A DNA stretch of 64,000 bases from an uncultured Synechococcus sp. (GTDB lineage Bacteria > Cyanobacteriota > Cyanobacteriia > Gloeomargaritales > Gloeomargaritaceae), in contig CAYZTU010000001.1 in NCBI GenBank assembly GCA_964481635.1, positions 149,669 through 213,668 of the forward strand. The letters run 5' to 3'. The notes under the pieces were generated by a model, which saw nothing but the letters and a program-made list of their open reading frames with translations, made no database searches and had not been told where the DNA came from. The position numbers were made by a program, and so were the translations under genes. Position 1 is the stretch's first letter, and each line of letters starts with the position of its first letter. Positions 1-64,000 of the stretch are shown here, piece after piece.

Positions 1-47
1 ATCAATCCATTTCCCCCCCTGCTAAGGGGGGTTAGGGGGGTGAAAAC

Positions 48-170
48 TATAGCTAAGTAGGGTAAGGTTGTCGCCTCAAGATTCTGGAAAACCAGTGCGG
101 GGGCGGTGCCACTACGACTGCAATTAGCAGAAATTAATAAGAGTTCCCTATCGCTAAACAGGGTAACTTT
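48..170. repeat. MITE-like repeat copy R0 at the 3' flank of cysA. It starts TATAGCTAAG. Its core, gaaaaccagtgcgggggcggtgcc, matches the core of copies R1 and R6.
   Basis: Shared core motif with the other copies in this window. The right boundary is unclear. Confidence 0.4.
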
Positions 171-259
171 GTCCTCACAAAATTCCCTTTAGCCTGCGTG
201 ACGTAGCCAGGTTACGTCACCCTTTACGTCCTTACGCCATACATAAAAATGCCCATCAA

Positions 260-1279
260 TCAAATCGAATAATTCAACGGAAAAGACCGGGCTTCCCGGG
301 GGCGCACATAGACCCGTTGTTGCGGCTGAAGTTCCAATTGTAAAAAGCGTTCCCGATCCACTTGTGCGGTGAGTGCTTGCCCATCATCTAATGTCAATTC
401 CACCCGAATTTCCCGACCTAAATGCAACATCCGATGCACCCGTGCGGGGGTATGCGCCTCATGGGGGTCGGTACTGATGAGAATATCGTGGGGGCGCAGA
501 AAAGCCTGCCCATTCAGCACCGCCATTCCCTGGCGTTGGAGCAAACCCGCATCCCCAGGCAGGACATTCACGGGTCCGACAAAACTCATCACAAACGGGG
601 TCGCCGGATGGTCGTAAACTTCCGCCGGGGTACCCACCTGCTCCACCCGTCCCTTGTGGATCACCACAATCTGGTCGGAGAGTTCCATCGCCTCCTCCTG
701 GTCGTGGGTCACAAATACGGTTGTGACATGCACTTCATCGTGTAACCGGCGTAACCAGGTACGCAATTCCTGCCGTACCCGGGCATCCAACGCCCCAAAG
801 GGTTCATCCAAAAGCAGTACCTGCGGTTCCACTGCCAATGCCCGTGCCAGCGCTACCCGTTGCCGCTGCCCCCCGGAAAGCTGTGCTGGATAACGATTCC
901 CAAAACCCTGCAATTGCACCAATTCCAACAGAGTCTCCACCCGTTGCTTGATCCGCTGGCGGGGCACCTTGCGGACTTCCAAGCCAAACGCCACGTTCTG
1001 CCGCACGGTCATGTGCTTGAACAAGGCGTAATGCTGAAACACAAAACCGATATTCCGGTCTTGCACTTGGCGATGGGTGGCATCTTCCCCGGTAAGCCAG
1101 ACTTTGCCCGTATCCGGGGTTTCCAGGCCAGCAATGAGGCGCAGGAGGGTGGATTTTCCTGAACCCGATGGCCCCAACAACGCCACCAGGGAACCACTGC
1201 CAATTTCCAAACTGACCTCATCCACCGCCTGAAAACTACCAAAGCGTTTGGAAACCCGCTCCACCACAATCCCCATCAT
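260..1279 (-). CDS. cysA: Sulfate/thiosulfate import ABC transporter ATP-binding protein CysA (ABC ATPase with C-terminal TOBE domain).
   Basis: Walker [13 protein letters not shown] signature [15 protein letters not shown], Walker B LLLDEP, and a C-terminal TOBE-like region. Family assignment is from the translated ORF. Confidence 0.85.
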
Positions 1280-1301
1280 CAGCCTCCTAAATTACAACCA
1301 A

Positions 1302-1910
1302 CTACACTGACCAATCAGCTTTTGCTTCCTGTTGCCAGACCTGCAACCCCTGTTGGCGCAGGTAGTCCAACCCACTCTGAATTTGCGCTGGCGTTCCCTG
1401 CACGTCCAGGTCAAACCAACCGTCATCCTCGTGGCTGGGGCTGAGCAACCCCCCCCGTAGATTCACCACTAACCCGTGCGCCGACACCAGACCGAAGAGA
1501 ATGGGGACATCGCAGGCCGCCTTGGGAATCCGCACATGGATATGACTGCGCTGCACGCCCGCATCGGTCGCCGTCTGCACCGGCGTAGGCGTAACCACGC
1601 CCACCACCGCCGTCATGGTTGACAGGGAAACTAAATCCCACTGCCGAGCATTCATCACCGCCAAGCAGTCCTCCAAAGCCGCCGGGGCACCGTATAGTTC
1701 CAGGTCAAGCCAAGCTTCTGACTGATTTTGGGGGTCAAACAAAGCCGCCTGGATATTGACCGTCACCCCATACCGGGTAATCAACTGGGATAAAACCGGC
1801 TCCTCCTGTCCCCCTCCCGGCACCCGCACCCGCACTGTCAAGCGATTAATTCCTTCCATTCTGGGCATTTCCTTGCGTTGTGTCAGCTTCATTATCAACC
1901 TCAACGCCAC
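1302..1910 (-). CDS. Tandem NIL-domain protein. NIL is the MetN C-terminal-like ligand-binding domain.
   Basis: Two repeats with VTVNIQAA and VVNLRGG motifs that resemble the NIL-domain N-I-L motif. Gene is co-directional with cysA. Confidence 0.5.
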   Translation of the reverse strand: MALRLIMKLTQRKEMPRMEGINRLTVRVRVPGGGQEEPVLSQLITRYGVTVNIQAALFDPQNQSEAWLDLELYGAPAALEDCLAVMNARQWDLVSLSTMTAVVGVVTPTPVQTATDAGVQRSHIHVRIPKAACDVPILFGLVSAHGLVVNLRGGLLSPSHEDDGWFDLDVQGTPAQIQSGLDYLRQQGLQVWQQEAKADWSV

Positions 1911-2263
1911 ACCAAATACCGCAGACCCAACACCAGCAAAAAACCACCGTAGAGTTTTTTCATCAATTCGCTACTGACGTAGGGTTGGTTGGCAAACACC
2001 GCCCCCAGGCCGTTCCCCAGCAGTAACCCCACCACCATAATCACAGCGTAATTGACCTGCAAATTGCCGCTCCGGTGATAGACCCAAGCCCCCAATAGAC
2101 CAATGGGCAAAACCTGAGCCGCCAAAGACGTACCCGTTGCCACCTTCTGGTCTAAGCCCAGCCACAGCACCAGGGCAGGCACCATGATCGCCCCGCCCCC
2201 GATGCCAAACATCCCCCCGGCCAGACCAGCCACCAGCCCCACGGTCAACAATTGCCCCACCAA
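1901..2263 (-). CDS. TauE/SafE family sulfite exporter-like membrane protein (short, four predicted TM helices).
   Basis: Glycine-rich TM motif GGGAIMVPALVLWLG typical of DUF81/TauE. Overlaps the downstream NIL gene by 10 nt. Confidence 0.6.
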   Translation of the reverse strand: MVGQLLTVGLVAGLAGGMFGIGGGAIMVPALVLWLGLDQKVATGTSLAAQVLPIGLLGAWVYHRSGNLQVNYAVIMVVGLLLGNGLGAVFANQPYVSSELMKKLYGGFLLVLGLRYLVWR

Positions 2264-2507
2264 CCTCGCTACCTCTCATTTCAATGCTACTCATTCTACA
2301 GTAAATTCATCGGATTAGTGTTGATTTTGGATAAATTGCGGCAGATAGTGGTCATCCTATGGGTAGCTCTATTTATTGCAACCAGCAGAAAGCCATCTCG
2401 CTGGAATGCCACTGGCCTGCGTGGGGTAGCCTATTACCATAGAGGTGTTTTTAATCCTCTGGGATTCCCCTTGTACAATCGAATCAGTAATCTTGAAGGA
2501 ATAGACC

Positions 2508-3092
2508 ATGATTGCTATCCACGAAAAACCTGAACTCACCAAAAAGCAATGGACTGATGAAGAGTTTATGAATTTGCCGGATGACGAAAACCGTTACGAA
2601 CTCGTGGATGGAGAATTAATCATTATGAGTGGAGCCGGGGGAAGACATGGGTACTATGTAAGCCTGATTCACATTATTCTAGGCGGATATGTCCGCACTC
2701 AAAAAATTGGCTTTACTTTTGATTCCGACACATCTTTCAAGATGGCATCGGGGAATCGCCGCTCCCCCGATTGTTCATTTTTTTCTAAAGAACGCCTAAA
2801 ATCCCTAGGCGGTATCCCCAAAGGCTACATCGAGGGGTCACCCGACCTAGTAGTAGAAATTCTCTCCCCAGGAAATACGATTGAAGAAATGCACAAAAAA
2901 GTAGTGGAATATTTCCAAAACGGTTCTCGATTGGTTTGGATGATTCACCCCGATGAAGAGTATGTTTTGGTGTATCATCAACCTCAACCCGATCAATTAA
3001 AACGACCAGGAGATTGTTTAGAAGGGGAAGATGTCATTCCTGGATTTTCATTGGATTTATCCGACTTTTTTTCTGAACCAGATTTTAACTAA
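2508..3092 (+). CDS. Uma2 family endonuclease (DUF820).
   Basis: N-terminal YELVDGEL motif and PDLVVEI..S catalytic region typical of cyanobacterial Uma2 proteins. The gene is AT-rich relative to its surroundings. Confidence 0.8.
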   Translation: MIAIHEKPELTKKQWTDEEFMNLPDDENRYELVDGELIIMSGAGGRHGYYVSLIHIILGGYVRTQKIGFTFDSDTSFKMASGNRRSPDCSFFSKERLKSLGGIPKGYIEGSPDLVVEILSPGNTIEEMHKKVVEYFQNGSRLVWMIHPDEEYVLVYHQPQPDQLKRPGDCLEGEDVIPGFSLDLSDFFSEPDFN

Positions 3093-3108
3093 ATTGGTAA
3101 TATAGCAA

Positions 3109-3222
3109 TCCTATCCGATTTGCAAACAAAAATTCAGAAGAACCATACACCGCAGGTGCTTCTCTGACGGGGGCTGCGCCCCTGCGACCGCCGTTCTAAA
3201 TTCACTTAGGATTGCTATATGG
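3109..3222. repeat. MITE-like repeat copy R1. TIR is TATAGCAATCC ... GGATTGCTATA, with an internal GGGGGC-TGC-GCCCC hairpin.
   Basis: Terminal inverted repeats are visible in the sequence. The right TIR supplies the TAG stop of the histidine kinase gene (CTA at 3215-3217 on the plus strand). Confidence 0.7.
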
Positions 3223-6200
3223 GTAAACGCACTCGAAATTCAGTCGAATTATTCCCACTGGTCAAATGAATCTGTCCCTGCAATCGTTCTACTAACTTTT
3301 TCACCAAAGCCAAGCCCAAACCCGTCCCCCCGTGTTGCCAAGGGTCATGGGTTGGAATACGGTAAAAGTTATCAAAAACCCGCTCCTGTTCCTCTAGGGG
3401 AATCTCAACCCCCGTATTGATCACGCAAAAATTACAGTAATTCCCCGTTTCCCATTCAATCGCCAGGGTAATGTTTTCTTGAGCAGGAGTATATTTACAG
3501 GCATTGTGCAAAAGTTCTTGCAGGATACGTTCGAGGGAGTTGGCATGGGTTTGTAGGGGATAAAGCTGATCAGGAAGTTGTAGATGGAAATGTTGATTTT
3601 GAGATTGGGTACGCTCTTGAATCGGAGGTAAAAGATGATCTAAAATTTGTTCAATATCCACGGGTTCTAATTCTAAATCCACTTGTTCCGCATTCAAACG
3701 GGCGAGGTCGAGCAGGTCATTGATGAGTTCGGTTTCTCGTGTAGTTGCACTTTTGAGGATGTCGAGGTAGCGTTCAATGCCCAATTCTGGACTGTCTAAA
3801 ACCCCCGCTCTTTGCAACCGCAACTCTAACATTTTTATCGCCATGCCAATGTTGTGCATGGGGGAACGCAATTCATGGGAAACGGTACTAAGAAATTCAT
3901 CCTTGAGTTGATTCAACTTTTGCAATTCGACGACCTGAACTTGCGCCGCTTTATACAATTCTGCCTGACGCAGAGCAATCGCCAAATGCAACCCCACGTG
4001 TTGTAAAATTTCTATTTCATTGGTTTGCCAAATGCGAGGACTATCATTTTGATAAGCCGCTAACAGACCCCATAATTTCTGTTCCAAAAAAATGGGAATA
4101 GTAACTTGGGCACGGGCTTGAAATCGCTCTAATAACTCGATATGACAAGGGGTAAATCCTGATTTATAGATATCATTGCTGACCAGAATATAATGCTGAT
4201 GGAAGCGACCGCCTTGGGTTTCCTGTAGGCAATGGTCGGATAGGGTAGTCAAAGCTCCCGTGACCACGGGCACCCAACCCGCTGCCACCGATTCGGCCAG
4301 AAAATACCCTGTCCAATCATCATTAAATTGATAAACCACCACCCGGTCACAGGCCAGGGTGCTGCGGGTTTCATCGAGGACAATACCCAGCGTTTTTTCA
4401 ATATCTAAAGATTCATGGATGGTTTCAATAATCACCCGCAATAACCCTTCTGATTGGGCTTGCTGTTGCAACTGAACTGTCCGCTCTTGGATACGTTGCG
4501 CCAATTCTTGATTGAATCGCTGTAAGCGCAATTCGGCTTCTTTTTCAGGAGTTATATCCGTAAACACTGAATCCCATATGGTACTACCATCGGGTTGCCG
4601 CTCCGGTTGTCCTCGCCCCCGCAACCATTTGTGTTGACCTTGGGGGGTAATGATCCGCCATTCCGCTTGCCAAGTGGTTAAATGTTGGCGAGATTCTTCT
4701 GACAATCTGAGGATATGAGGCAAATCTTCGGGAACCGTCAAATCCCACATCATTTGAACATTTTGCCTCGCCTGTTCTGGCGGCACACCATACAATGCTT
4801 CACACCCCGCACTTACATAAAGCAGAGCCTCCCGCCCGTCCGGCCACAACTGATACCGCCACACCGTTACGGGTAAATTGGTCACCAGATTGTCTAAAAA
4901 TTTCTGGCTTTCTGCGAGTGCCAATTCCGTTGCCTTTAACTCAGTAATATCCGTTGCCACCCCCAACATTTGATTGGGAAGCCCTTGGGCATTGCGGCTC
5001 AGAACCCGATCTCGACTAAAGAGCCACCGCCATTCCCCGGATTTCGTCCGCATCCGATATTCAATTTGTATTCCTCCCGCTTGTATTTCTCCCGCAAAAC
5101 TCGGCTCAAATAGATGCGCTAAATTTGCTTCTATTTTTGGCAAGTCCTCCGGGTGAATTAGATTAGGGAATAGTTGGCTACCCATCGCTTGAATTTCCGC
5201 CACTGAATAACCCAAGACCGACTCGATCTCAGGATTGACAAAAACATTGCGATTCTCTTCCAAGTCATAGACATAGATAATCGATTGAGTGGCAGTAACA
5301 ATCCGATGCAAAAATTCCTGTTGCTTTTCTAATTCTGCTTGAGCAGTTTTTATTTCAGTAATATCCAAAACAATCCCATCCCAAAATGGTTCATTTTGAT
5401 GCTGGCGCATCTGAGAACGTCCCTCTAGCCACTTCAATTTCCCCGACGGCGTAGTGATCCGCCATTGACAATGCCAAGGGGCGGATTGGACAATAGCTGT
5501 CTGAATCGAAGTGAGTAATAAATCCAAATCCTCCGGGTGGGTAAATTTCATCCAGATAGCAGTGACATCGGCCATAATTTCTGGGACGGTCAATTCAAAT
5601 ATGTCTTCAGCACAATCACTCAAATAACTAAAGCGATGGGGGTGTTCTGCCGTTGCAGGATGATAGCGATAGACCATCCCCGGCATATTTTCCAGTAAGG
5701 TCAAAAATTGCTCTCGACTTTCTTGGAGTTCCTGTTTCAATTTTACTTTTTTGGTAATATCTACAGATATGCAGATAAAACCCACCACATCGCCGGTGTG
5801 ATTGCGTAGCACCAGCGCATTGTCCCGGATCCAAACCATAGAACCATCCCGGCGTTGCAGGCGATATTCTTCCGCATATTCATGGGGCGGTGTGTGAACA
5901 GCCTGTTCCCAAGCGTGGATCACCCTATAGCGGTCATCGGGATCAATGACATCCACCCAACCCTGCCCCAACATCTCCTGCGCTGACATTTGACATAGCT
6001 GCTGTGTGAGATATTCATTCACATAAATACAACATCCTGCGGCATCAGTTAATGCCACACCAACGGGTAAAGCGTTCAACAAAAAATGGTAAGGTTCATC
6101 TTCCGTAATAGGCAGGGGAAAATGATTGGAAGTATGACTAAAATTATGATTTAACGTATGATTTTCTCCCCACCCCGTCGCTGGAATGATTAAACCCAAA

Positions 6201-6550
6201 TGCGCTGTGAATAACTCCCACTCTGGCTCAATTTCTGGATTTACATTCCCTCGCCAATAACTCACCAACCAGCCCCACCCTTGCCGCCGCACCATGATGG
6301 GAAATAACCAGGCTTCCCCACTTTCACTTTGAATTTTTTCAGCTTGCCAAGTGTCGGGTAGCTGTTCATGCCCAACTGTTTCGCCAACCGCTAACACCAT
6401 CTGCTGACCCTGGTAGAGCGAGACTTGGTGTACGTTATACTTTCTTTGTAATTGCATCAGCGCAGATTGGATAACCTGATCTACCGCCCCTCCCGCCTGG
6501 ATTTGGAGCGTCATTTGGCTACACAATTCGACTACCGATGTCCTTTTCAA
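3215..6550 (-). CDS. Multi-sensor signal-transduction histidine kinase with several PAS/PAC domains, a GAF domain, HisKA and HATPase_c.
   Basis: H-box LSTVSHELRSPMHNI. G-boxes GTGLGLALVKKL. Repeated PAS-like blocks of the form WIRD.. /ITE.K.AQ. Confidence 0.85.
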   Translation of the reverse strand: MKRTSVVELCSQMTLQIQAGGAVDQVIQSALMQLQRKYNVHQVSLYQGQQMVLAVGETVGHEQLPDTWQAEKIQSESGEAWLFPIMVRRQGWGWLVSYWRGNVNPEIEPEWELFTAHLGLIIPATGWGENHTLNHNFSHTSNHFPLPITEDEPYHFLLNALPVGVALTDAAGCCIYVNEYLTQQLCQMSAQEMLGQGWVDVIDPDDRYRVIHAWEQAVHTPPHEYAEEYRLQRRDGSMVWIRDNALVLRNHTGDVVGFICISVDITKKVKLKQELQESREQFLTLLENMPGMVYRYHPATAEHPHRFSYLSDCAEDIFELTVPEIMADVTAIWMKFTHPEDLDLLLTSIQTAIVQSAPWHCQWRITTPSGKLKWLEGRSQMRQHQNEPFWDGIVLDITEIKTAQAELEKQQEFLHRIVTATQSIIYVYDLEENRNVFVNPEIESVLGYSVAEIQAMGSQLFPNLIHPEDLPKIEANLAHLFEPSFAGEIQAGGIQIEYRMRTKSGEWRWLFSRDRVLSRNAQGLPNQMLGVATDITELKATELALAESQKFLDNLVTNLPVTVWRYQLWPDGREALLYVSAGCEALYGVPPEQARQNVQMMWDLTVPEDLPHILRLSEESRQHLTTWQAEWRIITPQGQHKWLRGRGQPERQPDGSTIWDSVFTDITPEKEAELRLQRFNQELAQRIQERTVQLQQQAQSEGLLRVIIETIHESLDIEKTLGIVLDETRSTLACDRVVVYQFNDDWTGYFLAESVAAGWVPVVTGALTTLSDHCLQETQGGRFHQHYILVSNDIYKSGFTPCHIELLERFQARAQVTIPIFLEQKLWGLLAAYQNDSPRIWQTNEIEILQHVGLHLAIALRQAELYKAAQVQVVELQKLNQLKDEFLSTVSHELRSPMHNIGMAIKMLELRLQRAGVLDSPELGIERYLDILKSATTRETELINDLLDLARLNAEQVDLELEPVDIEQILDHLLPPIQERTQSQNQHFHLQLPDQLYPLQTHANSLERILQELLHNACKYTPAQENITLAIEWETGNYCNFCVINTGVEIPLEEQERVFDNFYRIPTHDPWQHGGTGLGLALVKKLVERLQGQIHLTSGNNSTEFRVRLPI

Positions 6551-6689
6551 TTTCCGAAGCCCCTATGCAATAAAATGTTACTATTTTCCAACTTCCAATG
6601 ATAAGGTAGACTTAGAAGGGAAGCCGATTTTTTTACACTCTGCAATAATTAGGCCACCGGCGTAGCTGTGAGCTAGACAACTTGTGCTT

Positions 6690-6735
6690 TTCTTAGAACG
6701 GGCGGTCGGCAATCCTTAGAGATTGCCATATAAAA
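6690..6735. repeat. Degenerate, internally deleted MITE-like fragment R2 (cttagaacgggcggtcggcaatcc ... gattgccatata).
   Basis: Partial match to the core and right TIR of the repeat family. Confidence 0.35.
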
Positions 6736-6766
6736 TCAGAGGTCAAACGATCAGGTAGATAGAATA

Positions 6767-7336
6767 ATGATTACCCAAATCCAAACCGGCTCCCATACCC
6801 TAGAGGAATATCTAGCCCTAGAAATTGCATCAGAAACCCGCCACGAATACATTCATGGAGCAATAATCCCCATGACTGGAGGAATGCCCAATCACAACCG
6901 CCTCATCCGTAATTTTTGCACGCTACTAACCGTTCAACTTCCTAAAGATTGTGAAGTATTTGTTAGCGATCAACGGCTTTGGATACCAACTCATCAGATA
7001 TATACTTACCCTGATGTCATGGTCATTAGAGGTGATCTCGTCCTGCAAGAAGGGCGAAAAGATACAATCACTAATCCGGTGCTGATTGTAGAAGTGTTGT
7101 CGGAATCCACTGCCTACTATGATCGTGGTCAAAAATTTACTTACTATCGCTCCATCCCTTCATTTCAAGAATATCTACTTGTAGATCAGTACACCTATTC
7201 CGTACAACACTATCAAAAAATTTCTGACACAAAATGGGAGTTTGAAGAATTTAACAACCTAGAGGAAGAAATTGAATTTACCAGTATTCCTTGCAGGATT
7301 TCACTTATGGATACCTACGAAAAAGTAGAGTTATAG
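6767..7336 (+). CDS. Uma2 family endonuclease (DUF820), second paralog.
   Basis: EYIHGAII, PDVMVI and LIVEVLSEST motifs. AT-rich. The stop TAG lies inside the TTATAG start of the next MITE copy. Confidence 0.8.
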   Translation: MITQIQTGSHTLEEYLALEIASETRHEYIHGAIIPMTGGMPNHNRLIRNFCTLLTVQLPKDCEVFVSDQRLWIPTHQIYTYPDVMVIRGDLVLQEGRKDTITNPVLIVEVLSESTAYYDRGQKFTYYRSIPSFQEYLLVDQYTYSVQHYQKISDTKWEFEEFNNLEEEIEFTSIPCRISLMDTYEKVEL

Positions 7337-7462
7337 CTAAACACGCAATATATGATTGTGAGAATCTCTATGAATTTAGTAACAGCAAGCGGTCGCAGGG
7401 GGGCACCCCCCGTCACTGGTTCTCCAGAATCTTTGTTCGCAAATCGAATCGTATTGCTATAT
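7333..7462. repeat. MITE-like repeat copy R3a (TTATAGCTAAAC ... GCGGTCGCAGGGGGGCACCCCCC ... GTATTGCTATAT).
   Basis: Core hairpin and right TIR. Sits in tandem with copy R3b. Confidence 0.6.
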
Positions 7463-7494
7463 TGTCAAAATTGTCAAGAATTTCTATAGCAATC

Positions 7495-7606
7495 CTAGAT
7501 GAATTTAGAACAGCGGTCGCAGGGGCGCAGCCCCCGTCTTTGGTTCTATAGCTATGCCACGCAAGCTATCAGAATCTTTGTTCGGCAATCAGATAGTATT
7601 GCTATA
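7495..7606. repeat. MITE-like repeat copy R3b (TATAGCAATCC ... GCGGTCGCAGGGGCGCAGCCCCCGTC ... GTATTGCTATAG).
   Basis: Full TIRs plus the core. Contains the cacgcaagctatc sub-motif shared with copies R4 and R7. Confidence 0.7.
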
Positions 7607-7680
7607 GTACTTTTGAGCTTAGCTGTTCATTACCCTGAAAATACCAAATAAAAGCATAGTATCTAGCAGAATATTCACGC

Positions 7681-7914
7681 TTACATATACTCCTTCAAAT
7701 CCTCAAGCGGTTCATCAAAATTTTCGGCCATCCAAATCTTATCTTTCAGGATTCCAAACCCGCATCGCTTTTTCTTTTGCTGTACTGTATCTATTTGTTC
7801 TGGTTCCACTCCAGAATAGGTCTCAAGTAGATGATGGGCATAATCAAGAAGCTTATTTTTCAGTGATTCTGGCAGGTGAGAAACTGTTTCTAAAATCTCT
7901 GTTTCAACAGTCAT
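7681..7914 (-). CDS. DUF2281-like small protein (putative orphan type II antitoxin).
   Basis: The KLLDYAHHLL motif is typical of DUF2281. No cognate PIN-domain toxin ORF is adjacent, and MITE copies lie on both sides. Confidence 0.5.
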   Translation of the reverse strand: MTVETEILETVSHLPESLKNKLLDYAHHLLETYSGVEPEQIDTVQQKKKRCGFGILKDKIWMAENFDEPLEDLKEYM

Positions 7915-8007
7915 TGTTATTTACCTTTCTAGTTTTGGTGCCGCTTTTACTGTTACCAGTATAACATCTATAACATCATGTAATTATAGATCACCTCTAT
8001 TAATTCA

Positions 8008-8119
8008 TATTAATTCAGGAATGGCGGTCGCAGGGGCGCTACACGCAGTGTGCCGGAGGCATTCCCCCGTCCTTAGTTCATGGCTACGTCACGCAAGCTA
8101 TCGGTAATATAAGCATTCC
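8008..8119. repeat. MITE-like repeat copy R4 (variant ends GGAATG ... CATTCC; core GCGGTCGCAGGGGCGC).
   Basis: Core motif plus the cacgcaagctatc sub-motif. Confidence 0.55.
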
Positions 8120-8257
8120 AACGAGATAATTTTCTACTGGTTCCAATAATATAGAGATGCTCTAGAGGTGTCCCACGGATGGGGTCTTTTTGACAATTTT
8201 TTGACAAAATTAATGGGAATTTGTTAGCTTAAGTAAAATTTACCTAACGCTCACGGA

Positions 8258-9460
8258 ATGTCAATCATGGAGGCACATATCCCAATCGGGCGGGGCAAGC
8301 GGGCACGGCGAGCCTACGGCATTGATGAGATTGCCCTTGTTCCCGGTTCAGGTACCCTTGACCCCGCATTGGCGGATACCACTTGGTCACTGGGCGGGAT
8401 TGTCCCAGGTAACCCGCCCGCTATCGTCCGTGAGATACCCATTATTGCCAGTGCCATGGATGGGGTAGTAGATGGGGCAGTAGCGGTAACCCTAACGGAG
8501 TTGGGGGCGTTGGGGGTCTTGAATCTGGAGGGTTTGCAAACCCGTTATGAAGACCCAACCCCAATTTTGGAGCGGATTACCCAGGTGGGCAATGAGGAAT
8601 TTGTCGGACTGATGCAAAAACTCTACCAAGAGCCAATTAAGCCGGAGTTGGTCACGGTGCGGATTCAGGAAATCAAGCAACGGGGGGGCATTGCGGCGGT
8701 CAGCACTACGCCGGGGCGGGCGACGACCTTGGCACCCTTGGCGGCGGCGGCGGGGGCGGATTTGTTTTTTGTCCAGGCCACGGTGGTTTCGACGGCACAT
8801 TTGGCCGTTGCGGGGGTGGAATCCCTGGATTTACATCGGTTTTGCCACGAATTACCCATCCCGGTGGTGCTGGGAAACTGTGTTACCTACGGGGTGGCTC
8901 TCAACTTGATGAAAGCGGGTGCCGCCGCTATTTTGGTGGGCATTGGCCCAGGGGCGGCCTGTACCTCCCGGGGCGTGTTGGGGGTGGGGGTGCCCCAAGC
9001 GACAGCAGTAGCGGATTGTGCCGCCGCCCGGGAGGACTACCAGGCGGAAACCGGTCGCTATGTGCCCGTGATTGCCGACGGGGGGCTGGTCACCGGCGGA
9101 GACATCTGTAAAGCGATTGCCTGTGGTGCCGATGGGGTGATGATCGGTTCCCCCTTGGCACGGGCGCAGGAAGCTCCTGGCCGGGGCTACCACTGGGGCA
9201 TGGCGACCCCCAGCCCGGTACTACCGCGGGGCACCCGGATTCGGGTGGGCACGACCGGCACCCTGGCGCAAATTCTCCGGGGGCCAGCCCTCCTGGATGA
9301 CGGCACCCACAACCTGCTGGGGGCGTTGAAAAACAGCATGGCGACCGTGGGTGCTAAAAATCTGCGGGAAATGCAACAAACCGAGGTGGTTATTGCCCCT
9401 TCTTTATTGACGGAAGGTAAGGTTTACCAACGGGCGCAGAAACTAGGCATGGGTAAATAG
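8258..9460 (+). CDS. IMP dehydrogenase family protein lacking CBS domains (GuaB3-type).
   Basis: Active-site loop [11 protein letters not shown] with the catalytic Cys. IADGGL motif. No CBS insertion. Confidence 0.8.
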
Positions 9461-9661
9461 TTTAGATAGTTTCAGACAAAAATCAGTACAATATCCTGTT
9501 AAACACACCCTAAACCTGTGGCTTCAATGTACTAGAACAACCCCCCTGGTGCCAATTCTTAAGAAATACAGACAAAGGGCTGGCCTTGTCTCAGGAAATT
9601 TGTTTATAATAGCAGAGTGCGGAGACGCAAGTTTCCGTTCACTCCTCACACCACACTCTGG

Positions 9662-9688
9662 CCTAAGCTGGTGCTTAGGTCTTTTTTT
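9662..9688 (+). terminator. Putative rho-independent terminator hairpin (CCTAAGC-TGGT-GCTTAGG followed by TCTTTTTTT).
   Basis: 7-bp perfect stem followed by a T-run. Located in the 327-bp intergenic region between the IMPDH-family gene and trxA. Confidence 0.4.
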
Positions 9689-9786
9689 GGGCATTTTTTG
9701 CAGACAGGTGGGGCTGGTGATGGCGAAAAGCCCAAATTTTTTGTGGTAAAATTAGGTTTGCTGATTTCGAATCATTCAGAGGATGG

Positions 9787-10122
9787 ATGCTTATGTCAGA
9801 TGCAGCCCCAGTCACGGATGCAACCTTTGAGCAAGAGGTAATTCACAGCCCGATTCCGGTGCTGGTTGACTTTTGGGCACCCTGGTGCGGGCCGTGTCGC
9901 ATGGTAGCTCCGGTGGTGGATGAGGTGGCGAAGGAGTTTGAAGGCCGGGTCAAAGTGGTCAAACTCAACACGGACGACAATCCCAAAATCGCCAATGAGT
10001 ACGGCATTCGGAGTATTCCCACCCTGATGATTTTCAAAGGCGGTCAGAAGGTGGACGTGGTGATGGGCGCAGTCCCGAAAACCACCCTGGTCAAAGCGTT
10101 ACAACAGCAATTATCCGCATAA
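9787..10122 (+). CDS. trxA: Thioredoxin.
   Basis: WCGPC active site. Typical size of about 110 aa. Confidence 0.95.
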
Positions 10123-10138
10123 GGAGCATCATTAAATC

Positions 10139-10375
10139 ATGGCACGGCGTTGTCAATTAACCGGAAAGCGGGCGAATAATGCCTTTTCGGTCTCCCACTC
10201 CCACCGGCGTACCAAGCGTCTCCAGGAAGTGAATTTGCAATGGAAGCGGGTCTGGTGGCCGGAGGGACAGCGCTGGGTGCGACTGCGGCTTTCCACCCAG
10301 GCAATTCGCACCTTGCAACGGCGGGGTTTGCAGGCTATGGCGCAGGCGGCGGGGATTGACCTCAACCAAGTGTGA
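10139..10375 (+). CDS. rpmB: 50S ribosomal protein L28.
   Basis: [23 protein letters not shown] matches the conserved L28 N-terminus. Confidence 0.9.
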
Positions 10376-10863
10376 TGCCGCCGTTCCGCATTGGCAATGG
10401 TTACGATATTCACCGGTTGGTGCCGGAACGGGCATTGATCCTGGGGGGGGTGACCATTCCCCATTCCCTGGGGCTATTGGGGCATAGTGATGCGGACGTC
10501 TTGACCCATGCGGTCATGGATGCCCTGCTGGGAGCCTTGGCTTTGGGGGATATTGGTCATTATTTTCCCCCGGATGACCCGCAGTGGGCAGGGGCGGATA
10601 GCGTGATGCTGTTGACCCAGGTGCGGCAACTGGTGGCGGAACGGGGGTGGCAGGTCGCCAACGTGGATGCGGTGGTGGTGGCGGAGCGACCGAAGCTGAA
10701 ACCCCATATCCCGCTGATGCAAGCTCGGTTGGCGGCGGCTTTGGGGGTAGCACCAGCCCAGGTGGGGGTGAAGGCAACGACGAATGAACAATTGGGACCG
10801 GTGGGGCGAGAAGAGGGAATTGCCGCCCATGCGGTCGCTTTATTAGTGCCCGTAAGTAGTTGA
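10372..10863 (+). CDS. ispF: 2-C-methyl-D-erythritol 2,4-cyclodiphosphate synthase.
   Basis: [11 protein letters not shown] and [18 protein letters not shown] motifs. Start overlaps the rpmB stop by 4 nt. Confidence 0.9.
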
Positions 10864-10999
10864 CGGATTGGGGAAATTTGATTAAGCTTGGAAGCGTCAA
10901 ACCATTGGTTTATCGCAGTTCACGGCCTTAAATGGAAAGCGAGTGCTACGACTAAACCAAGTACTGAGAGATTCTTAACTTTTTGGTGAGGCGCTCTGT

Positions 11000-11290
11000 A
11001 TGAATAAGGAAGAGTTGGTCACTGAAGTTGCCTCGAAAGCGGGGACAACAAAAAAGGTGGCTGAATCGGTTTTGGATGCTACCCTCGAAGCAATTATTGA
11101 TTCGGTGGCGGAGGGGCAAAAGGTGACCTTGGTGGGGTTTGGTTCCTTTGAAGCCCGCAAACGGCAAGCCCGAGAAGGTCGCAATCCAGGGACGGGTGAC
11201 CCGCTGCACATTCCTGCCAAAACCGTACCGACCTTTTCGGCGGGCAAGTTGTTTCGGGAAAAGGTGGCGGACGGGGGGGCTGAGGGTTAA
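11000..11290 (+). CDS. hup: HU family DNA-binding protein.
   Basis: MNKEELV..VA...G..KK and GFGSFE..KR.AR.GRNP motifs. Confidence 0.9.
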   Translation: MNKEELVTEVASKAGTTKKVAESVLDATLEAIIDSVAEGQKVTLVGFGSFEARKRQAREGRNPGTGDPLHIPAKTVPTFSAGKLFREKVADGGAEG

Positions 11291-13557
11291 ATCCCGGTTT
11301 GGTTTTTAGGGTTTAGGACGTTTGTTAATGCGGCGACCGGGGTACGGTACCAGGTTGCGAGGTTGGCGAGTTCGCTTTGCACCGATTGGGTGTCCGGCCA
11401 ATCCGGGTGGTTATAGCCCAGTTCCCGCAGGCCAGCGACCCATACCTGGGGGCTAACCCAGTATTGTTGCCCCAAGGCCAGAAGATTCCAGGGGGTGGTC
11501 TGGTCTTGACTCAAGGCCTCCTGGAGCCAGCGGTGTACCTGTGTCGCCGTCGGTAGCGGCGGGATGTGCCCAGAAACATAGAGGGTTTGGGGTTGGGCTA
11601 CGGCCACCAACCAGCGCAGATAAATCGGAGCCGGGGGTAACGTCCACAAAATTAACGCCCCATAGGTGCCGTGGGGGCGGTCGTAGTCTAGGTGGGGGTG
11701 GTGCGGCACATCTGGCCGTTGATAGCCGTATAAAAGTAGCTTTTTATTAGTACCATTTCCTAATAAATCTTCAAGGTTTCCCAAGGAAACACACTCAGGA
11801 ATGCAGTTGAGCGGCGGCGGGGGTTTGATTTCTAAATGGGGTAGGGGGTAACGCACCCCCAGGAGTTGCAACTCCAGCGTCGTTTGTCCCTGAAATTCGT
11901 TGGGGCGCAGGGTGTAGGCCAGGTCTAGCCATTCCGGGAGCGGTACATAATGCCCCCAATTCCAGGCCAGGACTTTTTTTTCACCCGTCCCGTCCGCCAC
12001 GGTCAACTTAAGGTGGTTTTTCTCCTTGCCCATCACCTGTTGGGACACCACCCGCACCCATTGGCTCCAGAATTGGGGAGCCGGGTTGGCCATGCCGTAG
12101 GGTTGGAGCCGTTGCAGTTCGTCGTATAGCTCCAGCGTCAATTCCCCCAACTGCGCCTGGGCGTGCAGTTCCACCAGGGGTCGCAGATGATAGGCGTGCA
12201 AAACCCGGCGGCCAAAGGCTTGCAACCGCTCCCACCACTGGGGAAAATCCGCCGCCTTGAGCGTAAATCCCCCCGCCGCCCGATGCCCGCCGTAGCGTTC
12301 CAGGCATTCACCACTGTCATGCAAAGCCTCGTACACATGAAATTCGGGAATCCCCCGGGCAGAACCCCGAATCACCGCCTGACGCTCATCCTCGTAGGTG
12401 CCCAAAAACACCGGCACCCCGTAGCGTTCCACCAAGCGAGAAGCCACAATGCCAATCACCCCATGATGCCAACCCGCTTGCACCAGCACCAGTACCGGCT
12501 CCTGGGCGAAATCCGGTGATTTTTTTTCGCATAAAGCGACCGCTTCCTGCTCAATTTGTTCACACAACTGCCGTCGGAGCAAATTGGTCGCCTCGCATTC
12601 CTGTGCCCGTCGCTGCGCTACCGTTTCATCCTCAGTCGTAAATAATTCAATCACCACCTGGGGGTCGCCAATCCGTCCCACGGCATTGATCCGGGGTCCT
12701 AACTGAAACCCCACATGATCCGGGTTCAATGCCTGCGCCGTCCCCAACCCCGCCGCCTGGATAAGGGTGCGTACCCCCAAAAGCTGGGAATCCGCCAACA
12801 ACCGCAGTCCCTGCTGCACCCACCTGCGGTTCACCCCCGTCAAGGGCGCAATATCCGCAATGGTTCCCAACGTACAAAGTTCTAACAACGGCTGGGTCAA
12901 CGCCTCCCCATAGCCCAGCCGTGCCGCCAACCCTAGCCCCAACAGATAGGCCACGCCCACCCCGGCCAAACTGCTGTAGGGTGAGTCCGCCGGGATCAAC
13001 CGGGGGTTCAAAATCACCTGGGCAGGGGGTAATTCCGGGGGCGGCTCGTGGTGGTCGGTAATCATCACCGTCATCCCCAACTCCCGAGCCAGGGCAATCG
13101 GGGCATGGGCGGCAATGCCATTATCCACGGTGATGATAATATCAATACCTTGTTCATAAAACTCTTGGACAATCCTTTCGTTGATCCCGTAGCCCTCCTG
13201 CATCCGACTGGGAATGGCATAGTCGGCCTTGGCTCCCACTCCCCGTAGTAGTCTTAGTAATAATGATGTACTGGTCATTCCATCCGCATCGTAGTCCCCG
13301 CAGATGGCGATGTTTTGCCCGGTTTTAGCGGCCTGTTCCAAAATATCCAAAGCCACGGGCAAATCCCGAAAATCTGGAAACGGGGGGGGGAGGGATTCCT
13401 GCTGCGGGTCAAAAAATTGGCTAATCGCCGCCGCTGTATGTAAACCCCGGTCTGCCAAAATCTGTACGGTCAGGGGTGATAACCCCAGGTTTTGAGCTAA
13501 ATCCGTCGTGTCAGGGTGGGTTGGGCTAATCAACCATCGTTGTACCGGCCAAGTCAT
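11287..13557 (-). CDS. recJ: Single-stranded-DNA-specific exonuclease RecJ.
   Basis: DHH motifs GDYDADG and ITDHH. The long C-terminal extension is typical of the cyanobacterial form. Confidence 0.9.
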   Translation of the reverse strand: MTWPVQRWLISPTHPDTTDLAQNLGLSPLTVQILADRGLHTAAAISQFFDPQQESLPPPFPDFRDLPVALDILEQAAKTGQNIAICGDYDADGMTSTSLLLRLLRGVGAKADYAIPSRMQEGYGINERIVQEFYEQGIDIIITVDNGIAAHAPIALARELGMTVMITDHHEPPPELPPAQVILNPRLIPADSPYSSLAGVGVAYLLGLGLAARLGYGEALTQPLLELCTLGTIADIAPLTGVNRRWVQQGLRLLADSQLLGVRTLIQAAGLGTAQALNPDHVGFQLGPRINAVGRIGDPQVVIELFTTEDETVAQRRAQECEATNLLRRQLCEQIEQEAVALCEKKSPDFAQEPVLVLVQAGWHHGVIGIVASRLVERYGVPVFLGTYEDERQAVIRGSARGIPEFHVYEALHDSGECLERYGGHRAAGGFTLKAADFPQWWERLQAFGRRVLHAYHLRPLVELHAQAQLGELTLELYDELQRLQPYGMANPAPQFWSQWVRVVSQQVMGKEKNHLKLTVADGTGEKKVLAWNWGHYVPLPEWLDLAYTLRPNEFQGQTTLELQLLGVRYPLPHLEIKPPPPLNCIPECVSLGNLEDLLGNGTNKKLLLYGYQRPDVPHHPHLDYDRPHGTYGALILWTLPPAPIYLRWLVAVAQPQTLYVSGHIPPLPTATQVHRWLQEALSQDQTTPWNLLALGQQYWVSPQVWVAGLRELGYNHPDWPDTQSVQSELANLATWYRTPVAALTNVLNPKNQTGI

Positions 13558-13943
13558 TACCGCACACCTTGGGACGACACCTGCACTTTAGCACGATGCA
13601 ATTCCATACTTATCTGGCCGGTGAAATCGGGAATGGGTGGTGCCACCTTGGTCACCCGCAGGGTCACCGCCTCTACCTGAGGAAAGGCCAAAACCTGTTG
13701 GGTCAGCACATAAGCCAGCCGTTCGAGGAGGAGAAAACGCTCGGTTGCAATGGTCGTTTTTATCTGGTCAATTACCCTGCGATAGTCCAACGTGTCCTCA
13801 ATATCATCACTTTGCCCCGCTTTTTCCAAGGGTAATTCCAAATATAAATCCACCGCAAACCACTGGCCGAGGGTGCGTTCTGCTGGTAAAAAACCCGTGT
13901 AGCCATAGGCGCGGATATTGTGTAAATAAATCATGTCATTCAT
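13557..13943 (-). CDS. folB: Dihydroneopterin aldolase.
   Basis: The IRAYGYTG...ER..GQ.F.VDL motif pattern matches the FolB family. Confidence 0.85.
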   Translation of the reverse strand: MNDMIYLHNIRAYGYTGFLPAERTLGQWFAVDLYLELPLEKAGQSDDIEDTLDYRRVIDQIKTTIATERFLLLERLAYVLTQQVLAFPQVEAVTLRVTKVAPPIPDFTGQISMELHRAKVQVSSQGVR

Positions 13944-13958
13944 GGGTCAACCCAGGGG

Positions 13959-14729
13959 TTAAAAATGGTCTTTGCGTTGGCGTAGTTGGGTAAAGGTTGC
14001 CACAGGAGATTGGGTTGCCATCGCCCGTTGCACCGTTGGTTGATCCCAACGTAAAAAGGGGTTGATGGCCTTTTCTAAACCGAGATTGCTGGGAATCGTT
14101 GCTTGTCCTTGTTGCCGTAATTCCCGTACCTGCTGGGTATAGTTTTTCAGGGCTAAATTCTCCGGTTCAACCGTCAGCGCAAACCGTAAATTTTGTTCCG
14201 TATATTCATGGGCACACCAGATGCGGGTATCGCCGGGTAAGGAGCGAATTTGACTGAGGGAATCGAGCATTTGGGCGGGTGTACCTTCAAACAGACGGCC
14301 ACATCCCCCGGAAAATAACGTATCCCCGATGAACAGTTCCCCCGGTTGTGCCTGGGTGGGCAAAAAATAGTAGGCAATGTGCGCCCGGGTATGCCCAGGG
14401 ACGAAATAAATTCTGGCCATTCGACCCGCAAAATGAATCTCATCCCCGGCTTCTAAAAAAACGTTTTGCCCAGGAATTCGACCCCGATCCTTGGCACCTC
14501 CATACACGGTTAAACCCGGAACGTAGTCCAACAAATCCGAATTGGCACCCACGTGATCCCCGTGGTGATGGGTATTGAAGATAGCCGTTAATTCTAATTG
14601 ATGCCTATGCAGAAAATCCAGAACGGGAGCCGGTTCTGCCGGGTCAACCACCGCTGCCTTACCCGCCCATTCATCCCACAGCATAAAAATGTAATTGTCT
14701 CTCAGAGCCGGGAGCCGTTCAATCCGCAT
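13959..14729 (-). CDS. gloB: Hydroxyacylglutathione hydrolase (glyoxalase II).
   Basis: THHHGDH metal-binding motif. Start placed at [15 protein letters not shown]. The ORF track extends 42 codons further upstream, which is probably not translated. Confidence 0.85.
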
Positions 14730-14730
14730 T

Positions 14731-15504
14731 TTAACCCCTTGCTCCCTGGCGAGCTGGAGCAAAGACCTGTTGAGCGGCGGGCGAACCCACATAGCGCCAG
14801 TGCCAGGGTTCATACATAACTCCCTGGGCATTATGGGGGGGATAGGAAAGTTCAAAACCGTAGGTCATTGCATTTTTTTGCAACCATTCATAAGCACGGG
14901 TTTGACCAAACCGCTCCGTAATATCGGGTATCCCCTCCCCGGCGGCAAAGCCATCCCCCAGATCAATCGCTAAACCGGTGTGATGTTCACTAAAACCCGG
15001 GGGTGCGCTAATGCGAGCAGCGGCGATTTCCGACCCTTGCCTTTGCACTTGCCGATTGAATAAATTGGCTTGGTATGCGACAGTTCTAAATCCCGAAACG
15101 GGGATAATCCATAGCCCCCGATCCCGCGCCGCATTGATGAGTTGGAACAGAGCCAATCCCGCTTCCCGTTCCATTTCTACCTGCCGTTGATATTCTTTTT
15201 GACCATAACTGGCAACCACAATTAAACGGTTGCGATTCACTTCTGGATAGGAGAAATGGCCGTATTTGGTGGGCGGATTGGCAATATTTGGGGTGGACAT
15301 GGGTTGCGTTGGGGGAGTTGCCGTAGGCGTAGTCATGGTCACCAATGGGGGTGAATTGGCCGTAATCGGACTGGATTGGCGTTGCGGGTTAGTAAAATAA
15401 CCAAACGCATAAACAGAGGAAATGACCACCATTGCCGCAACCAAAGTACCGAGACCGAATCCATACCAAGAACGCCAACGGTACATGATGAAAATCAGTT
15501 GCAA
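14731..15504 (-). CDS. D-alanyl-D-alanine carboxypeptidase family protein (peptidase M15, VanY-like) with an N-terminal TM segment and a Pro/Thr-rich linker.
   Basis: [20 protein letters not shown] and EPWHWRY motifs. Confidence 0.8.
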
Positions 15505-15643
15505 ATCAATGGGTTGTCAGTACAGTGGACTGTGGGTAATTCTAACCCCAGATTTATCTTGGAAGCAAATCCCCAGAAACCGCCCGTCAAAATTTACCAA
15601 CGGGGGCATGGTACCCTGGAAATCAGCAAGGGAGGGAATGCTC

Positions 15644-17029
15644 ATGTCTCGGTTTCGTTGGCTTCTCGGTCTAAACACCTTGGGTTTCGTCCTGGCTCTG
15701 CCGGTATTGGCGCAAACCGCAGCCGGGGGCGGCGGGTCGAGTTTGTTGGGGGTGTTGACCCTCGCCTTTTTAACCTTGTTCATCCTGGTGATGGTTCTGG
15801 TCATCCTTAGCCAGGTTATCTACATTTGCAATCCCAACGAAATTTTAATTTTTTCTGGGCGGGAACATCGGCTCAGTGGCGGTCAAAAAGTGGGCTACCG
15901 TGTGGTTTTTGGGGGGGCTTCGCTGCGGATTCCCATCATCGAAAGTGTTGACCGGATGGATTTGACTACCATGCCCGTCCAAGTGGAGGTTAAAAATGCC
16001 TATGCTGCCGGCGGCACTCCTCTGCAAATCCAAGCCATTGCCAACATCAAAGTTTCCAGTGCGCCAGCGATCGTGGGTAATGCGATTGAGCGGTTTTTGG
16101 GACGCAAGCGGGAGGAAATCATCCGGGTTGCCAAGGAAACTTTGGAAGGGAATTTGCGTGGGGTAGTGGCGACTTTGACCCCCGAACAAGTGAATGAAGA
16201 CCGGCTCGAATTTGCCGACCGCATTTCCCAGTATGTCGAGCGGGACTTATCGAAGTTGGGTTTGCAGTTAGATACCCTGAAAATTCAGAGTGTTTCCGAT
16301 GAAGTGGATTATCTCAATTCCATCGGCAGGCGACAAATCGCCAACATGATTCGGGATGCCAAAATTGCCGAATCCAATGCGGAGCGGGAAGCGGAATCTG
16401 CCGCCGCTGAGAGCCGTCGTGCCGCCGAAGTCGCCCAAAAAGAAGCCCAAGCTGCCATCCAACAAAAGCAAAATGAACTCCGCAAGATGCAGGCCGAACT
16501 AGAATTGCAGGCACGCTCCGAGGAAGAACGCACCGAAGCCACCGCCCAGGAGACCCGGGCACGGTCGGAACAGGAGCTACAAACCGTGCGGGCGGAATTG
16601 GAACGGTTGCGGTTAGAAGCGGACGTGGTACTACCGGCGCAAGCGCAACGGCAAGCCCAGGAATTGTTAGCCCGGGCGCAGGCGGCTCCCTTGGCGGCTA
16701 ATGCCAGAGCCACGGCTACCGTGACGGATATGCTCAATGAACTCTGGCAAGAGTATGGTCAGGATGCCAGTGCTATCTTATTGATTCAACAACTGGAGAT
16801 GCTCCTGACCACAGCGGCGCAAGTGCCCCAAAAGCTAAACTTGGGGCAGATCAACGTCATCGACAGCGGCGATGGTCGAGCCCTGTCCAGCCTCATGCGG
16901 GCTTATCCAGAAATGACCCAACAGTTCCTGCAACAGGCGGATCAAACCCTGGGGTTGAATTTAGCGGACACCCTCCGTTCCCCAACCCATCGCCAGCCAG
17001 CACCCCCAACAGACACGCCATCGGAGTAG
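15644..17029 (+). CDS. Flotillin/SPFH (band 7) family protein with an N-terminal membrane region and an Ala/Glu-rich coiled-coil.
   Basis: SPFH core followed by a long AEREAESAAAE...QELLARAQA coiled-coil. Start placed at MSRFRWLL (15644), because the longer ORF would overlap the convergent VanY-like gene. Confidence 0.75.
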   Translation: MSRFRWLLGLNTLGFVLALPVLAQTAAGGGGSSLLGVLTLAFLTLFILVMVLVILSQVIYICNPNEILIFSGREHRLSGGQKVGYRVVFGGASLRIPIIESVDRMDLTTMPVQVEVKNAYAAGGTPLQIQAIANIKVSSAPAIVGNAIERFLGRKREEIIRVAKETLEGNLRGVVATLTPEQVNEDRLEFADRISQYVERDLSKLGLQLDTLKIQSVSDEVDYLNSIGRRQIANMIRDAKIAESNAEREAESAAAESRRAAEVAQKEAQAAIQQKQNELRKMQAELELQARSEEERTEATAQETRARSEQELQTVRAELERLRLEADVVLPAQAQRQAQELLARAQAAPLAANARATATVTDMLNELWQEYGQDASAILLIQQLEMLLTTAAQVPQKLNLGQINVIDSGDGRALSSLMRAYPEMTQQFLQQADQTLGLNLADTLRSPTHRQPAPPTDTPSE

Positions 17030-17072
17030 TGCTTGAAACCGTTGGCCAATCAAATACGTTTGGGCAAACACC

Positions 17073-17483
17073 CTAACCGCCTCCAGAACGAGCCAAGCCC
17101 AAGGTCAAGACCAGAAGCAAACAGCCCACAAAAGTCAATCCCAAAAGAAATAGGGCGAACAATTCCCCCGCCGAGAGGGGGCGGTCCGTCGGGTCAAGAT
17201 AGGCCGAATACATCTGCTGAATTTGTTGCAACGTGGGGGTCGGGGGCAGGGTGCTTTGCCACAACTGCTGGTCATAATCCGCCCGTTGTTGCGGCGAAAT
17301 CAGTACCGTGTAGGCCGTATTGATCTGATGGAATTTTTCCTGGGCGACCGCAATTGGTAGCGTGGTGGTATCAGGGTGGTAGCGTTTACTCAATTCCCGA
17401 TAGGCTCGGCGAATCGTCTCCCCACTGGCAAAACGATGCACCCCCAGAATTTCGTAGTAGGTTGGCTTCGAGATACCCACCAT
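17073..17483 (-). CDS. J-domain (DnaJ-like) protein with a C-terminal TM helix.
   Basis: YYEILGV...YRELSKRYHPD (HPD motif). Hydrophobic C-terminus. Confidence 0.85.
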   Translation of the reverse strand: MVGISKPTYYEILGVHRFASGETIRRAYRELSKRYHPDTTTLPIAVAQEKFHQINTAYTVLISPQQRADYDQQLWQSTLPPTPTLQQIQQMYSAYLDPTDRPLSAGELFALFLLGLTFVGCLLLVLTLGLARSGGG

Positions 17484-17588
17484 GGGATTTGCCCAGCATT
17501 ACTTTTACCAATGTATTGCATTTAATGTCTTGCATCCCACCGGGGGGTGTGGGTCAATATAGAAACAGTACCAGTACCGGGGAACGCC

Positions 17589-18128
17589 ATGACCACACCG
17601 GAGTACGAAGAATTGCTGGCACAGGGTAGCCAGGTCAAAGGGGCAATGGCACTCCTGAAATCCTACCGCTCCTACCTGGAATTGCTCCCCAGTATGCGCC
17701 GTCAAGAAGATAGCTTGATTACCGTGGTTTTGCCCCTGGTGCGGCAGGAAGGTCGCTTGGTGCAACTGCCCTGTGAATTGGCCTTGCTCCCCTGTGACCC
17801 AACCTGGCAGGTAAAAACCGACCAGGAAATTTTGGTATTTATCCACCGGGAAGCGGAGGATTTTTCCCAACTGATGCACCGCTGGCGGCAAACCCAAATC
17901 ATCCTCGGCCAACCCTATGAATGGGTGATGCCCCCCCGCCACAGCCAGGTGTACAACGAAGGTGCCGAAAAAATTTACCCCCTGTTTATCCTCTGGCCGA
18001 GTAGTCCCCAGCGCATCCGCCACGGCTTGCAGGGGGCAGGTTTACCCGCAGTGATCCACACCCAACCCATCACAACCAGCCGTTCAGACGACTACCCTGA
18101 CCCGGTGCCAGACAGTGACCCGGTGTAA
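17589..18128 (+). CDS. Hypothetical protein.
   Basis: ORF with ordinary codon usage and no recognisable motif. Start assumed at MTTPEYEEL. Confidence 0.45.
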   Translation: MTTPEYEELLAQGSQVKGAMALLKSYRSYLELLPSMRRQEDSLITVVLPLVRQEGRLVQLPCELALLPCDPTWQVKTDQEILVFIHREAEDFSQLMHRWRQTQIILGQPYEWVMPPRHSQVYNEGAEKIYPLFILWPSSPQRIRHGLQGAGLPAVIHTQPITTSRSDDYPDPVPDSDPV

Positions 18129-18244
18129 TTTGTTCGTTAATTTTCTGCTATTATAAAAAATCGTGTGTTTAACCTTACCCCATCTGGTCACTACGGGTGT
18201 TCTTTGGGAACCCAACCAGGTGGCTTGAACCCGTAGGAGTCCCT

Positions 18245-19015
18245 ATGTCTATTTCCCTAGCCCAACTGTTGGAAGCGGGGGTGCATTTCGGCCACCAAGC
18301 CCGCCGCTGGAACCCCAAAATGTCCCCGTACATTTTCGCCGAGCGCAATGGGGTGCATATCATTGACCTGGTACAAACCGCCAGTTTGCTCAATGATGCC
18401 TACGAATATATGCGCCGTGCCGCTGAAGCGAACAAGAAGTTTTTGTTTATTGGCACTAAACGTCAGGCCGCTGGGATCGTTGCCCAGGAAGCCAGCCGCT
18501 GTGATGCCTATTACGTCAACCAACGCTGGTTGGGCGGGATGCTCACCAACTGGACAACGATCAAATCCCGGGTGGATCGCCTGAAGGATTTGGAGCGACG
18601 GGAAGAAACCGGCGGTTTAGACCTGTTACCCAAGAAAGAGGCGGCCACGCTCCGGCGGGAACTGGAACGGCTGCGTAAGTATTTGGGTGGCATCAAGCTG
18701 ATGCGGCGACCCCCCGACATTGTGGTGATCGTTGATCAAAAGCGGGAATACAATGCCGTTCAAGAATGTTTGAAGCTCAATATTCCCATCGTTTCTTTGT
18801 TGGACACCAACTGTGACCCGGATGTGGTGGACGTGCCCATCCCCGCTAATGACGATGCGATTCGCTCGATTAAGCTTGTGCTTGGCTCATTGGTGGATGC
18901 CATTTGTGAAGGGAAACACGGTCAGGTTGGGGCGATGGAGGACGGGGAAATGGGCGAAGAAGACCTGCCCTTGGAAGAAGATGAGGGGGACATCCCCGAT
19001 GAATCCGAATCCTGA
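18245..19015 (+). CDS. rpsB: 30S ribosomal protein S2.
   Basis: [26 protein letters not shown] matches the S2 N-terminus. Acidic C-terminal tail. Confidence 0.95.
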
Positions 19016-19051
19016 ACGGGTTAAAATAGACCAAGTTGAACAGGAGTAGTT

Positions 19052-19810
19052 ATGGCCGAAGTTTCCGCCCAAATGGTCAAAACCCTCCGGGAAAAAACCG
19101 GTGCGGGGATGATGGACTGCAAAAAAGCCCTCCAGCACAGTGAGGGTGACCTGGACAAGGCCATTGAATTTTTGCGGCAAAAAGGGTTGGCTTCGGCGGA
19201 GAAAAAAGCCGGTCGCAGCACCACCGAAGGGGTGATTTACAGCTACATCCACACCGGCAGTAAGTTGGGGGTGTTGCTGGAAATTAATTGCGAAACGGAT
19301 TTCGTCGCCAAAGGGGAGGATTTCCAAAGTTTGGCGCACAACATCGCCCTGCAAATTGCCGCTACTGAGAATGTGGAATACGTGGACATGAGTGAAATTC
19401 CCGTGGCGGCGATTGAACGGGAAAAGGCGATTGAGATGGGACGGGAAGACCTGGCCAAAAAACCGGAAGCGGTGCGGGAAAAAGTCGTCCAAGGCCGCTT
19501 GGATAAGCTGTTCAAAGAGCGGTGCCTGGTGGATCAGCCCTACATCAAAGACCCGAATATCACCGTCGGGGATTTGGTGAAACAGACCATCGCCAAGGTG
19601 GGTGAAAATATCCGGGTGCGTCGCTTCACCCGCTATCGTTTGGGCGAGGAGTTGGTGACTGCTGCCCCACCGGCGGAACCATCGGAAGCCGCAACCCCGG
19701 AGCCGACCCCAGCGGTACTTGAGGCGGTGGCGGTAGCAGTGGCGGTTACGGAGCCGACCCCGGCACCTGCGGCCAAAAAGGAAACCAAATCCCGTTCTAA
19801 GAAAAAGTAA
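19052..19810 (+). CDS. tsf: Elongation factor Ts with a C-terminal Pro/Ala/Glu-rich, lysine-terminated extension.
   Basis: [27 protein letters not shown] matches the EF-Ts N-terminus. Conserved rpsB-tsf gene order. Confidence 0.95.
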
Positions 19811-19811
19811 G

Positions 19812-20411
19812 GTGCTCACCCCGGAGCAGTACCGCCAGAAAATGCAACAACGCCAGCAGGTGCAGGCGGAGCGTTTAGCCCAATGTACGGAAAAAGGGCT
19901 AGTGATTGTCCATACGGGGGAGGGCAAGGGCAAAACCACGGCGGCCTTGGGGATGGTACTCCGTTCCCTGGGGCATGGTTATCGGGTGGCGGTGGTGCAG
20001 TTTATCAAGGGAGCCTGGTGTCCGGCGGAGCGGCGGGTTTTAGAACATTGGTCGGAGCAGATGACCTGGCACGCCCTGGGGGAGGGATTTACCTGGGATA
20101 CGCAAGACCGGGAGCGGGATCGGCAATGCGCTCAAGCCGCCTGGGTCATGGCGGGGAATTACCTGAAAAACCCAGATTATTACTTGACGGTTTTGGATGA
20201 GGTGAATGTGGCACTCAAGCTGGGTTATTTAGAAATCAACCAAGTATTAGCAGATTTGGCGGCAAAGCCCCCCCAGACCCATGTGGTGTTGACCGGGCGG
20301 GGTGCCCCCCCGGAATTGGTGGACTATGCCGACTTGGTGACGGAAATGACCCTGCGGAAGCACCCGTTTCGTACCCAGGGGGTCAAGGCTCAAGCGGGGA
20401 TTGAATTTTAG
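19812..20411 (+). CDS. cobO: Cob(I)yrinic acid a,c-diamide adenosyltransferase.
   Basis: P-loop GEGKGKTTAA and VLDEVN motifs typical of CobA/CobO/BtuR. Confidence 0.85.
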   Translation: MLTPEQYRQKMQQRQQVQAERLAQCTEKGLVIVHTGEGKGKTTAALGMVLRSLGHGYRVAVVQFIKGAWCPAERRVLEHWSEQMTWHALGEGFTWDTQDRERDRQCAQAAWVMAGNYLKNPDYYLTVLDEVNVALKLGYLEINQVLADLAAKPPQTHVVLTGRGAPPELVDYADLVTEMTLRKHPFRTQGVKAQAGIEF

Positions 20412-20481
20412 GCGCACCGGATGACTTTCCCCCAGGCTCACCCATTTGCTACAGTCAGAACCAACCTGCTGAAGGTGCCCT

Positions 20482-21804
20482 ATGGGTAAGTTCGCCCCGC
20501 CCCGACTGCGGCAATGGCTGAAGTGGCTGAAGCCGGGATTGCTGGTCAAACGCTGGTTGGTGGTGACCTTCGTCGGCACGGTGTTGGTGGTGCTGGGGTT
20601 GTCCATTTCCCTGCGCCTGACCCCGGTGAATAGTTTTTTGCAGTTGATGGAAAGTGTACTGCGGACGTTGGCGACCGTGATTCCCAGCTATATTTCCGGG
20701 CCGGTGGCGGTTTTGGTGGGGATTGGGTTAATTATTTGGAGCCAGACCCGCTCTGTCGGTAGCTTGAGTGAAGCCCTGCGTCCCGAAGGGGAACAAGCCC
20801 TGGTGGATGTGTTGATTGCCCAACGCCAGCGCAACCGGGGGCCAAAAATTGTCGCACTGGGGGGGGGGACGGGGTTATCCCGGCTGTTGCGGGGTCTGAA
20901 AGCCTACAGCAGTAATATCACGGCGATTGTCACCGTAGCGGACGATGGGGGTTCCTCCGGGCGGCTACGGCGGGAGGTGGGGGTGTTGCCGCCGGGGGAT
21001 ATTCGCAACTGTTTGGCAGCCCTGGCGCGGGAAGAACAACTGTTAACGGAATTGTTTCAGTATCGGTTTGAATCCGGGGAAGGGCTGAGCGGCCACAGTT
21101 TTGGGAATTTGTACCTGACGGCACTGACGACCATTACGGGCAATCTGGAGCAGGCGATTGCCGCCAGTTCCCGGGTGTTGGCGGTGCGGGGGCAGGTATT
21201 ACCAGCGACGATGGCGGATGTGCATCTCTGGGCGGATTTGGCCGACGGGCGGCGCATTGAGGGGGAATCCCAAATCCCCAAGGCCAAGGGGCACATTGTC
21301 CGTATTGGTTGTACCCCCGCCCATCCCCCGGCGTTACCCAAGGCGATTGAAGCGATTGAAGAGGCGGATTTGATTTTGATTGGGCCGGGAAGCCTCTATA
21401 CCAGTGTGATTCCCAACCTGCTGGTGCCGGAAATTACCCAGGCGATTGCCCGGGCGACGGTGCCCCGTATTTATATTTGTAATGCCATGACCGAGCCGGG
21501 GGAAACCCAGGGCTATCGGGTGTCCGACCACCTGCAGGCCATCGAGCGGGTGACGGGGCAACGGATATTTGATGTGGTGTTGGTGCAAAAAAAATCCCCC
21601 TCCGCCCAGGCGTTGCAACGGTATGCCCAGGTGGGGGCGGGGTTTGTGGACTTAGACCGGGAGCAGGTGGTGAAAATGGGCTACCGCCTGATCCTGGCGG
21701 ATGTGATCCAGGAAGACCCGGAAAAAGCCCAGGTGCAACACCATTCCCAGCGGCTGGCGCACGTCCTCATGCGCTGGTATAGCCGGGTGCAGGCGTGGTG
21801 GTAG
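20482..21804 (+). CDS. YvcK/CofD-like gluconeogenesis factor family protein (UPF0052) with an N-terminal TM extension.
   Basis: [28 protein letters not shown] signature. Confidence 0.85.
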
Positions 21805-22259
21805 CATTGCCTGACCCAGCGGCCACGGTGCGGTGGGGGGAAGCCCTGAGCCACCTTTTGCCCGCCGGGGCGATTCTGTTGCTTCAAGGGGATTTGGGTA
21901 GCGGCAAAACCACTCTTGTCCAGGGACTCGCCCAGGGGTTGGGTATTACCGCACCCGTCACCAGCCCCACCTTTGCTCTAATCCAGGAATATCCGGAGGG
22001 GCGCATCCCCCTGTACCACTTGGATTTGTACCGGTTAGATTCGCAAGAAGTACAGCAATTGTACCCAGAATATTACTGGCAGGAAGCGGCACCGGGTATT
22101 GTGGCGATTGAGTGGCCGGAGCGGTTGCCCATGTGGCCGGCCAGTTACCTGCATTTGTGCTGGCAAAGTATGGCATCCGGGCGGCGGGTGACCCTAACGG
22201 CGCAGGGGGAGGCACCGCAAGAGTGGCTTCGGCACCTGGAGCAGGCGGCGGGAAATTAG
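21795..22259 (+). CDS. tsaE: tRNA threonylcarbamoyladenosine biosynthesis protein TsaE.
   Basis: [20 protein letters not shown]-loop and the conserved [10 protein letters not shown] motif. Confidence 0.85.
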
Positions 22260-22293
22260 ATTAGCATGGAGGGTACCGTCAATTTTTAAGCCC

Positions 22294-23637
22294 ATGACCG
22301 CATGGTTGGCTTGGTGGGGGAACCAATGGCGCACACTCACCCTGTGGTGGCGGAGTTTGGTGCAGGTGGTGGCCGATTTGCGCCTAGCGATTGGCCTGCT
22401 GTTGGTGATTGCGGTGGCGAGTATTGCCGGTACGGTGATTGAGCAGGGAGAAACCCTAACGTTTTACCGGGAAAATTATCCAGAACATCCGGCATTATTT
22501 GGATTTTTAACTTGGCAGGTCATTCTTTTTTTAGGATTCAATCAGGTCTATCAAACCTGGTGGTATTTGAGTTTATTAATTTTATTTGGGGCGAGTTTGT
22601 TGGCCTGTACGTCTCGGCGGCAATGGCCTGCCTTGAAAGTTGCCCGTAAGTGGTACTATCACCAGCGACCGGAGCAAATTTTGCGATTGAATTTAAGTCA
22701 AGTCTGCCCGGAAATTTCTATTTCTCAGTTGGCATCTATTTTGCGTCAAAAGGGATATTGGGTGGCTACGGAAAAGGAGAAACTTTATGCCCGTAAAGGG
22801 TTGGCGGGCAAAATTGGCCCGATTGTTGTTCATGCCAGTCTGGTGGTAATTTTAATCGGGGGTTTGGTCGGAGCACTAACCGGTTTTTTGGCTCAAGAAT
22901 TAGTCCCGAGTGGGCAGGATTTTCAACTCAAGAAAGTGATTGAAGCCGGGGCATGGGTGCGGCGTTTACCGCCAGTGCAGGGGCGGGTACATCGGTTTTG
23001 GATTGACTATACAGCGGGGGGAGAGATTGACCAGTTTTACACCGATTTGGGATTGTTAAATGCTGCCGGAGAAGAAGTGACCCGCAAGACCATTCATGTG
23101 AATGAACCTTTGCGGTGGCGGGGGTTGACTTTTTACCAAACCAGTTGGGGTATTCAGGGGGTACGATTGCGCTTTAATAATAGCCCAATTTTAGAACTGC
23201 CCGTTACTCCGTTTACAGCGGGGAATGGCCGGAAATTGTGGGGAACCTGGTTACCCCTAAAACCCGATTTAAGCGAGGGGGTATCCTTGGTAATTCCTGA
23301 CCTACAGGGCTTATTTTTGCTCTACGACCAACAGGGACAATTGTTAACCACCAGCCGGGTAGGAACACCGGTACATATTGGGGGGGTGGATTTAACGCTG
23401 ACCGAATTAGTTGGCAGTACGGGTTTACAAATCAAATCTGACCCGGGTGTACCCATTGTATATTTAGGCTTTGCTGGTTTGATGTTGGGTGTGATGATGA
23501 GTTACATCTCCCATAGTCAGGTGTGGGGGTTACAAATAGAAAAACAGTTATATGTTGGGGGTAAAACCAATCGGGCGCAGGTGACTTTTGAACAGGAATT
23601 TCTCAATATCTTGCAACAATTACAAGCCAGAATATAG
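22294..23637 (+). CDS. ccsB: Cytochrome c biogenesis protein Ccs1/ResB (CcsB).
   Basis: ResB-like N-terminal TM region and a large soluble domain. Length and topology are typical of cyanobacterial Ccs1. Confidence 0.8.
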   Translation: MTAWLAWWGNQWRTLTLWWRSLVQVVADLRLAIGLLLVIAVASIAGTVIEQGETLTFYRENYPEHPALFGFLTWQVILFLGFNQVYQTWWYLSLLILFGASLLACTSRRQWPALKVARKWYYHQRPEQILRLNLSQVCPEISISQLASILRQKGYWVATEKEKLYARKGLAGKIGPIVVHASLVVILIGGLVGALTGFLAQELVPSGQDFQLKKVIEAGAWVRRLPPVQGRVHRFWIDYTAGGEIDQFYTDLGLLNAAGEEVTRKTIHVNEPLRWRGLTFYQTSWGIQGVRLRFNNSPILELPVTPFTAGNGRKLWGTWLPLKPDLSEGVSLVIPDLQGLFLLYDQQGQLLTTSRVGTPVHIGGVDLTLTELVGSTGLQIKSDPGVPIVYLGFAGLMLGVMMSYISHSQVWGLQIEKQLYVGGKTNRAQVTFEQEFLNILQQLQARI

Positions 23638-23764
23638 ACTCAAATAATTATTGAAAATTCTCTTTCACCTGCGGCACTTCCCCCCTGTTAGGAAATAAGG
23701 CTATCTCACAAAATAACGAGGTATTCGTTGGATTCTCCTAAAGTAATCATGTAGTGATCTAATT

Positions 23765-23862
23765 AGAATTTTGCATGGCGGTCACATCGCACCGCCCCGC
23801 TCTGGTTCTGGCAGACCTCTTCAATTCTTATGAATCCCATGAGATTGCTATATCAACCCCAA
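23765..23862. repeat. MITE-like repeat copy R5 (GGCGGTCAC...CCGCCCCGCTCTGGTTCTGGCAGA ... GAGATTGCTATA).
   Basis: Core and right TIR. Lies immediately 3' of the doc fragment. Confidence 0.5.
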
Positions 23863-23903
23863 TCAGAGGTAGAGAACAACCTCAAACGCACCGCCAATTG
23901 CCT

Positions 23904-24438
23904 TCAATTTTCCGCTGCATTGGGATTGTTAGCTGGTGCTATATGATGCTGTAGCCACTCCACAAATGCTTCACGTCCCAGTTCACCTGATATGATCGCC
24001 AAGACTACACGCTCTTGTTCATCCACGGAGGCGTTAATTTTCAACCTATTCAGAACTATACCAATCCTACGGCATTCGTGAGAATATAAAAACGCTGAAG
24101 AACCAAAAACGGGGCGGTGCCCTGCGACCCTTTACTGTTTGAACGTAAAAATTATTCTCATGATTCAAGTGTGATTGCTATAGAAAGGTTTCCATTGCCG
24201 CATGACCTGTACGTTTATTTCCATCTACAAATGGATGATTGATGATGATTGAGAACCCTAATGTTGTTGCTTTTTCTAGCAGGTTTGGGTACAGGTCTTG
24301 TCCACCGAATGTCATTCGGGGCTGGGCGATCGCTGATTCTAATAAACCCATATCTCGGATGCCCGATGACCCACCGGATTGTTCAAGAATTTTGCGATGT
24401 AGCTCTAATACCTCAATCATTGTCAAATAGCGAATCAT
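23904..24438 (-). pseudogene. doc: Doc (death-on-curing, Fic/Doc family) toxin gene split by a MITE insertion. N-terminal 86 codons are at 24178-24438 and the C-terminal ~50 codons at 23904-24057.
   Basis: The N fragment carries the Fic motif HPFVDGNKRTGHAAMETFL. The C fragment translates to VLNRLKINASVDEQERVVLAIISGELGREAFVEWLQHH, which continues the Doc consensus. The two are separated by MITE R6, whose CTATAG end supplies an in-frame TAG. Confidence 0.8.
24058..24184. mobile_element. MITE-like repeat copy R6 inserted in doc (TIR TATACCAATCC ... GATTGCTATAG; likely TA or CTA target duplication).
   Basis: Removing the element restores the contiguous Doc reading frame ...METFL-VLNRLKINASVDE... 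Confidence 0.75.
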
Positions 24439-24632
24439 GCTAAACGCCGATATAGTTCACTATTTTTCGCCACTACATAATCGGCGGCATTAATAAAATC
24501 GTCTTTTTGTAGACTTAGCCAATCCTCTAAACTTGCTTTCAAAAGCACTTCAGTCGCAATGCCATGTACTCTTGCTAAATTCTGTAGCCTTTGGAATTGG
24601 CTGTCTGAAAGATCAATTGTGATAGAAGCCAC
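24435..24632 (-). CDS. Putative ribbon-helix-helix-type antitoxin paired with Doc.
   Basis: 65 aa. ITIDLSDSQFQRLQNLARVHGIATEVLLKASLEDWL fits an RHH beta-alpha-alpha fold. Sits upstream of doc in the same orientation with a 4-nt ATGA overlap. Confidence 0.55.
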   Translation of the reverse strand: MASITIDLSDSQFQRLQNLARVHGIATEVLLKASLEDWLSLQKDDFINAADYVVAKNSELYRRLA

Positions 24633-24846
24633 AGCGATTACTCTCCTAGTTTTTCTGCATCAAGTTTAACACTCACGTCCAAATTAATAACCTCATTGTA
24701 CTGTCCCAGACCAAAAGCCAAGCCAGCCAACAATGGTACTAACCTAGAAGGCATGAATATATTCTTCCAAAATTGGTTGGCGGAGATGTTCTTTCACGGC
24801 ATCCAGTGTACCGAGATCGACCGGACGTTGAAGTAAATTTTTTAAA

Positions 24847-24990
24847 TATAGCAATCCCGATTTGCAAACAAAGATTCTGATAGCTTGCGTGTCGCTTTGC
24901 AACATTAGCTTGCGTGTCGCTTTGCGACATTGGCTTGCGTGTCGTAGCCATAGAATCAAGGCGGGGGCAGTGCCCCCGCGACCGCTATTC
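24847..24990. repeat. MITE-like repeat copy R7, containing a 3x tandem ~23-bp sub-repeat (agcttgcgtgtcgctttgc-aca) and a GGGGGC-AGT-GCCCCC hairpin.
   Basis: Left TIR TATAGCAATCC at 24847. Core is in reverse orientation. Abuts an orphan C-terminal gene fragment at 24744-24830. Confidence 0.6.
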
Positions 24991-25096
24991 CCGAATTAAT
25001 AGAGGTTCCCTTTAACTAAAAATTAAGGGAATCTCCCTTGCTCAAATTCTGATGATATACTGATACCGGAGTAACATTTTATTAACAACTCTTCCT

Positions 25097-28000
25097 ATGA
25101 AGTTCATTTCCTCGCTGCGTCATCTGGTTTGGTTTCCCCTGAAGGCGTTAGCGGTGCTGTTTGTCTGTCAGGTGCCGGGGCTGGCATTACCCCAGGGCGG
25201 TCAAGTCACCCAGGGAGCGGCCACGATTCAACAGGTGGGGGATACCAAGCTAAATATCAATCAATCCACTGATAGAGCCGTCATCAACTGGAATAGCTTT
25301 AGCATTGCCCCCCAGGAGTGGGTGAATTTTCAACAACCCAGCAGTACATCAGCGACGTTGAACCGAGTCACTGGAGCTACACCCTCAAGTATTGCGGGCA
25401 GATTAACCGCCAATGGGCAGGTATTTTTGGTAAACCCCAATGGCATTGCGTTTTTACCCACGGCACGGGTGGATGTGGCGGGCTTAGTCGCCAGTACGTT
25501 GAATATCCAAGATACTGACTTCATGCGGGGCGTTTTGCGCTTTGAACAAATGCCAGGGAAACCCCCTGCGAGTGTAGTCAATCAAGGTTTAATTACGGTG
25601 AAAGAAGCGGGTTTTGCGGCCTTGGTTGCTCCCGCCGTGCAGAATAGTGGCATCATTTCCGCTCGCTTGGGTAAGGTCGTTCTGGCATCGGGAACGACGG
25701 TGAGCTTGGATTTCTATGGGGATGGATTATTAAGCGTGACGGTTGACCCCACGTTGGCGGGGCAAATCACGGATATTTATGGGAATAAATTAAATTCGCT
25801 GATTGACAACCAAGGCAATATCACGGCACCGGGGGGGATAGTTACCCTGACGGCTCAGGCGGCTGGTCAGATTGTAGATCATGTGATTAATGTTGGCGGG
25901 ATGATTGAGGCGAAATATGCGGAAAATCGCAATGGCGTAATTGTTCTATCCGGCGGGCAAAAGGTTACGGTTGCGGTAAATGGTGCGTTAGATGTATCGG
26001 GAATTGTATCAGGAGAGAAAGGCGGTAAAGTTACTATCACTGGGGAAAAGATTGCGCTTAATAATGGCACAACCATAGACGCTTCGGGTGATCAAGGCGG
26101 TGGGATTGTCAATATCGGGGGTAGTTTCCAGGGGAAAGGGACGCTACAGAATGCGATAGAAACGACGGTTGCCAAGGATGTCCAAATCAAAGCAGATGCC
26201 CTCACCCAGGGGAATGGGGGGGAAGTGATTGTTTGGGCGGATGGGACGACGAAATTTGAGGGTTTTGTGAGTGCCAAGGGTGGCATTATCACTGGGGATG
26301 GTGGGTTTGTCGAAATATCAGGGAAAGAAGTCTTAAATCTTGCGCCCGGTTGGTCGGGTCGGATTAACTTGAATGCCCCGGCGGGTGTGGCGGGTACTTT
26401 GCTCCTTGACCCCAATGACATTACGATTTCTGGCACAGCCGGAGCGAGTACCATTACCAATCCTGAGAATGCGACCGATTCAGGTAATCAATTATTAGAT
26501 GATGATATTGCGGCATTTTTGGGCGGTAGCAATTTAACGATTCAAACCACGGGCACAGGTGGGGTTGGCACGATCACGATCACTGGCGATGTGAATATCA
26601 CTTGGGGTACATCAAAAACCTTGACCCTCAATGCTGACCGCAATATTGTGATGAACAGTGGTGCAGTGATTCAAAATACCAATGCGGGTGCCACGCCTTT
26701 TGATGCCATAGTCTTTAATGCCAATGGTACGGGTAGCGGTAGTTTTGATGGTATTAAGCTTAACGGCAGTACCTTGGCTACTAATCGAGGCAATATTACC
26801 CTGACGGGGCAGGGCGGTGACACACTGAGCGGCAACCACGGTATCGTTCAACAGTCAGGTGCCCAAGTCAGCACGGTGGATGGCAACATTACCTATACGG
26901 GCAAGGGGGGTAGTAGCTCCGGCGGCGGTAACTTCGGGATTGATTTGAGGGATGCCACCACGAGCATTCGTACCACCGGCACTGGCAACATTACCTTAAC
27001 CGGAATAGGGGGCAGTGGCAGTGATAACAACATCGGCATTAATCAAAGCAGTAATGCCCAAGTCAGCACCATCAATGGCAATATTACCTATACGGGCACG
27101 GGGGGTAGTGGCTCCGACGGTAACTTCGGGATTTCTCTGACTGCTACGAGCATTCGCAGCACCGGCACCGGCAACATTACCTTAACCGGAACAAGCAAAG
27201 GCAATGGAGATGGTAACTCGGGCATCTACCAACAGTCCGCAGCTCAAGTCAGCACGGTGGATGGCAACATTACCTATACAGGCACGGGAGGTAATGGCAT
27301 TGACGATAACTACGGGATTGATTTGGCTGGTACGAACACAAGCATTCGCAGCACCGGCACCGGCAACATTACCTTAACCGGAAAAGGCCAAGGCACTGGA
27401 ACAAATAACTACGGCATCTATCAAATCTTTGATGCCCAAGTCAGCACGGGGGCTGGCAACATCATCTACACCGGCACCGGAGCAGGCACAGCAGATGGCA
27501 TTCGCATTGGCATTATTGGATTTGGCAGTAACGTGATTGGCTCGGCAACTACCACGGGCAATATTAGCCTAACCGCCCTGACCAATGGCCTGACACTCAA
27601 TGATGTTACGGTTCAAACGACTGGGAACCTTACCCTTTCTAGCCCAGGCAACACCAGTCAAAACAGCAGCGGTGGCCTATTCGCCAATGGTTTAGAGCTT
27701 TTAGGAACTGGTTCATTTACCCTTAGCAATGTCAACAACAACATCACCACCCTAGCGGCGGCTACCACCAATGACATTAACTACACGGATGCAAATGGGT
27801 TTGAAATTGGGACGGTGAATACCACCAATGGCGTGAATGTCAGCACAATCAAAAATCTCACCTTGAAAGCCGGTGGAGCAGTTACGCAAACCCAGAAGAT
27901 TACGGCGGGTGGGTTGGAACTCAAGGGAACAGGTAGTTACACCCTCACTAAAAACACCAACAACATCAGTATTTTAGCGGCTAATACTACGAGTAACATC

Positions 28001-31000
28001 AGCTACACGGATACTGATTCCTTCACCGTTGGCACAGTCAATGCTACGAATGGCATTACCAACGATGGAAACTCTACCCTCACAGCGTTGAATAATGGCA
28101 CGATTACCATCAACAAAAACATCACCAACAACGACACAGGCACATCAACCATCACTGTAAATGCTGACAAAAATATCGTAGTTAATTCTGGAGTAGAAAT
28201 CAAAAATACCAGCACAAGTACCACATTTAATGCCATAGTATTTAACGCCAACACCGCCGGTACAGCGACAGGAAACTTCGCAGGGATTACACTGAGTAGT
28301 AATAGTACCTTGAAAACTAATGGTGGTGGTATCAAACTCACGGGCAAGGGCGGAGATACAGGCTCTGATAACTACGGTATTTATCAACTCAATGGAGCGC
28401 AGGTAACTACCGCAAATGGCAATATCACCTATAAAGGCACGGGGGGTAATGGACTTAATTCTAATCATGGTATTAAGTTAGAAGATTCAAATACCCTCAT
28501 CACTACCGGCACGGGTAATATTGAACTGATTGGCACAGGTAATGGCACTGGGAGTACCAACTATGGTATTCAGCAAACGGATAACGCCAAAGTAACTACC
28601 ACCAGTGGCAATATCACCTACACTGGTACAAGTAATGGAACAAGTATAAACAATTTAGGTATCTTTCAGACTACTGGTGCCCAAGTCATCAGTACGGATG
28701 GCAATATCACATTCGATGGTACAGGCGGCAATGGCACAACTGGCAATGACGGCATCTTAATAACAAGTGCTAACACGCTCATCCAAACTACAGGTAAAGG
28801 TGATATCAGCCTCACGGGTACTGGCAAGGGTTCCAACGCTGTGGGAATTGTGCAACAAACATCAGCCAAAGTAGAGACAAATCAGGGCGATATTACTTAC
28901 AAGGGTACGGGGGGCAATACTGGCTCTGATAACTACGGCATTCATCAACTTGCCGGGGCGGAAGTAGTCAGTACAAGTGGCAATATCACCTACAAAGGCA
29001 CGGGGGGTAATGGCACAGAGAATAACTATGGGATTTATTTACTTAATGATGACACCAAAATCAGTTCTAACTCAGGGGCGATTAGTCTCACCGGGATAGG
29101 AAACGGGTCAGGTGATTCTAACAACGGCATTTATCAGAAAAATGGCGCACAGGTGACGACCCAAGGCGGCAACATTACTTACACCGGTACCGGGGGGAGT
29201 GGCACAGATAATAATTACGGTATTTTTCTGAACGGTGCTAACACCAAAATCACCACAACGGGCAATGGCAAAATTGAACTCACTGGCACAAGTAATGGTG
29301 CTGGCAATGATAACTATGGCATTTTTCAACAATCATCAGCGCAGGTGACCACTACTTCGGGCAGTATTAGTTACAGAGGCACGGGGGGTAATGGGACAGA
29401 TAATAACTTTGGTGTTGTTCTGAGTGATGCGAGTACAACAATCAGTTCTGATACCGGGGCAATCTCTATCACCGGCACAGGAAAAGGGTCAGGTGATTCT
29501 AACTACGGCATTTATCAGAAAAATGACGCACAGGTAACTACCGATGGCAACATCACCTACGAAGGCACGGGTGGCAAAGGCACGAATTCAAATTTTGGTA
29601 TTTTGCTGAACGGCACTGGCACCAAAATCACCACAACGGGCAATGGCAAAATTGAACTCACTGGCACAAGTAATGGTGCTGGCAATGATAACTATGGCAT
29701 TTTTCAACAATCATCAGCGCAGGTGACCACTACTTCGGGCAGTATTAGTTACAGAGGCACGGGGGGTAATGGGACAGATAATAACTTTGGTGTTGTTCTG
29801 AGTGATGCGAGTACAACAATCAGTTCTGATACCGGGGCAATCTCTATCACCGGTACAGGAAAAGGGTCAGGTGATTCTAACTACGGCATTTATCAGAAAA
29901 ATGGCGCACAGGTGACGACCCAAGGCGGCAACATTACTTACACCGGTACCGGGGGGAGTGGCACAGATAATAATTACGGTATTTTTCTGAACGGTGCTAA
30001 CACCAAAATCAGCACTACTGGTACAGGCACTATCAACCTGACTGGTACAGCTCAGGGCACAGGTACTGGCATCATAGGCATTAGGCAACAATCGTCAGCG
30101 CAGGTGAGCAGTGTAGATGGCAATATCACCTACCAAGGCACGGGTGGCAACGGCACAAACTTTAACTATGGGATTTTGCTCTTAGATACAAACACCACTA
30201 CTAGCAGTACGGGGAAAGGCACTATCAACCTGACTGGTACAGGTCAGGGCACAGGTAGCAGCAACTTTGGCATTTATCAACTCAATGGCTCAAAAGTAAC
30301 CACCACCGATGGCAATATCATCTACCAAGGCACGGGTGGCGATGGCACAAACTTTAACTATGGGATTTTGCTCTTAGATACAAACACCACTACTAGCAGT
30401 ACGGGGAAAGGCACTATCAACCTGACTGGTACAGGTCAGGGCACAGGTAGCAGCAACTTTGGCATTTATCAACTCAATGGCGCACAAGTCAGCACCGATG
30501 ATGGCAATATCACCTACCAAGGCACGGGTGGCAATGGCACAAACTTTAACTATGGGATTTATTTGCAATCTGTCAACACCAAAATCAGCACTACCGGTAC
30601 AGGGGCGATTAATCTCACAGGTACTGGTAAAGGTTCAGGTAATGATAATTACGGTATCGCCCAATTAGGTGGACCACAGGTAACTACCACCGGTGGTAAT
30701 ATCACCTACATTGGCACGGGGGGAAATGGCACAAGCTTTAACTATGGTATTTTATTGCAGGATACTATTACCACCCTTAGCACCTCTGGTACTGGCAATA
30801 TCAACCTCACCGGCACAGGAAATGGCACTGGTAATTTTAATTATGGTATCGTGCAACAGTCTGGAGCGCAGGTAAATACCACGAAGGGAAACATCAGCTA
30901 CACAGGTACAGGCAATGGCACTGGTGCTAGTAATTTTGGTATCTACCAATTCAATGGAGCGCAGGTAAATACCACCGATGGCAATATCACCTACACCGGC

Positions 31001-32131
31001 ACGGGGGGTAAAGGTGCGGATTCAATACACACCAAAACTGGCACAAACCTAATCGGCAATAACACCACCGGTCAAATTACTTTTACTTCCACAAATAATG
31101 GCATTACTTTCAATGAACTCAAAGTAGAGACTAAGGGTAATATCATCATCACTTCCCCTGGCGATGTCAATCAGAATAACAAGGGCGGACTATTTTCTAA
31201 GGGTTTGGAATTATTAGGTGATGGCAAATTTACGCTAACAAATACAAACAATAACATCGCCATATTAGCGGCCAAGACCAATAATGAAATTCGCTATACT
31301 GATACGAGTGGGTTTGATATAGGCACTGTTAATACCATCAATGGCATCAGCACTACTGGAATTGTGGTTCTCACTGGGAATGGCACCATCACCCAAACCC
31401 AACCCATTACCACCCCAGGCTTAGCCATTTTGGGTTCTGGTGGTGCCACTTTAACTAACACCAACAATCAAATTAGTACCATTGCCGCCGATACCAGTGG
31501 GAACCTGAAAGTAATTACCCAAGGGGATTTAACGGTGGGTGTAGTCAACCCCGATGGCATTGAAAATGCGGCTAGTGTATTTCTGCAAAGCCTCACGGGA
31601 GATATTATTCTTGATGAATCTATCAATGTCACTGGTGGCATTACCCTAGTTGCAGGTAGAGATTTCATCAACAAGGTGGGTGCAGGTGCCTTAAATCTTG
31701 AAGATGGAAGATTTTTAGTTTATGCCACTAGCCCTGAGCCCACGGGAAATTTCCAAGGCTTCTCCGTCCTGAAAGGTTCTCAGCAATTTAATACCACATT
31801 CCCCCAACCCGCTCTGTTCGCAGGCAGTGGCTTTTTGTATAAAGGTTTAGCACCTATTATTCCTGGATTGCCAAGTAGTTCAGTATTCACAGAACCCGTT
31901 ACATTTGTGCTTAATTTCAATGACCGGCAGTGGCGGGATTTAACGGATTTGGGTGAAGCAGTGTTCTTCCCCGAAGCCCTATTGTGCGTGAATGTCCCCG
32001 TGAATCAAACGACGGGTTCACCGCCTTTGACTGACCCCATCATTCTGAGAAGTGAAAATCTACCTGATCTCAATATCCAATGGCAAACAGGTGAACTGCC
32101 TGAGTGTTCTTCCCCAATCGTTGCCGAATAG
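25097..32131 (+). CDS. Two-partner-secretion exoprotein (TpsA; filamentous-haemagglutinin-like). N-terminal signal peptide and TPS domain, followed by about 1400 aa of Gly/Thr/Asn-rich ~38-aa repeats.
   Basis: Conserved TPS motif NPNGIAF. Repeat unit resembles GNITYTGTGGNGTDNNYGI. Near-perfect internal DNA duplications at 29252-29520 = 29622-29890, 29140-29250 = 29890-30000, and 30130-30290 = 30320-30480. Confidence 0.85.
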   Translation: MKFISSLRHLVWFPLKALAVLFVCQVPGLALPQGGQVTQGAATIQQVGDTKLNINQSTDRAVINWNSFSIAPQEWVNFQQPSSTSATLNRVTGATPSSIAGRLTANGQVFLVNPNGIAFLPTARVDVAGLVASTLNIQDTDFMRGVLRFEQMPGKPPASVVNQGLITVKEAGFAALVAPAVQNSGIISARLGKVVLASGTTVSLDFYGDGLLSVTVDPTLAGQITDIYGNKLNSLIDNQGNITAPGGIVTLTAQAAGQIVDHVINVGGMIEAKYAENRNGVIVLSGGQKVTVAVNGALDVSGIVSGEKGGKVTITGEKIALNNGTTIDASGDQGGGIVNIGGSFQGKGTLQNAIETTVAKDVQIKADALTQGNGGEVIVWADGTTKFEGFVSAKGGIITGDGGFVEISGKEVLNLAPGWSGRINLNAPAGVAGTLLLDPNDITISGTAGASTITNPENATDSGNQLLDDDIAAFLGGSNLTIQTTGTGGVGTITITGDVNITWGTSKTLTLNADRNIVMNSGAVIQNTNAGATPFDAIVFNANGTGSGSFDGIKLNGSTLATNRGNITLTGQGGDTLSGNHGIVQQSGAQVSTVDGNITYTGKGGSSSGGGNFGIDLRDATTSIRTTGTGNITLTGIGGSGSDNNIGINQSSNAQVSTINGNITYTGTGGSGSDGNFGISLTATSIRSTGTGNITLTGTSKGNGDGNSGIYQQSAAQVSTVDGNITYTGTGGNGIDDNYGIDLAGTNTSIRSTGTGNITLTGKGQGTGTNNYGIYQIFDAQVSTGAGNIIYTGTGAGTADGIRIGIIGFGSNVIGSATTTGNISLTALTNGLTLNDVTVQTTGNLTLSSPGNTSQNSSGGLFANGLELLGTGSFTLSNVNNNITTLAAATTNDINYTDANGFEIGTVNTTNGVNVSTIKNLTLKAGGAVTQTQKITAGGLELKGTGSYTLTKNTNNISILAANTTSNISYTDTDSFTVGTVNATNGITNDGNSTLTALNNGTITINKNITNNDTGTSTITVNADKNIVVNSGVEIKNTSTSTTFNAIVFNANTAGTATGNFAGITLSSNSTLKTNGGGIKLTGKGGDTGSDNYGIYQLNGAQVTTANGNITYKGTGGNGLNSNHGIKLEDSNTLITTGTGNIELIGTGNGTGSTNYGIQQTDNAKVTTTSGNITYTGTSNGTSINNLGIFQTTGAQVISTDGNITFDGTGGNGTTGNDGILITSANTLIQTTGKGDISLTGTGKGSNAVGIVQQTSAKVETNQGDITYKGTGGNTGSDNYGIHQLAGAEVVSTSGNITYKGTGGNGTENNYGIYLLNDDTKISSNSGAISLTGIGNGSGDSNNGIYQKNGAQVTTQGGNITYTGTGGSGTDNNYGIFLNGANTKITTTGNGKIELTGTSNGAGNDNYGIFQQSSAQVTTTSGSISYRGTGGNGTDNNFGVVLSDASTTISSDTGAISITGTGKGSGDSNYGIYQKNDAQVTTDGNITYEGTGGKGTNSNFGILLNGTGTKITTTGNGKIELTGTSNGAGNDNYGIFQQSSAQVTTTSGSISYRGTGGNGTDNNFGVVLSDASTTISSDTGAISITGTGKGSGDSNYGIYQKNGAQVTTQGGNITYTGTGGSGTDNNYGIFLNGANTKISTTGTGTINLTGTAQGTGTGIIGIRQQSSAQVSSVDGNITYQGTGGNGTNFNYGILLLDTNTTTSSTGKGTINLTGTGQGTGSSNFGIYQLNGSKVTTTDGNIIYQGTGGDGTNFNYGILLLDTNTTTSSTGKGTINLTGTGQGTGSSNFGIYQLNGAQVSTDDGNITYQGTGGNGTNFNYGIYLQSVNTKISTTGTGAINLTGTGKGSGNDNYGIAQLGGPQVTTTGGNITYIGTGGNGTSFNYGILLQDTITTLSTSGTGNINLTGTGNGTGNFNYGIVQQSGAQVNTTKGNISYTGTGNGTGASNFGIYQFNGAQVNTTDGNITYTGTGGKGADSIHTKTGTNLIGNNTTGQITFTSTNNGITFNELKVETKGNIIITSPGDVNQNNKGGLFSKGLELLGDGKFTLTNTNNNIAILAAKTNNEIRYTDTSGFDIGTVNTINGISTTGIVVLTGNGTITQTQPITTPGLAILGSGGATLTNTNNQISTIAADTSGNLKVITQGDLTVGVVNPDGIENAASVFLQSLTGDIILDESINVTGGITLVAGRDFINKVGAGALNLEDGRFLVYATSPEPTGNFQGFSVLKGSQQFNTTFPQPALFAGSGFLYKGLAPIIPGLPSSSVFTEPVTFVLNFNDRQWRDLTDLGEAVFFPEALLCVNVPVNQTTGSPPLTDPIILRSENLPDLNIQWQTGELPECSSPIVAE
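26800..31050 (+). repeat. Intragenic tandem repeat array (~114-bp units) inside tpsA, with recent near-perfect duplications of 110-270 bp.
   Basis: Identical 74-aa shadow ORFs at 29108-29332 and 29867-30091. Long identical DNA stretches are visible directly. Confidence 0.8.
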
Positions 32132-32270
32132 TCGTATGTTTCTGGGAAACTGTATTAGATGCCCAGATTCTGAAGAACCCCAGAGACTACTTGCTATTTT
32201 CTTGGGCAAATTTGTTGCATACATCAATCTCTTCGAGATAATCTAACAAAGTGAGGAGTATGGAGTTAAT

Positions 32271-33959
32271 TTGATGAAAATCCTGTTCTGCGGCTTGATT
32301 GTCTTGGGAGTTATGGAAATTCAGGCTAATGCTTTAGCCCAGGTCGGACCCATTGACCCTAGCCGGATTCAACAGGAGTTGCAACCCCCTCAGGTGCCCA
32401 CCCGCCCCGAAGAAATTACCATTCCCCGTCGGGATGAACCCACCGCCCCCCCCGGCGCAGAAAATGTGCGCTTCATTTTGAAAACGTTGGACATTCAAGG
32501 GGTAACCGCCTTCACCCCGGAGCAACTACAACTTCTTTACCAAGCCAACATCAATACAGAAATTTCCCTCGCAGAATTGTATATTATTGCCGACCAATTA
32601 AATAATCTTTATCGTCAGGGAGGCTACATTTTAACCCGGGTCTTAGTGCCGGAACAAACCATCCAACAGGGTGTGGCTCGCATCGAGGTGGTAGAAGGCT
32701 TTGTGGAGGCGGTAAAGTTCGTCGGTACGACCCCGGCGCAGGAGAACAGGTTGCGGGGTTTTGGGGAGTGGATTCAACGCTCTCGTCCCCTCAAATCCTC
32801 TGCCCTGGAACGGAATCTATTATTGATGAATGATTTGGCGGGTTATGAGGTGCGGGCGAGGCTTGACCCTGGCCAGGAAGTCGGGGGCAGTGTGTTAACT
32901 TTAGAACTAATCTATGACCCATTTGACCCATTTTTTGAAGTGAATAATTGGGCACCCGATTCCGTGGGGCCAGTGCGATTGCAAGGGGGGGTATTTTTGA
33001 ATTCCTTGGGCAATCAGGGGGAACGGTTTAGTTTGAGTGCCGCCACCACACCTTTTGATTTTGAAGAATTAGCTAGTGGCCGGTTTGACTTCCAAATTCC
33101 CATCGGTTTTGACGGGGTGACCTTGGCCACCAGTGCCAGCTACACGGGCACCCAACCGGGGGCGGAAGTTGCGCCATTTCTGGTGACGGGGGAAAGTTTT
33201 AACTTTAATCTCGGCTTGAGTTATCCCCTGATTCGTTCCCGGCAATTAAATCTATCCTTAAATGGCTTATTTGATTTAACCAATAGCACGGTTGCCACCC
33301 GTTTTTTGGGGTTTCCCATTGTTCTCAGCCAAGACCGGATTCGTTCGTTGCGGGTGGGGGCGACCGTGGACAATATCAATGCCGTGGGGTTTACTTCCGC
33401 TTCGATTTTGCTCTCCCAGGGGTTGAGCGGTTTGGGGGCACGGTTGGAGGGCAGTGAAGGGGCACCCCTCTCCCGGGCGAATGGTCAGGCAACGGGGTTC
33501 AAGGTGAACTTGAATTTTGCCCAGTTGTTCACCCTACCCCAGCAATTTAATCTTTTGCTAACGGGAGCGGGGCAGGTGGCCAGTACCTCCTTGCTGGTAT
33601 CGGAGCAGTTTGGCTTGGGTGGACCCAGTTTTGGATCGGCCTACAACCCTTCCCAATTGTTGGGGGATGATGGCTACGGGTTGCGCCTAGAATTGCAACG
33701 GCCAGTGAATTATCGCGCCGGGACGACGCCGATGGTCAGCCAGCCCTATGCCTTTGTGGATTATGGACAGGTGTTTTTGAAACAACCCACGGCGGCGGAG
33801 CCGGGGAATCGGGAGTTGGCTTCCGCAGGGTTAGGACTGCGCCAATTTATTAGTAATTATCTGCAAATGCGTTTGGAATTAGCCTTTCCTTTGAGTAAAT
33901 TTGTGCCCCAGTTTGAGCAAACCCCCCGATTATTATTTAGCGTTCAGGGAGTGTTTTAG
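32271..33959 (+). CDS. TpsB outer-membrane transporter (ShlB/FhaC/HecB family haemolysin activation/secretion protein with POTRA domains).
   Basis: Signal peptide, a POTRA-like N-terminal region, and a C-terminal beta-barrel ending in a terminal F. Positioned immediately downstream of tpsA. Confidence 0.8.
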   Translation: MMKILFCGLIVLGVMEIQANALAQVGPIDPSRIQQELQPPQVPTRPEEITIPRRDEPTAPPGAENVRFILKTLDIQGVTAFTPEQLQLLYQANINTEISLAELYIIADQLNNLYRQGGYILTRVLVPEQTIQQGVARIEVVEGFVEAVKFVGTTPAQENRLRGFGEWIQRSRPLKSSALERNLLLMNDLAGYEVRARLDPGQEVGGSVLTLELIYDPFDPFFEVNNWAPDSVGPVRLQGGVFLNSLGNQGERFSLSAATTPFDFEELASGRFDFQIPIGFDGVTLATSASYTGTQPGAEVAPFLVTGESFNFNLGLSYPLIRSRQLNLSLNGLFDLTNSTVATRFLGFPIVLSQDRIRSLRVGATVDNINAVGFTSASILLSQGLSGLGARLEGSEGAPLSRANGQATGFKVNLNFAQLFTLPQQFNLLLTGAGQVASTSLLVSEQFGLGGPSFGSAYNPSQLLGDDGYGLRLELQRPVNYRAGTTPMVSQPYAFVDYGQVFLKQPTAAEPGNRELASAGLGLRQFISNYLQMRLELAFPLSKFVPQFEQTPRLLFSVQGVF

Positions 33960-33961
33960 GA

Positions 33962-34080
33962 TACCGCTATTGATTAGCTACACCACACCAGCCAACAAAA
34001 TAAGCGGTCGCAGGGGCATAACCACCGTCTCTGGTTCTCGTTAACTTTGATGATTCTCGTAAATCATCTGTGATTGCTAG
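33962..34080. repeat. MITE-like repeat copy R8 (AAGCGGTCGCAGGGGCATAACCACCGTCTCTGGTTCT ... GTGATTGCTAG).
   Basis: Core and right TIR. Sits directly next to the left end of the IS605-family element. Confidence 0.55.
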
Positions 34081-34094
34081 TTTAAGTATTTTTT

Positions 34095-35697
34095 ATAGAA
34101 TATGAGCGGAAAACCCGGCTGCTTGCGGCGGGGATGGATAGCGAATCAACAAACAGCGCGCGTAGCGCATCCTTACAAAATAAATGCTATAATGTAAGGT
34201 ATGACAGAACGTGCTTTCAAGTTCCGCTTCTACCCAACTCCTGAGCAAGAAACCTTGCTTAGAAGGACGCTTGGCTGTGTAAGGCTGGTGTATAACCGTG
34301 CCCTCGCAGCCAGAACAGAGGCTTGGTATCAGCGTCAAGAGCGAATTGGGTTTGACATACTCCACCGCCCTAAAGGGCAGGGATTCTAAACCTCACGATT
34401 TAGATTTCTGCTTCTTTCTCTTTCGAGCCTTTCGCAACTGCCTCTACTCTCAAGGAGTTTTGGTCTTATGTTCGCTCCACAGACTTCAAGCTATTCCCCG
34501 CTTTCCCGGATGCCCCTCGGTATGGGGTTGGAAAAACTTGTTTTTTGTTTTCCCGATGTAATTCTAACAAAGTTTTTGTAAAGCCGCCCTGAAAGGGCGG
34601 GGTTTTAGACCCAGTTTTTTGATAACCAATCGTCCGCAATGCTGACCGAGTGGAAGCGGGATGAGGGGCTGAGTTTTCTGAGCGAGGTAAGCTCTGTCCC
34701 TCTCCAACAAGGATTGAGGCATCTGCAAACCGCATTCAGCAACTTCTGGGCAGGCAGAGCGCAATATCCCAACTTCAAAAAGAAGCGGAACGGGGGTTCT
34801 GCTGAGTTCACCAAGTCGGCATTCAAGTTTAGAGATGGTCAGGTGTTCCTGGCTAAATGCTCTGAAGCCTTGCCGATTCGTTGGTCTAGGCAGCTTCCTA
34901 AAGGTGCTGAACCCTCTACCATCACAGTCAAGCTGGAGCCATCGGGTCGCTGGACTGTTTCGCTGTTGGTGGATGATCTGACTATTCAACCGCTACCAAA
35001 AACTGACAAAGCGATTGGGATTGATGCCGGAATTACCAGCCTGGTTACAACCAGTGACGGTGAGAAGGTGTCCAACCCTAAACACTTTGCCAAGCTCTAT
35101 CAGAAGTTGAAGAAGGCTCAGAAACGGCTAAGCCGCAAGCAAAAAGGCTCTCGCAATCGGGATAAGGCACGGCGCAAAGTTGCCCGTGTCCATGCCGAGA
35201 TTAGAGACTCTAGACACGATTTCCTGCACAAGTTGACAACGCAATTGGTGAGAGAAAACCAAACCATCGTTGCTGAGTCGCTGGCAGTGAAAAACATGGT
35301 CAAGAATCGGAAGTTGGCAAAGTCGATTTCTGATGCTGGATGGAGCGAAATGAACCGCCAACTGGCCTACAAAGCTGAGTGGTATGGTCGTAACTTTGTC
35401 CAGCTTGACCGATGGTTCCCTGGTTCTAAAACTTGCTCGAAGTGTGGGCATAAAGTTGATTTGCTTCCTCTAAATGTTCGTGAGTGGGATTGTCCTAAAT
35501 GCAATGCTCACCATGACCGGGATGTGAATGCTGCTATAAACCACTTAGCTGCTGGACAGGCAGTGTTAGTCTGTGGAGCGACCGTAAGACCTGAAGAGAG
35601 CAAATCTCGGAAGGCTGGTGCTATGAAACAGAAACCTAAGCCGTGAGTCTTAGGAATCCTCGCTGCTTGCGGCGAGGAGGATGTCAATCGCTGCCAA
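34095..35697 (+). mobile_element. IS200/IS605-family TnpB-only insertion element (IS1341-like). Subterminal hairpins share a GCTGCTTGCGGCG motif, at 34113-34134 on the left end and 35657-35678 on the right end.
   Basis: Imperfect palindromes at both ends flank a tnpB gene. No tnpA is present. The right end abuts the stop codon of the methyltransferase gene. Confidence 0.7.
34201..35646 (+). pseudogene. tnpB: tnpB (RNA-guided endonuclease TnpB/OrfB) interrupted after codon ~58 by a roughly 240-bp insertion (34376-34613) that carries in-frame stops.
   Basis: N fragment begins MTERAFKFRFYPTPEQETLLRRTLGCVRLVYN. C fragment has SEVSSVPLQQ, a RuvC-like D/E/D region and a CxxC...CxxC zinc finger. 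Both fragments are in the same frame. Confidence 0.75.
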
Positions 35698-35698
35698 C

Positions 35699-36436
35699 TC
35701 ACATTTTTTGTGCCATAAACCGTAATCGTACATAATCCACAACCCAGACCCCAGCCGGTTGATAAAGTTGGGGACGCAACCGTGCCACGACCTCAGCGAT
35801 AAAATCGTCCCGTTCCTCTGGCCGTATCCACGCCAGGGAGGACTGGGCAAACATCAGCAACCAATCCCGCAAATCTCCAGGTAAAGGGGTGGGACGCGGG
35901 ATTAGTTCAATGGTGGGCACCCGAAAGCCCTGGGCGGCCAGCAGTTGGCGATAGGTGGTGGGGTCGGGAAAAAAACACGGGTACGGCACGTTCAGTCCCC
36001 GGGCAGCAAAGGTCGTCTCCATGGCCGTGAGGATGGCGGCGATATTGCCCCGCCCCCCAAACTCCCCGACAAAACGGCCACCGGGTTTGAGGGCACGCCA
36101 CACCCCGGCGATCACCGCTGTCGGCTCCAGCATCCAATGCAAGGCCGCATTGGAAAAAACCGCATCAAATTCCTGGTCAAACGCCAGGGCGGTTCCATCC
36201 ATGACCTGGGCGGTCACTCCCCGGGATTGGGCGGCAGCGACCATCTCCGGGCTGGCATCCACACCGAGGACGGTCGCCCCCACTGCCTGGAGTTTCACGG
36301 TTAACGCCCCATCGCCACAGCCCAAATCCAGGATGTGTTCCCCCGGTTGGGGTGCGAGTAAACCCACAACTGCCTCGCCCAAATCGGAGACAAAGCGGGC
36401 GGTTTGGGCGTACTGCTCAGGATTCCAGGTTTGCAC
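35699..36436 (-). CDS. Class I SAM-dependent methyltransferase (trans-aconitate methyltransferase-like).
   Basis: SAM-binding motif ILDLGCGDG and an acidic loop VLGVDASPEM. Confidence 0.8.
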   Translation of the reverse strand: MQTWNPEQYAQTARFVSDLGEAVVGLLAPQPGEHILDLGCGDGALTVKLQAVGATVLGVDASPEMVAAAQSRGVTAQVMDGTALAFDQEFDAVFSNAALHWMLEPTAVIAGVWRALKPGGRFVGEFGGRGNIAAILTAMETTFAARGLNVPYPCFFPDPTTYRQLLAAQGFRVPTIELIPRPTPLPGDLRDWLLMFAQSSLAWIRPEERDDFIAEVVARLRPQLYQPAGVWVVDYVRLRFMAQKM

Positions 36437-36444
36437 TTGTCCAA

Positions 36445-37155
36445 CTACTGCATGGCACGGTTCAGGGTTTGATGGAGCCGCGCCACCACCGGCACCACCG
36501 GGATGCTGGGGTCATTAAAAACCGTCTGCGCCGACAGGGGGGAGCGGCCATAGAAGGCTTCCGTCCGGTCACGGTTGAAGGAAATACGGTTGCCAGAGAG
36601 GGTCACCCCGGCGAATAAACCGGCACTGCGGGAGTAGGCAAAAATGTCCGTATTCCCCGGCGTATCCGTAGGCATCACCGCATTACTCCCCACCGGGCCG
36701 GCGGCCACCCCCACATCCCCACCCAGATTTACCGACTGGCGCAGGAGACTGCGTACCGCCCGTTGGTTCATAAACACCAGCACAATATCCGAGGATTTTG
36801 CGCCCGCTTGCAGGCCAAAACTGCCCCCGGAAAGGCCGACAAAAATCGGGTTACCCCAGCGGCCTTTGTCATCTTTTACCGTAATAATGCCGGAACCGCC
36901 CGTGCCGCCAAAAATAAATCCCGCCGTGGTGACGTTGGGGATAATGGCAATCCCCTGGGCTTGGCGCATCACGCTACTGGGAATGCGTTGGTTGGGGTTG
37001 GCCATGAAGGAGGCAAAGGTGTCGGCGGCATTTTGGATTTGTTCTTCCCCATCTTCCGCCTGAGCCGGTACGGCGACGGTGATCACGACTGCGGGGATCA
37101 AACCCATGAGCATGGCATAGCGCATCCCATTCACTCCCAGAACTAGCGATTGCAA
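36445..37155 (-). CDS. SYLF (Ysc84-like, DUF500) lipid-binding domain protein with a signal peptide.
   Basis: Glycine-rich SYLF core (GGTGGSGIITVKDDKGRWGNPIFVGLSGGSFGLQAG). The start may be the internal MRYAML. Confidence 0.65.
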   Translation of the reverse strand: MQSLVLGVNGMRYAMLMGLIPAVVITVAVPAQAEDGEEQIQNAADTFASFMANPNQRIPSSVMRQAQGIAIIPNVTTAGFIFGGTGGSGIITVKDDKGRWGNPIFVGLSGGSFGLQAGAKSSDIVLVFMNQRAVRSLLRQSVNLGGDVGVAAGPVGSNAVMPTDTPGNTDIFAYSRSAGLFAGVTLSGNRISFNRDRTEAFYGRSPLSAQTVFNDPSIPVVPVVARLHQTLNRAMQ

Positions 37156-37309
37156 TTTAATGTACCACCCCTGAGACGGCGACAGACCGGACTCGGGTTC
37201 CCTGGGTTCGGTAAAAGTTATCCCCGGATGACCAACGGATGTTTCCCACTTGTGCTATTGATGTGATTATTAGTGATAATTCAAAACGTAAATTCATCCC
37301 TGCAAAACG

Positions 37310-39109
37310 ATGGTGCTTTGGCAACAGACCGCTCGCTTGAAGGAATCCCCCTGGGCAGAACCGGGAATTGGCCGGGGGCGGCAGGCGATGGTGCTGATTG
37401 GGGGCATCAGTTTTGTCTTGTTTGCTGGGTTTGGGAGCCGGTTGGCCTACCTGCAATTGGTCAAAGGCCAGGAACACCAGCAGATGGCGGATAGTAACCG
37501 CATTCGCCTGATTCCCAAACCGCCGGACCGGGGGCGGATTTTTGACCGGCAGGGACGTTTGTTGGCGGGCAGTCGCCTGTCCTATTCCGTATTTCTCTGG
37601 CCGATTGCCCAACGCCCCCAGGACTGGCAAAATACCCTTACCACCCTGGCGCAACTGCTGAATATTCCCGAAAAGGAGATGAAAAACCGCCTGGAGCAGG
37701 CCGGTTACTTTTCTCCCTACCTACTGCGCTTGGCGCGGGGGATTGGTCCGGCGCAAATCACCGCCTTGATGGAGCATAGCGACACCCTGCCGGGGGTGAT
37801 TTTGAACGCCGAACCGATCCGCTACTACCCCCAGGGGGAATTGTTCTCCCATGTGCTGGGCTACACAGGGGAAATTAGCGAGAAAGAACTCGAAGCCCGC
37901 CAAAAGGAAAACTACCGCATCGGCGATGTGATTGGCCAAATGGGGGTCGAATCTGCCCTAGAATCCCGCCTGCGGGGGGAGTGGGGGGGGCAACAGGTGG
38001 AGGTGGATGCCCAGGGGCAGGTCTTACGCATCCTGGGGAAAAAGCCTTCCGTGGCGGGGCAGGATGTCACCCTGACCTTGGATTTGGATTTGCAAAAAGC
38101 GGCGGTCAAGGCTCTGGGTACCCGCCGGGGGGCGGTGGTGGCGATTGACCCCAGGGACGGGGCGGTGCGGGCGATGGTCAGTTATCCGGGGTTTGACCCG
38201 AATATCTTTTCCGGGCGGGTCACGCCGCAGCAGTGGCAGGAACTGCAACGCCGGAGTTTTCCCTTTGTGAACCGGGCATTGCAGGGGTATCCTCCCGCCA
38301 GTACGTTTAAGATCATTACCACCACGGCGGCTCTAGAATCCGGTCGCTACCCGGCCAATACGGTCTTGGCGACGTTTCCGTTTTTGACCGTGGGGGGGAT
38401 TCAGTTTTGGGATTGGAATCGGGCGGGGTTTGGGCCGTTGGACTTCACCGGGGCGATGGCCTGGAGCAGTGATACGTTTTTTTATCAGATTGCCCTGGGG
38501 GTGAAGGAAAAACCGATCGCCGAGTGGTCTCGTCGCTACGGGTTTGGGGAAAAAACCGGCATTGAGTTGGCGGCGGAAGAAGCCAAGGGGTTGGTGCCCG
38601 ATGAGGCCTGGAAGCTCAAAAACCTCCAGGAGCCGTGGTACGTCGGGGATACGGTGAATATGTCCATCGGCCAGGGATTTATGCAGACTTCGCCTTTGCA
38701 AGTGGCGGTCATGTTTGCGGTGGTGGCGAATGGCGGTGACCGGGTGCGCCCCCACCTCTACCAAGCTTCCGGGGATAGTCCCAGCCAGTGGCGAACGCCC
38801 CTGGGTCTGCAACCCACCACCATTGATATTTTGAAGCGGGGGTTGCGCCAGGTGGTCACCGGGGGTACGGGTGGAAAATTAAACGTCAGCCATTTACCCC
38901 CAATTGCGGGCAAAAGCGGCACGGCGGAAGACCCCCCCCGCCAGAGCCATACCTGGTTTGGTGCCTACGCCCCGGCGGACAAACCGGAGTTGGTGGTGGT
39001 GGCCTTCGGGGAAAACTCCGGGGGCGGCGGCGGCAGTCTCACCGGACCGATGACCTTGCAGGTGTTAGAAGCCTACTTCGCCCAACAGAAAAAGCAGGGT
39101 CGCCGATGA
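37310..39109 (+). CDS. mrdA: Penicillin-binding protein 2 (class B transpeptidase).
   Basis: Active-site STFK, SSD and KSGT motifs. N-terminal TM helix and dimerisation domain. An alternative start at 37388 (MVLIGGISF) is plausible. Confidence 0.85.
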   Translation: MVLWQQTARLKESPWAEPGIGRGRQAMVLIGGISFVLFAGFGSRLAYLQLVKGQEHQQMADSNRIRLIPKPPDRGRIFDRQGRLLAGSRLSYSVFLWPIAQRPQDWQNTLTTLAQLLNIPEKEMKNRLEQAGYFSPYLLRLARGIGPAQITALMEHSDTLPGVILNAEPIRYYPQGELFSHVLGYTGEISEKELEARQKENYRIGDVIGQMGVESALESRLRGEWGGQQVEVDAQGQVLRILGKKPSVAGQDVTLTLDLDLQKAAVKALGTRRGAVVAIDPRDGAVRAMVSYPGFDPNIFSGRVTPQQWQELQRRSFPFVNRALQGYPPASTFKIITTTAALESGRYPANTVLATFPFLTVGGIQFWDWNRAGFGPLDFTGAMAWSSDTFFYQIALGVKEKPIAEWSRRYGFGEKTGIELAAEEAKGLVPDEAWKLKNLQEPWYVGDTVNMSIGQGFMQTSPLQVAVMFAVVANGGDRVRPHLYQASGDSPSQWRTPLGLQPTTIDILKRGLRQVVTGGTGGKLNVSHLPPIAGKSGTAEDPPRQSHTWFGAYAPADKPELVVVAFGENSGGGGGSLTGPMTLQVLEAYFAQQKKQGRR

Positions 39110-40701
39110 GTCCTGGGCAGACTGGGCTACCGGTGATTTTGCTGGCGAGTCGGGAACCCATCCTGCGTTTGGGGCTATCCCAGTGGCTAGAGCAACAAAA
39201 TTTGGCGCAGGTGGTGACCAGCGACCAACCCGGGGATTTACAAAATCTGCTCAATGAACGGCTACAACAGACCCAGCCCCTGGTAGATGTGCTGGTTTTG
39301 GATTGGGAACTGGCGGATATTCCCCTGTGTGAATCGCTGAAACGCCGTTACCCGCACCTGCCGATTGTCGCCCTCGGCCCCCCGGTGACCCGGGATCAGT
39401 TGCTCCGCTATCAACAATTGGGTTTGGCCGCCTATGTAGAACGATACACACCGGCGGCGACCCTCTGGCAATGGATACAAGCGATTTCGGGTGGCTATTC
39501 CCCCTGGTTGCAACCGGAAACCGTCGCCCCCCGCTGGCGTTCCCAGTTATACCAACAGGGCTTGAGGCAGATTGAGGCGGCACTTGACCAATGTCAGCGG
39601 TGGGCACACCGTCCCCGCCCCTGGCTGGAGCAACAGATCACGCGGGGGCGCATCCGGGAGTTGCACACCGCTCGCCGCCTTTTGACCTGGCTGTGGCGAC
39701 CGGGTGCGGTACTTGCCCCACCCCCCCAAGTCAGCCATCCCCCCCTGGCTCTGCCCCCTGGAGAACGCTTGAGCCGGGTGCGGCAACAGTTCAATCAACC
39801 CGTGACCAACGCCAGCGGTCTGCTGTTGGAAACCGACCTGCTCCGGTTTGAGAAGCAACGGGAACTCTGGAACACCATCCTCACCCGTTGGGAAACCCTG
39901 TTGGCGGAGTTGATCGAAGCCCGCATTACCCCAACCGACCTGGCAAGCCGTTGCTCCGACCTGGTACAACGCCTGTGGCAGGAAGCCCTGACGGATTTTA
40001 TCGGTCGCTACTATACCCTGGACGGCCAGGATGTGATCGATACCCTCCTTGCCCAGGAGGAGACGGTGCGGGGGTTAATTTTGGACAAAATTCCCCTGGT
40101 TTCTGACCTCTTTAATTTTTATCTGTTTCAAAACCCCCTACGGATTGATGAGGTGCTGTACGCAGCCAATAGCCAAATCGCCAGCGACCATGCCGCCATC
40201 TTGCTGGAAAATCTGGTTCTCCAGGTGGCCAATGGGGTGGTGCAACCCTTGGTCAACCGCTTTCCCCACCACGAATCGGTGAAGCAACGATTTTACCGGC
40301 GCAACCTCATCTCCACCCGAGAAACCGAGCGTCTGCGGAATCAACTTTCCCAACGCTATCGCTGGCAACGCTACTGGGACGAACCCCGCGCCATTTTTGA
40401 GAGCCGTTACCAACTCCTGCGGATTCAGAACCAAGCCATTGTCCGCTACCCAGTGTACAGCGGTCGTACTGCTGAACTCGCCCAACTCCAGGGCATTCCC
40501 TGGCTGGTTACCCTGGGGTTGGAATTTCAAGATGCGATTGCTCCGGTACTCCGGGCGGTGGCAAATTATATCGGACGCACCAGTGCTTATCTACTCACCC
40601 GCATTATTGGCCGGGGGTTGGGCTTGATTGGGCGGGGAATTTTGCAGGGTATTGGCAGTACATTGCAAAACAATCGTTCCCGGGAGACTTCCCAGTTGTA
40701 A
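39106..40701 (+). CDS. Degenerate receiver-like (pseudo-REC) N-terminal domain protein with a large C-terminal domain of unknown function (possibly DUF3685/Ycf55-like).
   Basis: N-terminal VILLASREP...VDVLVLDWELADIP...PIVAL resembles a CheY-like fold, but the first acidic residues are replaced. Translationally coupled to mrdA by an ATGA overlap. Confidence 0.5.
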   Translation: MSPGQTGLPVILLASREPILRLGLSQWLEQQNLAQVVTSDQPGDLQNLLNERLQQTQPLVDVLVLDWELADIPLCESLKRRYPHLPIVALGPPVTRDQLLRYQQLGLAAYVERYTPAATLWQWIQAISGGYSPWLQPETVAPRWRSQLYQQGLRQIEAALDQCQRWAHRPRPWLEQQITRGRIRELHTARRLLTWLWRPGAVLAPPPQVSHPPLALPPGERLSRVRQQFNQPVTNASGLLLETDLLRFEKQRELWNTILTRWETLLAELIEARITPTDLASRCSDLVQRLWQEALTDFIGRYYTLDGQDVIDTLLAQEETVRGLILDKIPLVSDLFNFYLFQNPLRIDEVLYAANSQIASDHAAILLENLVLQVANGVVQPLVNRFPHHESVKQRFYRRNLISTRETERLRNQLSQRYRWQRYWDEPRAIFESRYQLLRIQNQAIVRYPVYSGRTAELAQLQGIPWLVTLGLEFQDAIAPVLRAVANYIGRTSAYLLTRIIGRGLGLIGRGILQGIGSTLQNNRSRETSQL

Positions 40702-40755
40702 AGGGTTTAGGCTTACGTTAGGTTTCTTGGTTGTCTGCCCTAGTTGGAGAATTTT

Positions 40756-40850
40756 TATAGCAAAATCATCCAATTAGCGAACAGAAATTGTGAAGAACAG
40801 AAGCGGTATCCCTACAACCTTTGTTCCAAAATCAAGAGGGATTGCTATGG
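40756..40850. repeat. MITE-like repeat copy R9 (TATAGCAAAATC ... GAAGAACAGAAGCGGTATCCC ... GGGATTGCTATGG).
   Basis: TIRs and a partial core. Flanks the 3' end of the coiled-coil gene. Confidence 0.55.
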
Positions 40851-40859
40851 TATCAGCCA

Positions 40860-42608
40860 TCAAGAGTTTCTACGCCTGGGACTAATCAAATGTAAAACAT
40901 AGATAATCAAACCAGCAAAGCCCAACTCTTGATACAAAAAAGTGCGTAGTTGTTTGGATGTACGCTGTCTGCGAAATTCCCGTAGATAACTTTCAAATTG
41001 ACGGATAGCAATCATCTCCTGCTTACATACTTCTAATTGATTGCGTAGAAATCTTGACTCATCTAAAAGTTCGTTAGTTTTCTCTATAATATTATCGGTG
41101 ATTCCCAGTTCATTGAGTTTTTTGGGTATATTCCGAATTGGCTCTAACTCGGAGACAATTTTTTGAACTTGGTCTAAGAGTTTTTGAGTATTGGCTTCGG
41201 TTTGTTGGATGAAATTTTTAACTTGTTCTATTTTCTCCTGTTTAGTGTTTAGCTCAGTAATTGTCTGCTCGGAGAACGCTTTAGCTTGTTGTATCTCTTC
41301 AAGAATGCGTTGCATATCCTGTAAAACGTTCTCTCTGATGCCGAGTTGGTCTAATCTTTGAGGTAGATTCTTGAAATGTTCTAATTCTGAAGTGATTTTC
41401 TGTAGTTCTTGTAATTTCAGTTGAGTATCGGCTTCGGTTTGTTGGATGAAATTCTTGTTTTGCTCTATCCTTTCTTGATTGATTTGCAAATTAGTTAAGG
41501 TCTGTTCGGAAAATGCTTTAGCTTGTTGTACTTCTTCAAGAATACGTTGCATATCCTGTAAAACATTCTCCCTGATACCGAGTTGATCCAACCTTTGGGG
41601 TAAATTCTTGAAATGTTCTAATTCTGCAATGATTTTCTGTAGTTCTTGTAATTTCAGTTGAGTATCAGCTTCGGTTTGTTGGATGAAATTCTTGTTTTGC
41701 TCTATCCTTTCTTGATTGGTTTGCAGATCAGCAATTGTCTGCTCGGAGAACGCTTTAGCTTGTTGTATCTCTTCAAGAATGCGTTGCATATCCTGTAAAA
41801 CGTTCTCTCTGATACCGAGTTGGTCTAACCTTTGGGGTAGATTCTTAAAATATTCTAGTTCTATAATAATTCTCTGTAGCTCTTGCAATTTTAATTGAAT
41901 ATCAGCTTCGGTTTGTTGGATGAAATTCTTGTTTTGCTCTATCCTTTCGTGATTGGTTTGTAGCTCGGTAATTGTCTGCTCAGAAAATGTTTTAGCTTGT
42001 CGCACTTCTCCAAGAATACTTTGCATATCTTGTAAAACATTCTCTCTCATACCAAGTTGGTCTAACCTTTGGGATAGATTCTTAAAATATTCTAGTTCTA
42101 TAATAATTCTCTGTAGCTCTTGCAATTTTAATTGAATATCAGCTTCGGTTTGTTGGATGAAATTTTTGTTTTGCTCTATCTTTTCTTGATTGGTTTGTTG
42201 TTCAGCTAATGTCTGCTCGGAAAATGTTTTAGCTTGCCGTACCTCATCAAGAATGCGTTGTATATCCTGCAAAACATTCTCTTTGATGCCAGATTGGTCT
42301 AGGATGCCAAGTTGATCCAATCTTTGGGGTAAATTCTTGAAAGACTCTAATTCCGATAGAGTTTCGTCTAAGTCTGTTTTTGTTTTTTGTAATAGCTGTT
42401 TATTCAGTTCTAAATCTTGTGAAACAATTTCAATTCGTCGAATAAGTTCACTGACTTCATCAATTTGTTGTGCTTTTTGCAAAACTTCATCAATTTGTTG
42501 TGCTTTTTGCAAGAATTTACTCGCTTTTTCAAGAGCTTCATTAACTTTCTGACAGAGTAATTCTAAGTCCCTTGCAACTTCCAAATCAGTTTTGCTGTTG
42601 TAATCCAT
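40860..42608 (-). CDS. Tail-anchored coiled-coil protein built from about six near-identical 79-aa tandem repeats, with a single C-terminal TM helix.
   Basis: Repeat unit FKNLPQRLDQLGIRENVLQDMQRILEEIQQAKAFSEQTI.ELQTNQERIEQNKNFIQQTEADTQLKLQELQKI..ELE. C-terminal LYQELGFAGLIIYVLHLISPRRR. AT-rich. No match to any family I recognise. Confidence 0.7.
   Translation of the reverse strand: MDYNSKTDLEVARDLELLCQKVNEALEKASKFLQKAQQIDEVLQKAQQIDEVSELIRRIEIVSQDLELNKQLLQKTKTDLDETLSELESFKNLPQRLDQLGILDQSGIKENVLQDIQRILDEVRQAKTFSEQTLAEQQTNQEKIEQNKNFIQQTEADIQLKLQELQRIIIELEYFKNLSQRLDQLGMRENVLQDMQSILGEVRQAKTFSEQTITELQTNHERIEQNKNFIQQTEADIQLKLQELQRIIIELEYFKNLPQRLDQLGIRENVLQDMQRILEEIQQAKAFSEQTIADLQTNQERIEQNKNFIQQTEADTQLKLQELQKIIAELEHFKNLPQRLDQLGIRENVLQDMQRILEEVQQAKAFSEQTLTNLQINQERIEQNKNFIQQTEADTQLKLQELQKITSELEHFKNLPQRLDQLGIRENVLQDMQRILEEIQQAKAFSEQTITELNTKQEKIEQVKNFIQQTEANTQKLLDQVQKIVSELEPIRNIPKKLNELGITDNIIEKTNELLDESRFLRNQLEVCKQEMIAIRQFESYLREFRRQRTSKQLRTFLYQELGFAGLIIYVLHLISPRRRNS
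41050..42300 (-). repeat. About 237-bp tandem repeats (~6 units, above 90% identity) encoding the coiled-coil modules.
   Basis: Near-identical shadow ORFs at 41716-41898 and 41953-42135. The periodicity is visible in the DNA. Confidence 0.8.
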
Positions 42609-42617
42609 AATTAGACC

Positions 42618-44948
42618 TCACATTAATTTGATCCTATCAACAGCTAGTTTACACAAAATAGATACTAGAGGGGAGTCACTGTCTATGGGAAATTCATCAG
42701 CGAAGGGATATTGCTGCTCCTGCAGATGAGACGACCTCACTCTTGCTCTGATACGAGCGGCTTCGTAAGGTAACCTCTTTGCTTCCATTTCGTCAGCAAT
42801 AGCCAAAAGTATCCGATGATACTGTTTGCGGTTTAATGCTCGTATCCTAGATGCTTCGGCAACCGCATCCCAGGAACGGTCTAAGGCTCTCAGCATCAAA
42901 CATCGCAATCCCACTCGGTCTTCAATATCTGTCACTTCCTCCATTTCTCTAAATTGATTTTCCAAGAAATTTGTATCATGCTTTTTGAGTTTTGAAATAA
43001 GCTCTGATTCAACCCCATATATTTTTTCATCACTAGCTTTGATCAAATTTAGAACCGAGTAGGTATCAAAGTATAAATCTGGCACTTGATTGCGTATCCT
43101 ATTTAATACCCCATCAACATTTTCAAATGCACTTTCAGCATTAGATGATTGAGAAATCCAAGTTGCCAAACCATCGAGATGATCATCAGAGGCATCAAAA
43201 AATTCACAGTTCTGTAGCTTTTTTCGACCAATCTTTTCGATTTCAACCGATGTCATAACTACTAAAAGCCGTTGTCTCGGTCGAGTAGCCGCCGTGTACC
43301 AATTATTTGCCTCGACCAGTGATAGCCCTTTCTGTTCCTGGGCAAGAGATAATACAACGCATCCATCAAATTCTCGCCCCTTTGCACCTGCAACGCTCAA
43401 ATAATTGATACTTGGTAGTTGATTTGTCCTGTCTGGGATTTCTTGATCTTTAATATAAATAATGTAGGTTTGATTAGCTAGTCTATTTAACAAAAATCGC
43501 TCTGAATCTTTTGTTGATTTATTTATTTTATCGCTCAGTTTACTCAAAAATTTTTCTACATCATCAGGTGCAGAGACTTCTAATATCTTGATTGCCTCTC
43601 CCACTTCAAAAGCACTCTTAGGATCAGAAGGGGGCGGCGGATGAGCAACGCTATTAATTTTAGCAATTTGGTTTGAAATTTCATTACATATATTGGCAAA
43701 TTCAAGAATTTTCCGGGTGTTTCGATAATTATACTTTAGAGAATAACGCCGATTGAGATGTAGATCGCCCCAGTCAAAATCTACAGGTTGAATGCGTTGA
43801 TTCATGTCTCCCAACAACCAAAGTAAGGTAAAGTGTTGATGTTCTTTCTGCCATCGGCTTAGCATCTTATTACTAATCAATTTAAGTTCTTTGAGGAGAT
43901 AATCCTGCGCTTCATCTATGATAAGTACCGTTGAGTTTCTTGGCGTTATCGTTTCTGGAGTGAGTTTTTGACTTAGTTGTTCTAGAGCATCCACTCGCAG
44001 GATTTTGTTATTTAGATTTTCTTGGAATCTTGTTTTTCTGATCCCGCTAAGCTGTTCTATTTTTTCACGATTTTGTTTATAAAGAATCCGTTGTTGATAG
44101 TTTTTGACACTCTCATCAATTGCGTAAATAAAACTTGTGTATAGCTTTACGTCATTTTCATGTAGCTCGGCTAGATCAGTGATATGAATCCTTTTAGCTT
44201 CTTGTTGTAAGGCAATTTTTTGTTCTTCAATAGTAGCAATTTGAGAAAAGAGTTCCGGGTCTAGGCTTTCGATCCACTGCTCTAAAGTGCCAACAAAAAA
44301 GCTTTCGTTGTCATATTCTTTTTTGATCCGCTTAATCTGTTCATACTCTTGAATATCCCCACAAAGATTTTTAGGTAATATTAAAATGATATTAGAATAA
44401 TACTCATATAAATTGCAGGCCAACAATGCGGCACACACTGTTTTTCCTGTGCCTGGAGAACTTTGAATTAATAAGCTATCAATTTTTTCATGCGATGAAG
44501 AAACATTTAAGCTGGAAAGTAGTTGTTTTTGTTCCTCAGTTAAGCATGGTGAGTAGAGATAGCCGCCATAGAAAAATTGACGTAAAGAACTGGTTTGTGG
44601 AAGTAATTCATACGTGGGTAAATCTTCAACCTTTGTATCCTCAATGCCTAAATCAGCCCAGCTTAACTCCTCTGGCTCCATCTCTTCAATCGCTTGCTCA
44701 ACAGAGCTAAACCTACCTCTATAAACATCTTTCCGATCACCTACTTTGACAACTAAAATAGCATTTTCATCAATTCTTGTCCAAATAATCCTATAATTAC
44801 CTGTACGTGTACGCAATAACTTACTACAACCACTTAGTGCTTTATGTTCTCCAAAATGCCCTTCCCGAAAACGAGTTACTGTGTCTATTACATCAGGATA
44901 CCTCTGTATTCCTAAGATGGCAAAGCGGGTGAACCTGACCGTGTACAT
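42618..44948 (-). CDS. Fusion protein: N-terminal RelE/ParE-fold toxin-like domain (~80 aa), a central SF1 UvrD-like helicase/ATPase core, and a C-terminal ~170-aa unknown domain.
   Basis: N-terminus LSGCSKLLRTRTGNYRIIWTRIDENAILVVKVGDRKDVY matches the RelE/ParE C-terminal signature. Helicase motifs are present: Walker A SSPGTGKTV, motif II VLIIDEAQDY, motif III LLGDMNQRI, motif IV YNYRNT, motif V GAKGREFDGCVV, and motif VI AATRPRQRLLVV. AT-rich. Confidence 0.7.
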   Translation of the reverse strand: MYTVRFTRFAILGIQRYPDVIDTVTRFREGHFGEHKALSGCSKLLRTRTGNYRIIWTRIDENAILVVKVGDRKDVYRGRFSSVEQAIEEMEPEELSWADLGIEDTKVEDLPTYELLPQTSSLRQFFYGGYLYSPCLTEEQKQLLSSLNVSSSHEKIDSLLIQSSPGTGKTVCAALLACNLYEYYSNIILILPKNLCGDIQEYEQIKRIKKEYDNESFFVGTLEQWIESLDPELFSQIATIEEQKIALQQEAKRIHITDLAELHENDVKLYTSFIYAIDESVKNYQQRILYKQNREKIEQLSGIRKTRFQENLNNKILRVDALEQLSQKLTPETITPRNSTVLIIDEAQDYLLKELKLISNKMLSRWQKEHQHFTLLWLLGDMNQRIQPVDFDWGDLHLNRRYSLKYNYRNTRKILEFANICNEISNQIAKINSVAHPPPPSDPKSAFEVGEAIKILEVSAPDDVEKFLSKLSDKINKSTKDSERFLLNRLANQTYIIYIKDQEIPDRTNQLPSINYLSVAGAKGREFDGCVVLSLAQEQKGLSLVEANNWYTAATRPRQRLLVVMTSVEIEKIGRKKLQNCEFFDASDDHLDGLATWISQSSNAESAFENVDGVLNRIRNQVPDLYFDTYSVLNLIKASDEKIYGVESELISKLKKHDTNFLENQFREMEEVTDIEDRVGLRCLMLRALDRSWDAVAEASRIRALNRKQYHRILLAIADEMEAKRLPYEAARIRARVRSSHLQEQQYPFADEFPIDSDSPLVSILCKLAVDRIKLM

Positions 44949-45001
44949 AGGTTACATAACTTAAAATTTGGATGCCCTCATATTTTTACAATACAACTTT
45001 T

Positions 45002-46063
45002 TTAGGGTTTAACTTGTAGCGAAGCCAACACCTGCGCCACCCGTTGGGCACTATCGGGTACAGCTGACGCTCCCATCGCGTGTGCCATTTGCACTAATTG
45101 TTCGGGATGATCCGCTAGTTCTCTAACCAAGGAATCAAGTTTTTCAGGAGCTAAATCCGCCTGTTTGATGACCACCGCCGCCCCCTGTGCCGCAAATATA
45201 TCCGCATTGTACTGTTGGTGATTTTCCGCCGCCCAGGGGTAGGGGATCAAAATCGCCGGTTTGTGCAACAAGGTTAGTTCGCTTAACGTGCCCGCCCCCG
45301 CCCGTGCCACCACCACCTGCGCCCGCCCCATCCAGGCGGCCATATCCGGGAAAAATGCCCGTTCTATGTACTGCGGATGACTGAGATTGCCCCGCTCCGG
45401 GTCCTGGTCGCCCGTCTGATGCACCACCCACCAACCCCGCTCTAGCCAATTTGGGACGCAGGCACGCACCATACGATTTAAACTCACTGCTCCTTGGCTA
45501 CCGCCGGTAATAAGCACTACAAACGCATCACAAGGAATCGCCAAAGCTTCTTCAGCTAAGGTAATTTGGGCAAAATCAGGACGCACCGGCGTACCCACGA
45601 CCACGGTTTTCATCCCCGGCAAATAGCTCTGCGCTTCGGCAAATCCCAGGGCGACCACCGCACACCAGCGTCCCAACCAGCGGGTGACTTTCCCCGGTAA
45701 CACATTGGATTCGTGCAAGACCACGGGTATGCCCAGGGAACGGGCGGCCAGAATAGCGGGGGCGGCAATATAGCCCCCGGTGGTAAACACCTGGTCAAAG
45801 CTCCCCGATTTTAATAACCGGCGGACGTGCCAGGTGGCGTTTAGCAATTCTCCCAGCACCCGCACCGTGCGCCAGTTCACCCCCCCCGGCAGGCCGGACA
45901 AGCGTACCCGATGCAGGGGATAATTCTGCGGCACCAACTGATTTTCCAACCGCTCCGGCACCCCCAGCCACTCCATCCGCCAATCCGGTAGTGCCTGCGC
46001 CACGGCCAAGGCCGGAAACACGTGCCCGCCGGTGCCACTAGCGGCGATCAACAATTTGGGCAT
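45002..46063 (-). CDS. murG: Undecaprenyldiphospho-muramoylpentapeptide beta-N-acetylglucosaminyltransferase.
   Basis: GTGGHVFPALAVA motif. Start taken at MPKLLIAASGTGGH, although the ORF track extends 9 codons further upstream. Confidence 0.85.
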   Translation of the reverse strand: MPKLLIAASGTGGHVFPALAVAQALPDWRMEWLGVPERLENQLVPQNYPLHRVRLSGLPGGVNWRTVRVLGELLNATWHVRRLLKSGSFDQVFTTGGYIAAPAILAARSLGIPVVLHESNVLPGKVTRWLGRWCAVVALGFAEAQSYLPGMKTVVVGTPVRPDFAQITLAEEALAIPCDAFVVLITGGSQGAVSLNRMVRACVPNWLERGWWVVHQTGDQDPERGNLSHPQYIERAFFPDMAAWMGRAQVVVARAGAGTLSELTLLHKPAILIPYPWAAENHQQYNADIFAAQGAAVVIKQADLAPEKLDSLVRELADHPEQLVQMAHAMGASAVPDSAQRVAQVLASLQVKP

Positions 46064-47046
46064 TAGGCCATCCCCCGCTGGCGAAACCATTGCACCGCCT
46101 CGTGAATCGCCCGGTCTAAATCCGTTTGCGGTAAACCCAGTTCCTGAATCGCCCGCTGGGCACTGTAATACATGGTTTGTTGCGCCATGCGTACCCCGTC
46201 CAGGGCAAGACTGGGCGTTTTCCCCAGGGCACCCAACAGGATTTCATCCACCCACGCCACGGCCAGGGGAATCTGCACGGGAATCTGCCACCCGGGGGCG
46301 GGTAGACCGGTGGTCTGCGCCAGTTTTTGCAAAAATTCCTGCAAGGATAAATTACTGTGCCCCAAAATGTACCTGCGCCCAGATTGGCCTTTTTGCCAAG
46401 CGAGAATATGCCCCCAGGCCACATCCTGCACGGGAATAAAATTCAAACCCGTATTGACATAAGCAGGCATTTGCCCCCGCAAAAACCGCAGGATAATCTC
46501 CCCCGTGGGGGTGGGTTTGCCATCCCAGGCACCGATCGGGGTGGTGGGGTTGACGATTACCACATCCTGTCCCGCTTGGGCGGCTTGCATCGCTGCCTGC
46601 TCAGCCCAGTACTTGGACTGTTTGTAATGGCCGATGAGTGATGCCACCGGGCTTTGGTGGGTTTCATCCACGACTGCTCCCGGTTTCCCCACACCAATGG
46701 CAGCCACAGAACTGGTATAGACCGTGCGGGGTACGCCCACGGATTGGGCTGCCCTGAGGATGGAGCGGGTGCCCAGGACATTGGCCTGATACAGTTGGTC
46801 TTTGTCCTTTTGCCAGAGGGAATAATGGGCAGCCACATGGAACAGCACATCGCACCCGCTCAAATACCGGGGCAATGCGGGACTGAGCAAATCCCCCGTT
46901 ACCCACTCCACCGGCAATCCTTGGAGATTCGTCAGGGTACTCTGGGGGCGCACCAGCACCCGCACCTGATGCCCCTGGGTGAGGAGCAACCGGACGAGGT
47001 TGGCTCCCACAAACCCGGTGGCTCCCGTGACCAACGCCTGCGCCAT
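46063..47046 (-). CDS. NAD(P)-dependent epimerase/dehydratase family protein (extended SDR; dihydroflavonol-reductase/HpnA-like).
   Basis: N-terminal TGATGFVG Rossmann motif and the YxxxK region (YKQSKYWAE). Confidence 0.75.
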   Translation of the reverse strand: MAQALVTGATGFVGANLVRLLLTQGHQVRVLVRPQSTLTNLQGLPVEWVTGDLLSPALPRYLSGCDVLFHVAAHYSLWQKDKDQLYQANVLGTRSILRAAQSVGVPRTVYTSSVAAIGVGKPGAVVDETHQSPVASLIGHYKQSKYWAEQAAMQAAQAGQDVVIVNPTTPIGAWDGKPTPTGEIILRFLRGQMPAYVNTGLNFIPVQDVAWGHILAWQKGQSGRRYILGHSNLSLQEFLQKLAQTTGLPAPGWQIPVQIPLAVAWVDEILLGALGKTPSLALDGVRMAQQTMYYSAQRAIQELGLPQTDLDRAIHEAVQWFRQRGMA

Positions 47047-47056
47047 GGGGCTGGGG

Positions 47057-50000
47057 CTATTCTTCTTCCAACAGGACTTGACGGGGGTCGGTGGAGTCGT
47101 CCACCATGTCCTCGCTCAGCACCAGCACCTCTTCTTCGTTATCAGGAACATCCACGGTGCGGTGACGGTAGCCACTGGAGCTTTCGGCAAAAAAGCCCGT
47201 CCCCGCCGGGATTAGCCGCCCGATGATCACGTTTTCTTTTAACCCCCGCAGGTAATCCACCCGCCCTTCAATGGCTGCTTCCGTGAGTACCTTGGTGGTT
47301 TCCTGGAAGCTGGCCGCTGAAATGAAACTGTCCGTATTCAAGGCGGCTTTGGTGATCCCCATCAACTTAGGACGGTACTGGGCGGGCGCACCGGGCACCG
47401 TGTTGTTTAGGCTTTCGATTTCCCGCAGGATCATCATTTCCCCCGGGAGCCGCATGGTGTCGCCCCCGTCTTCCACCAGCACCTTGGCGGTCATTTGCCG
47501 CACCACGACCTCGATGTGCTTGTCGGAAATTTCGATCCCCTGGTTGCGGTACACCCCCTGCACCTCGTTGACCAGGTGGGTTTGCACCTTTTCCAAACTG
47601 TGGCGGCAGGCTTCGTAGGGGGACTCGGTTTCCCGGTACAGTTCAAAGAAGAGTTCCAGCAGTTCGTGGGGGTTAATCGGGCCGTCCGTAAGGGGTTCCC
47701 CGGCCTGCACCAGTTCCCCGTCCGTCACCACCAGGTTCTGCCCCGGGTCGGTACTCAGGTCATTCACCACCTGACCATCGCTGGCAATGATTTTGATCTG
47801 GTAGGTATCATCCGGGCGGCGGGTCACCTGCACCTGCCCAGAACGGCGAGCCAGATGGCAGGAATCCTTGGGATTACGGGCTTCCAGCAGTTCCTCAATC
47901 CGGGGCAAACCCTGGATAATATCGCTGTTTTTTACCCGCTCAAATACCAACGTCACCAGGCGTTCATTCCGTTGCACCAAATCCCCATGCCCCACGTGCA
48001 GGGTCGCCCCCGCCGAGGCCAGATAGGGACGGGCTAACCGCAAGGTAACCCGGTCTTTGCTGACCTGCACCACTTGACCCGATTCGGGCGTGACCACCCC
48101 CGGAGCCAATTCATCCCCCGCCCGGAGCATCTCTCCGGCACGTACCTGGGCTTTTGCCCCGCCCAAGGGTACCTGGAACTGGTCTTCCGAGGTGACCACC
48201 ACGAGTTTGCGGGTCGTGCCGCCCTCCTGGATGATCCGCCCCACAAACCCGCCTGTACGGCTGAGCATCACCGTGCGCGCCACGGGTGAACCGGGCAGGA
48301 TCGTCTGCCCATCCTGCACCAAAATTTGGGTCTGGGTGCGCCCTTGGATTTGGTCAGCTTCCTCGTCCGCCCGCACCACCAGGGATTCCAGGATCACCAA
48401 CTGCAAGCGGCTGATCGCCTCGTCCTGGCCGTCCGGGATAAATTCAATGTCAGCAGCCAGTTGGGGCGCATCTTCGCCAATCTCCAGAACCAGTTGGGTG
48501 CGGAGCAATTCCACCCCATCCTTGGCCTTGACCCGCTCCCCATCCTTGTAACTCAACCGTTGCACCGCCCGTAAGCGAATCCCCGCCCCGGACTCGTGCA
48601 TGGCTTCCTGGCTGGGCACCGCCGGTTCCGTGGCAATCGCATATTCCACCACCGGGCGCAACAACAAGGCCGCCCCCGTCGGGGTGTCCACGTACTCCAG
48701 GAAACTCAATGTCTCTACCGACAAACCGGGCAAGACCGTTTCCCCCGGATGCGCCAGGGTTTCGTGCCGCTCCATCGCCAGGTTGGGGTCATCCACCAAA
48801 AATACCTGCCCCGGCTTGATCACTACCTCCCGGAGGATGTCATTTTTTTCCATCACTTCCACCACCCCGGTGGTTTGACAGAAAATGTCTTTGACAATTT
48901 CCGTCCCGGCTTCCACGGACTCCCCGGCGGCCACCTGCAACAGGGAAATGTCCTTGTTCACCTCGTGGGTTTCCTCGGGAATCCACAGCAGGGTGCCCCC
49001 TTGGGTCACCTCGTAGCCCTGCTTGCTCCCCCGTCCCTTGCGGATGGTTTCCAACCCGGCACTGTAGCGGACAATCCCGCCGGTTTGGGTGCGGTATTGG
49101 CTATCTTGGAGTTCCGCCACCACGGTCGCATGGGTGACTTTGCTACCGGGGCTGACCTTGAGGGCAAACCGCTGGCCGGTGCGGGTTTCTAGCACATAAT
49201 GCTCGCTCCCGTGCAGGGTTTCTTTGATCACTTTGGCCTGGTCAAGAAGTACCGATGATGTAATAATTTTAATCTCCCGACTGCCCCGGTGATTTTCCCC
49301 GTGGCTCAGGCGCACCAACCCCCCGTGCTCGCTGATTAAATCCGTCTGGGACAAAATGCTTTCCGCCTGGATTTCCTGACCGGTTTGTACCACGGGTTCG
49401 GCACCGGGGGGCAAATTGTACACCTCCCCGGCCAGTACCCAGATCAACCCCGCCCGTTGGGTACTGCGGATGGTCGCCGACTGGCCGTCACTGCCTGCGC
49501 TACGATCCAGCTTTTCCTCCACCTGGAGATCAGCGCAGTACACCTCGCCGGGAATGTCGGTGGATACGTCCCGGGTGGCTTTTTCCGTGGTACGGCGGGT
49601 GTGTCCCGTGGTGGGTTTTTCCGCCAGCACCTGCCCCGGACGGACTGAGGTGCCCGGTTGCACCAACACCACACTCCCCTTGGTGAGGGTAAATTCCCGG
49701 GTCTCTGTCTCACCCACCAGTCTCAAAATGGTGTCCCCTTCGGCCACCAGGGCATCCTCCCCGTGGCGGGTACGGTGGGCACGGGTGGGGGCTTCCTGAC
49801 CCAGTTCCATCACGCCCGCAAAGGGTGCCCGGGTCAGTTCCGCCACATCCCCGGTAAAGACCCCGCCCGTGTGGAAAGTACGCATGGTCAACTGGGTGCC
49901 GGGTTCGCCGATGGACTGGGCGGCAATGATCCCCACCGCCTCTCCCATGTCCACCAACTGGCCGTGGGCGAGGTTCCAGCCGTAGCAGTTTTGGCAAATC

Positions 50001-50896
50001 GAATGGCTGGCCTCACAGGTCAAGGGGGAACGCACCATCACCTCCGTCACTCCGGCTTTGACAATGGCCTTGGCCAAATCAGCACTGATACTCTGATTGC
50101 GGGCGGCCAAAATTTCCCCAGTTTCGGGATGCAGGACATCCCGGGCAGCCACCCGCCCGATCAACCGCTCCCGCAACTGGATTTGCCGTTCCCCCACCTG
50201 CAGGGTACGCAAAACCATCCCTTTCTGGGTGCCGCAATCCACTTCTCGGATGATCATATCCTGCGCCACATCCACCAACCGGCGGGTGAGGTAGCCGGAA
50301 TCTGCCGTGCGTAAGGCCGTATCCACCAAGCCTTTGCGGGCACCGTAGGAGGAGATAATGTAATCCGTCACGGTCAACCCCTCCCGGAAGTTGGCCTTGA
50401 TCGGCTGCTCAATAATTTCCCCGTTCGGGTCGGCCATTAACCCCCGCATCCCCACCAACTGCCGCACCTGGGAGACATTCCCCCGCGCCCCGGAGGTCGC
50501 CATCATATACACGGGATTGAGGGGGTCGGTCTGCTCAAAATTCCGCATCAGGTCGTCTTTGAGGGTTTCGCTGGTGGCATTCCAGGTATCAATGACTTTT
50601 TGGAACTGCTCGACTTTGGTAATTTCCCCCCGGTCGTAGCGCTCCTTGGTGGTTTGGATGGCCTCTTCCGCCAGTTGGAGCAATTCCGGCTTGCTGGGGG
50701 GCACCCGCAGGTCGTCAATGCTGATGGATACCCCCGCTTGGGTGGCGTACCGGAACCCCATACTCTTGATAAAGTCGGCCATCTGGGCGGTGCGGGCGGT
50801 GCCGTAGCGGCTAAAAGCCCAGCCGATGAGCTCTTTCAACTGGCCTTTGCCAATGACCTTGTTGCGAAACAGGGGACGGGGGGCGGGTTGGTTCAT
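47057..50896 (-). CDS. rpoC2: DNA-directed RNA polymerase subunit beta' (the cyanobacterial split C-terminal portion).
   Basis: 1279 aa. Conserved beta' C-terminal blocks. Sits immediately downstream of rpoC1. Confidence 0.95.
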
Positions 50897-50939
50897 GGTC
50901 AGACCTCCGGCGGTAAAGGGATAGGAAACGGACAGGGAA

Positions 50940-52901
50940 TCAGTTGACTAGAGCATCTTGGATGGTTTTGTTGAAAATCACCCGCCCCGGTGTCGTGCAA
51001 ACATACTGCACTCGGTAACCGTTGCTGGTACTGCGAATTTTGCGGGTTTCCTGGACACGCTCTCCCCGGCGTTTTTGGCCGTAGAGTTCCAAGGTTTCCG
51101 TGATGCCATCACTGCGGGTCTGGGTGTCTGACCGCAAAAGGGTTTCTTCGCCAATGCCTTTTTTGCGATCCGGCGGCTCTACCTCCACTTCCCCTTCGTA
51201 TCGCAACCAAACCCAGGCGTGCAAATCCACTTGTTTTTGTTCATAGGCCAGAATGACATCGTTCATACTGGCAAAGTGGCGACCCTGGCCTTTTTGGGGG
51301 GTGGGATTTTCCGCCGTCAGGTAGTAGGCTCCCAGCACCATGTCCTGACTGGGGGCGATGATGGGTTGGCCGGTGGCGGGGGAGAGCAAGTTCCCGGCGG
51401 CCAACATCAACACCCGCGCTTCCGCCTGGGCTTCCAAGGACAGGGGGACGTGGACGGCCATCTGATCCCCGTCAAAGTCGGCGTTGAAGGCGGGACAGAC
51501 CAGGGGATGGAGTTGGATCGCCCGCCCTTCGACCAAAATCGGCTCAAAGGCTTGAATTCCCAGACGGTGTAGGGTCGGTGCCCGGTTGAGCAGGATGGGA
51601 TGGCCTTGGATGACTTCCTGGAGGATGTCCCACACGTCCGGGTCTTCCCGTTGGATTTTTTTCTTGGCGGCCTTGATATTGTTGACAATTCCCAGGTGGA
51701 TCAGGCGGTGGATGACGAAGGGTTGAAACAATTCAATCGCCATTTCCCGGGGCAGACCACACTGGTAGAGCTTGAGTTTTGGCCCGACGACGATCACCGA
51801 ACGCCCGGAGTAGTCCACCCGTTTGCCCAGCAGGTTTTGCCGGAACCGCCCCTGTTTCCCCTCAATGATGTCGGAGAGGGATTTCAAGGGACGGTTGTTG
51901 GGGCCGGCCACGGTACGTCCCCGGCGGCCATTGTCAATCAGGGCATCCACCGCTTCCTGGAGCATCCGTTTTTCGTTACGGACGATGATCTCCGGAGCGA
52001 GGATTTCCTGTAACCGGGCGAGCCGGTTGTTGCGGTTGATCACCCGGCGGTACAGGTCGTTCAAATCCGAGGTGGCGAAGCGTCCCCCGTCCAACTGCAC
52101 CATGGGGCGCAACTCCGGCGGGATCACCGGGATCACGTCCAAGACCATCCATTCCGGTTGGGCACCCGTGGCGATAAAGCTGTCAATCACCCGCAGGCGT
52201 TTGATCAGCTTGGGTTTGCGTTGCCCCTTGGCAGTGGCGATTTCCTGGCGCAGGTTTTCCGCTTCGATTTCCAAGCCCCGCCGACCGTCCTGTTCCTTAT
52301 CTAGGTCTTGGAGCAGTTGCTGGATGGCCTCCGCCCCAAAGCCGATTTCTACCCCGCTCAGGTGGGTGTCCTCCCGGTACAGCTCGTCTTCGATGTCCAT
52401 GCGCTGGTCTTCGGTGAGGAGTTGCTTGTAGCTGAGGTTTTCGGCGTTGCCGGGGTTCAAGACCACGTAGGCGTTGAAATAAACCACCTGCTCCACGTCC
52501 CGCAGTGCCATGTCCAGCAAAATGGCAATGTAGCTGGGAATCCCCTTCAAATACCAGACGTGGGTGACGGGGGCGGCCAGCTTGATGTAGCCCATGCGGT
52601 GGCGGCGCACCCGGGATTCGGTCACCTCCACGCCGCACCGTTCGCAGACGATGCCCCGGTAGCGGACTCGTTTGTACTTACCGCAGTGGCATTCCCAGTC
52701 CTTGACCGGGCCAAATATCCGCTCGCAGAACAGCCCATCCATCTCCGGCTTGAGGGTGCGGTAGTTGATGGTTTCCGGTTTGGTGACCTCCCCCACTACT
52801 TGACCATTAGGCAGGGTGCGTTCTCCCCAGTGACGGATGCGCTCCGGGGAGGCGATGCGGATTTTCACAAAATCAAAACTACCAGAATCAGTCCGGGTCA
52901 C
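50940..52901 (-). CDS. rpoC1: DNA-directed RNA polymerase subunit gamma (the N-terminal portion of beta').
   Basis: Zinc-binding [23 protein letters not shown] and the catalytic [12 protein letters not shown] motif. Confidence 0.95.
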
Positions 52902-52951
52902 GGTTTACCTCCATGCAGTAGATCAGCGGCAACGGTACATCAGCGGCAAGG

Positions 52952-55900
52952 TTAATCCTCGTCCTCATCCCGCCCCAGGGATTCGTAGGCGGTGGGTCGG
53001 GGCGGCACCCGGCGGGCACCGGCGGGGTCGGTCATCAGGTCTACTTCCACCACGCTCGTTTCTCCGGTGGTTTCGTCCTCCTTGTTTTTGTAGGCGGCAA
53101 TGTCAATACAGAGCGATTGCAACTCTCGCATCAACACCTTGAAGGATTCCGGGGTGCCAGGTTCGGGGATGGGACGGCCTTTGACGATGGCATTCAGGGC
53201 TTCGTTACGCCCCCGGGTGTCATCGGATTTGACGGTGAGCAATTCCTGCAAAATGTGCGCCACCCCGAAGGCTTCCAGTGCCCAGACCTCCATTTCCCCA
53301 AACCGTTGGCCGCCCTGCTGGGCTTTCCCCCCTAGGGGTTGCTGGGTGACCAGGGAGTAGGGGCCGGTGGAGCGGGCGTGGATTTTGTCGTCCACCAAAT
53401 GCACCAGCTTCAGCATATAAGCACAACCCACGGTCACCGGGCGGTCAAAGGGTTCACCGGTACGGCCATCGGTCAAAATCACCTTGCCGGGATGCTCGGT
53501 GCTGAATAACCAAGGTTTGCGGGTTTTGCGGGCGGCCTCCTGGAGCTTGCCATGCACCAGTTTTTTGGAGGCTTCCGGGCCGTACATTTCATCAAAGGGA
53601 ATCAGCTTAAAGCGTTTGCCCAGGTGCAGACCAGCCAGCCCCAGCAGGCATTCAAACACCTGTCCCACGTTCATCCGCGAGGGCACCCCCAGGGGATTCA
53701 ACACAATATCAATCGGGGTGCCATCGGGCAGGTGGGGCATATCCTGGCGGGCGAGAATCCGGGAAATAATCCCCTTGTTGCCGTGGCGACCGGCCATTTT
53801 ATCCCCCACCTGGATTTTGCGCTTTTGCGCCACGTACACCCGCACCACCATGTTCACGCCGGGGGGCAGTTCGTCCTTGTAGTCTTTATTAAAAACCCGC
53901 ACGTCCACCACCCGGCCTTTTTCGCCGTTGGGCACCCGCAGGGAATTGTCCCGCACATCCCGGGCTTTTTCCCCAAAAATCGCCCGTAGCAGTTTCTCCT
54001 CCGGCGGCTGGTCGGATTCCCCTTTGGGAGTGACTTTGCCCACCAAAATTGCCCCGGATTCCACCCAGGCACCCACCCGGATGATGCCGTTTTCATCCAA
54101 CTGGCCGAGGGCATCTTCCCCCACGTTGGGCAATTCCCGGGTGATCTCCTCCGGTCCAAGCTTGGTCTGGCGGGCTTCAATTTCGTACTTCTCTACGTGG
54201 ATGGTGGTATAGACATCCTCGGAGACCAACCGCTCGGAAATGAGAATGGCATCCTCGTAGTTGTACCCTTCCCAGGGCATATAGGCCACCAGCACGTTCC
54301 GCCCTAAGGCCAATTCCCCCCCCTCGGTGGCGGAGCCGTCGGCCAGCACCTGCCCCCGCTTCACCTCATCCCCCACATAGACCAAGGGGCGTTGATTGAT
54401 GCAGGTGTCCTGGTTGGAACGTTGGTACTTCTGCATCGGGTAGGTGATTTCCATCCCCTGGGTACTCCGCACCGTGATGCGACTGGCATCCACGTAGGTC
54501 ACCTCCCCGTCCGTGCGGCTCACCGCCACCATCCCGGAATCTCGGGCGGCCTGGGCTTCCAAACCGGTGCCCACAAACGGACGCTGGGGACGCAACAGGG
54601 GCACCGCCTGCCGTTGCATATTGGAACCCATCAGCGCCCGGTTGGCATCGTCGTGTTCCAAAAAGGGAATCATGGAAGTCGCCACGGACACCACCTGCAC
54701 GGGCGACACGGCCACAAATTCCACCTCCTGCCGCTCGCACTGGGTCACGGCGCGGTTGTAGCGCACGGTGATCAGCGGCTCCAGAATGTTGCCCGCTTCA
54801 TCGGCACGAATATCCCCCGGGGCTACCCGGCGTTCATCCTCTTGGTCGGCGGTCATATAAACGGGGGGCAAATCCCGGCGAATCCTGCCGTGATCCACCC
54901 GGTAAAAGGGGGTTTCGATAAAGCCGTACTGGTTCACCCGGGCGTAGGTCGCCAGGGAACCAATTAGCCCCGCATTCGGCCCTTCCGGGGTTTCGATCGG
55001 GCAGATGCGCCCGTAGTGAGAGGGGTGAATGTCCCGCACCGCAAACCCCGCCCGCTCCCGGCTCAAGCCCCCCGGACCGAGGGCACTGATCCGACGTTTG
55101 TGGGTCAATTCCGCCAGGGGATTGGTCTGATCCATGAACTGGGAAAGTTGGGAGGAACCGAAAAATTCCTTAATGGCGGCCACCAAGGGCTTGGGATTCA
55201 CCAAATTCACCGGGGTGAGCCGCTCCGCTTCGGCACTGGTCATCCGGTCTTTAATAATGCGTTCCAACCGATTCAACCCCACCCGCACCTGGTTCTGTAG
55301 CAGTTCCCCCACGGAGCGCACCCGCCGGTTGCCCAGGTGGTCAATGTCGTCCACCTCGCCGGTGCCGTGTTCCAGGTTAATCAGGTAATTCACCGCCTTG
55401 AGAATGTCATCCCGGGTCAAGACCCGAATCTCTTCCGGCACCGCCAGTTCCAGCTTTTTGTTGAGCTTGTGCCGCCCCACCTTGCCTAGGTCGTAGCGTT
55501 TTGGGTCAAAAAACCGGGAATGCAATAACTGTTCTCCCCCGCCCACGGTGGGCGGTTCGCCGGGACGCAGTTTGCGGTACAGTTCCAGCAAGGCCTCTTC
55601 TTCGGTGGGGTTCCCCTCTTTGGCGGAGGTTTTCGCCAGGTAATCGGGATAGCGTAAACCGTCAAAAATTTCGTTATCCGCCAACCCCATCGCCTTCAGC
55701 AACACCAGCAGGGACAATTTGCGGGTTTTGTCAATCCGCACCCACACCAAATCGTTTTTGTCCGTCTCGAATTTCAACCAGGCACCCCGGCTGGGGATCA
55801 AGCTGGCACTGTAGGTACGGCGGTTATTTTTGTCCTTATCTTCCTTGTAGTAAATCCCCGGACTGCGGACAATTTGGTTGACGATGACCCGCTCGGCACC

Positions 55901-56242
55901 GTTGATAATAAACGTCCCCCGGTCGGTCATCAAGGGCAGGTCGCCAATAAACACTTCCTGGGTGATAATTTCCCCAGTTTCCTTGTTCATCAATTGGGCG
56001 GGCACATAAACCTGCACCGCATAGGAGGCATCCCGCCGCTTGGCTTCCTCGACATCATATTTGGGGCGTTTGAGTTTGTATTGATCCCCCAGAAAATGCA
56101 GTTCAACTTTGCCCGTGTAGTCCGTAATCGGTGAGAAATTTTTTAATTCTTCAATCAAGCCCTCTTCCAAAAACCAACGGAAACTCGACCGTTGAATTTC
56201 AATCAAATCCGGCAGAAGAAACGAAGTATCATACTGACTCAT
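52952..56242 (-). CDS. rpoB: DNA-directed RNA polymerase subunit beta.
   Basis: 1096 aa with conserved beta-subunit blocks, including the rifampicin-region consensus. Gene order rpoB-rpoC1-rpoC2. Confidence 0.95.
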
Positions 56243-56263
56243 AACATCATCCCCTGAACGACA

Positions 56264-57055
56264 TTAAGCGACCGCAACCGGCAACCGAAATAAACGCTGG
56301 GCATTCTCGGTGGTTTGATGCGCCACCTTCGCTAAGGATTCCCCCCGCAGAGATGCCACTTTTTCCGCCACGGACAGCACATAGCTGGGTTCATTGCGCT
56401 GACCCCGATGGGGCACGGGTGCCAAAAACGGGCAGTCCGTTTCCACCACCAACCGCTCCGCTGGCACCAAGGGGGCACAGGCATGGAGAGCATGGGCATT
56501 TTTGAAGGTAATAATGCCGCTGAAACTGATGTAAAACCCCAAGTCCAAAAACCATTGCATCTCCTCCGGTGTACCGCCCCAACAATGCATCACCCCCCGT
56601 ACCCGCCCGTGTTTTGCCCAAAACTTTTCTAACAATTCTCGCATCGCTAGAGCCGCCTCCCGACAGTGGATAATTACGGCGAGGTTATGATTTTGCGCCA
56701 AAAGCAATTGCTCCCAAAACGCCGTTTCCTGCTCGGTGCGATTGGTGGCTTTGTAATAATCCAAACCCGTTTCTCCCACGGCCACCACCCGTTGCCCCTG
56801 GCGAATGCCCGCCTCGATGGCCTGCCAGGTATCCCGCCCCCACTGCTGGGCTTCCAAGGGATGCAATCCCACGGCACAACTAAGTTCCGGCATTTGCCGC
56901 ACGAGGGCTTGAATCGCCGGAAACTCCGCCGGAGTCACGCAGGAGTGAACCAACCCCACTACCCCCGCCGCTTGCCAACGCCGCCGTACCTCCCCCTCCT
57001 GACCGGCGAAGTCCCGAAAGTTGATATGCACATGGGTATCAACCAAAGGCGGCAT
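56264..57055 (-). CDS. tatD: TatD family metal-dependent hydrolase.
   Basis: DTHVHINF N-terminal motif. TIM-barrel hydrolase signature. Confidence 0.85.
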   Translation of the reverse strand: MPPLVDTHVHINFRDFAGQEGEVRRRWQAAGVVGLVHSCVTPAEFPAIQALVRQMPELSCAVGLHPLEAQQWGRDTWQAIEAGIRQGQRVVAVGETGLDYYKATNRTEQETAFWEQLLLAQNHNLAVIIHCREAALAMRELLEKFWAKHGRVRGVMHCWGGTPEEMQWFLDLGFYISFSGIITFKNAHALHACAPLVPAERLVVETDCPFLAPVPHRGQRNEPSYVLSVAEKVASLRGESLAKVAHQTTENAQRLFRLPVAVA

Positions 57056-57060
57056 GGCGA

Positions 57061-57387
<327 letters not shown>

Positions 57388-57613
57388 TTAAAACACAGGA
57401 CAGGAAAACATGAGAATAAGTCATAACCCTGGAAGAGCAGATTTACACTTGGCCTACAAGATAAGTGCTTTATAAGCCTAGAGCATTGGATGCGGATTCG
57501 TCAAGGAGTGGGAGCCTAATGCGGCGGATTCTTAACAGGACTTAACCAACTGCCCTGAATGACGGTCAGATTAAGCTACAACAGGGAAAAGACATGAAGC
57601 GGGGGTCAACCCG

Positions 57614-58906
57614 ATGATGCTACGTGTTGTCACCCAAGGGGCAGAGGCAAAAGCCGAGTTGGGACGGATTGGTCAGCGATTGGCGGACACCCAGGCTCAG
57701 GCGGATCAGGTGCGGGAGATTCTCGCCCAGGTGCAACAACGGGGGGATCAGGCGTTGGTGGACTACACCCGCCGGTTTGACCAGTGGGAGGTTACCCCAG
57801 CGGACTTTTTGGTGTCGGGTTCGGCGCTGGATGCGGCCTACCAGCAGGTGTCCCCGGAATTATTGTCGGCGATTCGCTTGGCGCACAAACGCATTACGGA
57901 GTTTCACCAGCAACGGGTGCCCCAAACCTGGGTGCAGTTTGCCCCGGACGGGATGGTGCTGGGCAAGCGCTACACGGCGGTGGAACGGGCGGGGGTGTAC
58001 GTACCGGGGGGGCGGGCAAGCTATCCCAGTACGGTGTTGATGAATTGCATCCCGGCGAAGGTGGCGGGGGTGGAGCGGGTGGTCATGGTGACCCCGCCGG
58101 GGGGAGAAGGCGTGGTGCATCCGGCGGTGTTGGTGGCCGCCCAGGAATGCGGGGTGCAGGAAATTTATCGCATCGGGGGGGCGCAGGCGATTGGAGCGTT
58201 GGCGTTTGGCACGCAGACCATCCCGCAGGTGGATGTGATCACTGGGCCGGGGAATGTGTACGTGACGTTGGCGAAAAAACAGGTCTATGGCCGGGTGGGG
58301 ATTGACGCTCTGGCGGGGCCTTCCGAGGTGTTGATTATTGCGGATGAGTCGGCGAAGGCCAATCAGGTGGCGGCGGATTTACTGGCGCAGGCGGAGCATG
58401 ACCCCTTGGCGGCGGCGATTTTACTGACCACGGATGCCACCCTCGCGCAGGCGGTGGTGCAGGAGGTGGCAGTGCAACTAGAACACCATCCCCGCCGATT
58501 ATTAACCGAAAAATCCATCGCCCATTACGGGTTGGTGGTGGTGGTGGAATCCCTGGCGCAGGCAGCGGTTTTGACCAATGAATTTGCCCCGGAGCATCTG
58601 GAGTTGGCGGTGGCGGAACCCTGGGATTTGCTCCCCCAGATTCGCCATGCGGGGGCGATTTTCCTGGGGCATTACACCCCGGAGGCGTTGGGGGATTATT
58701 TGGCCGGACCGAATCACACGCTACCCACGTCCGGGGCAGCCCGCTACAGTTCTGCTTTGGGGGTGGAGACATTCCTCAAGTCCACCAGCATTGTCTGTGC
58801 GTCCCCGGCGGCCTTGCACCAGTTGGGCGAAGCTGTGGTAGTGTTAGCGGAAACCGAGGGCTTGCATTCCCATGCTGAATCGGTGCGCCTGCGTTTGGAA
58901 TCCTGA
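57614..58906 (+). CDS. hisD: Histidinol dehydrogenase.
   Basis: Conserved HisD blocks, including the region around the catalytic histidines (AEHDPLAA and GPNHTLPT). Confidence 0.9.
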   Translation: MMLRVVTQGAEAKAELGRIGQRLADTQAQADQVREILAQVQQRGDQALVDYTRRFDQWEVTPADFLVSGSALDAAYQQVSPELLSAIRLAHKRITEFHQQRVPQTWVQFAPDGMVLGKRYTAVERAGVYVPGGRASYPSTVLMNCIPAKVAGVERVVMVTPPGGEGVVHPAVLVAAQECGVQEIYRIGGAQAIGALAFGTQTIPQVDVITGPGNVYVTLAKKQVYGRVGIDALAGPSEVLIIADESAKANQVAADLLAQAEHDPLAAAILLTTDATLAQAVVQEVAVQLEHHPRRLLTEKSIAHYGLVVVVESLAQAAVLTNEFAPEHLELAVAEPWDLLPQIRHAGAIFLGHYTPEALGDYLAGPNHTLPTSGAARYSSALGVETFLKSTSIVCASPAALHQLGEAVVVLAETEGLHSHAESVRLRLES

Positions 58907-59304
58907 TGCTAAAAACGATTCTGGTGGCTGTGGATGGTGCGGGTATCGCCTCCGGGGTACTGCAAAGCCTGCATTGGTTACGGGTGGCACCGGATGGTCA
59001 AGTCCAGCTTGTGTATGTCCGTCCCCCCCTCGCTGATGATAGTCCGGCGGATGCGCCCCACCCGGAACCGGATTTTGCCCCTTGTTTGGAATTTTGTCGG
59101 CAAATTTTGCCCTGCGATTGTCGCGTAAAAATACTAACGGGTGACCCGGCAACGGAGATTGTGGGTTGGGCGGGGGTGATGGGGGCAGAGTTGATTCTCA
59201 TTGGTAGCCGGGGGTTGACGGGGGTAGAGCGGATTTTGCAACGGTCGGTGAGTGCCCAGGTGGTGGCGGATGCGCCCTGTGCGGTGTTGGTGGTGCATGG
59301 CTGA
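58906..59304 (+). CDS. Universal stress protein (UspA family).
   Basis: ILVAVDGA N-terminus and the C-terminal G..RG..G......GSV...V....CPVLVV ATP-binding motif. Confidence 0.8.
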   Translation: MLKTILVAVDGAGIASGVLQSLHWLRVAPDGQVQLVYVRPPLADDSPADAPHPEPDFAPCLEFCRQILPCDCRVKILTGDPATEIVGWAGVMGAELILIGSRGLTGVERILQRSVSAQVVADAPCAVLVVHG

Positions 59305-60835
59305 ACACCTGCCCGCTTTGATCCAGCAGATGCAGCGGGCGGAATTTTATCCCCATCCGGTGGGGGAAATTAGCGTCACCCAAACCCATATTTCCTGGGT
59401 GATTTTAACGGGTGATTATGCCTATAAGGTGAAGAAACCCGCTAATTTTGGATTTTTAGATTTTTCTACCCTGGACAAACGCCAAAAATTTTGCCAGGAG
59501 GAGTTGCGGCTCAATCAACGGTTAGCCCCGGCCTTGTATGGGGAAGTTTTGCCAATTACGGTTAATTCTGAAGGTAAATATGCGTTGGGAACTGCGGGTG
59601 AAATCATAGAATATACACTCAAAATGCGCCAGTTTGAGCAACGGGATTTGTGGTTAAACTGTTTTGAGCAGGGTAGATTAACCGTTCAGGATTTAGAGAA
59701 TTTGGGGGGACAAATCGCCCAGTTTCATCAGGAATCCCCCACGAATGAATACATCACCCGTTTTGGCTCTTTGGCAATGATTAAGATGGTGGTGGATAGC
59801 AACTATGATGCAACGGAATCCTACACAACGGATTGGGGTTTGGCGAGAGAATTTCAGGAAATTCGTGGGTTCACCGATAATTATTTAGAAACGCATCAGG
59901 ATTGGTTTATCGAGCGGCAAAATCTAGGGAAAATCCGGGAATGTCACGGGGACTTACATCTGGGCAATATCTGTTTTTTTCAAGGGCGTGCCTGTGTGTT
60001 TGATTGCATTGAATTTAACGAAGAATTTCGCTTGACCGATGGGGTGTATGATGTGGCTTTTTTGGTGATGGATTTGGAGTTTCGGGGGCGCAAGGATTTA
60101 GCCTATGCTTTTTTGAGTCGTTATTTAGAATTAACCGGAGATTATTTGGCAGCTAGATTACTGCCCTTTTACTGTAGTATTCGGGCGTACATTCGGGCAA
60201 AGGTGAACTCTTTTTTGTCCAGCGATCCGGGCGCACCGGTAGCGTTACGAGAGGAGGCCAAAACAACGGCAATTCACTACTATCGAGCCGCCTGGAATTA
60301 TAGTCAAAAGCAAAAACCCCAGTTATGGATCATGGCGGGTTTATCCGGTTCGGGAAAATCTACAGTTGCCCGTTTTCTCAGCCAAAAGTATGGGGCAATT
60401 CACATTCGTTCCGATGCGGTGCGTAAGCATTTGGGGGGGGTGCCATTACAGCAAAAGGGCGGCGCAGAGCTTTACACTCCCGCCATGACCGAGCGTACCT
60501 ACGGGGAGTTATTACGTTTAGCCGTTGCCCTGTTAACGGCGGGACAATCGGTGGTTTTGGATGCCAAATATGACCGGGTGAATTTACGTCAGCAGGTATT
60601 AAATGCGGTGGGGGATTTACCGATTTCCGGGCGCATTATTCACATTCAAGCTCCGGTCGCCGTCCTGCAAGAACGCTTGGATAACCGCACGGGAGATATT
60701 GCCGATGCCACGGCGGATTTGATTGCCCAACAATCGGCGCAGTGGGAACCTTTTACGGAAGCAGAACAGGCTTGGGTAACCACCGTGGATACCACCCTAG
60801 CCCCTTCGGCATGGCAACTCCTCCTATCCGCATGA
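59297..60835 (+). CDS. Bifunctional protein: an N-terminal aminoglycoside-phosphotransferase-like kinase domain fused to a C-terminal P-loop (AAA_33/gluconokinase-like) ATPase.
   Basis: Brenner motif HGDLHLGNICFF and DFxE-like region. C-terminal Walker A MAGLSGSGKSTVA. Start ATG overlaps the usp stop. Confidence 0.7.
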   Translation: MAEHLPALIQQMQRAEFYPHPVGEISVTQTHISWVILTGDYAYKVKKPANFGFLDFSTLDKRQKFCQEELRLNQRLAPALYGEVLPITVNSEGKYALGTAGEIIEYTLKMRQFEQRDLWLNCFEQGRLTVQDLENLGGQIAQFHQESPTNEYITRFGSLAMIKMVVDSNYDATESYTTDWGLAREFQEIRGFTDNYLETHQDWFIERQNLGKIRECHGDLHLGNICFFQGRACVFDCIEFNEEFRLTDGVYDVAFLVMDLEFRGRKDLAYAFLSRYLELTGDYLAARLLPFYCSIRAYIRAKVNSFLSSDPGAPVALREEAKTTAIHYYRAAWNYSQKQKPQLWIMAGLSGSGKSTVARFLSQKYGAIHIRSDAVRKHLGGVPLQQKGGAELYTPAMTERTYGELLRLAVALLTAGQSVVLDAKYDRVNLRQQVLNAVGDLPISGRIIHIQAPVAVLQERLDNRTGDIADATADLIAQQSAQWEPFTEAEQAWVTTVDTTLAPSAWQLLLSA

Positions 60836-60971
60836 GGTGCCAGTGGCGAGGTTGGGGCGGAGGGGATGGGCTTGCTGTTGTCCGTTGGCAACCGCCCTGC
60901 TGTCAAAAATGATACAATTTTTAATAAATTTAGATTTTGATTATCTGGCCTAGGAGTCAGCGGGGGGCGAT

Positions 60972-62165
60972 GTGCCGGGAGGTTTGGGGCGGTTGTTCGG
61001 GTCAGCCTTATTGTTTTGGTTGGGGCTGACGTTGCTTTTGCCGACGCTACCGCTTTATCTGGATGAGGTACTAGGGGCGAGCGATTCGCAGATTGGCTGG
61101 GTGATTGGGGCGTTTGCGGTGGGGATGTTGCTGTTCCGGGAGCCGGTCGGACGCTTGACGGATGAACGGGGGCGCAAGCTGGGGATTCAAATTGGGTTGA
61201 TGGTGTTGGCGACGGCTCCCCTGGGGTATCTCTGGTTGCAGGGGATTCCCGCCCTGTTGGTGTTGCGGGCGTACCACGGGTTGAGTGTGGCGGCCTTTGC
61301 GACGGGGTATTTGGCTTTGGTGACGGATTTGGCTCCGGTGGCTCGGCGGGGGCAGGTGTTGGGGTACATGACCTTAGCGCAACCGGTGGGGGTGGCGTTG
61401 GGACCGGCCATCGGGGGATTCTTGGCGGATCAGGGGCAATACCCAGCGATTTTTGGGCTGTCGGCGCTGTTGGGGGGGTTGAGTTGGGGGCTGTGTACCT
61501 GGGGGGTGCAGGAACCGCAACGGGTGCGGGCGGAAACGAGCCGGGGGGCTTCCTGGGGGTTATTGCTCACGCCCCGGTTACGCACGCCCGCTTTGGTGTT
61601 TTTGCTGGTGGGGTTGTTGTTTGGCAGTTTGCAGATTTTTATTCCCCTTTTTATCAAACGCCAGGGAATTCCGATGAATCCGGGTTTGTTTTACACGGCG
61701 GTGGCCATTGCCAGCTTCTCGGTGCGGCTCGCTTTGGGGCAGGCCGCCGACCGGTGGGGGCGGGGGCGGTTGATTACGGTCAGCTTGGGCTGCTATTGGT
61801 TGGCGATGGTGACGCTGTGGTGGGCGCAGGGGGTGCCCTGGTTGCTGCTGGCCGGGGGATTGGAAGGTATCGGGGCGGGGTTGTTGATTCCTGGTATGGC
61901 GGCTTTGATTGCCGACCGTTCCCACGCCCGGGAGCGGGGACGTAGTTTTGGGCTGTGTTTGGGGGGTTTTGACCTGGGAATTGCCCTCGCTGGTCCGGTG
62001 TTGGGCAATTTAGCGGCGGAATTGGGGTTGCGGGAGGTGTTTGGCGGGTTGGCCGGGGTGGCCTTGCTGGCCTTGGGGGTGTATATGCTGTGGATTGGTA
62101 AAAATCCCCGGGACTCCCTTGCTTTTGCCTTGAGCAATAGCCCGGATGCCTACCGCATCTCCTAA
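60972..62165 (+). CDS. MFS transporter.
   Basis: About 12 predicted TM helices. GRLTDERGRK MFS loop motif. Confidence 0.8.
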   Translation: MPGGLGRLFGSALLFWLGLTLLLPTLPLYLDEVLGASDSQIGWVIGAFAVGMLLFREPVGRLTDERGRKLGIQIGLMVLATAPLGYLWLQGIPALLVLRAYHGLSVAAFATGYLALVTDLAPVARRGQVLGYMTLAQPVGVALGPAIGGFLADQGQYPAIFGLSALLGGLSWGLCTWGVQEPQRVRAETSRGASWGLLLTPRLRTPALVFLLVGLLFGSLQIFIPLFIKRQGIPMNPGLFYTAVAIASFSVRLALGQAADRWGRGRLITVSLGCYWLAMVTLWWAQGVPWLLLAGGLEGIGAGLLIPGMAALIADRSHARERGRSFGLCLGGFDLGIALAGPVLGNLAAELGLREVFGGLAGVALLALGVYMLWIGKNPRDSLAFALSNSPDAYRIS

Positions 62166-62217
62166 ACACGGCGGAAATCAATTGTGTTAATATCTTGACA
62201 AACCTTGCCCTGGGGAA

Positions 62218-62718
62218 GTGATGGCGAAGGTCTTGGTACTGAATGCTTCCTATGAGCCATTGAATATCACCACCTGGAAGCGGGCGGCGGTGCTGGTACT
62301 CAAGGGCAAGGCGGAGCAGTTAGAACACAATGGCAAGGTGGTTTATCCCAATTTTTCCCTACCTACGGTGATTCGCCTGCGGCATTACGTGAACATTCCC
62401 CACAAGGAAATCCCCCTCACTCGCCGCAATGTCCTACACCGGGATGGGCATAGCTGTCAGTACTGTGGCTATACGGGGGAGGATTTAACCCTGGATCATG
62501 TGGTACCCAAATCCCGGGGCGGGGGGGAATCCTGGGAGAATATCGTTACCGCCTGTGTCCGGTGCAATATCAAAAAGGGTAACCGTACCCCAGATGAAGC
62601 GCGTTTGCCCCTGCGCCAACGCCCCCGCCGTCCCCACAGTAGCTTACATTTTGAGGTGAGCAAGCATCTGCGGGGTGGTTCTAACCAGGAATGGCGGAAG
62701 TATGTGATTGGTTTGTAG
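62218..62718 (+). CDS. HNH endonuclease.
   Basis: CQYCG...DLTLDHVVPKSRGG...N...AC..CN HNH motif. Confidence 0.85.
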   Translation: MMAKVLVLNASYEPLNITTWKRAAVLVLKGKAEQLEHNGKVVYPNFSLPTVIRLRHYVNIPHKEIPLTRRNVLHRDGHSCQYCGYTGEDLTLDHVVPKSRGGGESWENIVTACVRCNIKKGNRTPDEARLPLRQRPRRPHSSLHFEVSKHLRGGSNQEWRKYVIGL

Positions 62719-62739
62719 TGTTAATGTGATGTCGCAAAG

Positions 62740-63324
62740 ATGACAATTCCACAGATTACGGCGGAACAACTGCGGCAGAGGTACCTAGACGGGGAACGGA
62801 GTTTCCGGCGGGTGGACTTGAACCGGGTGGATTTGCACGGCATGAAGCTCGCCGGAATTGACCTGGAGCGGGCAAATCTATATCGGGCGGATTTATTCGA
62901 GGCTGACCTCACGGGCGCTCACCTGGGGGGAACCATTCTCTGCCGGTGTAATCTCACCCGTGCCCGGCTCAATCAGGCGGGGTTGCGGGAGGCGGATATG
63001 ATTTTTGCTAATTTTGGGGAGGCACAACTCCAGGAGGCCGATTTACGAGGGGCTTATCTGCGGGGGGTGGATGGGTTAAATGCCCAGATGCAGGGTTGTA
63101 CCTTGGCGCATAGCAACCTCACGGAGGCCAATCTTTATCACGCCAACCTGTCCGGGGCGGATTTGACGGGGGCATTTTTGGTGGTAGCGATTTTACGGGG
63201 TGCCAATCTCTCCGGTGCTAATCTTTCTGGGGCGAATTTGGCGGGTGCGAGTATGCGGGGGGCGAATTTAGCGGGTGCCAATCTCACCGGGGCAGTGATG
63301 CCGGATGGAACGATCCATCCCTAA
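62740..63324 (+). CDS. Pentapeptide repeat protein.
   Basis: Tandem A(D/N)L..(A/G) pentapeptides throughout the ORF. Confidence 0.9.
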   Translation: MTIPQITAEQLRQRYLDGERSFRRVDLNRVDLHGMKLAGIDLERANLYRADLFEADLTGAHLGGTILCRCNLTRARLNQAGLREADMIFANFGEAQLQEADLRGAYLRGVDGLNAQMQGCTLAHSNLTEANLYHANLSGADLTGAFLVVAILRGANLSGANLSGANLAGASMRGANLAGANLTGAVMPDGTIHP

Positions 63325-63389
63325 TGTTTGTAGTACGTTGTCGTTACAAAACTCTGCTCAATAATCCAATGAAATAACTGGCGGCTTCC

Positions 63390-63968
63390 CTAAAAAGGGT
63401 AAGGAGATTCAGGGGCTGGGTGCCCCATCGCCTTTTGGAATGCCAACCGTGCCCCACAACGCCCTAAATAGGCTCCGATCTGCGGGTAGGGGCTGAAATC
63501 CAGACCGAACATCTGCACCGCAAATCCCAAAATTGACCCCAGGGCTATATCCGCTACGCTTAACTCAGCACCGGCAATGTAGTCCTGGTCACTCAAAATC
63601 TGCTGGAGGGGGGGCAAAAGTTTGCCCATTTCCGCCTCCCGTTTGTCTGCTTGGGCAATCGCCTGCACCAGGGTCGCATTGCTAAACAAAACCCACTGAT
63701 ACATCTGCCCCCGTTGCCCCACATCCGCAGGCAGGTGCCCGTACTTATCCGCTAAGTACAACAAAATCGCCCCGGACTCCCAGACTACGGTCTCCCCATC
63801 AACGAGGGCAGGCACTTTACCCATCGGATTGATGCTGAGGTAATCCGCCTGCCGGTGTGCCCCCTGCGCCATATCCAGACGGACAAATTCATAGGGAACC
63901 TGCAACTCTTCCAAATACCAAGCAACAATCACCGCCCGGGAGCGGCTTCCCCCATAGAGTTTTAGCAT
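63390..63968 (-). CDS. Glutathione S-transferase.
   Basis: N-terminal thioredoxin-like GST domain (KLYGGSRSRA...NPMGKVPAL..GE..VWESGAIL.YL) and a C-terminal helical domain. Confidence 0.85.
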   Translation of the reverse strand: MLKLYGGSRSRAVIVAWYLEELQVPYEFVRLDMAQGAHRQADYLSINPMGKVPALVDGETVVWESGAILLYLADKYGHLPADVGQRGQMYQWVLFSNATLVQAIAQADKREAEMGKLLPPLQQILSDQDYIAGAELSVADIALGSILGFAVQMFGLDFSPYPQIGAYLGRCGARLAFQKAMGHPAPESPYPF

Positions 63969-64000
63969 CTTGTCCGATTAAATTACAGCCAATTACCGCT

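Follow-up and report, generated by a model that had tools for sequence, protein, structure and literature searches.

The dispersed short repeats found in a 64-kb stretch of DNA from a Gloeomargaritales cyanobacterium (hereafter the window) are very probably non-autonomous DNA transposons (MITEs) of that organism, in which one core is carried by several terminal-repeat frames. The repeats are short, non-coding and multicopy, and display terminal inverted repeats, target-site duplication and ends that match those of ISs. By mechanism such MITEs are ordinary; the family is new in this lineage, Nezha and ISNpu3 having been compared by description only. The unusual feature is that frames with unrelated ends carry one common GC-hairpin core. 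This core of ~35-45 nt, (A/G)GCGGTCGCA-GGGGS-loop-SCCCC-CGYCTYTGGTTCT, is present in at least three frames, referred to here as types A, B and D.

Copies and frames in the window

The presence of at least ten copies, proposed in the first-pass annotation, was confirmed far above chance. An nhmmer profile built from the copies recovered ten full copies and one fragment (Table 1). In the window, TATAGCAATCC with no more than one mismatch gave 10 matches against 0.78 expected, a count reached in 0 of 100 shuffles, and GCGGTCGCAGGGGC with no more than two mismatches gave 7 against 0.71 expected. All ten full nhmmer matches have E<=1e-11, values that reflect mutual similarity only, since every one of them is a seed member. 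The clustering in accessory regions described earlier was also recovered: copies are confined to islands of 0.38-0.50 GC, and the profile found none in the rpo block and none in the window past 40.85 kb.

Table 1. Element copies of the window, some with decayed or lost cores, and the two parts of the interrupted doc gene
Feature	Position	Strand	nhmmer match	Remarks
Decayed mosaic copy	48..153	-	46-151(-)	degenerate core GCAGTCGTAGTGGCACCGCCCCCGCACTGGTTTT; one end type D TATAGCTAAGTAGGG..., the other type B-left-like GGGAACTCTTATTAATT
Intact type A, IS630-type, GAACA-arm subclass	3101..3219	-	3099-3219(-)	TA both sides; 20-nt insertion inside at 3146-3165
Probable internally deleted remnant (weak, judged from sequence and nhmmer)	6690..6735	+	weak fragment 6705-6731, E=4.3	GCGGTCG (core start) fused to right end AGATTGCCATATA
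Hybrid	7333..7461	+	7359-7463(+)	type D left end TATAGCTAAACACGC; right arm and end type A; core intact, GGGGGGCACCCCCC variant
Intact type A	7485..7606	+	7485-7608(+)	TA both sides; 21-nt mini-insertion at 7548-7568
Type B, IS5-type	7989..8173	+	7996-8127(+)	ends gATCACCTCTA...TAGAGGTGTCC; core split by loop insertion, about 8033-8066; 21-nt mini-insertion at 8080-8100
Decayed type A, GAGAA-arm subclass	23750..23852	+	23750-23855(+)	right end GAGATTGCTATA intact; left core half decayed
doc, 3' part	23904..24056	-		back in frame once 124 nt removed
Intact type A, GAGAA-arm subclass, inside doc	24057..24182	-	24055-24182(-)	TA within CTAG
doc, 5' part (Fic/Doc)	24183..24438	-		86 codons
Hybrid	24847..25010	-	24844-25009(-)	type A right end GGGATTGCTATA at 24847-24858; type B left end GGGAACCTCTA at 25000-25010; core GCGGTCGCGGGGGCACTGCCCCC; ~three tandem 25-nt mini-repeats (CGACACGCAAGCYAATGTYGCAAAG)
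Decayed type A, GAGAA-arm subclass	33957..34080	+	33957-34083(+)	directly 3' of TpsB-like gene; abuts left end of TnpB pseudogene element
Old type A	40756..40849	-	40756-40849(-)	ends TATAGCAAAAT / GGGATTGCTATG recognisable; core hairpin lost (AAAGGTTGTAGGGATACCGCTTCTGTTCT)

Type A elements (97-135 nt) are bounded as TA/TAGCAATCC...GGATTGCTA/TA with the TA duplicated, and their terminal inverted repeats, TATAGCAATCC...GGATTGCTATA, reach ~28 nt. TA stands on both sides in 30 of the 40 type A copies with distinct flanks, and beyond it C is favoured before and G after. Type D elements (101-122 nt) start TA/TAGCTAA... and have the terminal inverted repeats TATAGCTAA...TTAGCTATA, four copies being flanked by TA. 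The strict TA target with TA duplication in these two types is that of IS630/Tc1-mariner-derived MITEs; type A is of this kind and type D probably likewise. Type B is uniform in length (120 nt), with the ends GGGnACCTCTA...TAGAGGTnCCC; 32 of its 65 copies are bounded by perfect direct repeats of 4 nt, which vary in sequence, the control giving 0. Its interior does not derive from IS5 and consists of the core and inner arms common to the IS630-type elements; the hairpin is off-centre, around position 41 of 120, and the right arm is similar to the inner part of the type A terminal repeat. The first-pass annotation had described a single family with TATAGCAATCC ends, a view that gives way to a core common to at least three frames and two unrelated transposase families. 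For instance, the copy at 7989-8173, earlier taken for a TATAGCAATCC element, has ACCTCTA...TAGAGGT ends of IS5 type.

The repeats break or alter accessory genes. The insertion into doc spans 126 nt, that is, a 122-nt element with TA on each side, and added 124 nt; removal of exactly 124 nt restores an ORF of 135 aa, which aligns with solved Doc proteins across the junction and passes TIGR01550. The target, TTTC-TA-GTTC, places the TA within CTAG, confirming the TA or CTA target suspected earlier. The label 'MITE-like' is upheld by target-site duplications, by a restored host gene and by autonomous partner ISs. In the histidine-kinase ORF at 3215-6550, the stop codon is the terminal TAG of the type A copy beside it. 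Kinase 'homologues' in contigs L069 and L047 were considered as empty sites and rejected, being merely ~50% identical.

Hybrids between types A, B and D as well as tandem arrays were found, and hybrids are present in every genome examined among the related Gloeomargaritales loci. Both 24847-25010 and 48-153 have one TATAGC-type end and another that is type B-like, GGGAAC(C)TCT(A)TTAATT. The hairpin state is not linked to arm subtype, and copies freely reassort it with either arm. Recombination between copies at the common core, together with nested insertion, would produce such mismatched-end hybrids and tandem arrays. No type A or B frame was found cleanly without the core, the apparent cases being degenerate or internally deleted cores; therefore, there is no filled-versus-empty evidence for the core inserting alone.

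Partner transposases and comparable elements

The MITEs would be moved by cut-and-paste through transposases encoded elsewhere, and the search for parent transposases proposed in the first-pass annotation yielded an IS5-family element for type B and IS630-family elements for type A. The type B partner is an IS5-family IS of the same lineage (L067:3588-4828, TSD TAAT), detected by a search for end pairs 300-4000 nt apart. Its ends are those of type B MITEs, identical over 20 and 17 nt, and its transposase reaches 270 bits on NF033581, for which the cut-off is 140. For type A, the same search of the genome loci returned only host genes flanked by two MITEs. Its partners are elements of 1.10-1.15 kb that share the ends over 28 nt, are flanked by TA and encode an IS630-family transposase, namely L129:1317-2466 and six others from metagenomes; IS630-family ISs with such ends also lie in L221 and L222. 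The full-length elements belong to other, AT-richer organisms, and Nostoc plasmids (e.g. Nostoc punctiforme pNPUN02) likewise hold type A-ended elements with a gene annotated as IS630 family transposase. A truncated IS630-type relic occurs in contig L102, which also holds core-bearing elements and from whose sample other contigs match Gloeomargaritales loci. An intact partner of either type is absent from the window, and a search of Gloeomargaritales loci totalling 585 kb gave no IS630-type partner. A single transposase is multicopy in these loci. It belongs to an IS4-family IS (ends CAGAAGTGTTGAA, 7-bp duplication) that inserts into the MITEs and was rejected as their partner.

Outside this lineage, type A (IS630-type) ends enclose unrelated centres: Nostoc-type copies are without the GC-hairpin core, and metagenome contigs contain IS630-type MITEs with heptamer-repeat centres. 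The core is therefore dispensable for IS630-type transposition in general. These unrelated centres between matching ends also favour a reading in which the core is passive cargo, a filler or a fragment of some ancestral element that became trapped between IS630-type ends, and later between IS5 ends, and has no function of its own. This reading is possible, if doubtful. The route might have been, for example, a type A copy inside an IS5 copy followed by internal deletions, a descent of B from A with which the similarity of the type B right arm to the inner type A terminal repeat fits. Were the core mere cargo, the elements would amount to a routine new MITE family.

Type A matches the ends of cyanobacterial IS630-family ISs, TATAGCAATCC-NNNN-TGA-N6-AACA or ...GTGAGAA, over ~28 nt, and both duplicate TA; in contrast to the Nostocales hosts of the latter, the hosts here are Gloeomargaritales, the length is 97-135 nt and the centre is the GC-hairpin core. 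Nezha, a MITE known from cyanobacteria, measures 130-170 bp and has its ends and direct repeats in common with ISNpu3 of N. punctiforme (PMC3184786). With its Anabaena/Nostoc hosts, Nezha differs from type A in size and host, as far as its description goes. Type B resembles IS5-family derived MITEs in its IS ends and 4-bp duplications, and departs from them in an interior that does not come from the IS. The Correia elements (CREE/NEMIS) of Neisseria are alike in size (about 100-155 bp), in ~26-nt terminal inverted repeats, in high copy number and in promoter-like ends. They also duplicate TA. They are unrelated in sequence and phylum; for the elements here partner ISs are identified and the promoters are putative. 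For Correia elements, promoters have been described together with an IHF site and with processing by RNase III (PMC10969869).

REP/REPIN sequences with their RAYT genes offer a further likeness, a short GC-rich palindrome that is highly repeated and mostly intergenic, and the core could in principle be a REP-like or IS200/IS605-type hairpin for an HUH transposase (RAYT/TnpA), or a tiny mobile unit that invades MITEs. A GC-rich palindrome beside CGTC does recall the 'CGTC-tagged' REPs (PMC3733652), and a TnpB pseudogene adjoins the copy at 33957-34080. Such an origin is nevertheless highly improbable. The hairpins at the ends of the TnpB element (CCCGGCTGCTTGCGGCGGGG, CCTCGCTGCTTGCGGCGAGG) bear no relation to the core, CGTC is frequently CGCC, and all core-bearing elements have terminal inverted repeats of DDE-transposase type and duplications, both foreign to REPs, around a palindrome of just 5 bp. 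The sequence at hand, which is less than genome-wide, showed neither a RAYT gene nor a Y1 transposase, and the lack of type A or B frames cleanly without core speaks against an independently mobile core. An IS200/IS605 derivative (PATE), which would show subterminal hairpins resembling those of a resident TnpA/TnpB element and no duplication, was rejected on the same hairpins and duplications.

Conservation and possible roles of the core

Across 349 copies the 5-bp stem is kept, as GGGGC/GCCCC or GGGGG/CCCCC, and the loop is variable (GCA, GTA, GTT, ACC, ACT), as the first-pass annotation had observed on fewer. Its argument from compensatory variation is weak: the loop differences are not compensatory, and just one pair, that closing the stem, covaries (C:G in 27 copies, G:C in 25), with a score reached in 0 of 500 shuffles. 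The consensus fold contains nothing conserved beyond the 5-bp stem and terminal-repeat pairing, and no further covariation. Another hairpin, predicted for type B, was dismissed because the copies do not conserve it.

In type B the core is conserved as well as the ends. Among 58 copies, pairwise identity is 0.90 in the core and 0.97 in its 5' flank, compared with 0.89-0.91 in the ends and 0.65-0.67 in the arms. It is quite possibly by acting in cis for the elements that the core persists, as this pattern of conservation suggests. A recognition element is possible and is the favoured reading; most plausibly the core would be a DNA site that forms a structure and is bound by protein, so helping an element of 100-120 bp to pair its ends, or otherwise to spread. 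With a core at end-level conservation in both IS630-type and IS5-type frames, these elements provide a natural experiment on MITE interiors and spread.

The same data bear on the passive-cargo reading, under which uniformity would be kept by ectopic recombination or gene conversion together with correction of the quasi-palindrome. Free mosaics and common hybrids indicate that recombination at the core is frequent, and both the decayed cores in old window copies and the absence of an orientation bias agree with a core lacking function. However, the former type A arms of type B have drifted to 0.65-0.67, whereas identity in the core remains 0.90-0.97, on a par with the ends needed by the transposase, and conversion would need to be confined to ~35 nt. 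In addition, three frames retain the core, as do at least four species, whose genes are ~18% different.

A stronger form of the role in cis, rather unlikely at present, is that the core (~45 nt) might be a portable module boosting the success of whichever transposon ends bear it, either as a protein-binding, cruciform-prone DNA site or as a signal recognised in single-stranded DNA or in RNA. If so, the end-like conservation in three frames, with two unrelated transposase families and throughout Gloeomargaritales, would be explained, and selection would act on the cargo, not on the ends. As to a role in cis generally, the off-centre hairpin of type B weakens a simple 'hinge' picture, and a single covarying pair with two main states could be mimicked by neutral template-switch repair of a quasi-palindrome or by gene conversion within a family of hundreds of copies.

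The structured host RNA considered in the first-pass annotation found no support, and we do not think that the core is a host RNA gene. No element has an Rfam match at the gathering threshold, and none exists within 7300-8200 at E up to 10; the only match over the gathering threshold is Yfr1 at 9619-9684. Conserved structure is little, and in old window copies the core is decayed and the hairpin lost in individual insertions. Orientation relative to genes is near random, with 58 co-directional versus 51 opposed cases at 3' ends and 58 versus 41 at 5' ends. It is also improbable that the core acts at the RNA level as a terminator or insulator hairpin or as part of a small RNA, helping the host or limiting insertion damage. 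Here GGGGCGCAGCCCC followed by CGTCTTTGGT scored terminator-like at 7522-7534, hexamers resembling promoters, with a TG motif, point outward at the right end of type A (7436-7463, 3126-3099), and whole elements fold well (z -2.9 to -4.3), as any inverted-end element does. The poor U-tract, the meagre consensus fold, the missing Rfam matches, the near-random orientation towards neighbouring genes and the loss of the hairpin in old insertions all argue against such action.

Occurrence in related genomes

The case in which no further copies would turn up, named in the first-pass annotation as one that would overturn the family, did not arise: 437 nhmmer matches were obtained in the 585 kb of loci, which come from three Gloeomargaritales genomes. 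Orthologous insertions between species were sought, and elements do occupy comparable intergenic positions upstream of an IMPDH-like gene and after a DUF3685 gene. The frames and the exact sites differ, indicating independent insertions, none of them conserved. Matching of a window copy against plasmids gave nothing and is uninformative, only short ends being in common, and a literature search with sequence strings and for Gloeomargarita repeats returned nothing relevant.

A 21-nt unit is found within copies of types A, B and D. In Nostoc, Elhai et al. reportedly described in 2008 hairpin-forming insertions of 21-27 nt nested in mini-transposons and heptamer repeats, repeats said to be confined to a subgroup of Nostocales; the likeness of the 21-nt unit to these small dispersed repeats is drawn from description, not sequence.

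Gloeomargaritales are the closest known relatives of plastids, and the elements supply presence/absence markers in this lineage of evolutionary interest. Some Gloeomargarita-type contigs end inside copies, so that the fragmentation of such assemblies is explained by the repeats.

Frames, copies and target sites

All sites listed in the first-pass annotation were inspected and the copies aligned, and the profile built from them returned ten full matches and one weak fragment in the window, with none past 40.85 kb. The motifs singled out there are strongly enriched, TATAGCAATCC (at most one mismatch) occurring 10 times against 0.78 expected and GCGGTCGCAGGGGC (at most two mismatches) 7 times against 0.71. 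GC content is 0.38-0.50 in stretches holding or adjoining copies and 0.55-0.62 in housekeeping blocks, including rpoB/C1/C2. When the pattern GCGGTCGCAGGGG-N13-35-TGGTTCT was scanned in public genomes, one per species, nearly all non-chance hits among the matches listed fell in three assemblies, namely the complete chromosome of Gloeomargaritales cyanobacterium VI4D9, the MAG Gloeomargarita sp. HHBFW_bins_162 and the uncultured cyanobacterium CALHCP. With these genomes the window genes share about 80-83% identity, which places the window in another species of that order. Loci from the three assemblies (585 kb) contain 437 profile matches, and 349 cores have the full GGTCGCA...TGGTTCT form, so a lack of further copies, named beforehand as grounds for refutation, is clearly not what is seen. 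A protein identical to that of the window's Uma2 gene is encoded by a 4.2-kb contig from run SRR12989705, which terminates within a copy.

Sorting by ends revealed three frames plus hybrids, the latter present in every genome, and not the single family with one set of ends that had been proposed. Type A has TA on each side in 30 of 40 copies with distinct flanks, the base 5' of TA being mostly A or C and the base 3' mostly G. Its inverted repeat is really about 28 nt long (TATAGCAATCC-N4-TGA-N6-AACA), and the window copies at 24057, 33957 and 23750 belong to a second subclass, which ends in ...TGAGAA. Perfect 4-nt direct repeats of varied sequence, including TATA, TTAA, ATAA, TCAA, TTCC and TTGT, surround 32 of 65 type B copies (shifted control, 0).

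Past mobility is recorded in doc, a minus-strand toxin gene interrupted by the copy at 24057-24182. Deleting 124 nt (element plus one TA) yields a 135-codon ORF, whereas deleting 123, 125 or 126 nt does not. The restored junction, TTTC-TA-GTTC, identifies the target as TA within CTAG and bears out the earlier suggestion of a TA or CTA target. The restored protein aligns over the junction (FL/VLN) with two Doc structures, 9vzc and 3k33, and passes TIGR01550 at residues 6-111. Nested insertions show more duplications, for instance a type B copy within a type A copy with CGTA on each side.

Separately, the stop codon of a histidine-kinase ORF (PAS/GAF, 1111 aa) is the TAG at 3215-3217, the terminus of a type A copy; the original C-terminal codons may thus have been replaced by the insertion.

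Features of the element family (L plus a number, locus or contig from public genomes, metagenomes or plasmids, with local coordinates; other positions refer to the window)
Feature	Location	Ends or flanks	Length or period	Remark
Full profile matches	46-151; 3099-3219; 7359-7463; 7485-7608; 7996-8127; 23750-23855; 24055-24182; 24844-25009; 33957-34083; 40756-40849			n = 10
Weak fragment	6705-6731			profile search
Type A		TA/TAGCAATCC...GGATTGCTA/TA	97-135 nt	46 intact copies
Type B	7989-8173	GGGnACCTCTA...TAGAGGTnCCC	very uniform 120 nt across the type	window copy
Type D		TA/TAGCTAA[AG][CT]AC...TTAGCTA/TA	101 or 122 nt	4 intact copies
Hybrid	24847-25010	left type B, right type A
Hybrid	7333-7461	left type D, right type A
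Hybrid	48-153	one end type D, other type B-like
IS5-family element	L067:3588-4828	TAAT on each side	1241 nt	VI4D9
IS630-family element	L129:1317-2466	TA flanks, both type A ends
IS4-family IS	L095:100-1215	CAGAAGTGTTGAA; 7-bp duplication GGATTAC		VI4D9
Elements with other centres	L103, L109, L115, L116, L118, L120, L126, L130, L136, L143, L150, L155, L156, L162	IS630-type	~100 nt
Head-to-tail arrays	L052:3160-3820; L044:1149-1510; L057:3980-4700; L011:520-900		109, 97, 98 nt	HHBFW
20-nt insertion AGAGAAGCACCTGCGGTGTA	3146-3165; L027:154-273; L095:1717-1834			type A subfamily
Its reverse complement	L034:1618-1750			another subfamily
21-nt unit ATGGCTRCGCCACGCAAGCTA	7548-7568; 8080-8100; ~189-210; L034; L050:2387-2508; L067; L074
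Tandem variant of the 21-nt unit	24868-24945

Partner transposases

It had been suggested that a parent transposase carrying the same terminal repeats be sought, and partners were found for both main sets of ends. The IS5-family element of VI4D9 encodes a 343-aa transposase with DUF772 and DDE_Tnp_1 domains (NF033581, 270 bits, cut-off 140). Its ends, GGGCACCTCTATTTATTCAA and GGGCACCTCTATTAATT (reverse-complemented), are identical to those of type B over 20 and 17 nt. Inside the ends, element and MITE are unrelated. This intact element is itself nested in another copy of the same IS, with transposase fragments on both sides (L067:3434-3592 and L067:4792-4974). For type A, no partner occurs in the Gloeomargaritales genome loci; scanning metagenomes with the 28-nt end pattern recovered seven elements of 1.10-1.15 kb. 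The element on L129 carries an IS630-family transposase in two frames, jointly covering positions 2-295 of NF033545. Plasmids of two Nostoc strains, Nostoc sp. C052 and N. punctiforme PCC 73102, carry related elements with type A ends that are annotated as 'IS630 family transposase'; in N. punctiforme the ends are of the ...GTGAGAA subclass. Contig L102 holds a shortened relic with an IS630-type end together with core-bearing type A and type D copies, and other contigs from its metagenome sample are 80-94% identical to the Gloeomargaritales loci. It is well supported that all are ordinary MITEs by mechanism, with IS630-family transposases moving type A, and probably type D, and an IS5-family transposase moving type B.

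The sole multicopy transposase in the loci belongs to the IS4-family IS (330 aa), which sits in the end of a type A copy and has five more copies in VI4D9 (L003, L050 twice, L067 and L079).

Among known elements, the nearest are the IS630-family ISs of cyanobacteria with their MITEs, IS5-derived MITEs, Correia elements (PMC10969869), and the minitransposons and small dispersed repeats that Elhai reportedly described from Nostoc in 2008. Nezha with ISNpu3 is one such pair of cyanobacterial MITE and IS (PMC3184786) and, on its published description, a possible counterpart. Type A shares its size, TA duplication and high copy number with the Correia elements. Searches of a literature collection by sequence string and organism returned no description of these core-bearing MITEs, and the family is considered new, though of a known kind. 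Its unusual feature is the core shared across frames, the part meriting experiment.

The common core

All three frames contain the core, a centre built around a 5-bp G/C hairpin, and none is cleanly without it. Apparent core-free frames proved to hold degenerate or internally deleted cores. When 58 distinct copies of type B were compared in pairs, identity came to 0.97 in GCGGTCGCA, 0.87 in the hairpin and 0.88 in CGYCTCTGGTTCT, compared with 0.89-0.91 in the ends and 0.65-0.67 in the arms. Since the right arm of type B resembles the inner part of the type A inverted repeat, type B has the appearance of a type A interior set between IS5 ends, in which the arm derived from type A diverged and the core did not. 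These observations speak for a constraint on the core within this lineage.

The hairpin had been taken as functional, either as structured RNA or as a recognition element, with compensatory variation. Of the latter, one pair stands. The consensus fold consists solely of end pairing and the 5-bp stem, in which the stem-closing pair alone covaries (C:G in 27 copies, G:C in 25, G:U in 2, A:U in 1), with a score of 0.181 against 0.075 in shuffles, reached by 0 of 500 shuffles and above all slid controls. An RNA or host role gains no positive support. In Rfam, no element at 7300-8200 has a match at E <=10, the only window match passing its gathering threshold being the small RNA Yfr1 (RF01116, 44.2 bits, 9619-9684), a sign that the organism is a cyanobacterium. 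The good folding of whole elements is simply what inverted ends give in any element. Cores show a near-random orientation towards adjacent long ORFs (58 vs 51 at gene 3' ends, 58 vs 41 at 5' ends), and the hairpin is gone in old copies of the window. By pattern match only, one core has a terminator-like score, and at 7436-7463 (+) and 3126-3099 (-) the right end of type A forms an outward promoter-like site, comprising TTCGCA or TTTGCA, 16 nt and TATATT preceded by TG, with flanking DNA completing the -10 hexamer. Action of the core at the RNA level is less likely, and so is a REP-like nature.

Nor does the IS630-type transposase need the hairpin, as its ends also enclose unrelated centres. 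On AT-richer metagenome contigs, presumably from other cyanobacteria, the 28-nt type A ends surround various centres of about 40 nt, among them heptamer repeats (CCTTGTC-type and CAACAGT), a segment bearing HIP1 and a version of the IS reduced by deletion. Many different cargos are carried by one set of ends. Tentatively, and with less than even confidence, we regard the core as a cis-acting module retained by selection on the elements, where it would be a protein-bound or cruciform-prone site helping an element of 100-120 bp to unite its two ends. Each hairpin state occurs with every arm subtype, indicating that copies are mosaics. The main rival, only a little less probable, treats the core as passive cargo that owes its uniformity to recombination and palindrome correction. 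Mosaic copies, hybrids and the decay seen in old copies fit this reading equally well.

Small inserts, arrays and other window features

Type A copies of one subfamily, common to the window species and VI4D9, are marked by a 20-nt insertion, itself a small hairpin, between the core hairpin and TGGTTCT. A 21-nt unit is inserted at TTC^T, in either orientation and without duplication, in copies of types A, B and D and at times elsewhere. Both occupied and empty sites are seen in type D, which measures 122 nt in L050 and in L067 and 101 nt in L102, and the unit is present in the L034 type B copy and absent from the type B consensus. It resembles the very small mobile repeats that have been described in Nostoc.

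The tandem arrays of HHBFW are minisatellites made of MITEs, in which type B units are without one end and type A-like units have a single TA in common. They are probably one cause of the heavy fragmentation of this MAG.

The TnpB (IS200/IS605) pseudogene at 34201-35646 is divided into an N-terminal part (34201-34389) and a remainder (34639-35646). The intervening stretch of about 250 nt is flanked by similar GC hairpins, CCGCCCTAAAGGGCAGGG and GCCGCCCTGAAAGGGCGGGG, and may therefore be another small inserted repeat; compared with the core, the hairpins at the ends of this pseudogene element, which lies next to a copy, proved unrelated. Coding tandem repeats occur at 41082-42329 (237-nt units in a 582-aa ORF, 40860-42608) and at 26765-31019 (units of about 192 nt in a 2344-aa TpsA-like ORF, 25097-32131).

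What the first reader, a model, noticed from the sequence alone, without database searches (positions are those of the whole stretch)
3209..24184. MITE termini repeatedly supply the stop codon of the upstream gene
The palindromic MITE end CTATAG or TTATAG provides the in-frame TAG stop of three genes: the 1111-aa histidine kinase (CTA at 3215-3217 on the minus strand), the Uma2 gene ending at 7336 (TTATAG), and the doc N-fragment (24178). This suggests the insertions landed inside, or at the very 3' end of, coding sequences. They either truncated the genes or replaced a few C-terminal codons. The sequence CTATAG is its own reverse complement, so it reads TAG on either strand.
Basis: seen in the sequence. 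Interest (0 to 1): 0.5.

Follow-up and report, generated by a model that had tools for sequence, protein, structure and literature searches.

The report
MITE ends supply three stop codons
A small non-coding transposon in this cyanobacterial genome inserts at TA and begins with TAG at both ends, so when it lands in a gene in the right codon phase it ends that gene on the spot; this happened three times here and is a known, ordinary side effect of such elements.

Summary
The stop codons of the 1111-aa histidine kinase (3215-3217, minus), a Uma2 gene (7334-7336) and the doc N-fragment (24178-24180, minus) are each the first three bases of a MITE copy. One detail needs correcting: only the doc site reads CTATAG. 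The kinase reads ATATAG and Uma2 reads TTATAG.

The cause is not the palindrome. The element proper is 5'-TAG...CTA-3' and duplicates a TA target. Removing 124 nt from doc restores a gapless 136-aa Doc that is 88% identical to intact homologues, and a relative supplies the DNA empty site.

An insertion whose target TA fills codon positions 2-3 therefore gives xTA|TAG at once. That phase holds 33% of coding TAs and 71% of coding CTAGs, the preferred target.

- Doc lost 50 of 136 residues.
- The kinase lost a non-conserved tail of 7-26 aa in four relatives read in full.
- Uma2 lost a tail that runs to about 20 aa in relatives.
- Uma2 with the MITE stop is also present in a related genome and evolves at dN/dS 0.12.

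The same kind of 3'-end overlap is documented for Coxiella QMITEs and other bacterial MITEs. This is a new member of a known kind, of low interest.

The parts
3101..3219 (.). MITE copy A. TA duplication at 3101-3102 and 3218-3219; element proper 3103-3217 (TAG...CTA). It lies between the convergent Uma2-194 and kinase genes.
   Evidence: nhmmer E 4e-27. Perfect 13-bp terminal inverted repeat TATAGCAATCCTA. The RNA fold is closed by the inverted repeats, z -2.9.
3215..6550 (-). PAS/GAF/HisKA/HATPase_c histidine kinase, 1111 aa. Its stop codon TAG (3215-3217) is the terminal CTA of MITE A, and its last codon ATA contains the duplicated TA.
   Evidence: HATPase_c matched to residue 1110. Orthologue tails.
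2508..3092 (+). Uma2-family gene, 194 aa. It keeps its own TAA stop 8 nt before MITE A.
   Evidence: 93% DNA identity to L002 230-910, ending at 3099.
6767..7336 (+). Uma2-family gene, 189 aa. Its stop TAG (7334-7336) is the first triplet of MITE C, and its last codon TTA contains the target TA (7332-7333).
   Evidence: Homology to L002 ends exactly at the TAG. dN/dS 0.12 against L002.
7332..7461 (.). MITE copy C with arms of two subfamilies. The left arm is TATAGCTAAACACGC..., the right arm ...GTATTGCTATA. TA duplication at 7332-33 and 7460-61.
7485..7606 (.). MITE copy B, 23 nt after copy C. Its target was CTAG (TTTC TA ... TA GTAC). It supplies no gene stop.
   Evidence: RNA fold z -4.3.
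24057..24182 (.). MITE copy D, inserted in doc at a CTAG. TA duplication at 24057-58 and 24181-82. One terminus has mutated to TAC.
24178..24438 (-). doc N-fragment, 86 aa, with the Fic motif HPFVDGNKRTGH. It is closed by the MITE's TAG at 24178-24180.
   Evidence: The fragment alone scores 35.8 bits, below the TIGR01550 cut-off of 38.65.
23904..24058 (-). doc C-fragment, 50 codons plus the native TGA. It is in frame with the N-fragment once the MITE and one TA are removed.
   Evidence: Restored Doc scores 44.1 bits, above the TIGR01550 cut-off.
24435..24632 (-). 65-aa ORF overlapping the doc start by 4 nt; presumed Phd-type antitoxin.
   Evidence: The same 65-aa + 136-aa arrangement occurs in L014-L016. 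No Pfam or NCBIfam hit.
23750..23852 (.). Further MITE copy, 51 nt downstream of the native doc stop. It supplies no gene stop.
24847..25018 (.). Further MITE copy with an internal triplicated segment, between the antitoxin ORF and the 2344-aa ORF. It supplies no gene stop.
33957..34079 (.). MITE copy whose first three bases are the TAG stop of the TpsB/ShlB-type ORF 32271..33959. No TA duplication is visible.
40756..40849 (.). Degenerate MITE copy between two convergent genes. Both genes keep their own stops, 40699-40701 TAA and 40860-40862 TGA.
48..150 (.). Further MITE copy of another arm subfamily, with a TATAGCTAAGTA end.
7985..8108 (.). Further MITE copy (TATAGATCACC end; the right end is approximate), between divergent gene starts.

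Best explanation
A family of roughly 100-170-bp non-coding transposons (MITEs) populates this Gloeomargaritales-type cyanobacterial genome.

Shown here:
- The element proper is 5'-TAG(C)AATCC...GGATT(G)CTA-3'.
- It carries a G+C-rich core, GGTCGCAGGGG...CCCCCGTC.
- It inserts at a TA dinucleotide, preferably inside CTAG, and duplicates the TA.

Inferred: it is mobilised in trans by an IS630/Tc1-mariner-type transposase. That family is the one known to give TA duplications.

Every insertion therefore creates ...N-TA|TAG... on one side and the mirror image on the other strand. If the target TA occupies codon positions 2-3 of a gene reading towards the element, the next codon is the element's TAG and translation stops immediately. 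In the other two phases the gene would run 5-35 codons into the element.

Insertions persist only where truncation is tolerated. That means the non-conserved C-terminal tails of the kinase and Uma2, or a dispensable toxin gene (doc), which is left as a split pseudogene.

The three-fold coincidence is a by-product of the element's end sequence, its target choice and purifying selection. It is not a dedicated function.
For: TA duplication and a TAG-first element. Removing 124 nt restores a 136-aa Doc, gapless and 88% identical to intact homologues. The DNA empty site is present in L014. In L002 the kinase site is an unoccupied A-TA-G.

Multiple copies with inverted repeats. About 11 copies lie in the window, with more in L002-L011 including G. 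lithophora.

Target preference. The base before the TA is C at 17 of 32 clear ends, and several empty-site reconstructions give CTAG.

Phase arithmetic, from 25 long genes of the window. 33% of coding TAs, 66% of coding TAGs and 71% of coding CTAGs (37 of 52) are in the phase that gives an immediate stop.

Truncated tails. See the orthologue C-termini.

The gene with a MITE stop is still functional. Uma2-189 has dN/dS 0.12 against L002, which has a MITE end at the same TA.

Not an assembly artefact. The same protein ends are on record from NCBI and from independent Logan assemblies.

Mechanistic precedent. ISY100 of Synechocystis (IS630 family) inserts almost exclusively at TA and duplicates it (PMC2170065).
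Against: No transposase gene with matching inverted repeats was found, so the IS630 assignment rests only on the TA duplication and the CTAG preference.

All three coding insertions are in the immediate-stop phase. By chance that has p of 0.04 for generic TA targets and 0.36 for CTAG targets, so a mild selective preference for that phase cannot be excluded.

At the kinase site the distal flank does not match L002, because 620 bp are replaced. At least one further rearrangement occurred there, and the number of residues lost is uncertain.

At the Uma2 site the MITE arms differ between the window and L002. A single shared insertion versus repeated use of the same TA is not resolved.

The copy at 33957-34079 shows no TA duplication.
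Confidence: 0.85

Rival explanations
1. Selected stop-supply. The TAG-first termini are an adaptation of the element or the host. Insertions that end translation at the element boundary are preferentially retained, because they avoid junk C-terminal tails and ribosomes running into the hairpin. The element would then act as a portable stop-plus-hairpin module at gene 3' ends.
For: All coding insertions seen in the window are in the immediate-stop phase, 3 of 3. No window ORF of at least 100 codons ends a few codons inside a MITE. Copies lie mostly just downstream of gene ends and fold into stems closed by the inverted repeats.
Against: Three events only. With the observed CTAG preference the chance expectation is already about 0.7 per event. 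The doc insertion destroys the gene, so its phase cannot have been selected for a useful C-terminus. None of about 25 ends in other loci supplies a stop. TATAG-type ends flanked by TA are common in unrelated bacterial MITEs (PMC2229807).
Confidence: 0.08
2. Coincidence. The genes always ended at these TAG codons, and the MITEs merely inserted immediately downstream.
For: The kinase and Uma2 both end exactly where orthologue conservation ends. One kinase orthologue (P0249) ends a residue earlier, and some Uma2 orthologues have tails of only 2-3 aa.
Against: With a TA duplication, proven at doc, the TAG belongs to the element and the preceding TA to the target. The pre-insertion sequence therefore continued in frame. 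L002 shows the kinase codon ATA followed by GGT AGT and 24 more codons. No MITE-free orthologue ends at the same residue.
Confidence: 0.04
3. The repeats are not mobile elements. They are conserved palindromic regulatory or terminator sequences (REP-like) that evolved in place at gene ends.
For: G+C-rich hairpin core, location mostly between genes, and stable predicted folds.
Against: One copy splits an otherwise intact doc ORF with a clean 2-bp duplication. Copies sit at non-homologous positions in related genomes. Terminal inverted repeats of 11-13 bp are flanked by TA.
Confidence: 0.02

Closest known systems
QMITE1 and QMITE2 of Coxiella burnetii (Wachter et al. 2018, PMC5896051)
   Same: These bacterial MITEs overlap the 3' ends of functional genes by 1-50 bp. 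Examples are ubiB by 2 bp, a glutamate transporter by 3 bp and kdgK by 1 bp. All affected functional genes carry the insertion at the 3' end, which alters the C-terminus without large size changes.
   Different: A different host and unrelated sequence. The paper does not describe a terminus that is itself a stop codon combined with a TA duplication. Here the overlap is always exactly the 3-nt TAG.
IS630/Tc1-mariner family and its MITE derivatives (ISY100 of Synechocystis, PMC2170065; RUP of S. pneumoniae mobilised by IS630-Spn1, PMC2229807)
   Same: Insertion at TA with duplication of the TA, short terminal inverted repeats, and cut-and-paste behaviour inferred from filled and empty sites. The CTAG preference matches what I recall for IS630 itself (own knowledge: Tenzen et al. 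1990).
   Different: No cognate transposase or matching IS ends were found here. The inverted-repeat sequence TAGCAATCC could not be compared with any catalogued IS.
Correia/NEMIS elements of Neisseria
   Same: A MITE of about 100-155 bp with a TA duplication and TA at the termini, found fused to open reading frames. From my own memory their ends also read TATAG.
Nezha and other cyanobacterial MITEs (Zhou et al. 2008; Wolk et al. 2010; reviewed in PMC3184786)
   Same: Cyanobacterial MITEs of about 130-170 bp with inverted repeats, direct repeats and filled/empty polymorphism. ORF fusions with chromosomal genes are reported for Anabaena MITEs.
   Different: The hosts are Nostocales, not Gloeomargaritales.

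Membership tests
MITE (miniature inverted-repeat transposable element) | Short (under about 500 bp), many copies, no coding capacity | tested here: met
   About 11 copies of 95-172 bp in the window and more in nine related loci. Stop codons occur within 0-35 codons in all inward frames.
MITE (miniature inverted-repeat transposable element) | Terminal inverted repeats | tested here: met
   TATAGCAATCCTA / TAGGATTGCTATA in copy A. Predicted folds are closed by the termini.
MITE (miniature inverted-repeat transposable element) | Target-site duplication and filled versus empty sites | tested here: met
   TA duplication shown by restoration of doc and by the empty site in L014. The kinase-proximal junction is empty in L002.
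IS630/Tc1-mariner-derived element | TA target, 2-bp TA duplication | tested here: met
   Property of the family as in PMC2170065.
IS630/Tc1-mariner-derived element | Preference for CTAG / NTAN context | tested here: met
   C precedes the TA at 17 of 32 ends. CTAG is reconstructed for copies B and D and for three L010 copies.
IS630/Tc1-mariner-derived element | A full-length IS in the same or a related genome with the same inverted repeats and a DDE transposase | not tested
   None seen in the 64-kb window or the fetched loci. No plasmid match.
Nezha MITE family | Inverted and direct repeats matching ISNpu3 and the Nezha consensus | not testable with these tools
   The consensus sequence is not in the held papers. 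Only the description is available.
Type II toxin Doc (Fic fold, TIGR01550) | Full-length match above the curated cut-off, Fic motif, upstream overlapping antitoxin ORF | tested here: met
   Restored 136-aa protein scores 44.1 bits against a cut-off of 38.65. The 86-aa fragment alone scores 35.8 bits, below the cut-off. The 65-aa ORF overlaps the start as in L014-L016.

The most novel reading that the evidence does not exclude
The TAG-first termini are a selected feature. They would make this MITE family self-terminating on both strands, so that it can colonise the last codons of genes and the gaps between convergent genes. Host genes would then keep these copies as combined stop-codon and hairpin 3' ends. 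The Uma2 gene has kept a MITE-supplied stop under purifying selection in two lineages, and the TpsB gene's stop also coincides with a MITE terminus.
Probability: 0.08. Interest if true: 0.45.

Novelty: new member of a known kind. Interest (0 to 1): 0.2.

Why it matters
The value is mainly practical.

- It explains why three gene ends here coincide with repeat ends.
- It shows that the 86-aa Doc protein on record from NCBI is the front half of a gene split by a MITE.
- It defines the ends (TAG...CTA) and the TA duplication of a MITE family that seems widespread in Gloeomargaritales. That would help annotation and strain comparison in this lineage, the closest known relatives of plastids (own knowledge).

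It does not reveal a new mechanism. Bacterial MITEs that clip or replace gene 3' ends are already documented.

Tried and rejected
1. A genome-contig scan with the kinase to find empty sites returned only a distant Cyclobacterium hit, L001.

2. The kinase as annotated at NCBI (P0241) could not be looked up by exact sequence.

3. MITE copy A found nothing in the plasmid collection, so no parent IS was identified.

4. A fourth TATAG stop, in ccs1/ResB ending at 23637, was considered as a MITE-supplied stop and rejected:
   - The 118 nt after it match no MITE copy.
   - Distant homologues end at about the same place.
   - Near relatives (96.5% identical up to 23601) carry the same TATAG inside the ORF in another frame, GCT TAT AGT CAT TTC AAT TAG, with no MITE behind it.

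5. A 4-bp TATA duplication was considered and rejected. It would leave doc out of frame and disagrees with the L014 empty site.

6. The promoter and terminator consensus scan over 2900-8300 was no richer than shuffled sequence.

7. Reconstructing the old Uma2 tail by removing both tandem MITEs gives LSKLSRISSTFELSCSLP. This resembles no orthologue tail, so the lost residues cannot be recovered that way.
Full report
**What is in the sequence**

- The 1111-aa histidine kinase (3215..6550, minus strand) ends TTA CCC ATA TAG.
- The 189-aa Uma2 gene (6767..7336) ends GTA GAG TTA TAG.
- The 86-aa doc fragment (24178..24438, minus strand) ends ACC TTT CTA TAG.

In each case TAG is the outermost triplet of a copy of one repeat family. 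The family has ends TATAGCAATCC...GGATTGCTATA and a G+C-rich core GGTCGCAGGGG...CCCCCGTC.

A profile built from four copies finds about eleven copies in the window, all in the first 41 kb. It finds more in every related locus fetched, including Gloeomargarita lithophora. Several subfamilies share the core but carry different arms. Copy C (7332-7461) combines arms of two of them. As RNA the copies fold into stems closed by their ends.

Only the doc site reads CTATAG. The kinase reads ATATAG and Uma2 reads TTATAG.

**How the element inserts**

The doc site settles this. Deleting 24059..24182 (124 nt, the element plus one TA) joins the 86-aa fragment in frame to 50 further codons. The result is a 136-aa protein.

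That protein matches 136-aa Doc toxins over 100% of its length, at up to 88% identity. There is no gap across the junction ...METFL|VLNRL.... It passes the NCBIfam Doc cut-off, which the fragment alone does not.

An intact operon of a 65-aa ORF plus a 136-aa doc in a relative gives the empty site at DNA level. It reads GAAACCTTTCTTGTTCTGAAT. The window reads GAAACCTTTCTA[TAGCAATC...GGATTGGTA]TAGTTCTGAAT.

So the target is TA, the TA is duplicated, and the element proper begins with TAG and ends with CTA. A 4-bp TATA duplication would leave doc out of frame.

Other copies agree. The base before the TA is C at 17 of 32 clear ends, and several reconstructed targets are CTAG. TA duplication is the hallmark of IS630/Tc1-mariner transposition, shown biochemically for the cyanobacterial ISY100 (PMC2170065). 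That such a transposase moves these copies is an inference. No matching full-length IS was found.

**Why stops arise**

Every insertion produces N-TA|TAG... reading inward from either side. If the target TA lies at codon positions 2-3, the next codon is TAG.

In 25 long genes of the window, that phase holds:
- 33% of coding TAs,
- 66% of coding TAs followed by G,
- 71% of coding CTAGs (37 of 52). The phase xxC TAG cannot exist inside a gene.

In the other two phases a gene would run 5-35 codons into the element.

Three immediate stops out of three coding insertions is therefore unremarkable (p 0.04 to 0.36). Three of 11 intact TAG ends closing long frames, against 5.5% of all TAGs, is only mildly unusual (p about 0.02). 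None of about 25 ends in eight metagenome loci closes a long frame.

**Were the genes truncated?**

*doc.* Yes. 50 of 136 residues are cut off. The C-fragment (23904-24058) is still intact, so the event looks recent. The truncated protein keeps the Fic motif but lacks the C-terminal third. I infer that it is inactive.

*Kinase.* Conservation among 14 orthologues ends at ...TEFRVRLPI. Thirteen continue past that point. The tails read in full are 7 aa (G. lithophora), 21 aa (P0244, P0246) and 26 aa (L002).
- The syntenic contig L002 (81% DNA identity over the gene) reads CCC ATA GGT AGT... with 26 more residues. The TA of codon ATA is an unoccupied A-TA-G site there.
- G. lithophora reads CCC ATT AGT ... 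TAA, and has copies of the same family about 100 nt downstream that do not touch the stop.
- Simple excision in the window would give LPILPI*.
- However, the window's MITE replaces 620 bp of L002 (a MITE-like copy, a HicB-like gene, G-rich repeats and the kinase tail). A deletion or MITE-MITE recombination also happened, and the number of residues lost lies between 3 and about 26.

*Uma2-189.* Thirty-nine more distant orthologues continue past ...VEL, by 2 aa upward. The only one that ends at VEL is P0121 in L002, and there too GAG TTA TAG is followed by a MITE, though with different arms. Between the two genomes the gene has dS 0.19 and dN/dS 0.12. A Uma2 gene ending in a MITE-supplied stop is thus kept under purifying selection. 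A single old insertion versus repeated use of the same TA cannot be decided.

**What it is not**

- Not coincidence. Given the TA duplication the TAG belongs to the element, and the pre-insertion frame continued.
- Not an in-place regulatory palindrome. One copy splits a gene cleanly, and copies sit at different places in relatives.
- Not an assembly artefact. The same protein ends are on record from NCBI and from independent Logan assemblies.

Nothing after it resembles a MITE. Near relatives carry the same TATAG within the ORF in another frame.

**Comparison with what is known**

The Coxiella QMITE1 and QMITE2 families overlap the 3' ends of functional genes by 1-50 bp. All affected functional genes there carry the insertion at the 3' end (PMC5896051). 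Reviews describe MITE fusions to the 3' ends of genes in enterobacteria, pneumococci, Bordetella and Anabaena, and TA at MITE termini as the common case (PMC3184786, PMC2229807).

The present family works like an IS630-type MITE. Membership in the MITE class is met on all defining features tested. Membership in a named family (Nezha, Correia) could not be tested.

The finding is a new member of a known kind. The tidy part, a terminus that is itself a stop codon on both strands, follows from TA duplication plus a TAG-first inverted repeat.

**Verdict**

- Observation: confirmed, with one correction.
- Interpretation: supported.
- Mechanism: a by-product of transposon end sequence, target choice and purifying selection (confidence 0.85).
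- Interest: low (0.2).

The most novel reading not excluded is that immediate-stop insertions are preferentially retained, or that the TAG ends are selected (probability about 0.08).

Noticed in passing
window 32271-34079: The TpsB/ShlB-type transporter ORF (POTRA_2 + ShlB) ends ...SVQGVF, with GTG TTT TAG. That TAG is the first triplet of a MITE arm (33957-34079). No TA duplication is visible, and both flanks read GTTT. The C-terminal Phe looks like a complete outer-membrane beta-signal, so this copy may sit exactly on the native stop codon rather than truncating the gene.
   Followed up: partly
window 3093-3225 versus L002 911-1530: The single MITE between Uma2-194 and the kinase replaces 620 bp of the syntenic relative. 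That stretch holds a MITE-like copy, a HicB-like antitoxin gene, G-rich repeats and the 26-aa kinase tail. This suggests a deletion, perhaps by recombination between two MITE copies.
   Followed up: partly
window 23601-25096 versus L017-L019: Identity to near relatives is 96.5% up to 23601 (inside the last 12 codons of ccs1) and then collapses. Relatives have about 620 nt with other small genes where the window has the antitoxin ORF, doc and three MITE copies. This looks like a strain-variable island with a recombination breakpoint inside the ccs1 3' end, which also shortens Ccs1 from 458 to 447 aa.
   Followed up: partly
window 7332-7606: Two MITE copies lie in tandem, 23 nt apart. The first is a chimera of two arm subfamilies. 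At the same Uma2 site, L002 carries yet another arm combination, which points to frequent exchange between copies.
   Followed up: partly
window 24178-24438: The 86-aa Doc fragment is on record from NCBI as a protein sequence (cluster look-up), although it is the front part of a gene split by a MITE.
   Followed up: yes
window 25097-32131: A 2344-aa ORF with many internal repeats of about 190 nt (families D1, D2, D4 and D5) lies next to the TpsB-type transporter gene. Together they look like a two-partner secretion pair.
   Followed up: no
window 41082-42329: Five tandem 237-nt repeats (67-79% identity) lie inside the 582-aa ORF 40860..42608 on the minus strand.
   Followed up: no
window 1-46; L002 1340-1420; L018 11490-11560: G- and C-rich palindromic stretches (CCCCCCTGCTAAGGGGGG, GGGGGATTTAGGGGGATC) recur next to MITE copies in the window and in relatives. 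This is a second small repeat family that was not analysed.
   Followed up: no
whole window: The cyanobacterial HIP1 octamer GCGATCGC occurs only once in 64 kb, no more than chance. The region around the MITEs is rich in toxin-antitoxin-type and Uma2 genes: two Uma2 genes, doc and a DUF2281 gene.
   Followed up: no

What the first reader, a model, noticed from the sequence alone, without database searches (positions are those of the whole stretch)
23904..24632. Doc toxin gene split by a MITE while its RHH-like antitoxin stays intact
The Fic/Doc motif HPFVDGNKRTGHAAMETFL ends in a MITE-borne TAG. The remaining ~50 codons (VLNRLKINASVDEQ...WLQHH) continue 130 bp downstream, after MITE R6. Excising the element between the flanking TA/CTA restores a contiguous Doc ORF of about 136 aa. 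The upstream 65-aa RHH-like gene (24435-24632, ATGA overlap) is intact. This is a clear example of toxin inactivation by a mobile element leaving an orphan antitoxin, and it shows this MITE family transposed recently.
Basis: seen in the sequence. Interest (0 to 1): 0.6.

Follow-up and report, generated by a model that had tools for sequence, protein, structure and literature searches.

The report
Doc toxin gene split by MITE
A 122-bp non-coding mobile element has landed inside the toxin gene of a cyanobacterial Doc toxin-antitoxin pair and cut it in two, while the antitoxin gene stays whole; this is a clean but ordinary example of how such modules decay.

Summary
On the minus strand, a 65-aa gene (24632-24435) overlaps by ATGA a Doc gene that stops after 86 codons at a TAG. 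That TAG is the first three bases of a 122-bp element (24059-24180) flanked by a duplicated TA. Removing 124 bp gives a 136-aa Doc. It aligns without a gap to 13 intact homologues and passes the Pfam Fic and NCBIfam DOC_P1 cut-offs.

The element has inverted ends, a TA duplication in a CTAG target, no coding capacity and at least 8 relatives in the window. Its end motif recurs across many cyanobacterial genera. The TA duplication and TAGCA terminus match eight real cyanobacterial IS630-family elements, but no exact partner transposase was found.

The 65-aa protein is ribbon-helix-helix (CopG/ParD-like), not Phd-like.

The split gene shows no further decay, so the insertion is young. However, no near-identical sister copy was found, and the whole 1.4-kb cassette is absent from sister strains. 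Transposition in this genome is therefore not proven.

MITE-made pseudogenes in cyanobacteria and toxin-first erosion of these modules are both documented. This is a new instance of known things and of low interest.

The parts
24435..24632 (-). Intact 65-aa antitoxin gene. It has a ribbon-helix-helix N-terminal domain (residues 1-43) and a C-terminal helix.
   Evidence: ORF, with a GTG start, an RBS and an ATGA overlap. There are 288 cyanobacterial homologues, one of them 100% identical. It is paired with Fic/Doc by a 4-bp overlap in L001-L006. The top PDB profile hits are the CopG-family antitoxin 7by2, CopG and ParD. hhalign gives 92.9% and 90.6%. The AF2 model shows an extended stretch at 1-9 and helices at 10-23, 27-41 and 46-64.
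24181..24438 (-). Doc toxin N-terminal fragment: codons 1-86, including the Fic motif HPFVDGNKR.
   Evidence: Pfam Fic scores 76 bits on this fragment alone.
24059..24180 (.). 122-bp MITE (copy E). Its ends are TAGCAATCAC... and ...GGATTGGTA. It supplies the in-frame TAG stop at 24178-24180.
   Evidence: The inverted arms are 31 nt long and 74% complementary. It aligns with seven other window copies. It has no Rfam match.
24057..24058 (.). One copy of the TA target-site duplication, on the C-fragment side.
   Evidence: The restored site TTT CTA GTT CTG compares with the intact homologue L003, which reads TTT CTG GTT CTG.
24181..24182 (.). The other copy of the TA target-site duplication. It lies within the Leu86 codon CTA.
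23904..24056 (-). Doc toxin C-terminal fragment: codons 87-136 plus the stop codon.
   Evidence: It aligns without a gap to intact homologues. The NCBIfam DOC_P1 match spans residues 6-111, across the junction.
23741..23852 (.). MITE copy D, of the same subfamily as E. It is intergenic, just downstream of the doc stop codon. Its left end is degenerate.
24847..25006 (.). MITE copy F. It lies upstream of the antitoxin, in the divergent region shared with the haemagglutinin-like gene. It contains an internal short tandem repeat, and its far end is truncated.
   Evidence: Its truncated end coincides with the right edge of the strain-specific segment.
23605..25010 (.). Strain-specific segment holding the whole cassette and MITE copies D, E and F. 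Sister strains have 596 bp of unrelated sequence here.
   Evidence: L128 and L129 are 95-96% identical to the window up to 23604. L129 matches again from 25011. The interval between holds no doc or antitoxin.

Best explanation
This is a type II toxin-antitoxin operon: a ribbon-helix-helix antitoxin followed by a Doc-family Fic-fold toxin. The toxin gene has been interrupted by a 122-bp non-autonomous transposable element.

Shown:
- The element has imperfect terminal inverted repeats.
- It inserted at a C-TA-G site in codon 86 and duplicated the TA.
- Its first three bases, TAG, stop translation.
- Removing it restores a 136-aa Doc identical in layout to intact homologues.
- The antitoxin gene is untouched.

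Inferred:
- The insertion was made in trans by an IS630/Tc1-mariner-type transposase, which duplicates TA. The element's TA|TAGCAA.C terminus matches the ends of real cyanobacterial IS630 elements.
- The 86-residue product keeps the catalytic loop but lacks the last third of the helical fold, so it is inactive.
- The antitoxin therefore persists without a working partner. This is the usual first step of toxin-antitoxin decay, in which the toxin is lost first.

The event is evolutionarily young because the two halves carry no further lesions. The cassette lies in a variable spot that differs between sister strains.
For: - ORFs, stop codon and overlap.
- In-silico excision gives 136 aa only with a 2-bp TA duplication.
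- Gapless alignment across the junction to 13 intact homologues, with L86, L88 and N89 invariant.
- Pfam Fic 74 bits, and NCBIfam DOC_P1 44.1 bits (cut-off 38.65) spanning residues 6-111.
- The restored protein aligns with solved Doc structures over residues 3-118, so truncation at 86 removes the C-terminal third.
- The intact homologue L003 reads TTTCTGGTTCTG where the restored site reads TTTCTAGTTCTG.
- 31-nt inverted arms.
- Eight family copies in the window, 7 of them intergenic.
- At least 120 stretches with the same end motif, almost all in cyanobacteria.
- Flanks of 121 elements show a palindromic M-TA-K target bias (85% and 83%).
- Eight cyanobacterial IS630-family elements are TA-flanked and start TAGC..., two of them TATAGCAACC.
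- No excess substitutions in the split gene.
- Antitoxin fold.
- Precedents: 15 of 147 MITEs disrupt ORFs in Anabaena sp. 90 (PMC3542288). Toxin inactivation precedes antitoxin loss (PMC13617665).
Against: - No transposase-bearing element with the same full inverted repeat was found. The IS630 elements examined carry an internal GTTAGGAC box that the small elements lack.
- No empty-site allele of this same gene exists in the databases. The best intact hit is 88% identical.
- The only other assembly with this locus (L007) is 100% identical and may come from the same reads.
- Loss of toxicity in the 86-aa fragment, and expression of the antitoxin, were not and cannot be measured here.
- The element's arms are only 74% complementary, with a mismatch at terminal position 5.
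- No copy more than about 84% identical was found. Ongoing activity of this subfamily is therefore unproven.
Confidence: 0.9

Rival explanations
1. The cassette was acquired already broken. The element entered doc in another genome, and the whole 1.4-kb segment later arrived here by recombination. On this reading the locus says nothing about transposition in this genome.
For: Sister strains 95-96% identical in the flanks have a different 596-bp sequence and no doc or antitoxin at this spot. No copy close to E is present in the window. RHH-Doc cassettes sit in different neighbourhoods in other genomes.
Against: The same element family is abundant in this window (8 copies in 64 kb). A local source is therefore equally plausible. 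Copies D and G belong to the same subfamily as E.
Confidence: 0.3
2. Assembly artefact: a repeat was wrongly placed into an intact doc gene.
For: Short-read assemblies break at repeats. The Logan contig L007 ends 28 bp inside the element.
Against: The junctions are exact: there is a 2-bp duplication at a palindromic target, and removal restores the reading frame to the codon. A mis-join would not create that. L007 independently reads through the C-fragment/element junction.
Confidence: 0.02
3. Programmed or reversible interruption: the element acts as a switch, and its excision re-arms the toxin. A variant is that the two Doc pieces are made separately and reassemble.
For: Cut-and-paste elements can excise. 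A promoter-like site (TTCTCA-18-TATAGT, minus strand 24084-24055) lies at the element end facing the C-fragment.
Against: The promoter-like count equals the shuffle expectation (3 found against 2.9). The C-fragment has only a TTG with no ribosome-binding site. The element carries no recombinase and matches no intron or RNA family. By my own knowledge, Tc1/IS630-type excision normally leaves a footprint.
Confidence: 0.03
4. The insert is not transposase-mobilised. It would instead be a REP/REPIN-like or IS200/IS605-derived palindromic element, moved by a Y1 (HUH) enzyme or by recombination.
For: A TnpB gene is present in the window (34639-35646). No cognate DDE transposase was identified.
Against: By my own knowledge, IS200/IS605-type elements lack terminal inverted repeats and make no target duplication. 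Here there are long inverted ends, a TA duplication and a palindromic M-TA-K target. The termini match IS630 elements.
Confidence: 0.05

Closest known systems
Phd-Doc of bacteriophage P1 (PDB 3k33, 3dd7)
   Same: The toxin has the Fic/Doc fold, with the HxFxDGNKR loop. The restored protein aligns over residues 3-118. It is a two-gene operon with the antitoxin first.
   Different: The antitoxin here is ribbon-helix-helix, not the Phd/YefM fold. The toxin gene here is a pseudogene. The locus is chromosomal, not on a plasmid prophage.
CopG/ParD-type ribbon-helix-helix antitoxins (PDB 7by2, 2cpg, 2an7)
   Same: The N-terminal strand-helix-helix region aligns over residues 1-43. hhalign gives 92.9% and 90.6%.
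   Different: The protein scores below every Pfam and NCBIfam cut-off. The partner toxin is Doc rather than ParE.
IS630/Tc1-mariner family insertion sequences of cyanobacteria (e.g. ISAcma31-like, and the Gloeothece and Nostoc copies in L135-L142)
   Same: They show TA flanks and the terminal sequence TA|TAGC... Two Gloeothece verrucosa copies read TATAGCAACC against TATAGCAATC here.
   Different: Those elements are about 935-975 bp, encode a transposase and carry an internal GTTAGGAC box. The element here is 122 bp, non-coding and lacks that box.
MITE-generated pseudogenes in Anabaena sp. 90 (PMC3542288) and MITE-inactivated mcy genes (PMC10969869)
   Same: Small inverted-repeat elements are mostly intergenic, with roughly 10% inside ORFs, where they create pseudogenes. 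Here the figure is 1 of 8.
   Different: The organisms and gene targets differ. Whether the element families are related was not tested.
Nezha MITE of Anabaena/Nostoc
   Same: It is a cyanobacterial MITE of about 130-170 bp.
   Different: Nezha is flanked by a 10-bp direct repeat (PMC6042816), whereas this element has a 2-bp TA. It is a different family.
Two-step erosion of chromosomal toxin-antitoxin systems (Belot et al. 2026, PMC13617665)
   Same: The module sits in a high-turnover spot, and the toxin is pseudogenised while the antitoxin is intact.
   Different: That study, in Photorhabdus, reports mostly truncations and point mutations. Here the lesion is a MITE insertion in a cyanobacterium.

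Membership tests
Doc (Fic/Doc superfamily; Pfam PF02661, NCBIfam TIGR01550) | Fic motif HxFx(D/E)GNxR | tested here: met
   HPFVDGNKR lies at residues 68-76 of the N-fragment, and these columns are invariant in 14 sequences.
Doc (Fic/Doc superfamily; Pfam PF02661, NCBIfam TIGR01550) | Scores above the curated family cut-offs | tested here: met
   Pfam Fic scores 74.2 bits (cut-off 24). DOC_P1 scores 44.1 bits (cut-off 38.65) for the restored protein.
Doc (Fic/Doc superfamily; Pfam PF02661, NCBIfam TIGR01550) | Uninterrupted full-length coding sequence | tested here: not met
   A stop codon follows codon 86 and 124 bp are inserted. This is a pseudogene of the family.
Doc (Fic/Doc superfamily; Pfam PF02661, NCBIfam TIGR01550) | Phosphorylates EF-Tu and arrests translation | not testable with these tools
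   This needs biochemistry.
Type II toxin-antitoxin module | Two small adjacent co-oriented genes, antitoxin first, with overlapping stop and start, conserved as a pair | tested here: met
   There is an ATGA overlap. The same 65-aa + Fic pair with a 4-bp overlap occurs in L001-L006.
Type II toxin-antitoxin module | The antitoxin protein neutralises the toxin | not testable with these tools
   This needs a kill-rescue assay.
Ribbon-helix-helix (MetJ/Arc/CopG) antitoxins | N-terminal strand-helix-helix domain recognisable by profile | tested here: met
   The top PDB profile hits are all RHH, with E 0.016-0.054. hhalign gives 92.9% and 90.6%. The AF2 secondary structure fits.
Ribbon-helix-helix (MetJ/Arc/CopG) antitoxins | Passes a curated Pfam/NCBIfam RHH model | tested here: not met
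   The best score is DUF6290 at 15.1 bits against a cut-off of 27, and NCBIfam gives none. Weak RHH-type hits occur in 33 of 40 members.
Ribbon-helix-helix (MetJ/Arc/CopG) antitoxins | Structural match to solved RHH proteins | tested here: inconclusive
   Foldseek with the monomer model gave no hit at E <= 0.001. The fold is an obligate dimer.
Phd/YefM antitoxins | Sequence or profile similarity to Phd/YefM | tested here: not met
   No Phd/YefM hit appeared in Pfam, NCBIfam or PDB profile searches.
[quoted passage not shown] | Short, with no coding capacity | tested here: met
   The element is 122 bp and contains only a chance 33-aa ORF.
[quoted passage not shown] | Terminal inverted repeats | tested here: met
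   The arms are 31 nt long and 74% complementary, and the terminal 10 nt match at 9 of 10.
[quoted passage not shown] | Target-site duplication, verified against an empty site | tested here: met
   A TA duplication is the only solution that restores the conserved reading frame. The empty-site analogue is seen in intact homologues, not in the same lineage.
[quoted passage not shown] | Multiple dispersed copies | tested here: met
   There are 8 copies in 64 kb. At least 120 stretches occur in other genomes.
[quoted passage not shown] | Autonomous element with the same inverted repeats | tested here: inconclusive
   None was found in about 1 Mb of loci or in viral contigs. IS630 elements share only the TA and the first 5-9 terminal bases.
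IS630/Tc1-mariner-derived elements | TA duplication at an NTAN (often CTAG) target | tested here: met
   The doc site is C-TA-G. Position -1 is A/C in 85% and position +1 is G/T in 83% of 121 elements.
Nezha MITE family | Direct repeat of about 10 bp flanking the element | tested here: not met
   The duplication here is 2 bp. The Nezha direct repeat CATTATCTAC is given in PMC6042816.

The most novel reading that the evidence does not exclude
The elements ending in TATAGCAATCC may form an undescribed superfamily that is widespread in cyanobacteria, with apparent members also in Chloroflexi. It would be defined only by an inverted repeat of about 16-20 bp and an M-TA-K target. The interiors are unrelated between genera and no cognate transposase has been found. 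These elements would then be serviced by an as yet unrecognised, widely conserved IS630-like (possibly domesticated) transposase. Clusters such as the three copies ringing this cassette would help shuffle toxin-antitoxin modules in variable spots.
Probability: 0.15. Interest if true: 0.45.

Novelty: new member of a known kind. Interest (0 to 1): 0.2.

Why it matters
The finding gives a base-exact filled site for a cyanobacterial MITE family. The duplicated TA, the CTAG target and the IS630-like ends can all be read directly from a conserved reading frame. It is also one more natural example of the toxin-first route of toxin-antitoxin decay.

In practice it flags a doc pseudogene and an unmodelled ribbon-helix-helix antitoxin family that annotation pipelines label only as 'DNA-binding protein'. 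It does not open a new question.

Tried and rejected
- Empty site in the same lineage. An exact look-up of the antitoxin and of the 86-aa fragment found nothing on record. The neighbouring Ccs1 protein led to L007, which is identical and carries the same insertion. It also led to sister strains that lack the whole cassette. No same-lineage empty site could therefore be obtained.
- Autonomous partner. I paired long-range arms in about 1 Mb of fetched loci, but the enclosed ORFs were GAPDH, an amidase, methyltransferases and the like, not transposases. A combined 'terminus + YSxDLR' pattern found nothing in viral contigs. IS630 copies on cyanobacterial plasmids share only the extreme terminus.
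- Near-identical sister copies of E. There are none in the window, the loci or the JGI metagenomes. Only two exact 24-mer hits came back, the better one 81% identical.
- Structured RNA or intron. There is no Rfam hit, and DNA folding of the element is unremarkable (z = -0.9).
- Foldseek on the antitoxin monomer was uninformative.
- A literature search for the terminal sequence returned only unrelated primer matches. Wolk et al. 2010 is not held.
- MITE-flanked cassette mobility as a general rule was rejected. No paired elements lie next to RHH-Doc cassettes in L001-L006.
- The source organism could not be named.

Full report
**1. Observation**

- A 65-aa ORF runs 24632-24435. It starts at GTG, with GGAGAG 8 nt upstream.
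- It ends in TGA, which overlaps the ATG of the next ORF (ATGA).
- That next ORF runs 24438-24181 and encodes 86 residues ending NHPFVDGNKRTGHAAMETFL. It is followed by TAG at 24180-24178.
- From 24056 down to 23904 the same kind of protein continues (VLNRLKINASVDEQ...AAEN, then a stop codon).

Between the two parts lies an insert whose two ends both read TATA. I tested every possible duplication. Only removing 24057-24180 gives an open frame. That is 124 bp: a 122-bp element plus one TA. The result is 136 aa. A 4-bp or 5-bp duplication leaves the TAG in frame.

**2. The two halves are one Doc gene**
- The restored protein scores 74 bits on Pfam Fic. On NCBIfam DOC_P1 (death-on-curing toxin) it scores 44.1 bits against a cut-off of 38.65. 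That match runs from residue 6 to 111, across the junction at 86/87.
- A search of 5.8 billion proteins found 6851 relatives. The best are cyanobacterial Doc proteins of 136 or 128 aa, 79-88% identical over 100% of the query.
- In an alignment with 13 of them there is no gap at the junction. L86, L88 and N89 are invariant and V87 is nearly so.
- At the DNA level, the intact 136-aa gene of L003 reads ACC TTT CTG GTT CTG AAT. The restored window reads ACC TTT CTA GTT CTG AAT. The original target was therefore C-TA-G, and the TA was duplicated.
- The restored protein aligns with solved Doc structures over residues 3-118 (9vzc, E 1.6e-9; P1 Doc 3k33). The stop after residue 86 thus removes the C-terminal third of the fold but keeps the catalytic loop. 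That this inactivates the toxin is an inference.

**3. The insert is a MITE**
- It is 122 bp with no meaningful ORF. Its arms are 31 nt long and 74% complementary.
- The end motif is expected 0 times in shuffled sequence.
- The window holds at least eight related copies:

| Copy | Coordinates |
|---|---|
| A | 3101-3219 |
| B | about 7332-7461 |
| C | 7485-7606 |
| D | about 23741-23852 |
| E (in doc) | 24057-24182 (with the flanking TA pair; element 24059-24180) |
| F | 24847 to about 25006 |
| G | about 33960-34079 |
| H | about 40756-40849 |

- The copies share TATAGCAATC...GATTGCTATA ends and a GC-rich core (GCGGTCGCAGGGG...TGGTTCT). They fall into two subfamilies.
- Seven of the eight lie between genes. 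Only E is inside one.
- Pairwise identity is 67-90%, and E's best match is about 84%.
- No Rfam family matches.

**4. The wider family and its mechanism**

Almost all were in cyanobacteria of many genera, including Calothrix, Microcoleus, Okeania, Trichodesmium, Nostoc, Dapis, Planktothrix and Crocosphaera. A few Chloroflexi members also look genuine, with extended matching ends.

The conserved part is the arm, with consensus TATAGCAATCCTAaaTgAtTTgtg. The interiors are largely unrelated between genera.

Among 121 elements, the base before the TA is A or C in 85% and the base after is G or T in 83%. This is a palindromic M-TA-K target, and the doc site C-TA-G fits it.

A metagenome contig (L134) showed an IS630-type transposase N-terminus beside a family core. 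Using that peptide I fetched eight IS630-family elements from cyanobacterial plasmids.
- All are about 935-975 bp.
- All are flanked by TA and begin TAGC... Two Gloeothece verrucosa copies read TATAGCAACC, against TATAGCAATC in the small elements.
- They also carry an internal GTTAGGAC box that the small elements lack.

The transposase family is therefore well supported, but the exact partner is not identified. Other searches for it failed. Nezha, the best-known cyanobacterial MITE, has a 10-bp direct repeat and is a different family.

**5. The antitoxin**
- The 65-aa protein has 288 homologues, all cyanobacterial. Sources label them 'DNA-binding protein' or 'antitoxin FitA', and one is 100% identical.
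- In six other contigs it precedes a Fic/Doc gene with the same 4-bp overlap.
- It passes no Pfam or NCBIfam cut-off.
- A 40-sequence profile finds only ribbon-helix-helix proteins at the top of the PDB: the CopG-family antitoxin 7by2 (E 0.016), CopG (0.033) and ParD (0.054), covering residues 1-43.
- hhalign gives 92.9% and 90.6% probability.
- Of the 40 members, 33 give weak hits to DUF6290 and 23 to ParD.
- The AlphaFold2 model (pLDDT 79) has an extended N-terminus, helices at 10-23 and 27-41, and a C-terminal helix at 46-64.
- Foldseek on the monomer was uninformative.

The protein is ribbon-helix-helix and not Phd-like.

**6. How recent, and where**

The restored Doc departs from the consensus at 1 of 77 columns that are at least 95% conserved. 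This equals the median of 120 intact homologues. The intact antitoxin also departs at 1 of 47. There is no sign of decay after the insertion, so it is young relative to protein divergence.

Three points limit the claim of recent activity in this genome.
- No near-identical sister copy was found in the window, in about 1 Mb of fetched loci, or in JGI metagenomes.
- The only other assembly of this locus (L007) is 100% identical and stops 28 bp into the element.
- Sister strains (L128, L129) are 95-96% identical up to 23604, and L129 matches again from 25011. In between they have 596 bp of unrelated sequence containing a nucleotidyltransferase-like fragment, and no doc or antitoxin.

The 1.4-kb segment with the cassette and copies D, E and F is therefore strain-specific and sits in a variable spot. 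The cassette may have arrived already broken. RHH-Doc cassettes in other genomes are not flanked by such elements.

**7. Comparison with what is known**
- In Anabaena sp. 90, 15 of 147 MITEs lie in disrupted ORFs (PMC3542288).
- MITEs inactivate mcy genes (PMC10969869).
- In Photorhabdus, toxin-antitoxin modules sit in high-turnover spots and decay toxin first. Toxin-only pseudogenes number 185, against 8 for the antitoxin alone (PMC13617665).

This locus is a clean, base-exact example of both patterns and is not a new kind of thing.

**8. Verdict**

I classify it as a new member of a known kind, of low interest (0.2). The most novel reading still open is that the elements ending in TATAGCAATCC form an undescribed family, widespread in cyanobacteria, with an unidentified IS630-like transposase.

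Noticed in passing
window 23605-25010, against L128 7312-7848 and L129 1712-2307: The interval between ccs1 (ResB) and the haemagglutinin-like gene differs between strains. This strain has the RHH-Doc cassette plus three MITEs. Sister strains have 596 bp containing a nucleotidyltransferase (MNT-like) fragment. The left breakpoint falls in the last ~11 codons of ccs1 (447 aa here, 458 aa there). The right breakpoint falls at the truncated end of MITE copy F.
   Followed up: partly
L006 2417-2800 (Logan SRR15359042): Another cyanobacterium carries an independently broken doc. A deletion of about 10 bp at codons 83-86 shifts the frame, at almost the same position as the MITE insertion here. This could be coincidence or an excision/repair scar.
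   Followed up: partly
window 9619-9684 (+): A Yfr1 cyanobacterial sRNA (Rfam RF01116, 44.2 bits, above the gathering score). It was the only Rfam hit in the window.
   Followed up: no
window 34639-35646 (+): A 335-aa TnpB-like ORF (OrfB_IS605 plus the Cas12f1-like TNB domain). It lies about 560 bp downstream of MITE copy G. No link between the two was seen.
   Followed up: no
window 25097-33959 (+): A two-partner secretion pair. One gene is a 2344-aa haemagglutinin-like ORF full of internal repeats of about 190-380 bp. The other is a ShlB/FhaC-type transporter with a POTRA domain.
   Followed up: no
window 7332-7606: Two MITE copies sit in tandem, 23 bp apart, directly after a Uma2-family restriction-endonuclease-like gene (6767-7336).
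   Followed up: no
window 24880-24945 (inside MITE copy F): The motif GCTTGCGTGTCGCTTTGC occurs three times, 26 bp apart, inside the element. This explains its extra length. The shorter core GCTTGCGTG also occurs in a Gloeomargaritales element (L014).
   Followed up: no
window 24084-24055 (-): A promoter-like site (TTCTCA, 18 nt, TG-TATAGT) is formed by the MITE end and the flanking doc sequence, and it faces the C-fragment. The number of such sites equals the shuffle expectation, so it may mean nothing.
   Followed up: no
L134 7120-7304 (JGI Ga0272446_1011556): An IS630-family element (left end TA|TAGTCAAACAGGG, transposase starting MARPYSYDLRQK) is inserted right beside a core of the same MITE family. 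The contig ends inside the transposase gene.
   Followed up: partly
window 24435-24632 and proteins P0121-P0240: The 65-aa antitoxin family (288 members, all cyanobacterial, 78-100% identical) passes no curated Pfam or NCBIfam model. Sources name its members only generically.
   Followed up: partly
window 41082-42329 (-): Five tandem copies of a 237-bp unit (67-79% identical to the reference copy) lie inside a 582-aa ORF (40860-42608).
   Followed up: no
L011, L026, L028 (Clostridia and Chloroflexaceae MAGs): Elements with the same TATAGCAATCC...GGATTGCTATA ends and long palindromic arms occur outside cyanobacteria. This suggests either a wider host range or contamination of the bins.
   Followed up: no

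Follow-up and report, generated by a model that had tools for sequence, protein, structure and literature searches.

A type Vb secretion system with a repeat-rich TpsA exoprotein in a Gloeomargarita-lineage cyanobacterium

Introduction

Several described two-partner secretion systems resemble the locus reported here. HMW1A/HMW1B of Haemophilus influenzae and HxuA/HxuB have TPS domains of the same subfamily as the TpsA protein of this locus, and the genes of hmw1ABC are likewise arranged with the exoprotein first and the transporter second. EtpA of the EtpA/EtpB system of enterotoxigenic E. coli is the best sequence match to the N-terminus of the protein and is also a long beta-helical repeat adhesin, but EtpA is released, is glycosylated by EtpC, and has repeats of another type. 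The gene order at the EtpA locus is etpBAC. CdrA/CdrB of Pseudomonas aeruginosa resembles the present locus in its A-then-B order and in the conserved N-terminus of the exoprotein. CdrA has been described as having a stalk of repeats, which differ in number from strain to strain, and a conserved anchor at the C-terminus, a cysteine hook held in the TpsB pore. In HMW1 and HxuA a C-terminal disulfide loop locks the protein in the TpsB pore, the last 66 residues of HxuA are invisible in the crystal, and the presence or absence of an anchor varies among TpsA proteins (PMC5422565). CdiA/CdiB also pairs a TPS exoprotein with an Omp85-family transporter, and the extreme C-terminus of CdiA is variable.

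Here we describe tpsA and tpsB of a Gloeomargarita-lineage cyanobacterium, which lie in a 64-kb stretch of DNA (referred to below, as a whole, as the window) and form a type Vb (two-partner) secretion system. The locus is a genuine but fairly ordinary TPS system that belongs to an already known kind.

Results

The two genes are on the same strand and are separated by 139-142 bp, in agreement with a first estimate of 140 bp; the gap is 142 bp from the ATG start of tpsB, and the alternative TTG start gives a protein of 562 aa (Table 1). A search for terminator-like sites found the nearest one on the plus strand, a weak site, at 32088-32102, inside the 3' end of tpsA, and the two genes are probably co-transcribed. 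A reading made from the DNA alone before this analysis (the sequence-only reading) had called the A-then-B order less common. The order is as it stated, but is not remarkable for this subfamily, as hmw1ABC and cdrAB share it.

Table 1. Features of the tpsA-tpsB locus (positions counted from the first nucleotide of the window)
Feature	Position	Strand	Basis and remarks
tpsA, 2344-aa TPS exoprotein	25097-32131	+	ORF and translation; composition G 17%, T 16%, N 11%
Predicted Sec signal peptide, aa 1-30	25097-25186	+	Read from sequence; putative cleavage site VPGLA/LPQGG
TPS secretion domain, aa 31-296	25187-25984	+	PF05860, TIGR01901; NPNGI at aa 113
Repeat array 1, 9 units of ~32 aa, aa 565-852	26789-27652	+	Unit map; TRF period 186/192 nt
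Spacer module, aa 853-1076	27653-28324	+	LELLGxG..TLxNxxNNIxxLAA-type beta-helix turns plus head of second module; sequence reading
Repeat array 2, 29 units of ~32 aa, aa 1077-1993	28325-31075	+	Unit map, column profile
Recent mosaic duplication block, units 17-26	29098-30011	+	99.3% and 98.7% copies around diverged unit 29546-29644; TRF period 378
Second recent duplication	30116-30560	+	253 nt, 95.3%, offset of one 192-nt super-unit
Terminal beta-helix module, aa 1994-2210	31076-31726	+	AlphaFold2 model; ends in RFLVYATSP motif
C-terminal tail, aa 2211-2344, ~134 aa	31727-32131	+	Proline-rich, acidic, poorly modelled; candidate disulfide-loop anchor
tpsA-tpsB intergenic region	32132-32273	+	No terminator-like site inside
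tpsB, 561-aa Omp85-family transporter	32274-33959	+	ATG start; in-frame TTG at 32271
L6-loop motif FGSAY in place of hallmark VRGY/F	33630-33644	+	Alignment to CdiB SVRGF and relatives' GVRAY/FGRAY

When the full-length 2344-aa TpsA was scanned against Pfam and NCBIfam there were zero matches, and the TPS domain was recognised only with the N-terminus scanned alone. Residues 1-320 by themselves matched the TPS family PF05860 (E=8.9e-37, aa 31-296; bit score 127.8, cut-off 33.5) and TIGR01901 (adhes_NPXG, E=3e-24), which confirms the TPS domain with an NPNGIAF motif that the sequence-only reading had proposed. The hydrophobic N-terminus, delimited by eye, contains C24, the sole cysteine of TpsA outside the tail. 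Among solved structures, the best match to the N-terminal 520 residues was EtpA (8vba, E=1.6e-73, aa 18-523), with HMW1 (2odl, 9e-42) and HxuA (4i84 and 4rm6, 1e-31 and 8e-30) also matched, and neither FHA nor CdiA chains were among the five solved-structure matches. The EtpA-like region extends to about aa 523 (nt 26665). As judged by these similarities, the TPS domain falls in the EtpA/HMW1/HxuA (adhesin) subfamily.

The interior of TpsA holds 38 repeat units of 29-34 aa (mean ~32) in two arrays of 9 and 29, in which two unit types alternate to give a super-unit of 64 aa (192 nt). About 37 copies of a ~38-aa unit had been proposed; the repeat array stands, and the unit is shorter, at ~32 aa. 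By our reading of the sequence the protein appears bimodular, with a head, an array and a tail occurring twice. The spacer module had no match in a Pfam scan. The consensus of array 2 is G-N-I-T-[YL]-T-G-T-G-x4-[DN]-x-N-[YF]-G-I-x-[QL]-x3-A-[QT]-V-x-T-T; no Pfam repeat family matches it, and the 32-aa unit is without a curated family. An AlphaFold2 model of aa 1358-1741 (pLDDT 95.7, pTM 0.94) has 36 strands in 12 units, with three strands and one solenoid coil per unit. A Foldseek search returned beta-helix proteins only, the top query TM-score being that of EtpA 8vbb (TMq 0.39, 20% identity), a match that is not significant. In all, ~1,900 residues of TpsA model as, or resemble, a right-handed beta-solenoid. 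NX[ST] sequons number 77 against 57.5 +/- 6.1, which is only a modest enrichment.

A diagonal scan found three duplications within tpsA: 29242-29535 recurs at 29620-29913 (294 nt, 99.3%, offset 378), 29098-29252 at 29857-30011 (155 nt, 98.7%, offset 759), and 30116-30368 at 30308-30560 (253 nt, 95.3%, offset 192). All three offsets are multiples of 3 and so in frame. The copies stand far above the background, in which DNA identity among the 38 units has a median of 0.59 and a 90th percentile of 0.67, and only 7 unit pairs reach at least 0.90. These are the three near-perfect duplications noted before this analysis; they are real, the best register departs by 2-9 nt from the coordinates that had been given for the second copies, and the copies are longer than was noted. 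In the unit identity matrix the block reads [a b c d][a' x c d][a'' b]. Such a mosaic takes two or more events, whether of duplication or of conversion, and simple tandem expansion is insufficient for it. The suggestion of ongoing repeat expansion is reasonable as regards expansion, with one assembly as its basis, but not as regards a simple tandem process.

The closest relatives of TpsA are Gloeomargaritales TpsA paralogs (P0006 and P0008 of G. lithophora, P0011 of VI4D9, and P0001-P0003), which are annotated as 'two-partner secretion domain-containing protein'. They share with the window protein the TPS domain (83-98% identity over aa 61-300), the 32-aa unit, the LELLG modules, the RWLVYATSP end and the two-Cys tail. 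By a regex count of units, the window TpsA has 35, the most of any, and the 30 relatives counted have at most 21; with the identical regex P0003 has 3. P0003 and the window protein are alike at both ends (83-97% identity over aa 1-420, 65-90% over aa 2161-2344), and in the stretch between them identity falls to 30-60%. The relatives, too, contain exact repeats internally, from 48 to at least 100 aa long. In comparison with sister strains, identity is ~77% for the tpsA tail and the intergenic region, whereas the adjacent tpsB is 97-98% identical. Linkage of the two genes differs: tpsA adjoins tpsB in the window, a tpsB is lacking within 10 kb of each of the three VI4D9 paralogs, and G. lithophora has an orphan tpsB with no tpsA within that distance. 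These alignments indicate that the ends of the relatives are conserved and that their interiors appear to have been swapped between paralogs or alleles.

As modelled by AlphaFold2, aa 1960-2344 form a confident beta-helix as far as about aa 2210 (pLDDT about 76-98 in 10-residue blocks). An RWLVY-type motif occurs within the last 260 aa in 15 of the 120 best homologs, and the terminal module has a sub-threshold match to DUF5649 (E=0.4). The tail that follows has a pLDDT of ~30, for which the shallow alignment of 18 sequences is a possible cause. It carries C2297 (nt 31985-31987) and C2337 (nt 32105-32107), the sole cysteines of mature TpsA, which do not vary across alignments of 7 and 10 sequences. 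Of 11 Gloeomargaritales-type relatives, 9 have a Cys pair near the C-terminus, located 43-57 and 5-10 residues before the end, and most of these have no other cysteine outside the signal peptide. The full tail is present in only ~13 of 1.84 billion representative proteins, and beyond a conserved LNFNDRQWRD motif the tails split into at least two sequence types. Pfam and NCBIfam scans of the tail and of the last 410 aa gave no family, in keeping with the earlier observation that the C-terminal ~300 aa hold no known toxin motif. Similarity of the tail to those of HMW1, HxuA and CdrA is undetectable. The checks for a contact-dependent effector that had been proposed were also run: VENN, VDNN and xLYN motifs were sought in TpsA and none was found, no immunity-sized ORF follows tpsA, after which tpsB comes next, and among ATG-initiated ORFs of 40 aa or more, the single one found after tpsB is the N-terminal fragment of TnpB.

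TpsB matches POTRA_2 (E=5e-18, aa 68-143, nt 32472-32699) and the ShlB barrel (E=7e-27, aa 217-524, nt 32919-33842), and Pfam detects a single POTRA. The gene downstream of tpsA is thus the TpsB that it had been taken for, and the two features on which the sequence-only reading turned, an N-terminus that matches a TPS HMM and a downstream POTRA and ShlB barrel protein, are both present. The closest solved structure is CdiB (6wim, E=5e-16, alignment over aa 22-475). Orthologs across Gloeomargarita are always 561 aa and are 74-98% identical. Because the dN/dS of tpsB is 0.09-0.14, we count TpsB as a functional transporter; it is a POTRA plus 16-strand-barrel-family transporter under strong purifying selection. 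The L6 arginine of TpsB has been called essential in the literature. In this protein Ser455 replaces it (FGSAY versus SVRGF in CdiB), a point against the interpretation given below. A GSA[YF] motif is carried by 46 of the 117 nearest TpsB homologs (~40%), among them all Gloeomargarita orthologs and many other cyanobacteria. The barrel-wall F/GxDxG motif, which supplies the Asp partner of the L6 arginine, is kept as LGDDG, 8 residues after the L6 motif, and G-D-x-G is retained in the common variants among the 117 homologs. The missing arginine is a subfamily trait and not a sign of decay.

An accessory island had been proposed around the locus, which holds only in part. Its Doc (Fic/DOC), ResB/Ccs1, IS605-type TnpB and methyltransferase genes were confirmed, and synteny with other genera ends right after ccs1, but a search of the locus flanks for MITE-like inverted repeats found none. 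Moreover, the order tpsB then methyltransferase/Ysc84/PBP2 is kept in sister strains, and the TnpB element, 1,591 bp in length, is a separate, strain-specific insertion.

Discussion

How might this system function? Taking the observations jointly, the explanation that we consider likely is a type Vb system that exports a beta-solenoid fibre, anchored by its tail in TpsB as an adhesin or matrix-binding stalk, with an interior that evolves by recombination. TpsA would be exported by Sec, its TPS domain would dock on the POTRA domains of TpsB, and the protein would then thread N-to-C through the barrel and, once outside, fold into a rigid fibre with a length of several tens of nanometres. Oxidation of C2297 and C2337 in the periplasm would create a ~40-residue loop too big for the pore. 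As such a loop would be unable to pass, the fibre would remain lodged in TpsB and serve at the surface as an adhesin or a matrix-binding stalk, as in HMW1, HxuA and CdrA. The interior may evolve by in-frame unequal recombination or gene conversion between the 32-, 64- and 126-aa repeat registers, and also through paralogs or alleles trading entire modules of their interiors, with the ends that fit the transporter being conserved.

The Cys pair in the unmodelled tail resembles the C-terminal disulfide-loop anchors of HMW1 and HxuA, and a small tail locked by a disulfide probably keeps TpsA on the cell, by analogy with those proteins and not by homology. The tail differs from theirs in sequence, and its loop is longer (40 residues from Cys to Cys). 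The window system further differs from HMW1 and HxuA in that its stalk is built of the uncurated 32-aa unit, its host is a free-living cyanobacterium, and no HMW1C/EtpC-type (GT41-like) glycosyltransferase was found among the ORFs scanned across the window. Unlike CdrA, TpsA has neither MBG2 stalk domains nor a LapG site (TAAG), and the locus has no sign of c-di-GMP control. MBG_2, YDG and Glug were not found by Pfam in any TpsA segment, although more distant homologs have them, and the RWLVY-type helix-end motif of TpsA is common to MBG-containing relatives. No ligand-binding domain was found in TpsA.

An alternative to anchoring, which we regard as unlikely, is that TpsA is a released exoprotein, such as part of the matrix or sheath or a fibre resembling an S-layer, in which the Cys pair stabilises a small secreted terminal domain. 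Many TpsA proteins are released, including EtpA, the best match; the tail is lineage-specific and dissimilar to proven anchors, and TpsA proteins differ in whether they have an anchor. Nevertheless, the residues between the invariant, sole cysteines vary in sequence and length, as would be expected of a topological lock more than of a folded binding domain, and in the model the tail has no structure.

A further alternative is that assembly of a metagenomic contig created the near-perfect duplications, or set their number and order wrongly. The window matches a 221-kb NCBI contig. The Logan assembly of SRR12989705 is 100% identical over 31909-34120 yet breaks inside tpsA, and two sister-strain contigs also start in the tpsA tail, so that three independent short-read contigs break inside the gene. 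In addition, the public protein collection contains its neighbours on that contig but lacks this exact TpsA. The repeat count and arrangement are therefore provisional and depend on the assembly. However, the ORF stays open for 7 kb with every offset in frame, the copies are 95-99% and not all identical, and the finished genomes of VI4D9 and G. lithophora show similar exact internal repeats. The contig breaks, moreover, fall in the non-repetitive tail common to paralogs, outside the array. An artefact seems improbable, somewhat more so than release of the protein.

Delivery of a toxin, by CDI or otherwise, with the variable ~80 aa after LNFNDRQWRD as a polymorphic effector, would accord with the different tail types and with a tail that diverges much faster than tpsB between sister strains, but it is very improbable, and CDI of the CdiA type is rejected, given the lack in TpsA of VENN or a similar pretoxin motif and of any toxin domain, the lack of an immunity gene, no conserved small ORF after the VI4D9 paralogs, a TPS domain of the adhesin branch, and a variable stretch of only ~40 residues between two invariant cysteines. 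Of the two roles that had been suggested for TpsA, adhesin or contact-dependent effector, the matches to EtpA, HMW1 and HxuA favor the adhesin or surface fibre.

The relatives of TpsA raise a broader possibility, which we put forward tentatively and do not hold to be probable. The Gloeomargaritales may have a 'one transporter, many cargoes' system of surface variation, in which a single, highly conserved TpsB, naturally lacking the supposedly essential L6 arginine, exports a family of TpsA fibres whose TPS heads and disulfide-loop tails are near identical, whose interiors are swapped between unlinked paralogs or alleles, and whose 32-aa coils expand and contract. Were this so, the surface fibre would vary rapidly in length and composition in the lineage of cyanobacteria nearest to plastids.

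The tpsAB transport system

The tpsAB genes constitute a type Vb secretion system whose predicted export is a long beta-solenoid fibre. A scan of the full-length 2344-aa TpsA matched no Pfam or NCBIfam family. Scanned alone, residues 1-320 matched the TPS domain PF05860 (E=8.9e-37, aa 31-296) and TIGR01901 (E=3e-24), with NPNGI at aa 113, which rules out the absence of a TPS domain and bears out the N-terminal assignment made in the sequence-only reading. TpsA is rich in G (17%), T (16%) and N (11%), and this bias in composition probably lowers the full-length HMM score and thereby hides the domain. The best match to the N-terminal 520 aa was EtpA (E=1.6e-73), followed by HMW1 (9e-42) and HxuA (1e-31), all of which belong to the adhesin or binding-protein branch of TpsA.

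The downstream gene had likewise been read as encoding a TpsB-family barrel, and its product matched POTRA_2 (5e-18) and ShlB (7e-27) in Pfam and could be aligned over aa 22-475 to the solved transporter CdiB. Orthologs across Gloeomargarita are 561 aa long (563 in one) and 74-98% identical, with a 541-aa match that looks truncated, and dN/dS for tpsB was 0.09-0.14 in comparisons with two sister strains and G. lithophora. The L6 loop of TpsB (window 33630-33644) reads FGSAY, as opposed to SVRGF in CdiB and GVRAY/FGRAY in proteobacterial transporters; Ser455 thus replaces the hallmark arginine (VRGY/F), and its Asp partner motif, GDDG, is retained. The L6 Arg-Asp salt bridge is described as a conserved feature of every Omp85 structure, and the motif as essential in FhaC (PMC5422565). 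The GSA[YF] variant is present in 46 of the 117 nearest TpsB homologs, many of them cyanobacterial and including those of Thermosynechococcus and Thermostichus. The arginine-less L6 is a trait of a cyanobacterial TpsB subfamily and not a sign of decay, and Ser455 is a natural exception to the motif reported as essential in FhaC.

Features of the tpsAB region (window positions unless marked aa)
Feature	Position	Strand	Description	Detail
tpsA ORF	25097-32131	+	7,035 nt, 2344 aa	
TpsA repeat array 1	aa 565-852		9 units	anchor-pattern map
TpsA repeat array 2	aa 1077-1993		29 units	anchor-pattern map
Duplication	29242-29535 = 29620-29913		294 nt, 99.3%, offset 378	diagonal scan
Duplication	29098-29252 = 29857-30011		155 nt, 98.7%, offset 759	diagonal scan
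Duplication	30116-30368 = 30308-30560		253 nt, 95.3%, offset 192	diagonal scan
tpsB ORF	TTG 32271 / ATG 32274 - 33959	+	562/561 aa	139-142-nt gap after tpsA
TnpB element	34097-35687		window-specific 1,591-bp insertion	absent in sister-strain contig L025, exact junction L025 2161/2162
Low-GC segment (0.38-0.47)	40710-45023		4.3-kb window-specific insertion	absent in sister-strain contigs L024, L025
582-aa ORF in low-GC segment	40860-42608	-		five tandem 237-nt / 79-aa repeats, 41082-42329
776-aa helicase-like ORF in low-GC segment	42618-44948	-		weak ResIII, UvrD_C matches
Doc (Fic/DOC) toxin gene	24178-24438	-		E=4e-21
65-aa ORF upstream of Doc	24435-24632	-		overlaps Doc gene; no Pfam match
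PAS/GAF histidine kinase gene, 1111 aa	3215-6550	-		inside inverted-repeat segment
Uma2-family endonuclease gene	6767-7336			inside inverted-repeat segment
Second Uma2 gene	2508-3092			just beyond left arm of inverted repeat

Repeat arrays and recent duplications

Delimiting the TpsA repeats by the anchor G-x-I-x-[YLFI]-x-[GA] divided them into 38 units, each 29-34 aa long (mean ~32). Of the earlier estimate of ~37 copies of a ~38-aa unit, the copy number therefore stands and the length does not. Two unit types, GNITYxGTGGNGTxxNYGIxL...TxIxTTG and GxIxLTGTGxGxGxxNYGIxQxxxAQVxTT, mostly alternate, and in combination they account for the period of 186-192 nt that Tandem Repeats Finder gave. As read from the sequence, TpsA is bimodular, with a TxTxNADxNIVxNSG head before each array and turns of the LELLGxGxFTLxNxNNNIxxLAA type after it. 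An AlphaFold2 model of aa 1358-1741, computed from an alignment of in-register slices of TpsA's own and homologous arrays, has a pLDDT of 95.7, a pTM of 0.94 and 36 strands in 12 units, and it predicts with high confidence that each 32-aa unit is one three-stranded solenoid coil. The unit is covered by no Pfam family in a segment scan. Foldseek searches of the PDB with both TpsA models returned only generic right-handed beta-helices, none of them significant, and named no specific domain; the highest query TM-score for the aa 1358-1741 model was 0.39, to the TpsA adhesin EtpA.

The Gly-rich loops of the units contain the RTX-like motif GGxGxD eight times versus 0.5 expected from shuffles, and TpsA has 77 NX[ST] sequons versus 57.5 +/- 6.1; most of these sequons are the GNIT that is conserved at position 2 of the unit. 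RTX-like Ca2+ loops were rejected for want of structural or family support, and HMW1C-like N-glycosylation is improbable given a weak sequon enrichment and no transferase within the window. The two counts hint at Ca2+ binding or N-glycosylation, for which neither a supporting partner gene nor a matching fold was found.

The near-perfect intragenic duplications described in the sequence-only reading were recovered by a diagonal scan of tpsA as three pairs of 95.3-99.3% identity (table), versus a median DNA identity of 0.59 (90th percentile 0.67) over 703 unit pairs. Only 7 of the 703 reach at least 0.90, all within units 17-26 and 28-31, and every duplication offset is divisible by three. The first duplicated block has the arrangement [a b c d][a' x c d][a'' b], in which the copies of c and of d are 100% identical, those of b 94% identical, and x matches b at only 77%. 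A single tandem duplication cannot give this pattern, and at least two duplication or gene-conversion events are required.

An alternative explanation for the repeated segments is that they are an artefact of assembly. Three independent short-read contigs (L001, 100% identical to the window, and L024 and L025 from sister strains) all start inside the 3' tail of tpsA, and the window TpsA is not in the protein collection, which does hold the proteins of neighbouring genes on the same 221-kb contig; how many units there are, and in what order, therefore depends on a single assembly. Counter to an artefact, the tpsA frame is intact, the duplicated copies are partly non-identical, and relatives from finished genomes have exact internal repeats of 48 to at least 100 aa.

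Probable exchange of TpsA interiors

The best TpsA matches are Gloeomargaritales proteins of 1391-3246 aa that have the tail in common and a TPS domain 83-98% identical over aa 61-300, with mosaic interiors. One relative, P0003, agrees with the window TpsA at both ends, in the signal peptide and N-terminus (83-97% over aa 1-420) as well as in tail type (65-90%), but has only 30-60% identity between these ends, and an identical regex count gave 3 of the 32-aa units in P0003 versus 35 in the window TpsA. Sister-strain contigs carry a P0003-like tpsA tail; identity to the window is only ~77% in this tail and the intergenic DNA but rises to 97-98% in the neighbouring tpsB, a step that forms a sharp, recombination-like boundary in the alignment. 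A tpsB identical to that of the window is present in run SRR12989705, and the sister samples are SRR24236062 and JGI 3300044960. There is thus evidence for swapping of TpsA interiors between paralogs or alleles.

Gloeomargaritales VI4D9 (OV696605.1) has three tpsA paralogs of 1713-2937 aa at scattered chromosomal sites (L002, L004 and L005), with no tpsB within 10 kb of any of them. The product of one of the three, P0011, has many near-identical ~47-aa repeats, and a stretch of at least 100 aa is repeated exactly within it. A G. lithophora contig (L026) carries a solitary tpsB ~7 kb from resB. One TpsB for several TpsA proteins has been documented in other bacteria, and it is likely that this is also the case in Gloeomargaritales.

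Genomic setting

The flanking genes of the window share no synteny with the paralog loci L002-L006. To the left, VI4D9 and Synechococcus sp. C9 share with the window a syntenic S2-EF-Ts-CobO-CofD-TsaE-ResB block, and in all three the synteny stops directly after ResB. The Doc gene and the overlapping ORF, presumably its antitoxin, sit between ccs1 and tpsA at this end of synteny with other genera. In G. lithophora (GCA_051860525.1), L026 14103-17167, which separates the orphan tpsB from resB, encodes in this order a Piwi-domain protein (prokaryotic Argonaute), a PDDEXK nuclease and an HTH + M78 peptidase pair, and on account of these genes the ccs1-adjacent region is considered an accessory/defence hotspot in the lineage. 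On the right-hand side, sister strains keep the gene order tpsB, methyltransferase, Ysc84, PBP2, DUF3685, MurG.

The MITEs proposed earlier beside tpsAB were not borne out, as no such inverted repeats occur in 23600-25150 or 33900-35750, and no Rfam families were found in 22-37 kb of the window. The IS605-family TnpB is split into a 62-aa ORF with the HTH_OrfB_IS605 N-terminus (34201-34389) and a 335-aa ORF with OrfB_IS605 and a Cas12f-like TNB domain (34639-35646); the element has no TnpA and is probably decaying. The low-GC segment further downstream may be horizontally acquired or a defence island. At the left of the window, a 54-nt inverted repeat pair (3166-3219 and 7485-7538, 94% complementary) surrounds another lower-GC segment of 4.3 kb.

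A putative C-terminal anchor

The model of TpsA aa 1960-2344 is a confident beta-helix to ~aa 2210, at RFLVYATSP, and has a pLDDT of ~30 over the last ~130 aa. This tail is proline-rich and acidic, and it matched nothing in Pfam or NCBIfam. When 1.84 billion representative proteins were searched exhaustively with HMMER, the full tail was found in only ~13 of them, the remaining matches covering just the first ~55 positions (RWLVY...GFLY). C2297 and C2337 lie in the tail, and the sole other cysteine, C24, is in the predicted signal peptide. Alignments of 7 and of 10 relatives show the tail pair to be invariant, separated by 38-50 residues that vary in sequence and length; in the Gloeomargaritales-type family as a whole, the two cysteines lie 43-57 and 5-10 residues before the C-terminus.

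The anchored adhesins HMW1, HxuA and CdrA resemble TpsA in TPS subfamily, A-then-B gene order and repeat stalk, as well as in an invariant C-terminal Cys pair within a tail that is unstructured in the TpsA model. HMW1 and HxuA are held in the pore of their TpsB by a disulfide loop that forms at the C-terminus in the periplasm (PMC5422565), and secondary sources describe the same arrangement for CdrA. The tail cysteines of TpsA probably form such a loop as well, which would keep its C-terminus in TpsB. By this analogy we infer that TpsA is probably an anchored adhesin, with both the pore lock and adhesion as predicted properties. A CDI-like role is disfavoured; TpsA has no VENN-type motif, and no immunity-sized ORF was found at the tpsA locus. 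TpsA also lacks a LapG TAAG site.

To our knowledge, TPS adhesins are well understood in pathogens and almost unstudied in cyanobacteria. Members of the Gloeomargarita lineage dwell in biofilms and microbialites and are the closest known relatives of plastids. The locus is mildly novel in its uncurated repeat unit, lineage-restricted tail, arginine-less L6 subfamily and evidence of interior swapping, and neither the 32-aa unit nor the two-cysteine tail nor the arginine-less TpsB overturns current understanding. It also carries two lessons, namely that an HMM scan of a composition-biased protein of this kind at full length misses its TPS domain and that short-read assemblies break inside genes like tpsA. 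For the Gloeomargarita lineage, tpsAB provides a clean and complete example of a TPS adhesin and offers testable details: a 32-aa solenoid unit outside curated families, a two-cysteine tail that fits the disulfide-anchor model, and a naturally occurring TpsB subfamily that lacks the "essential" arginine of L6.
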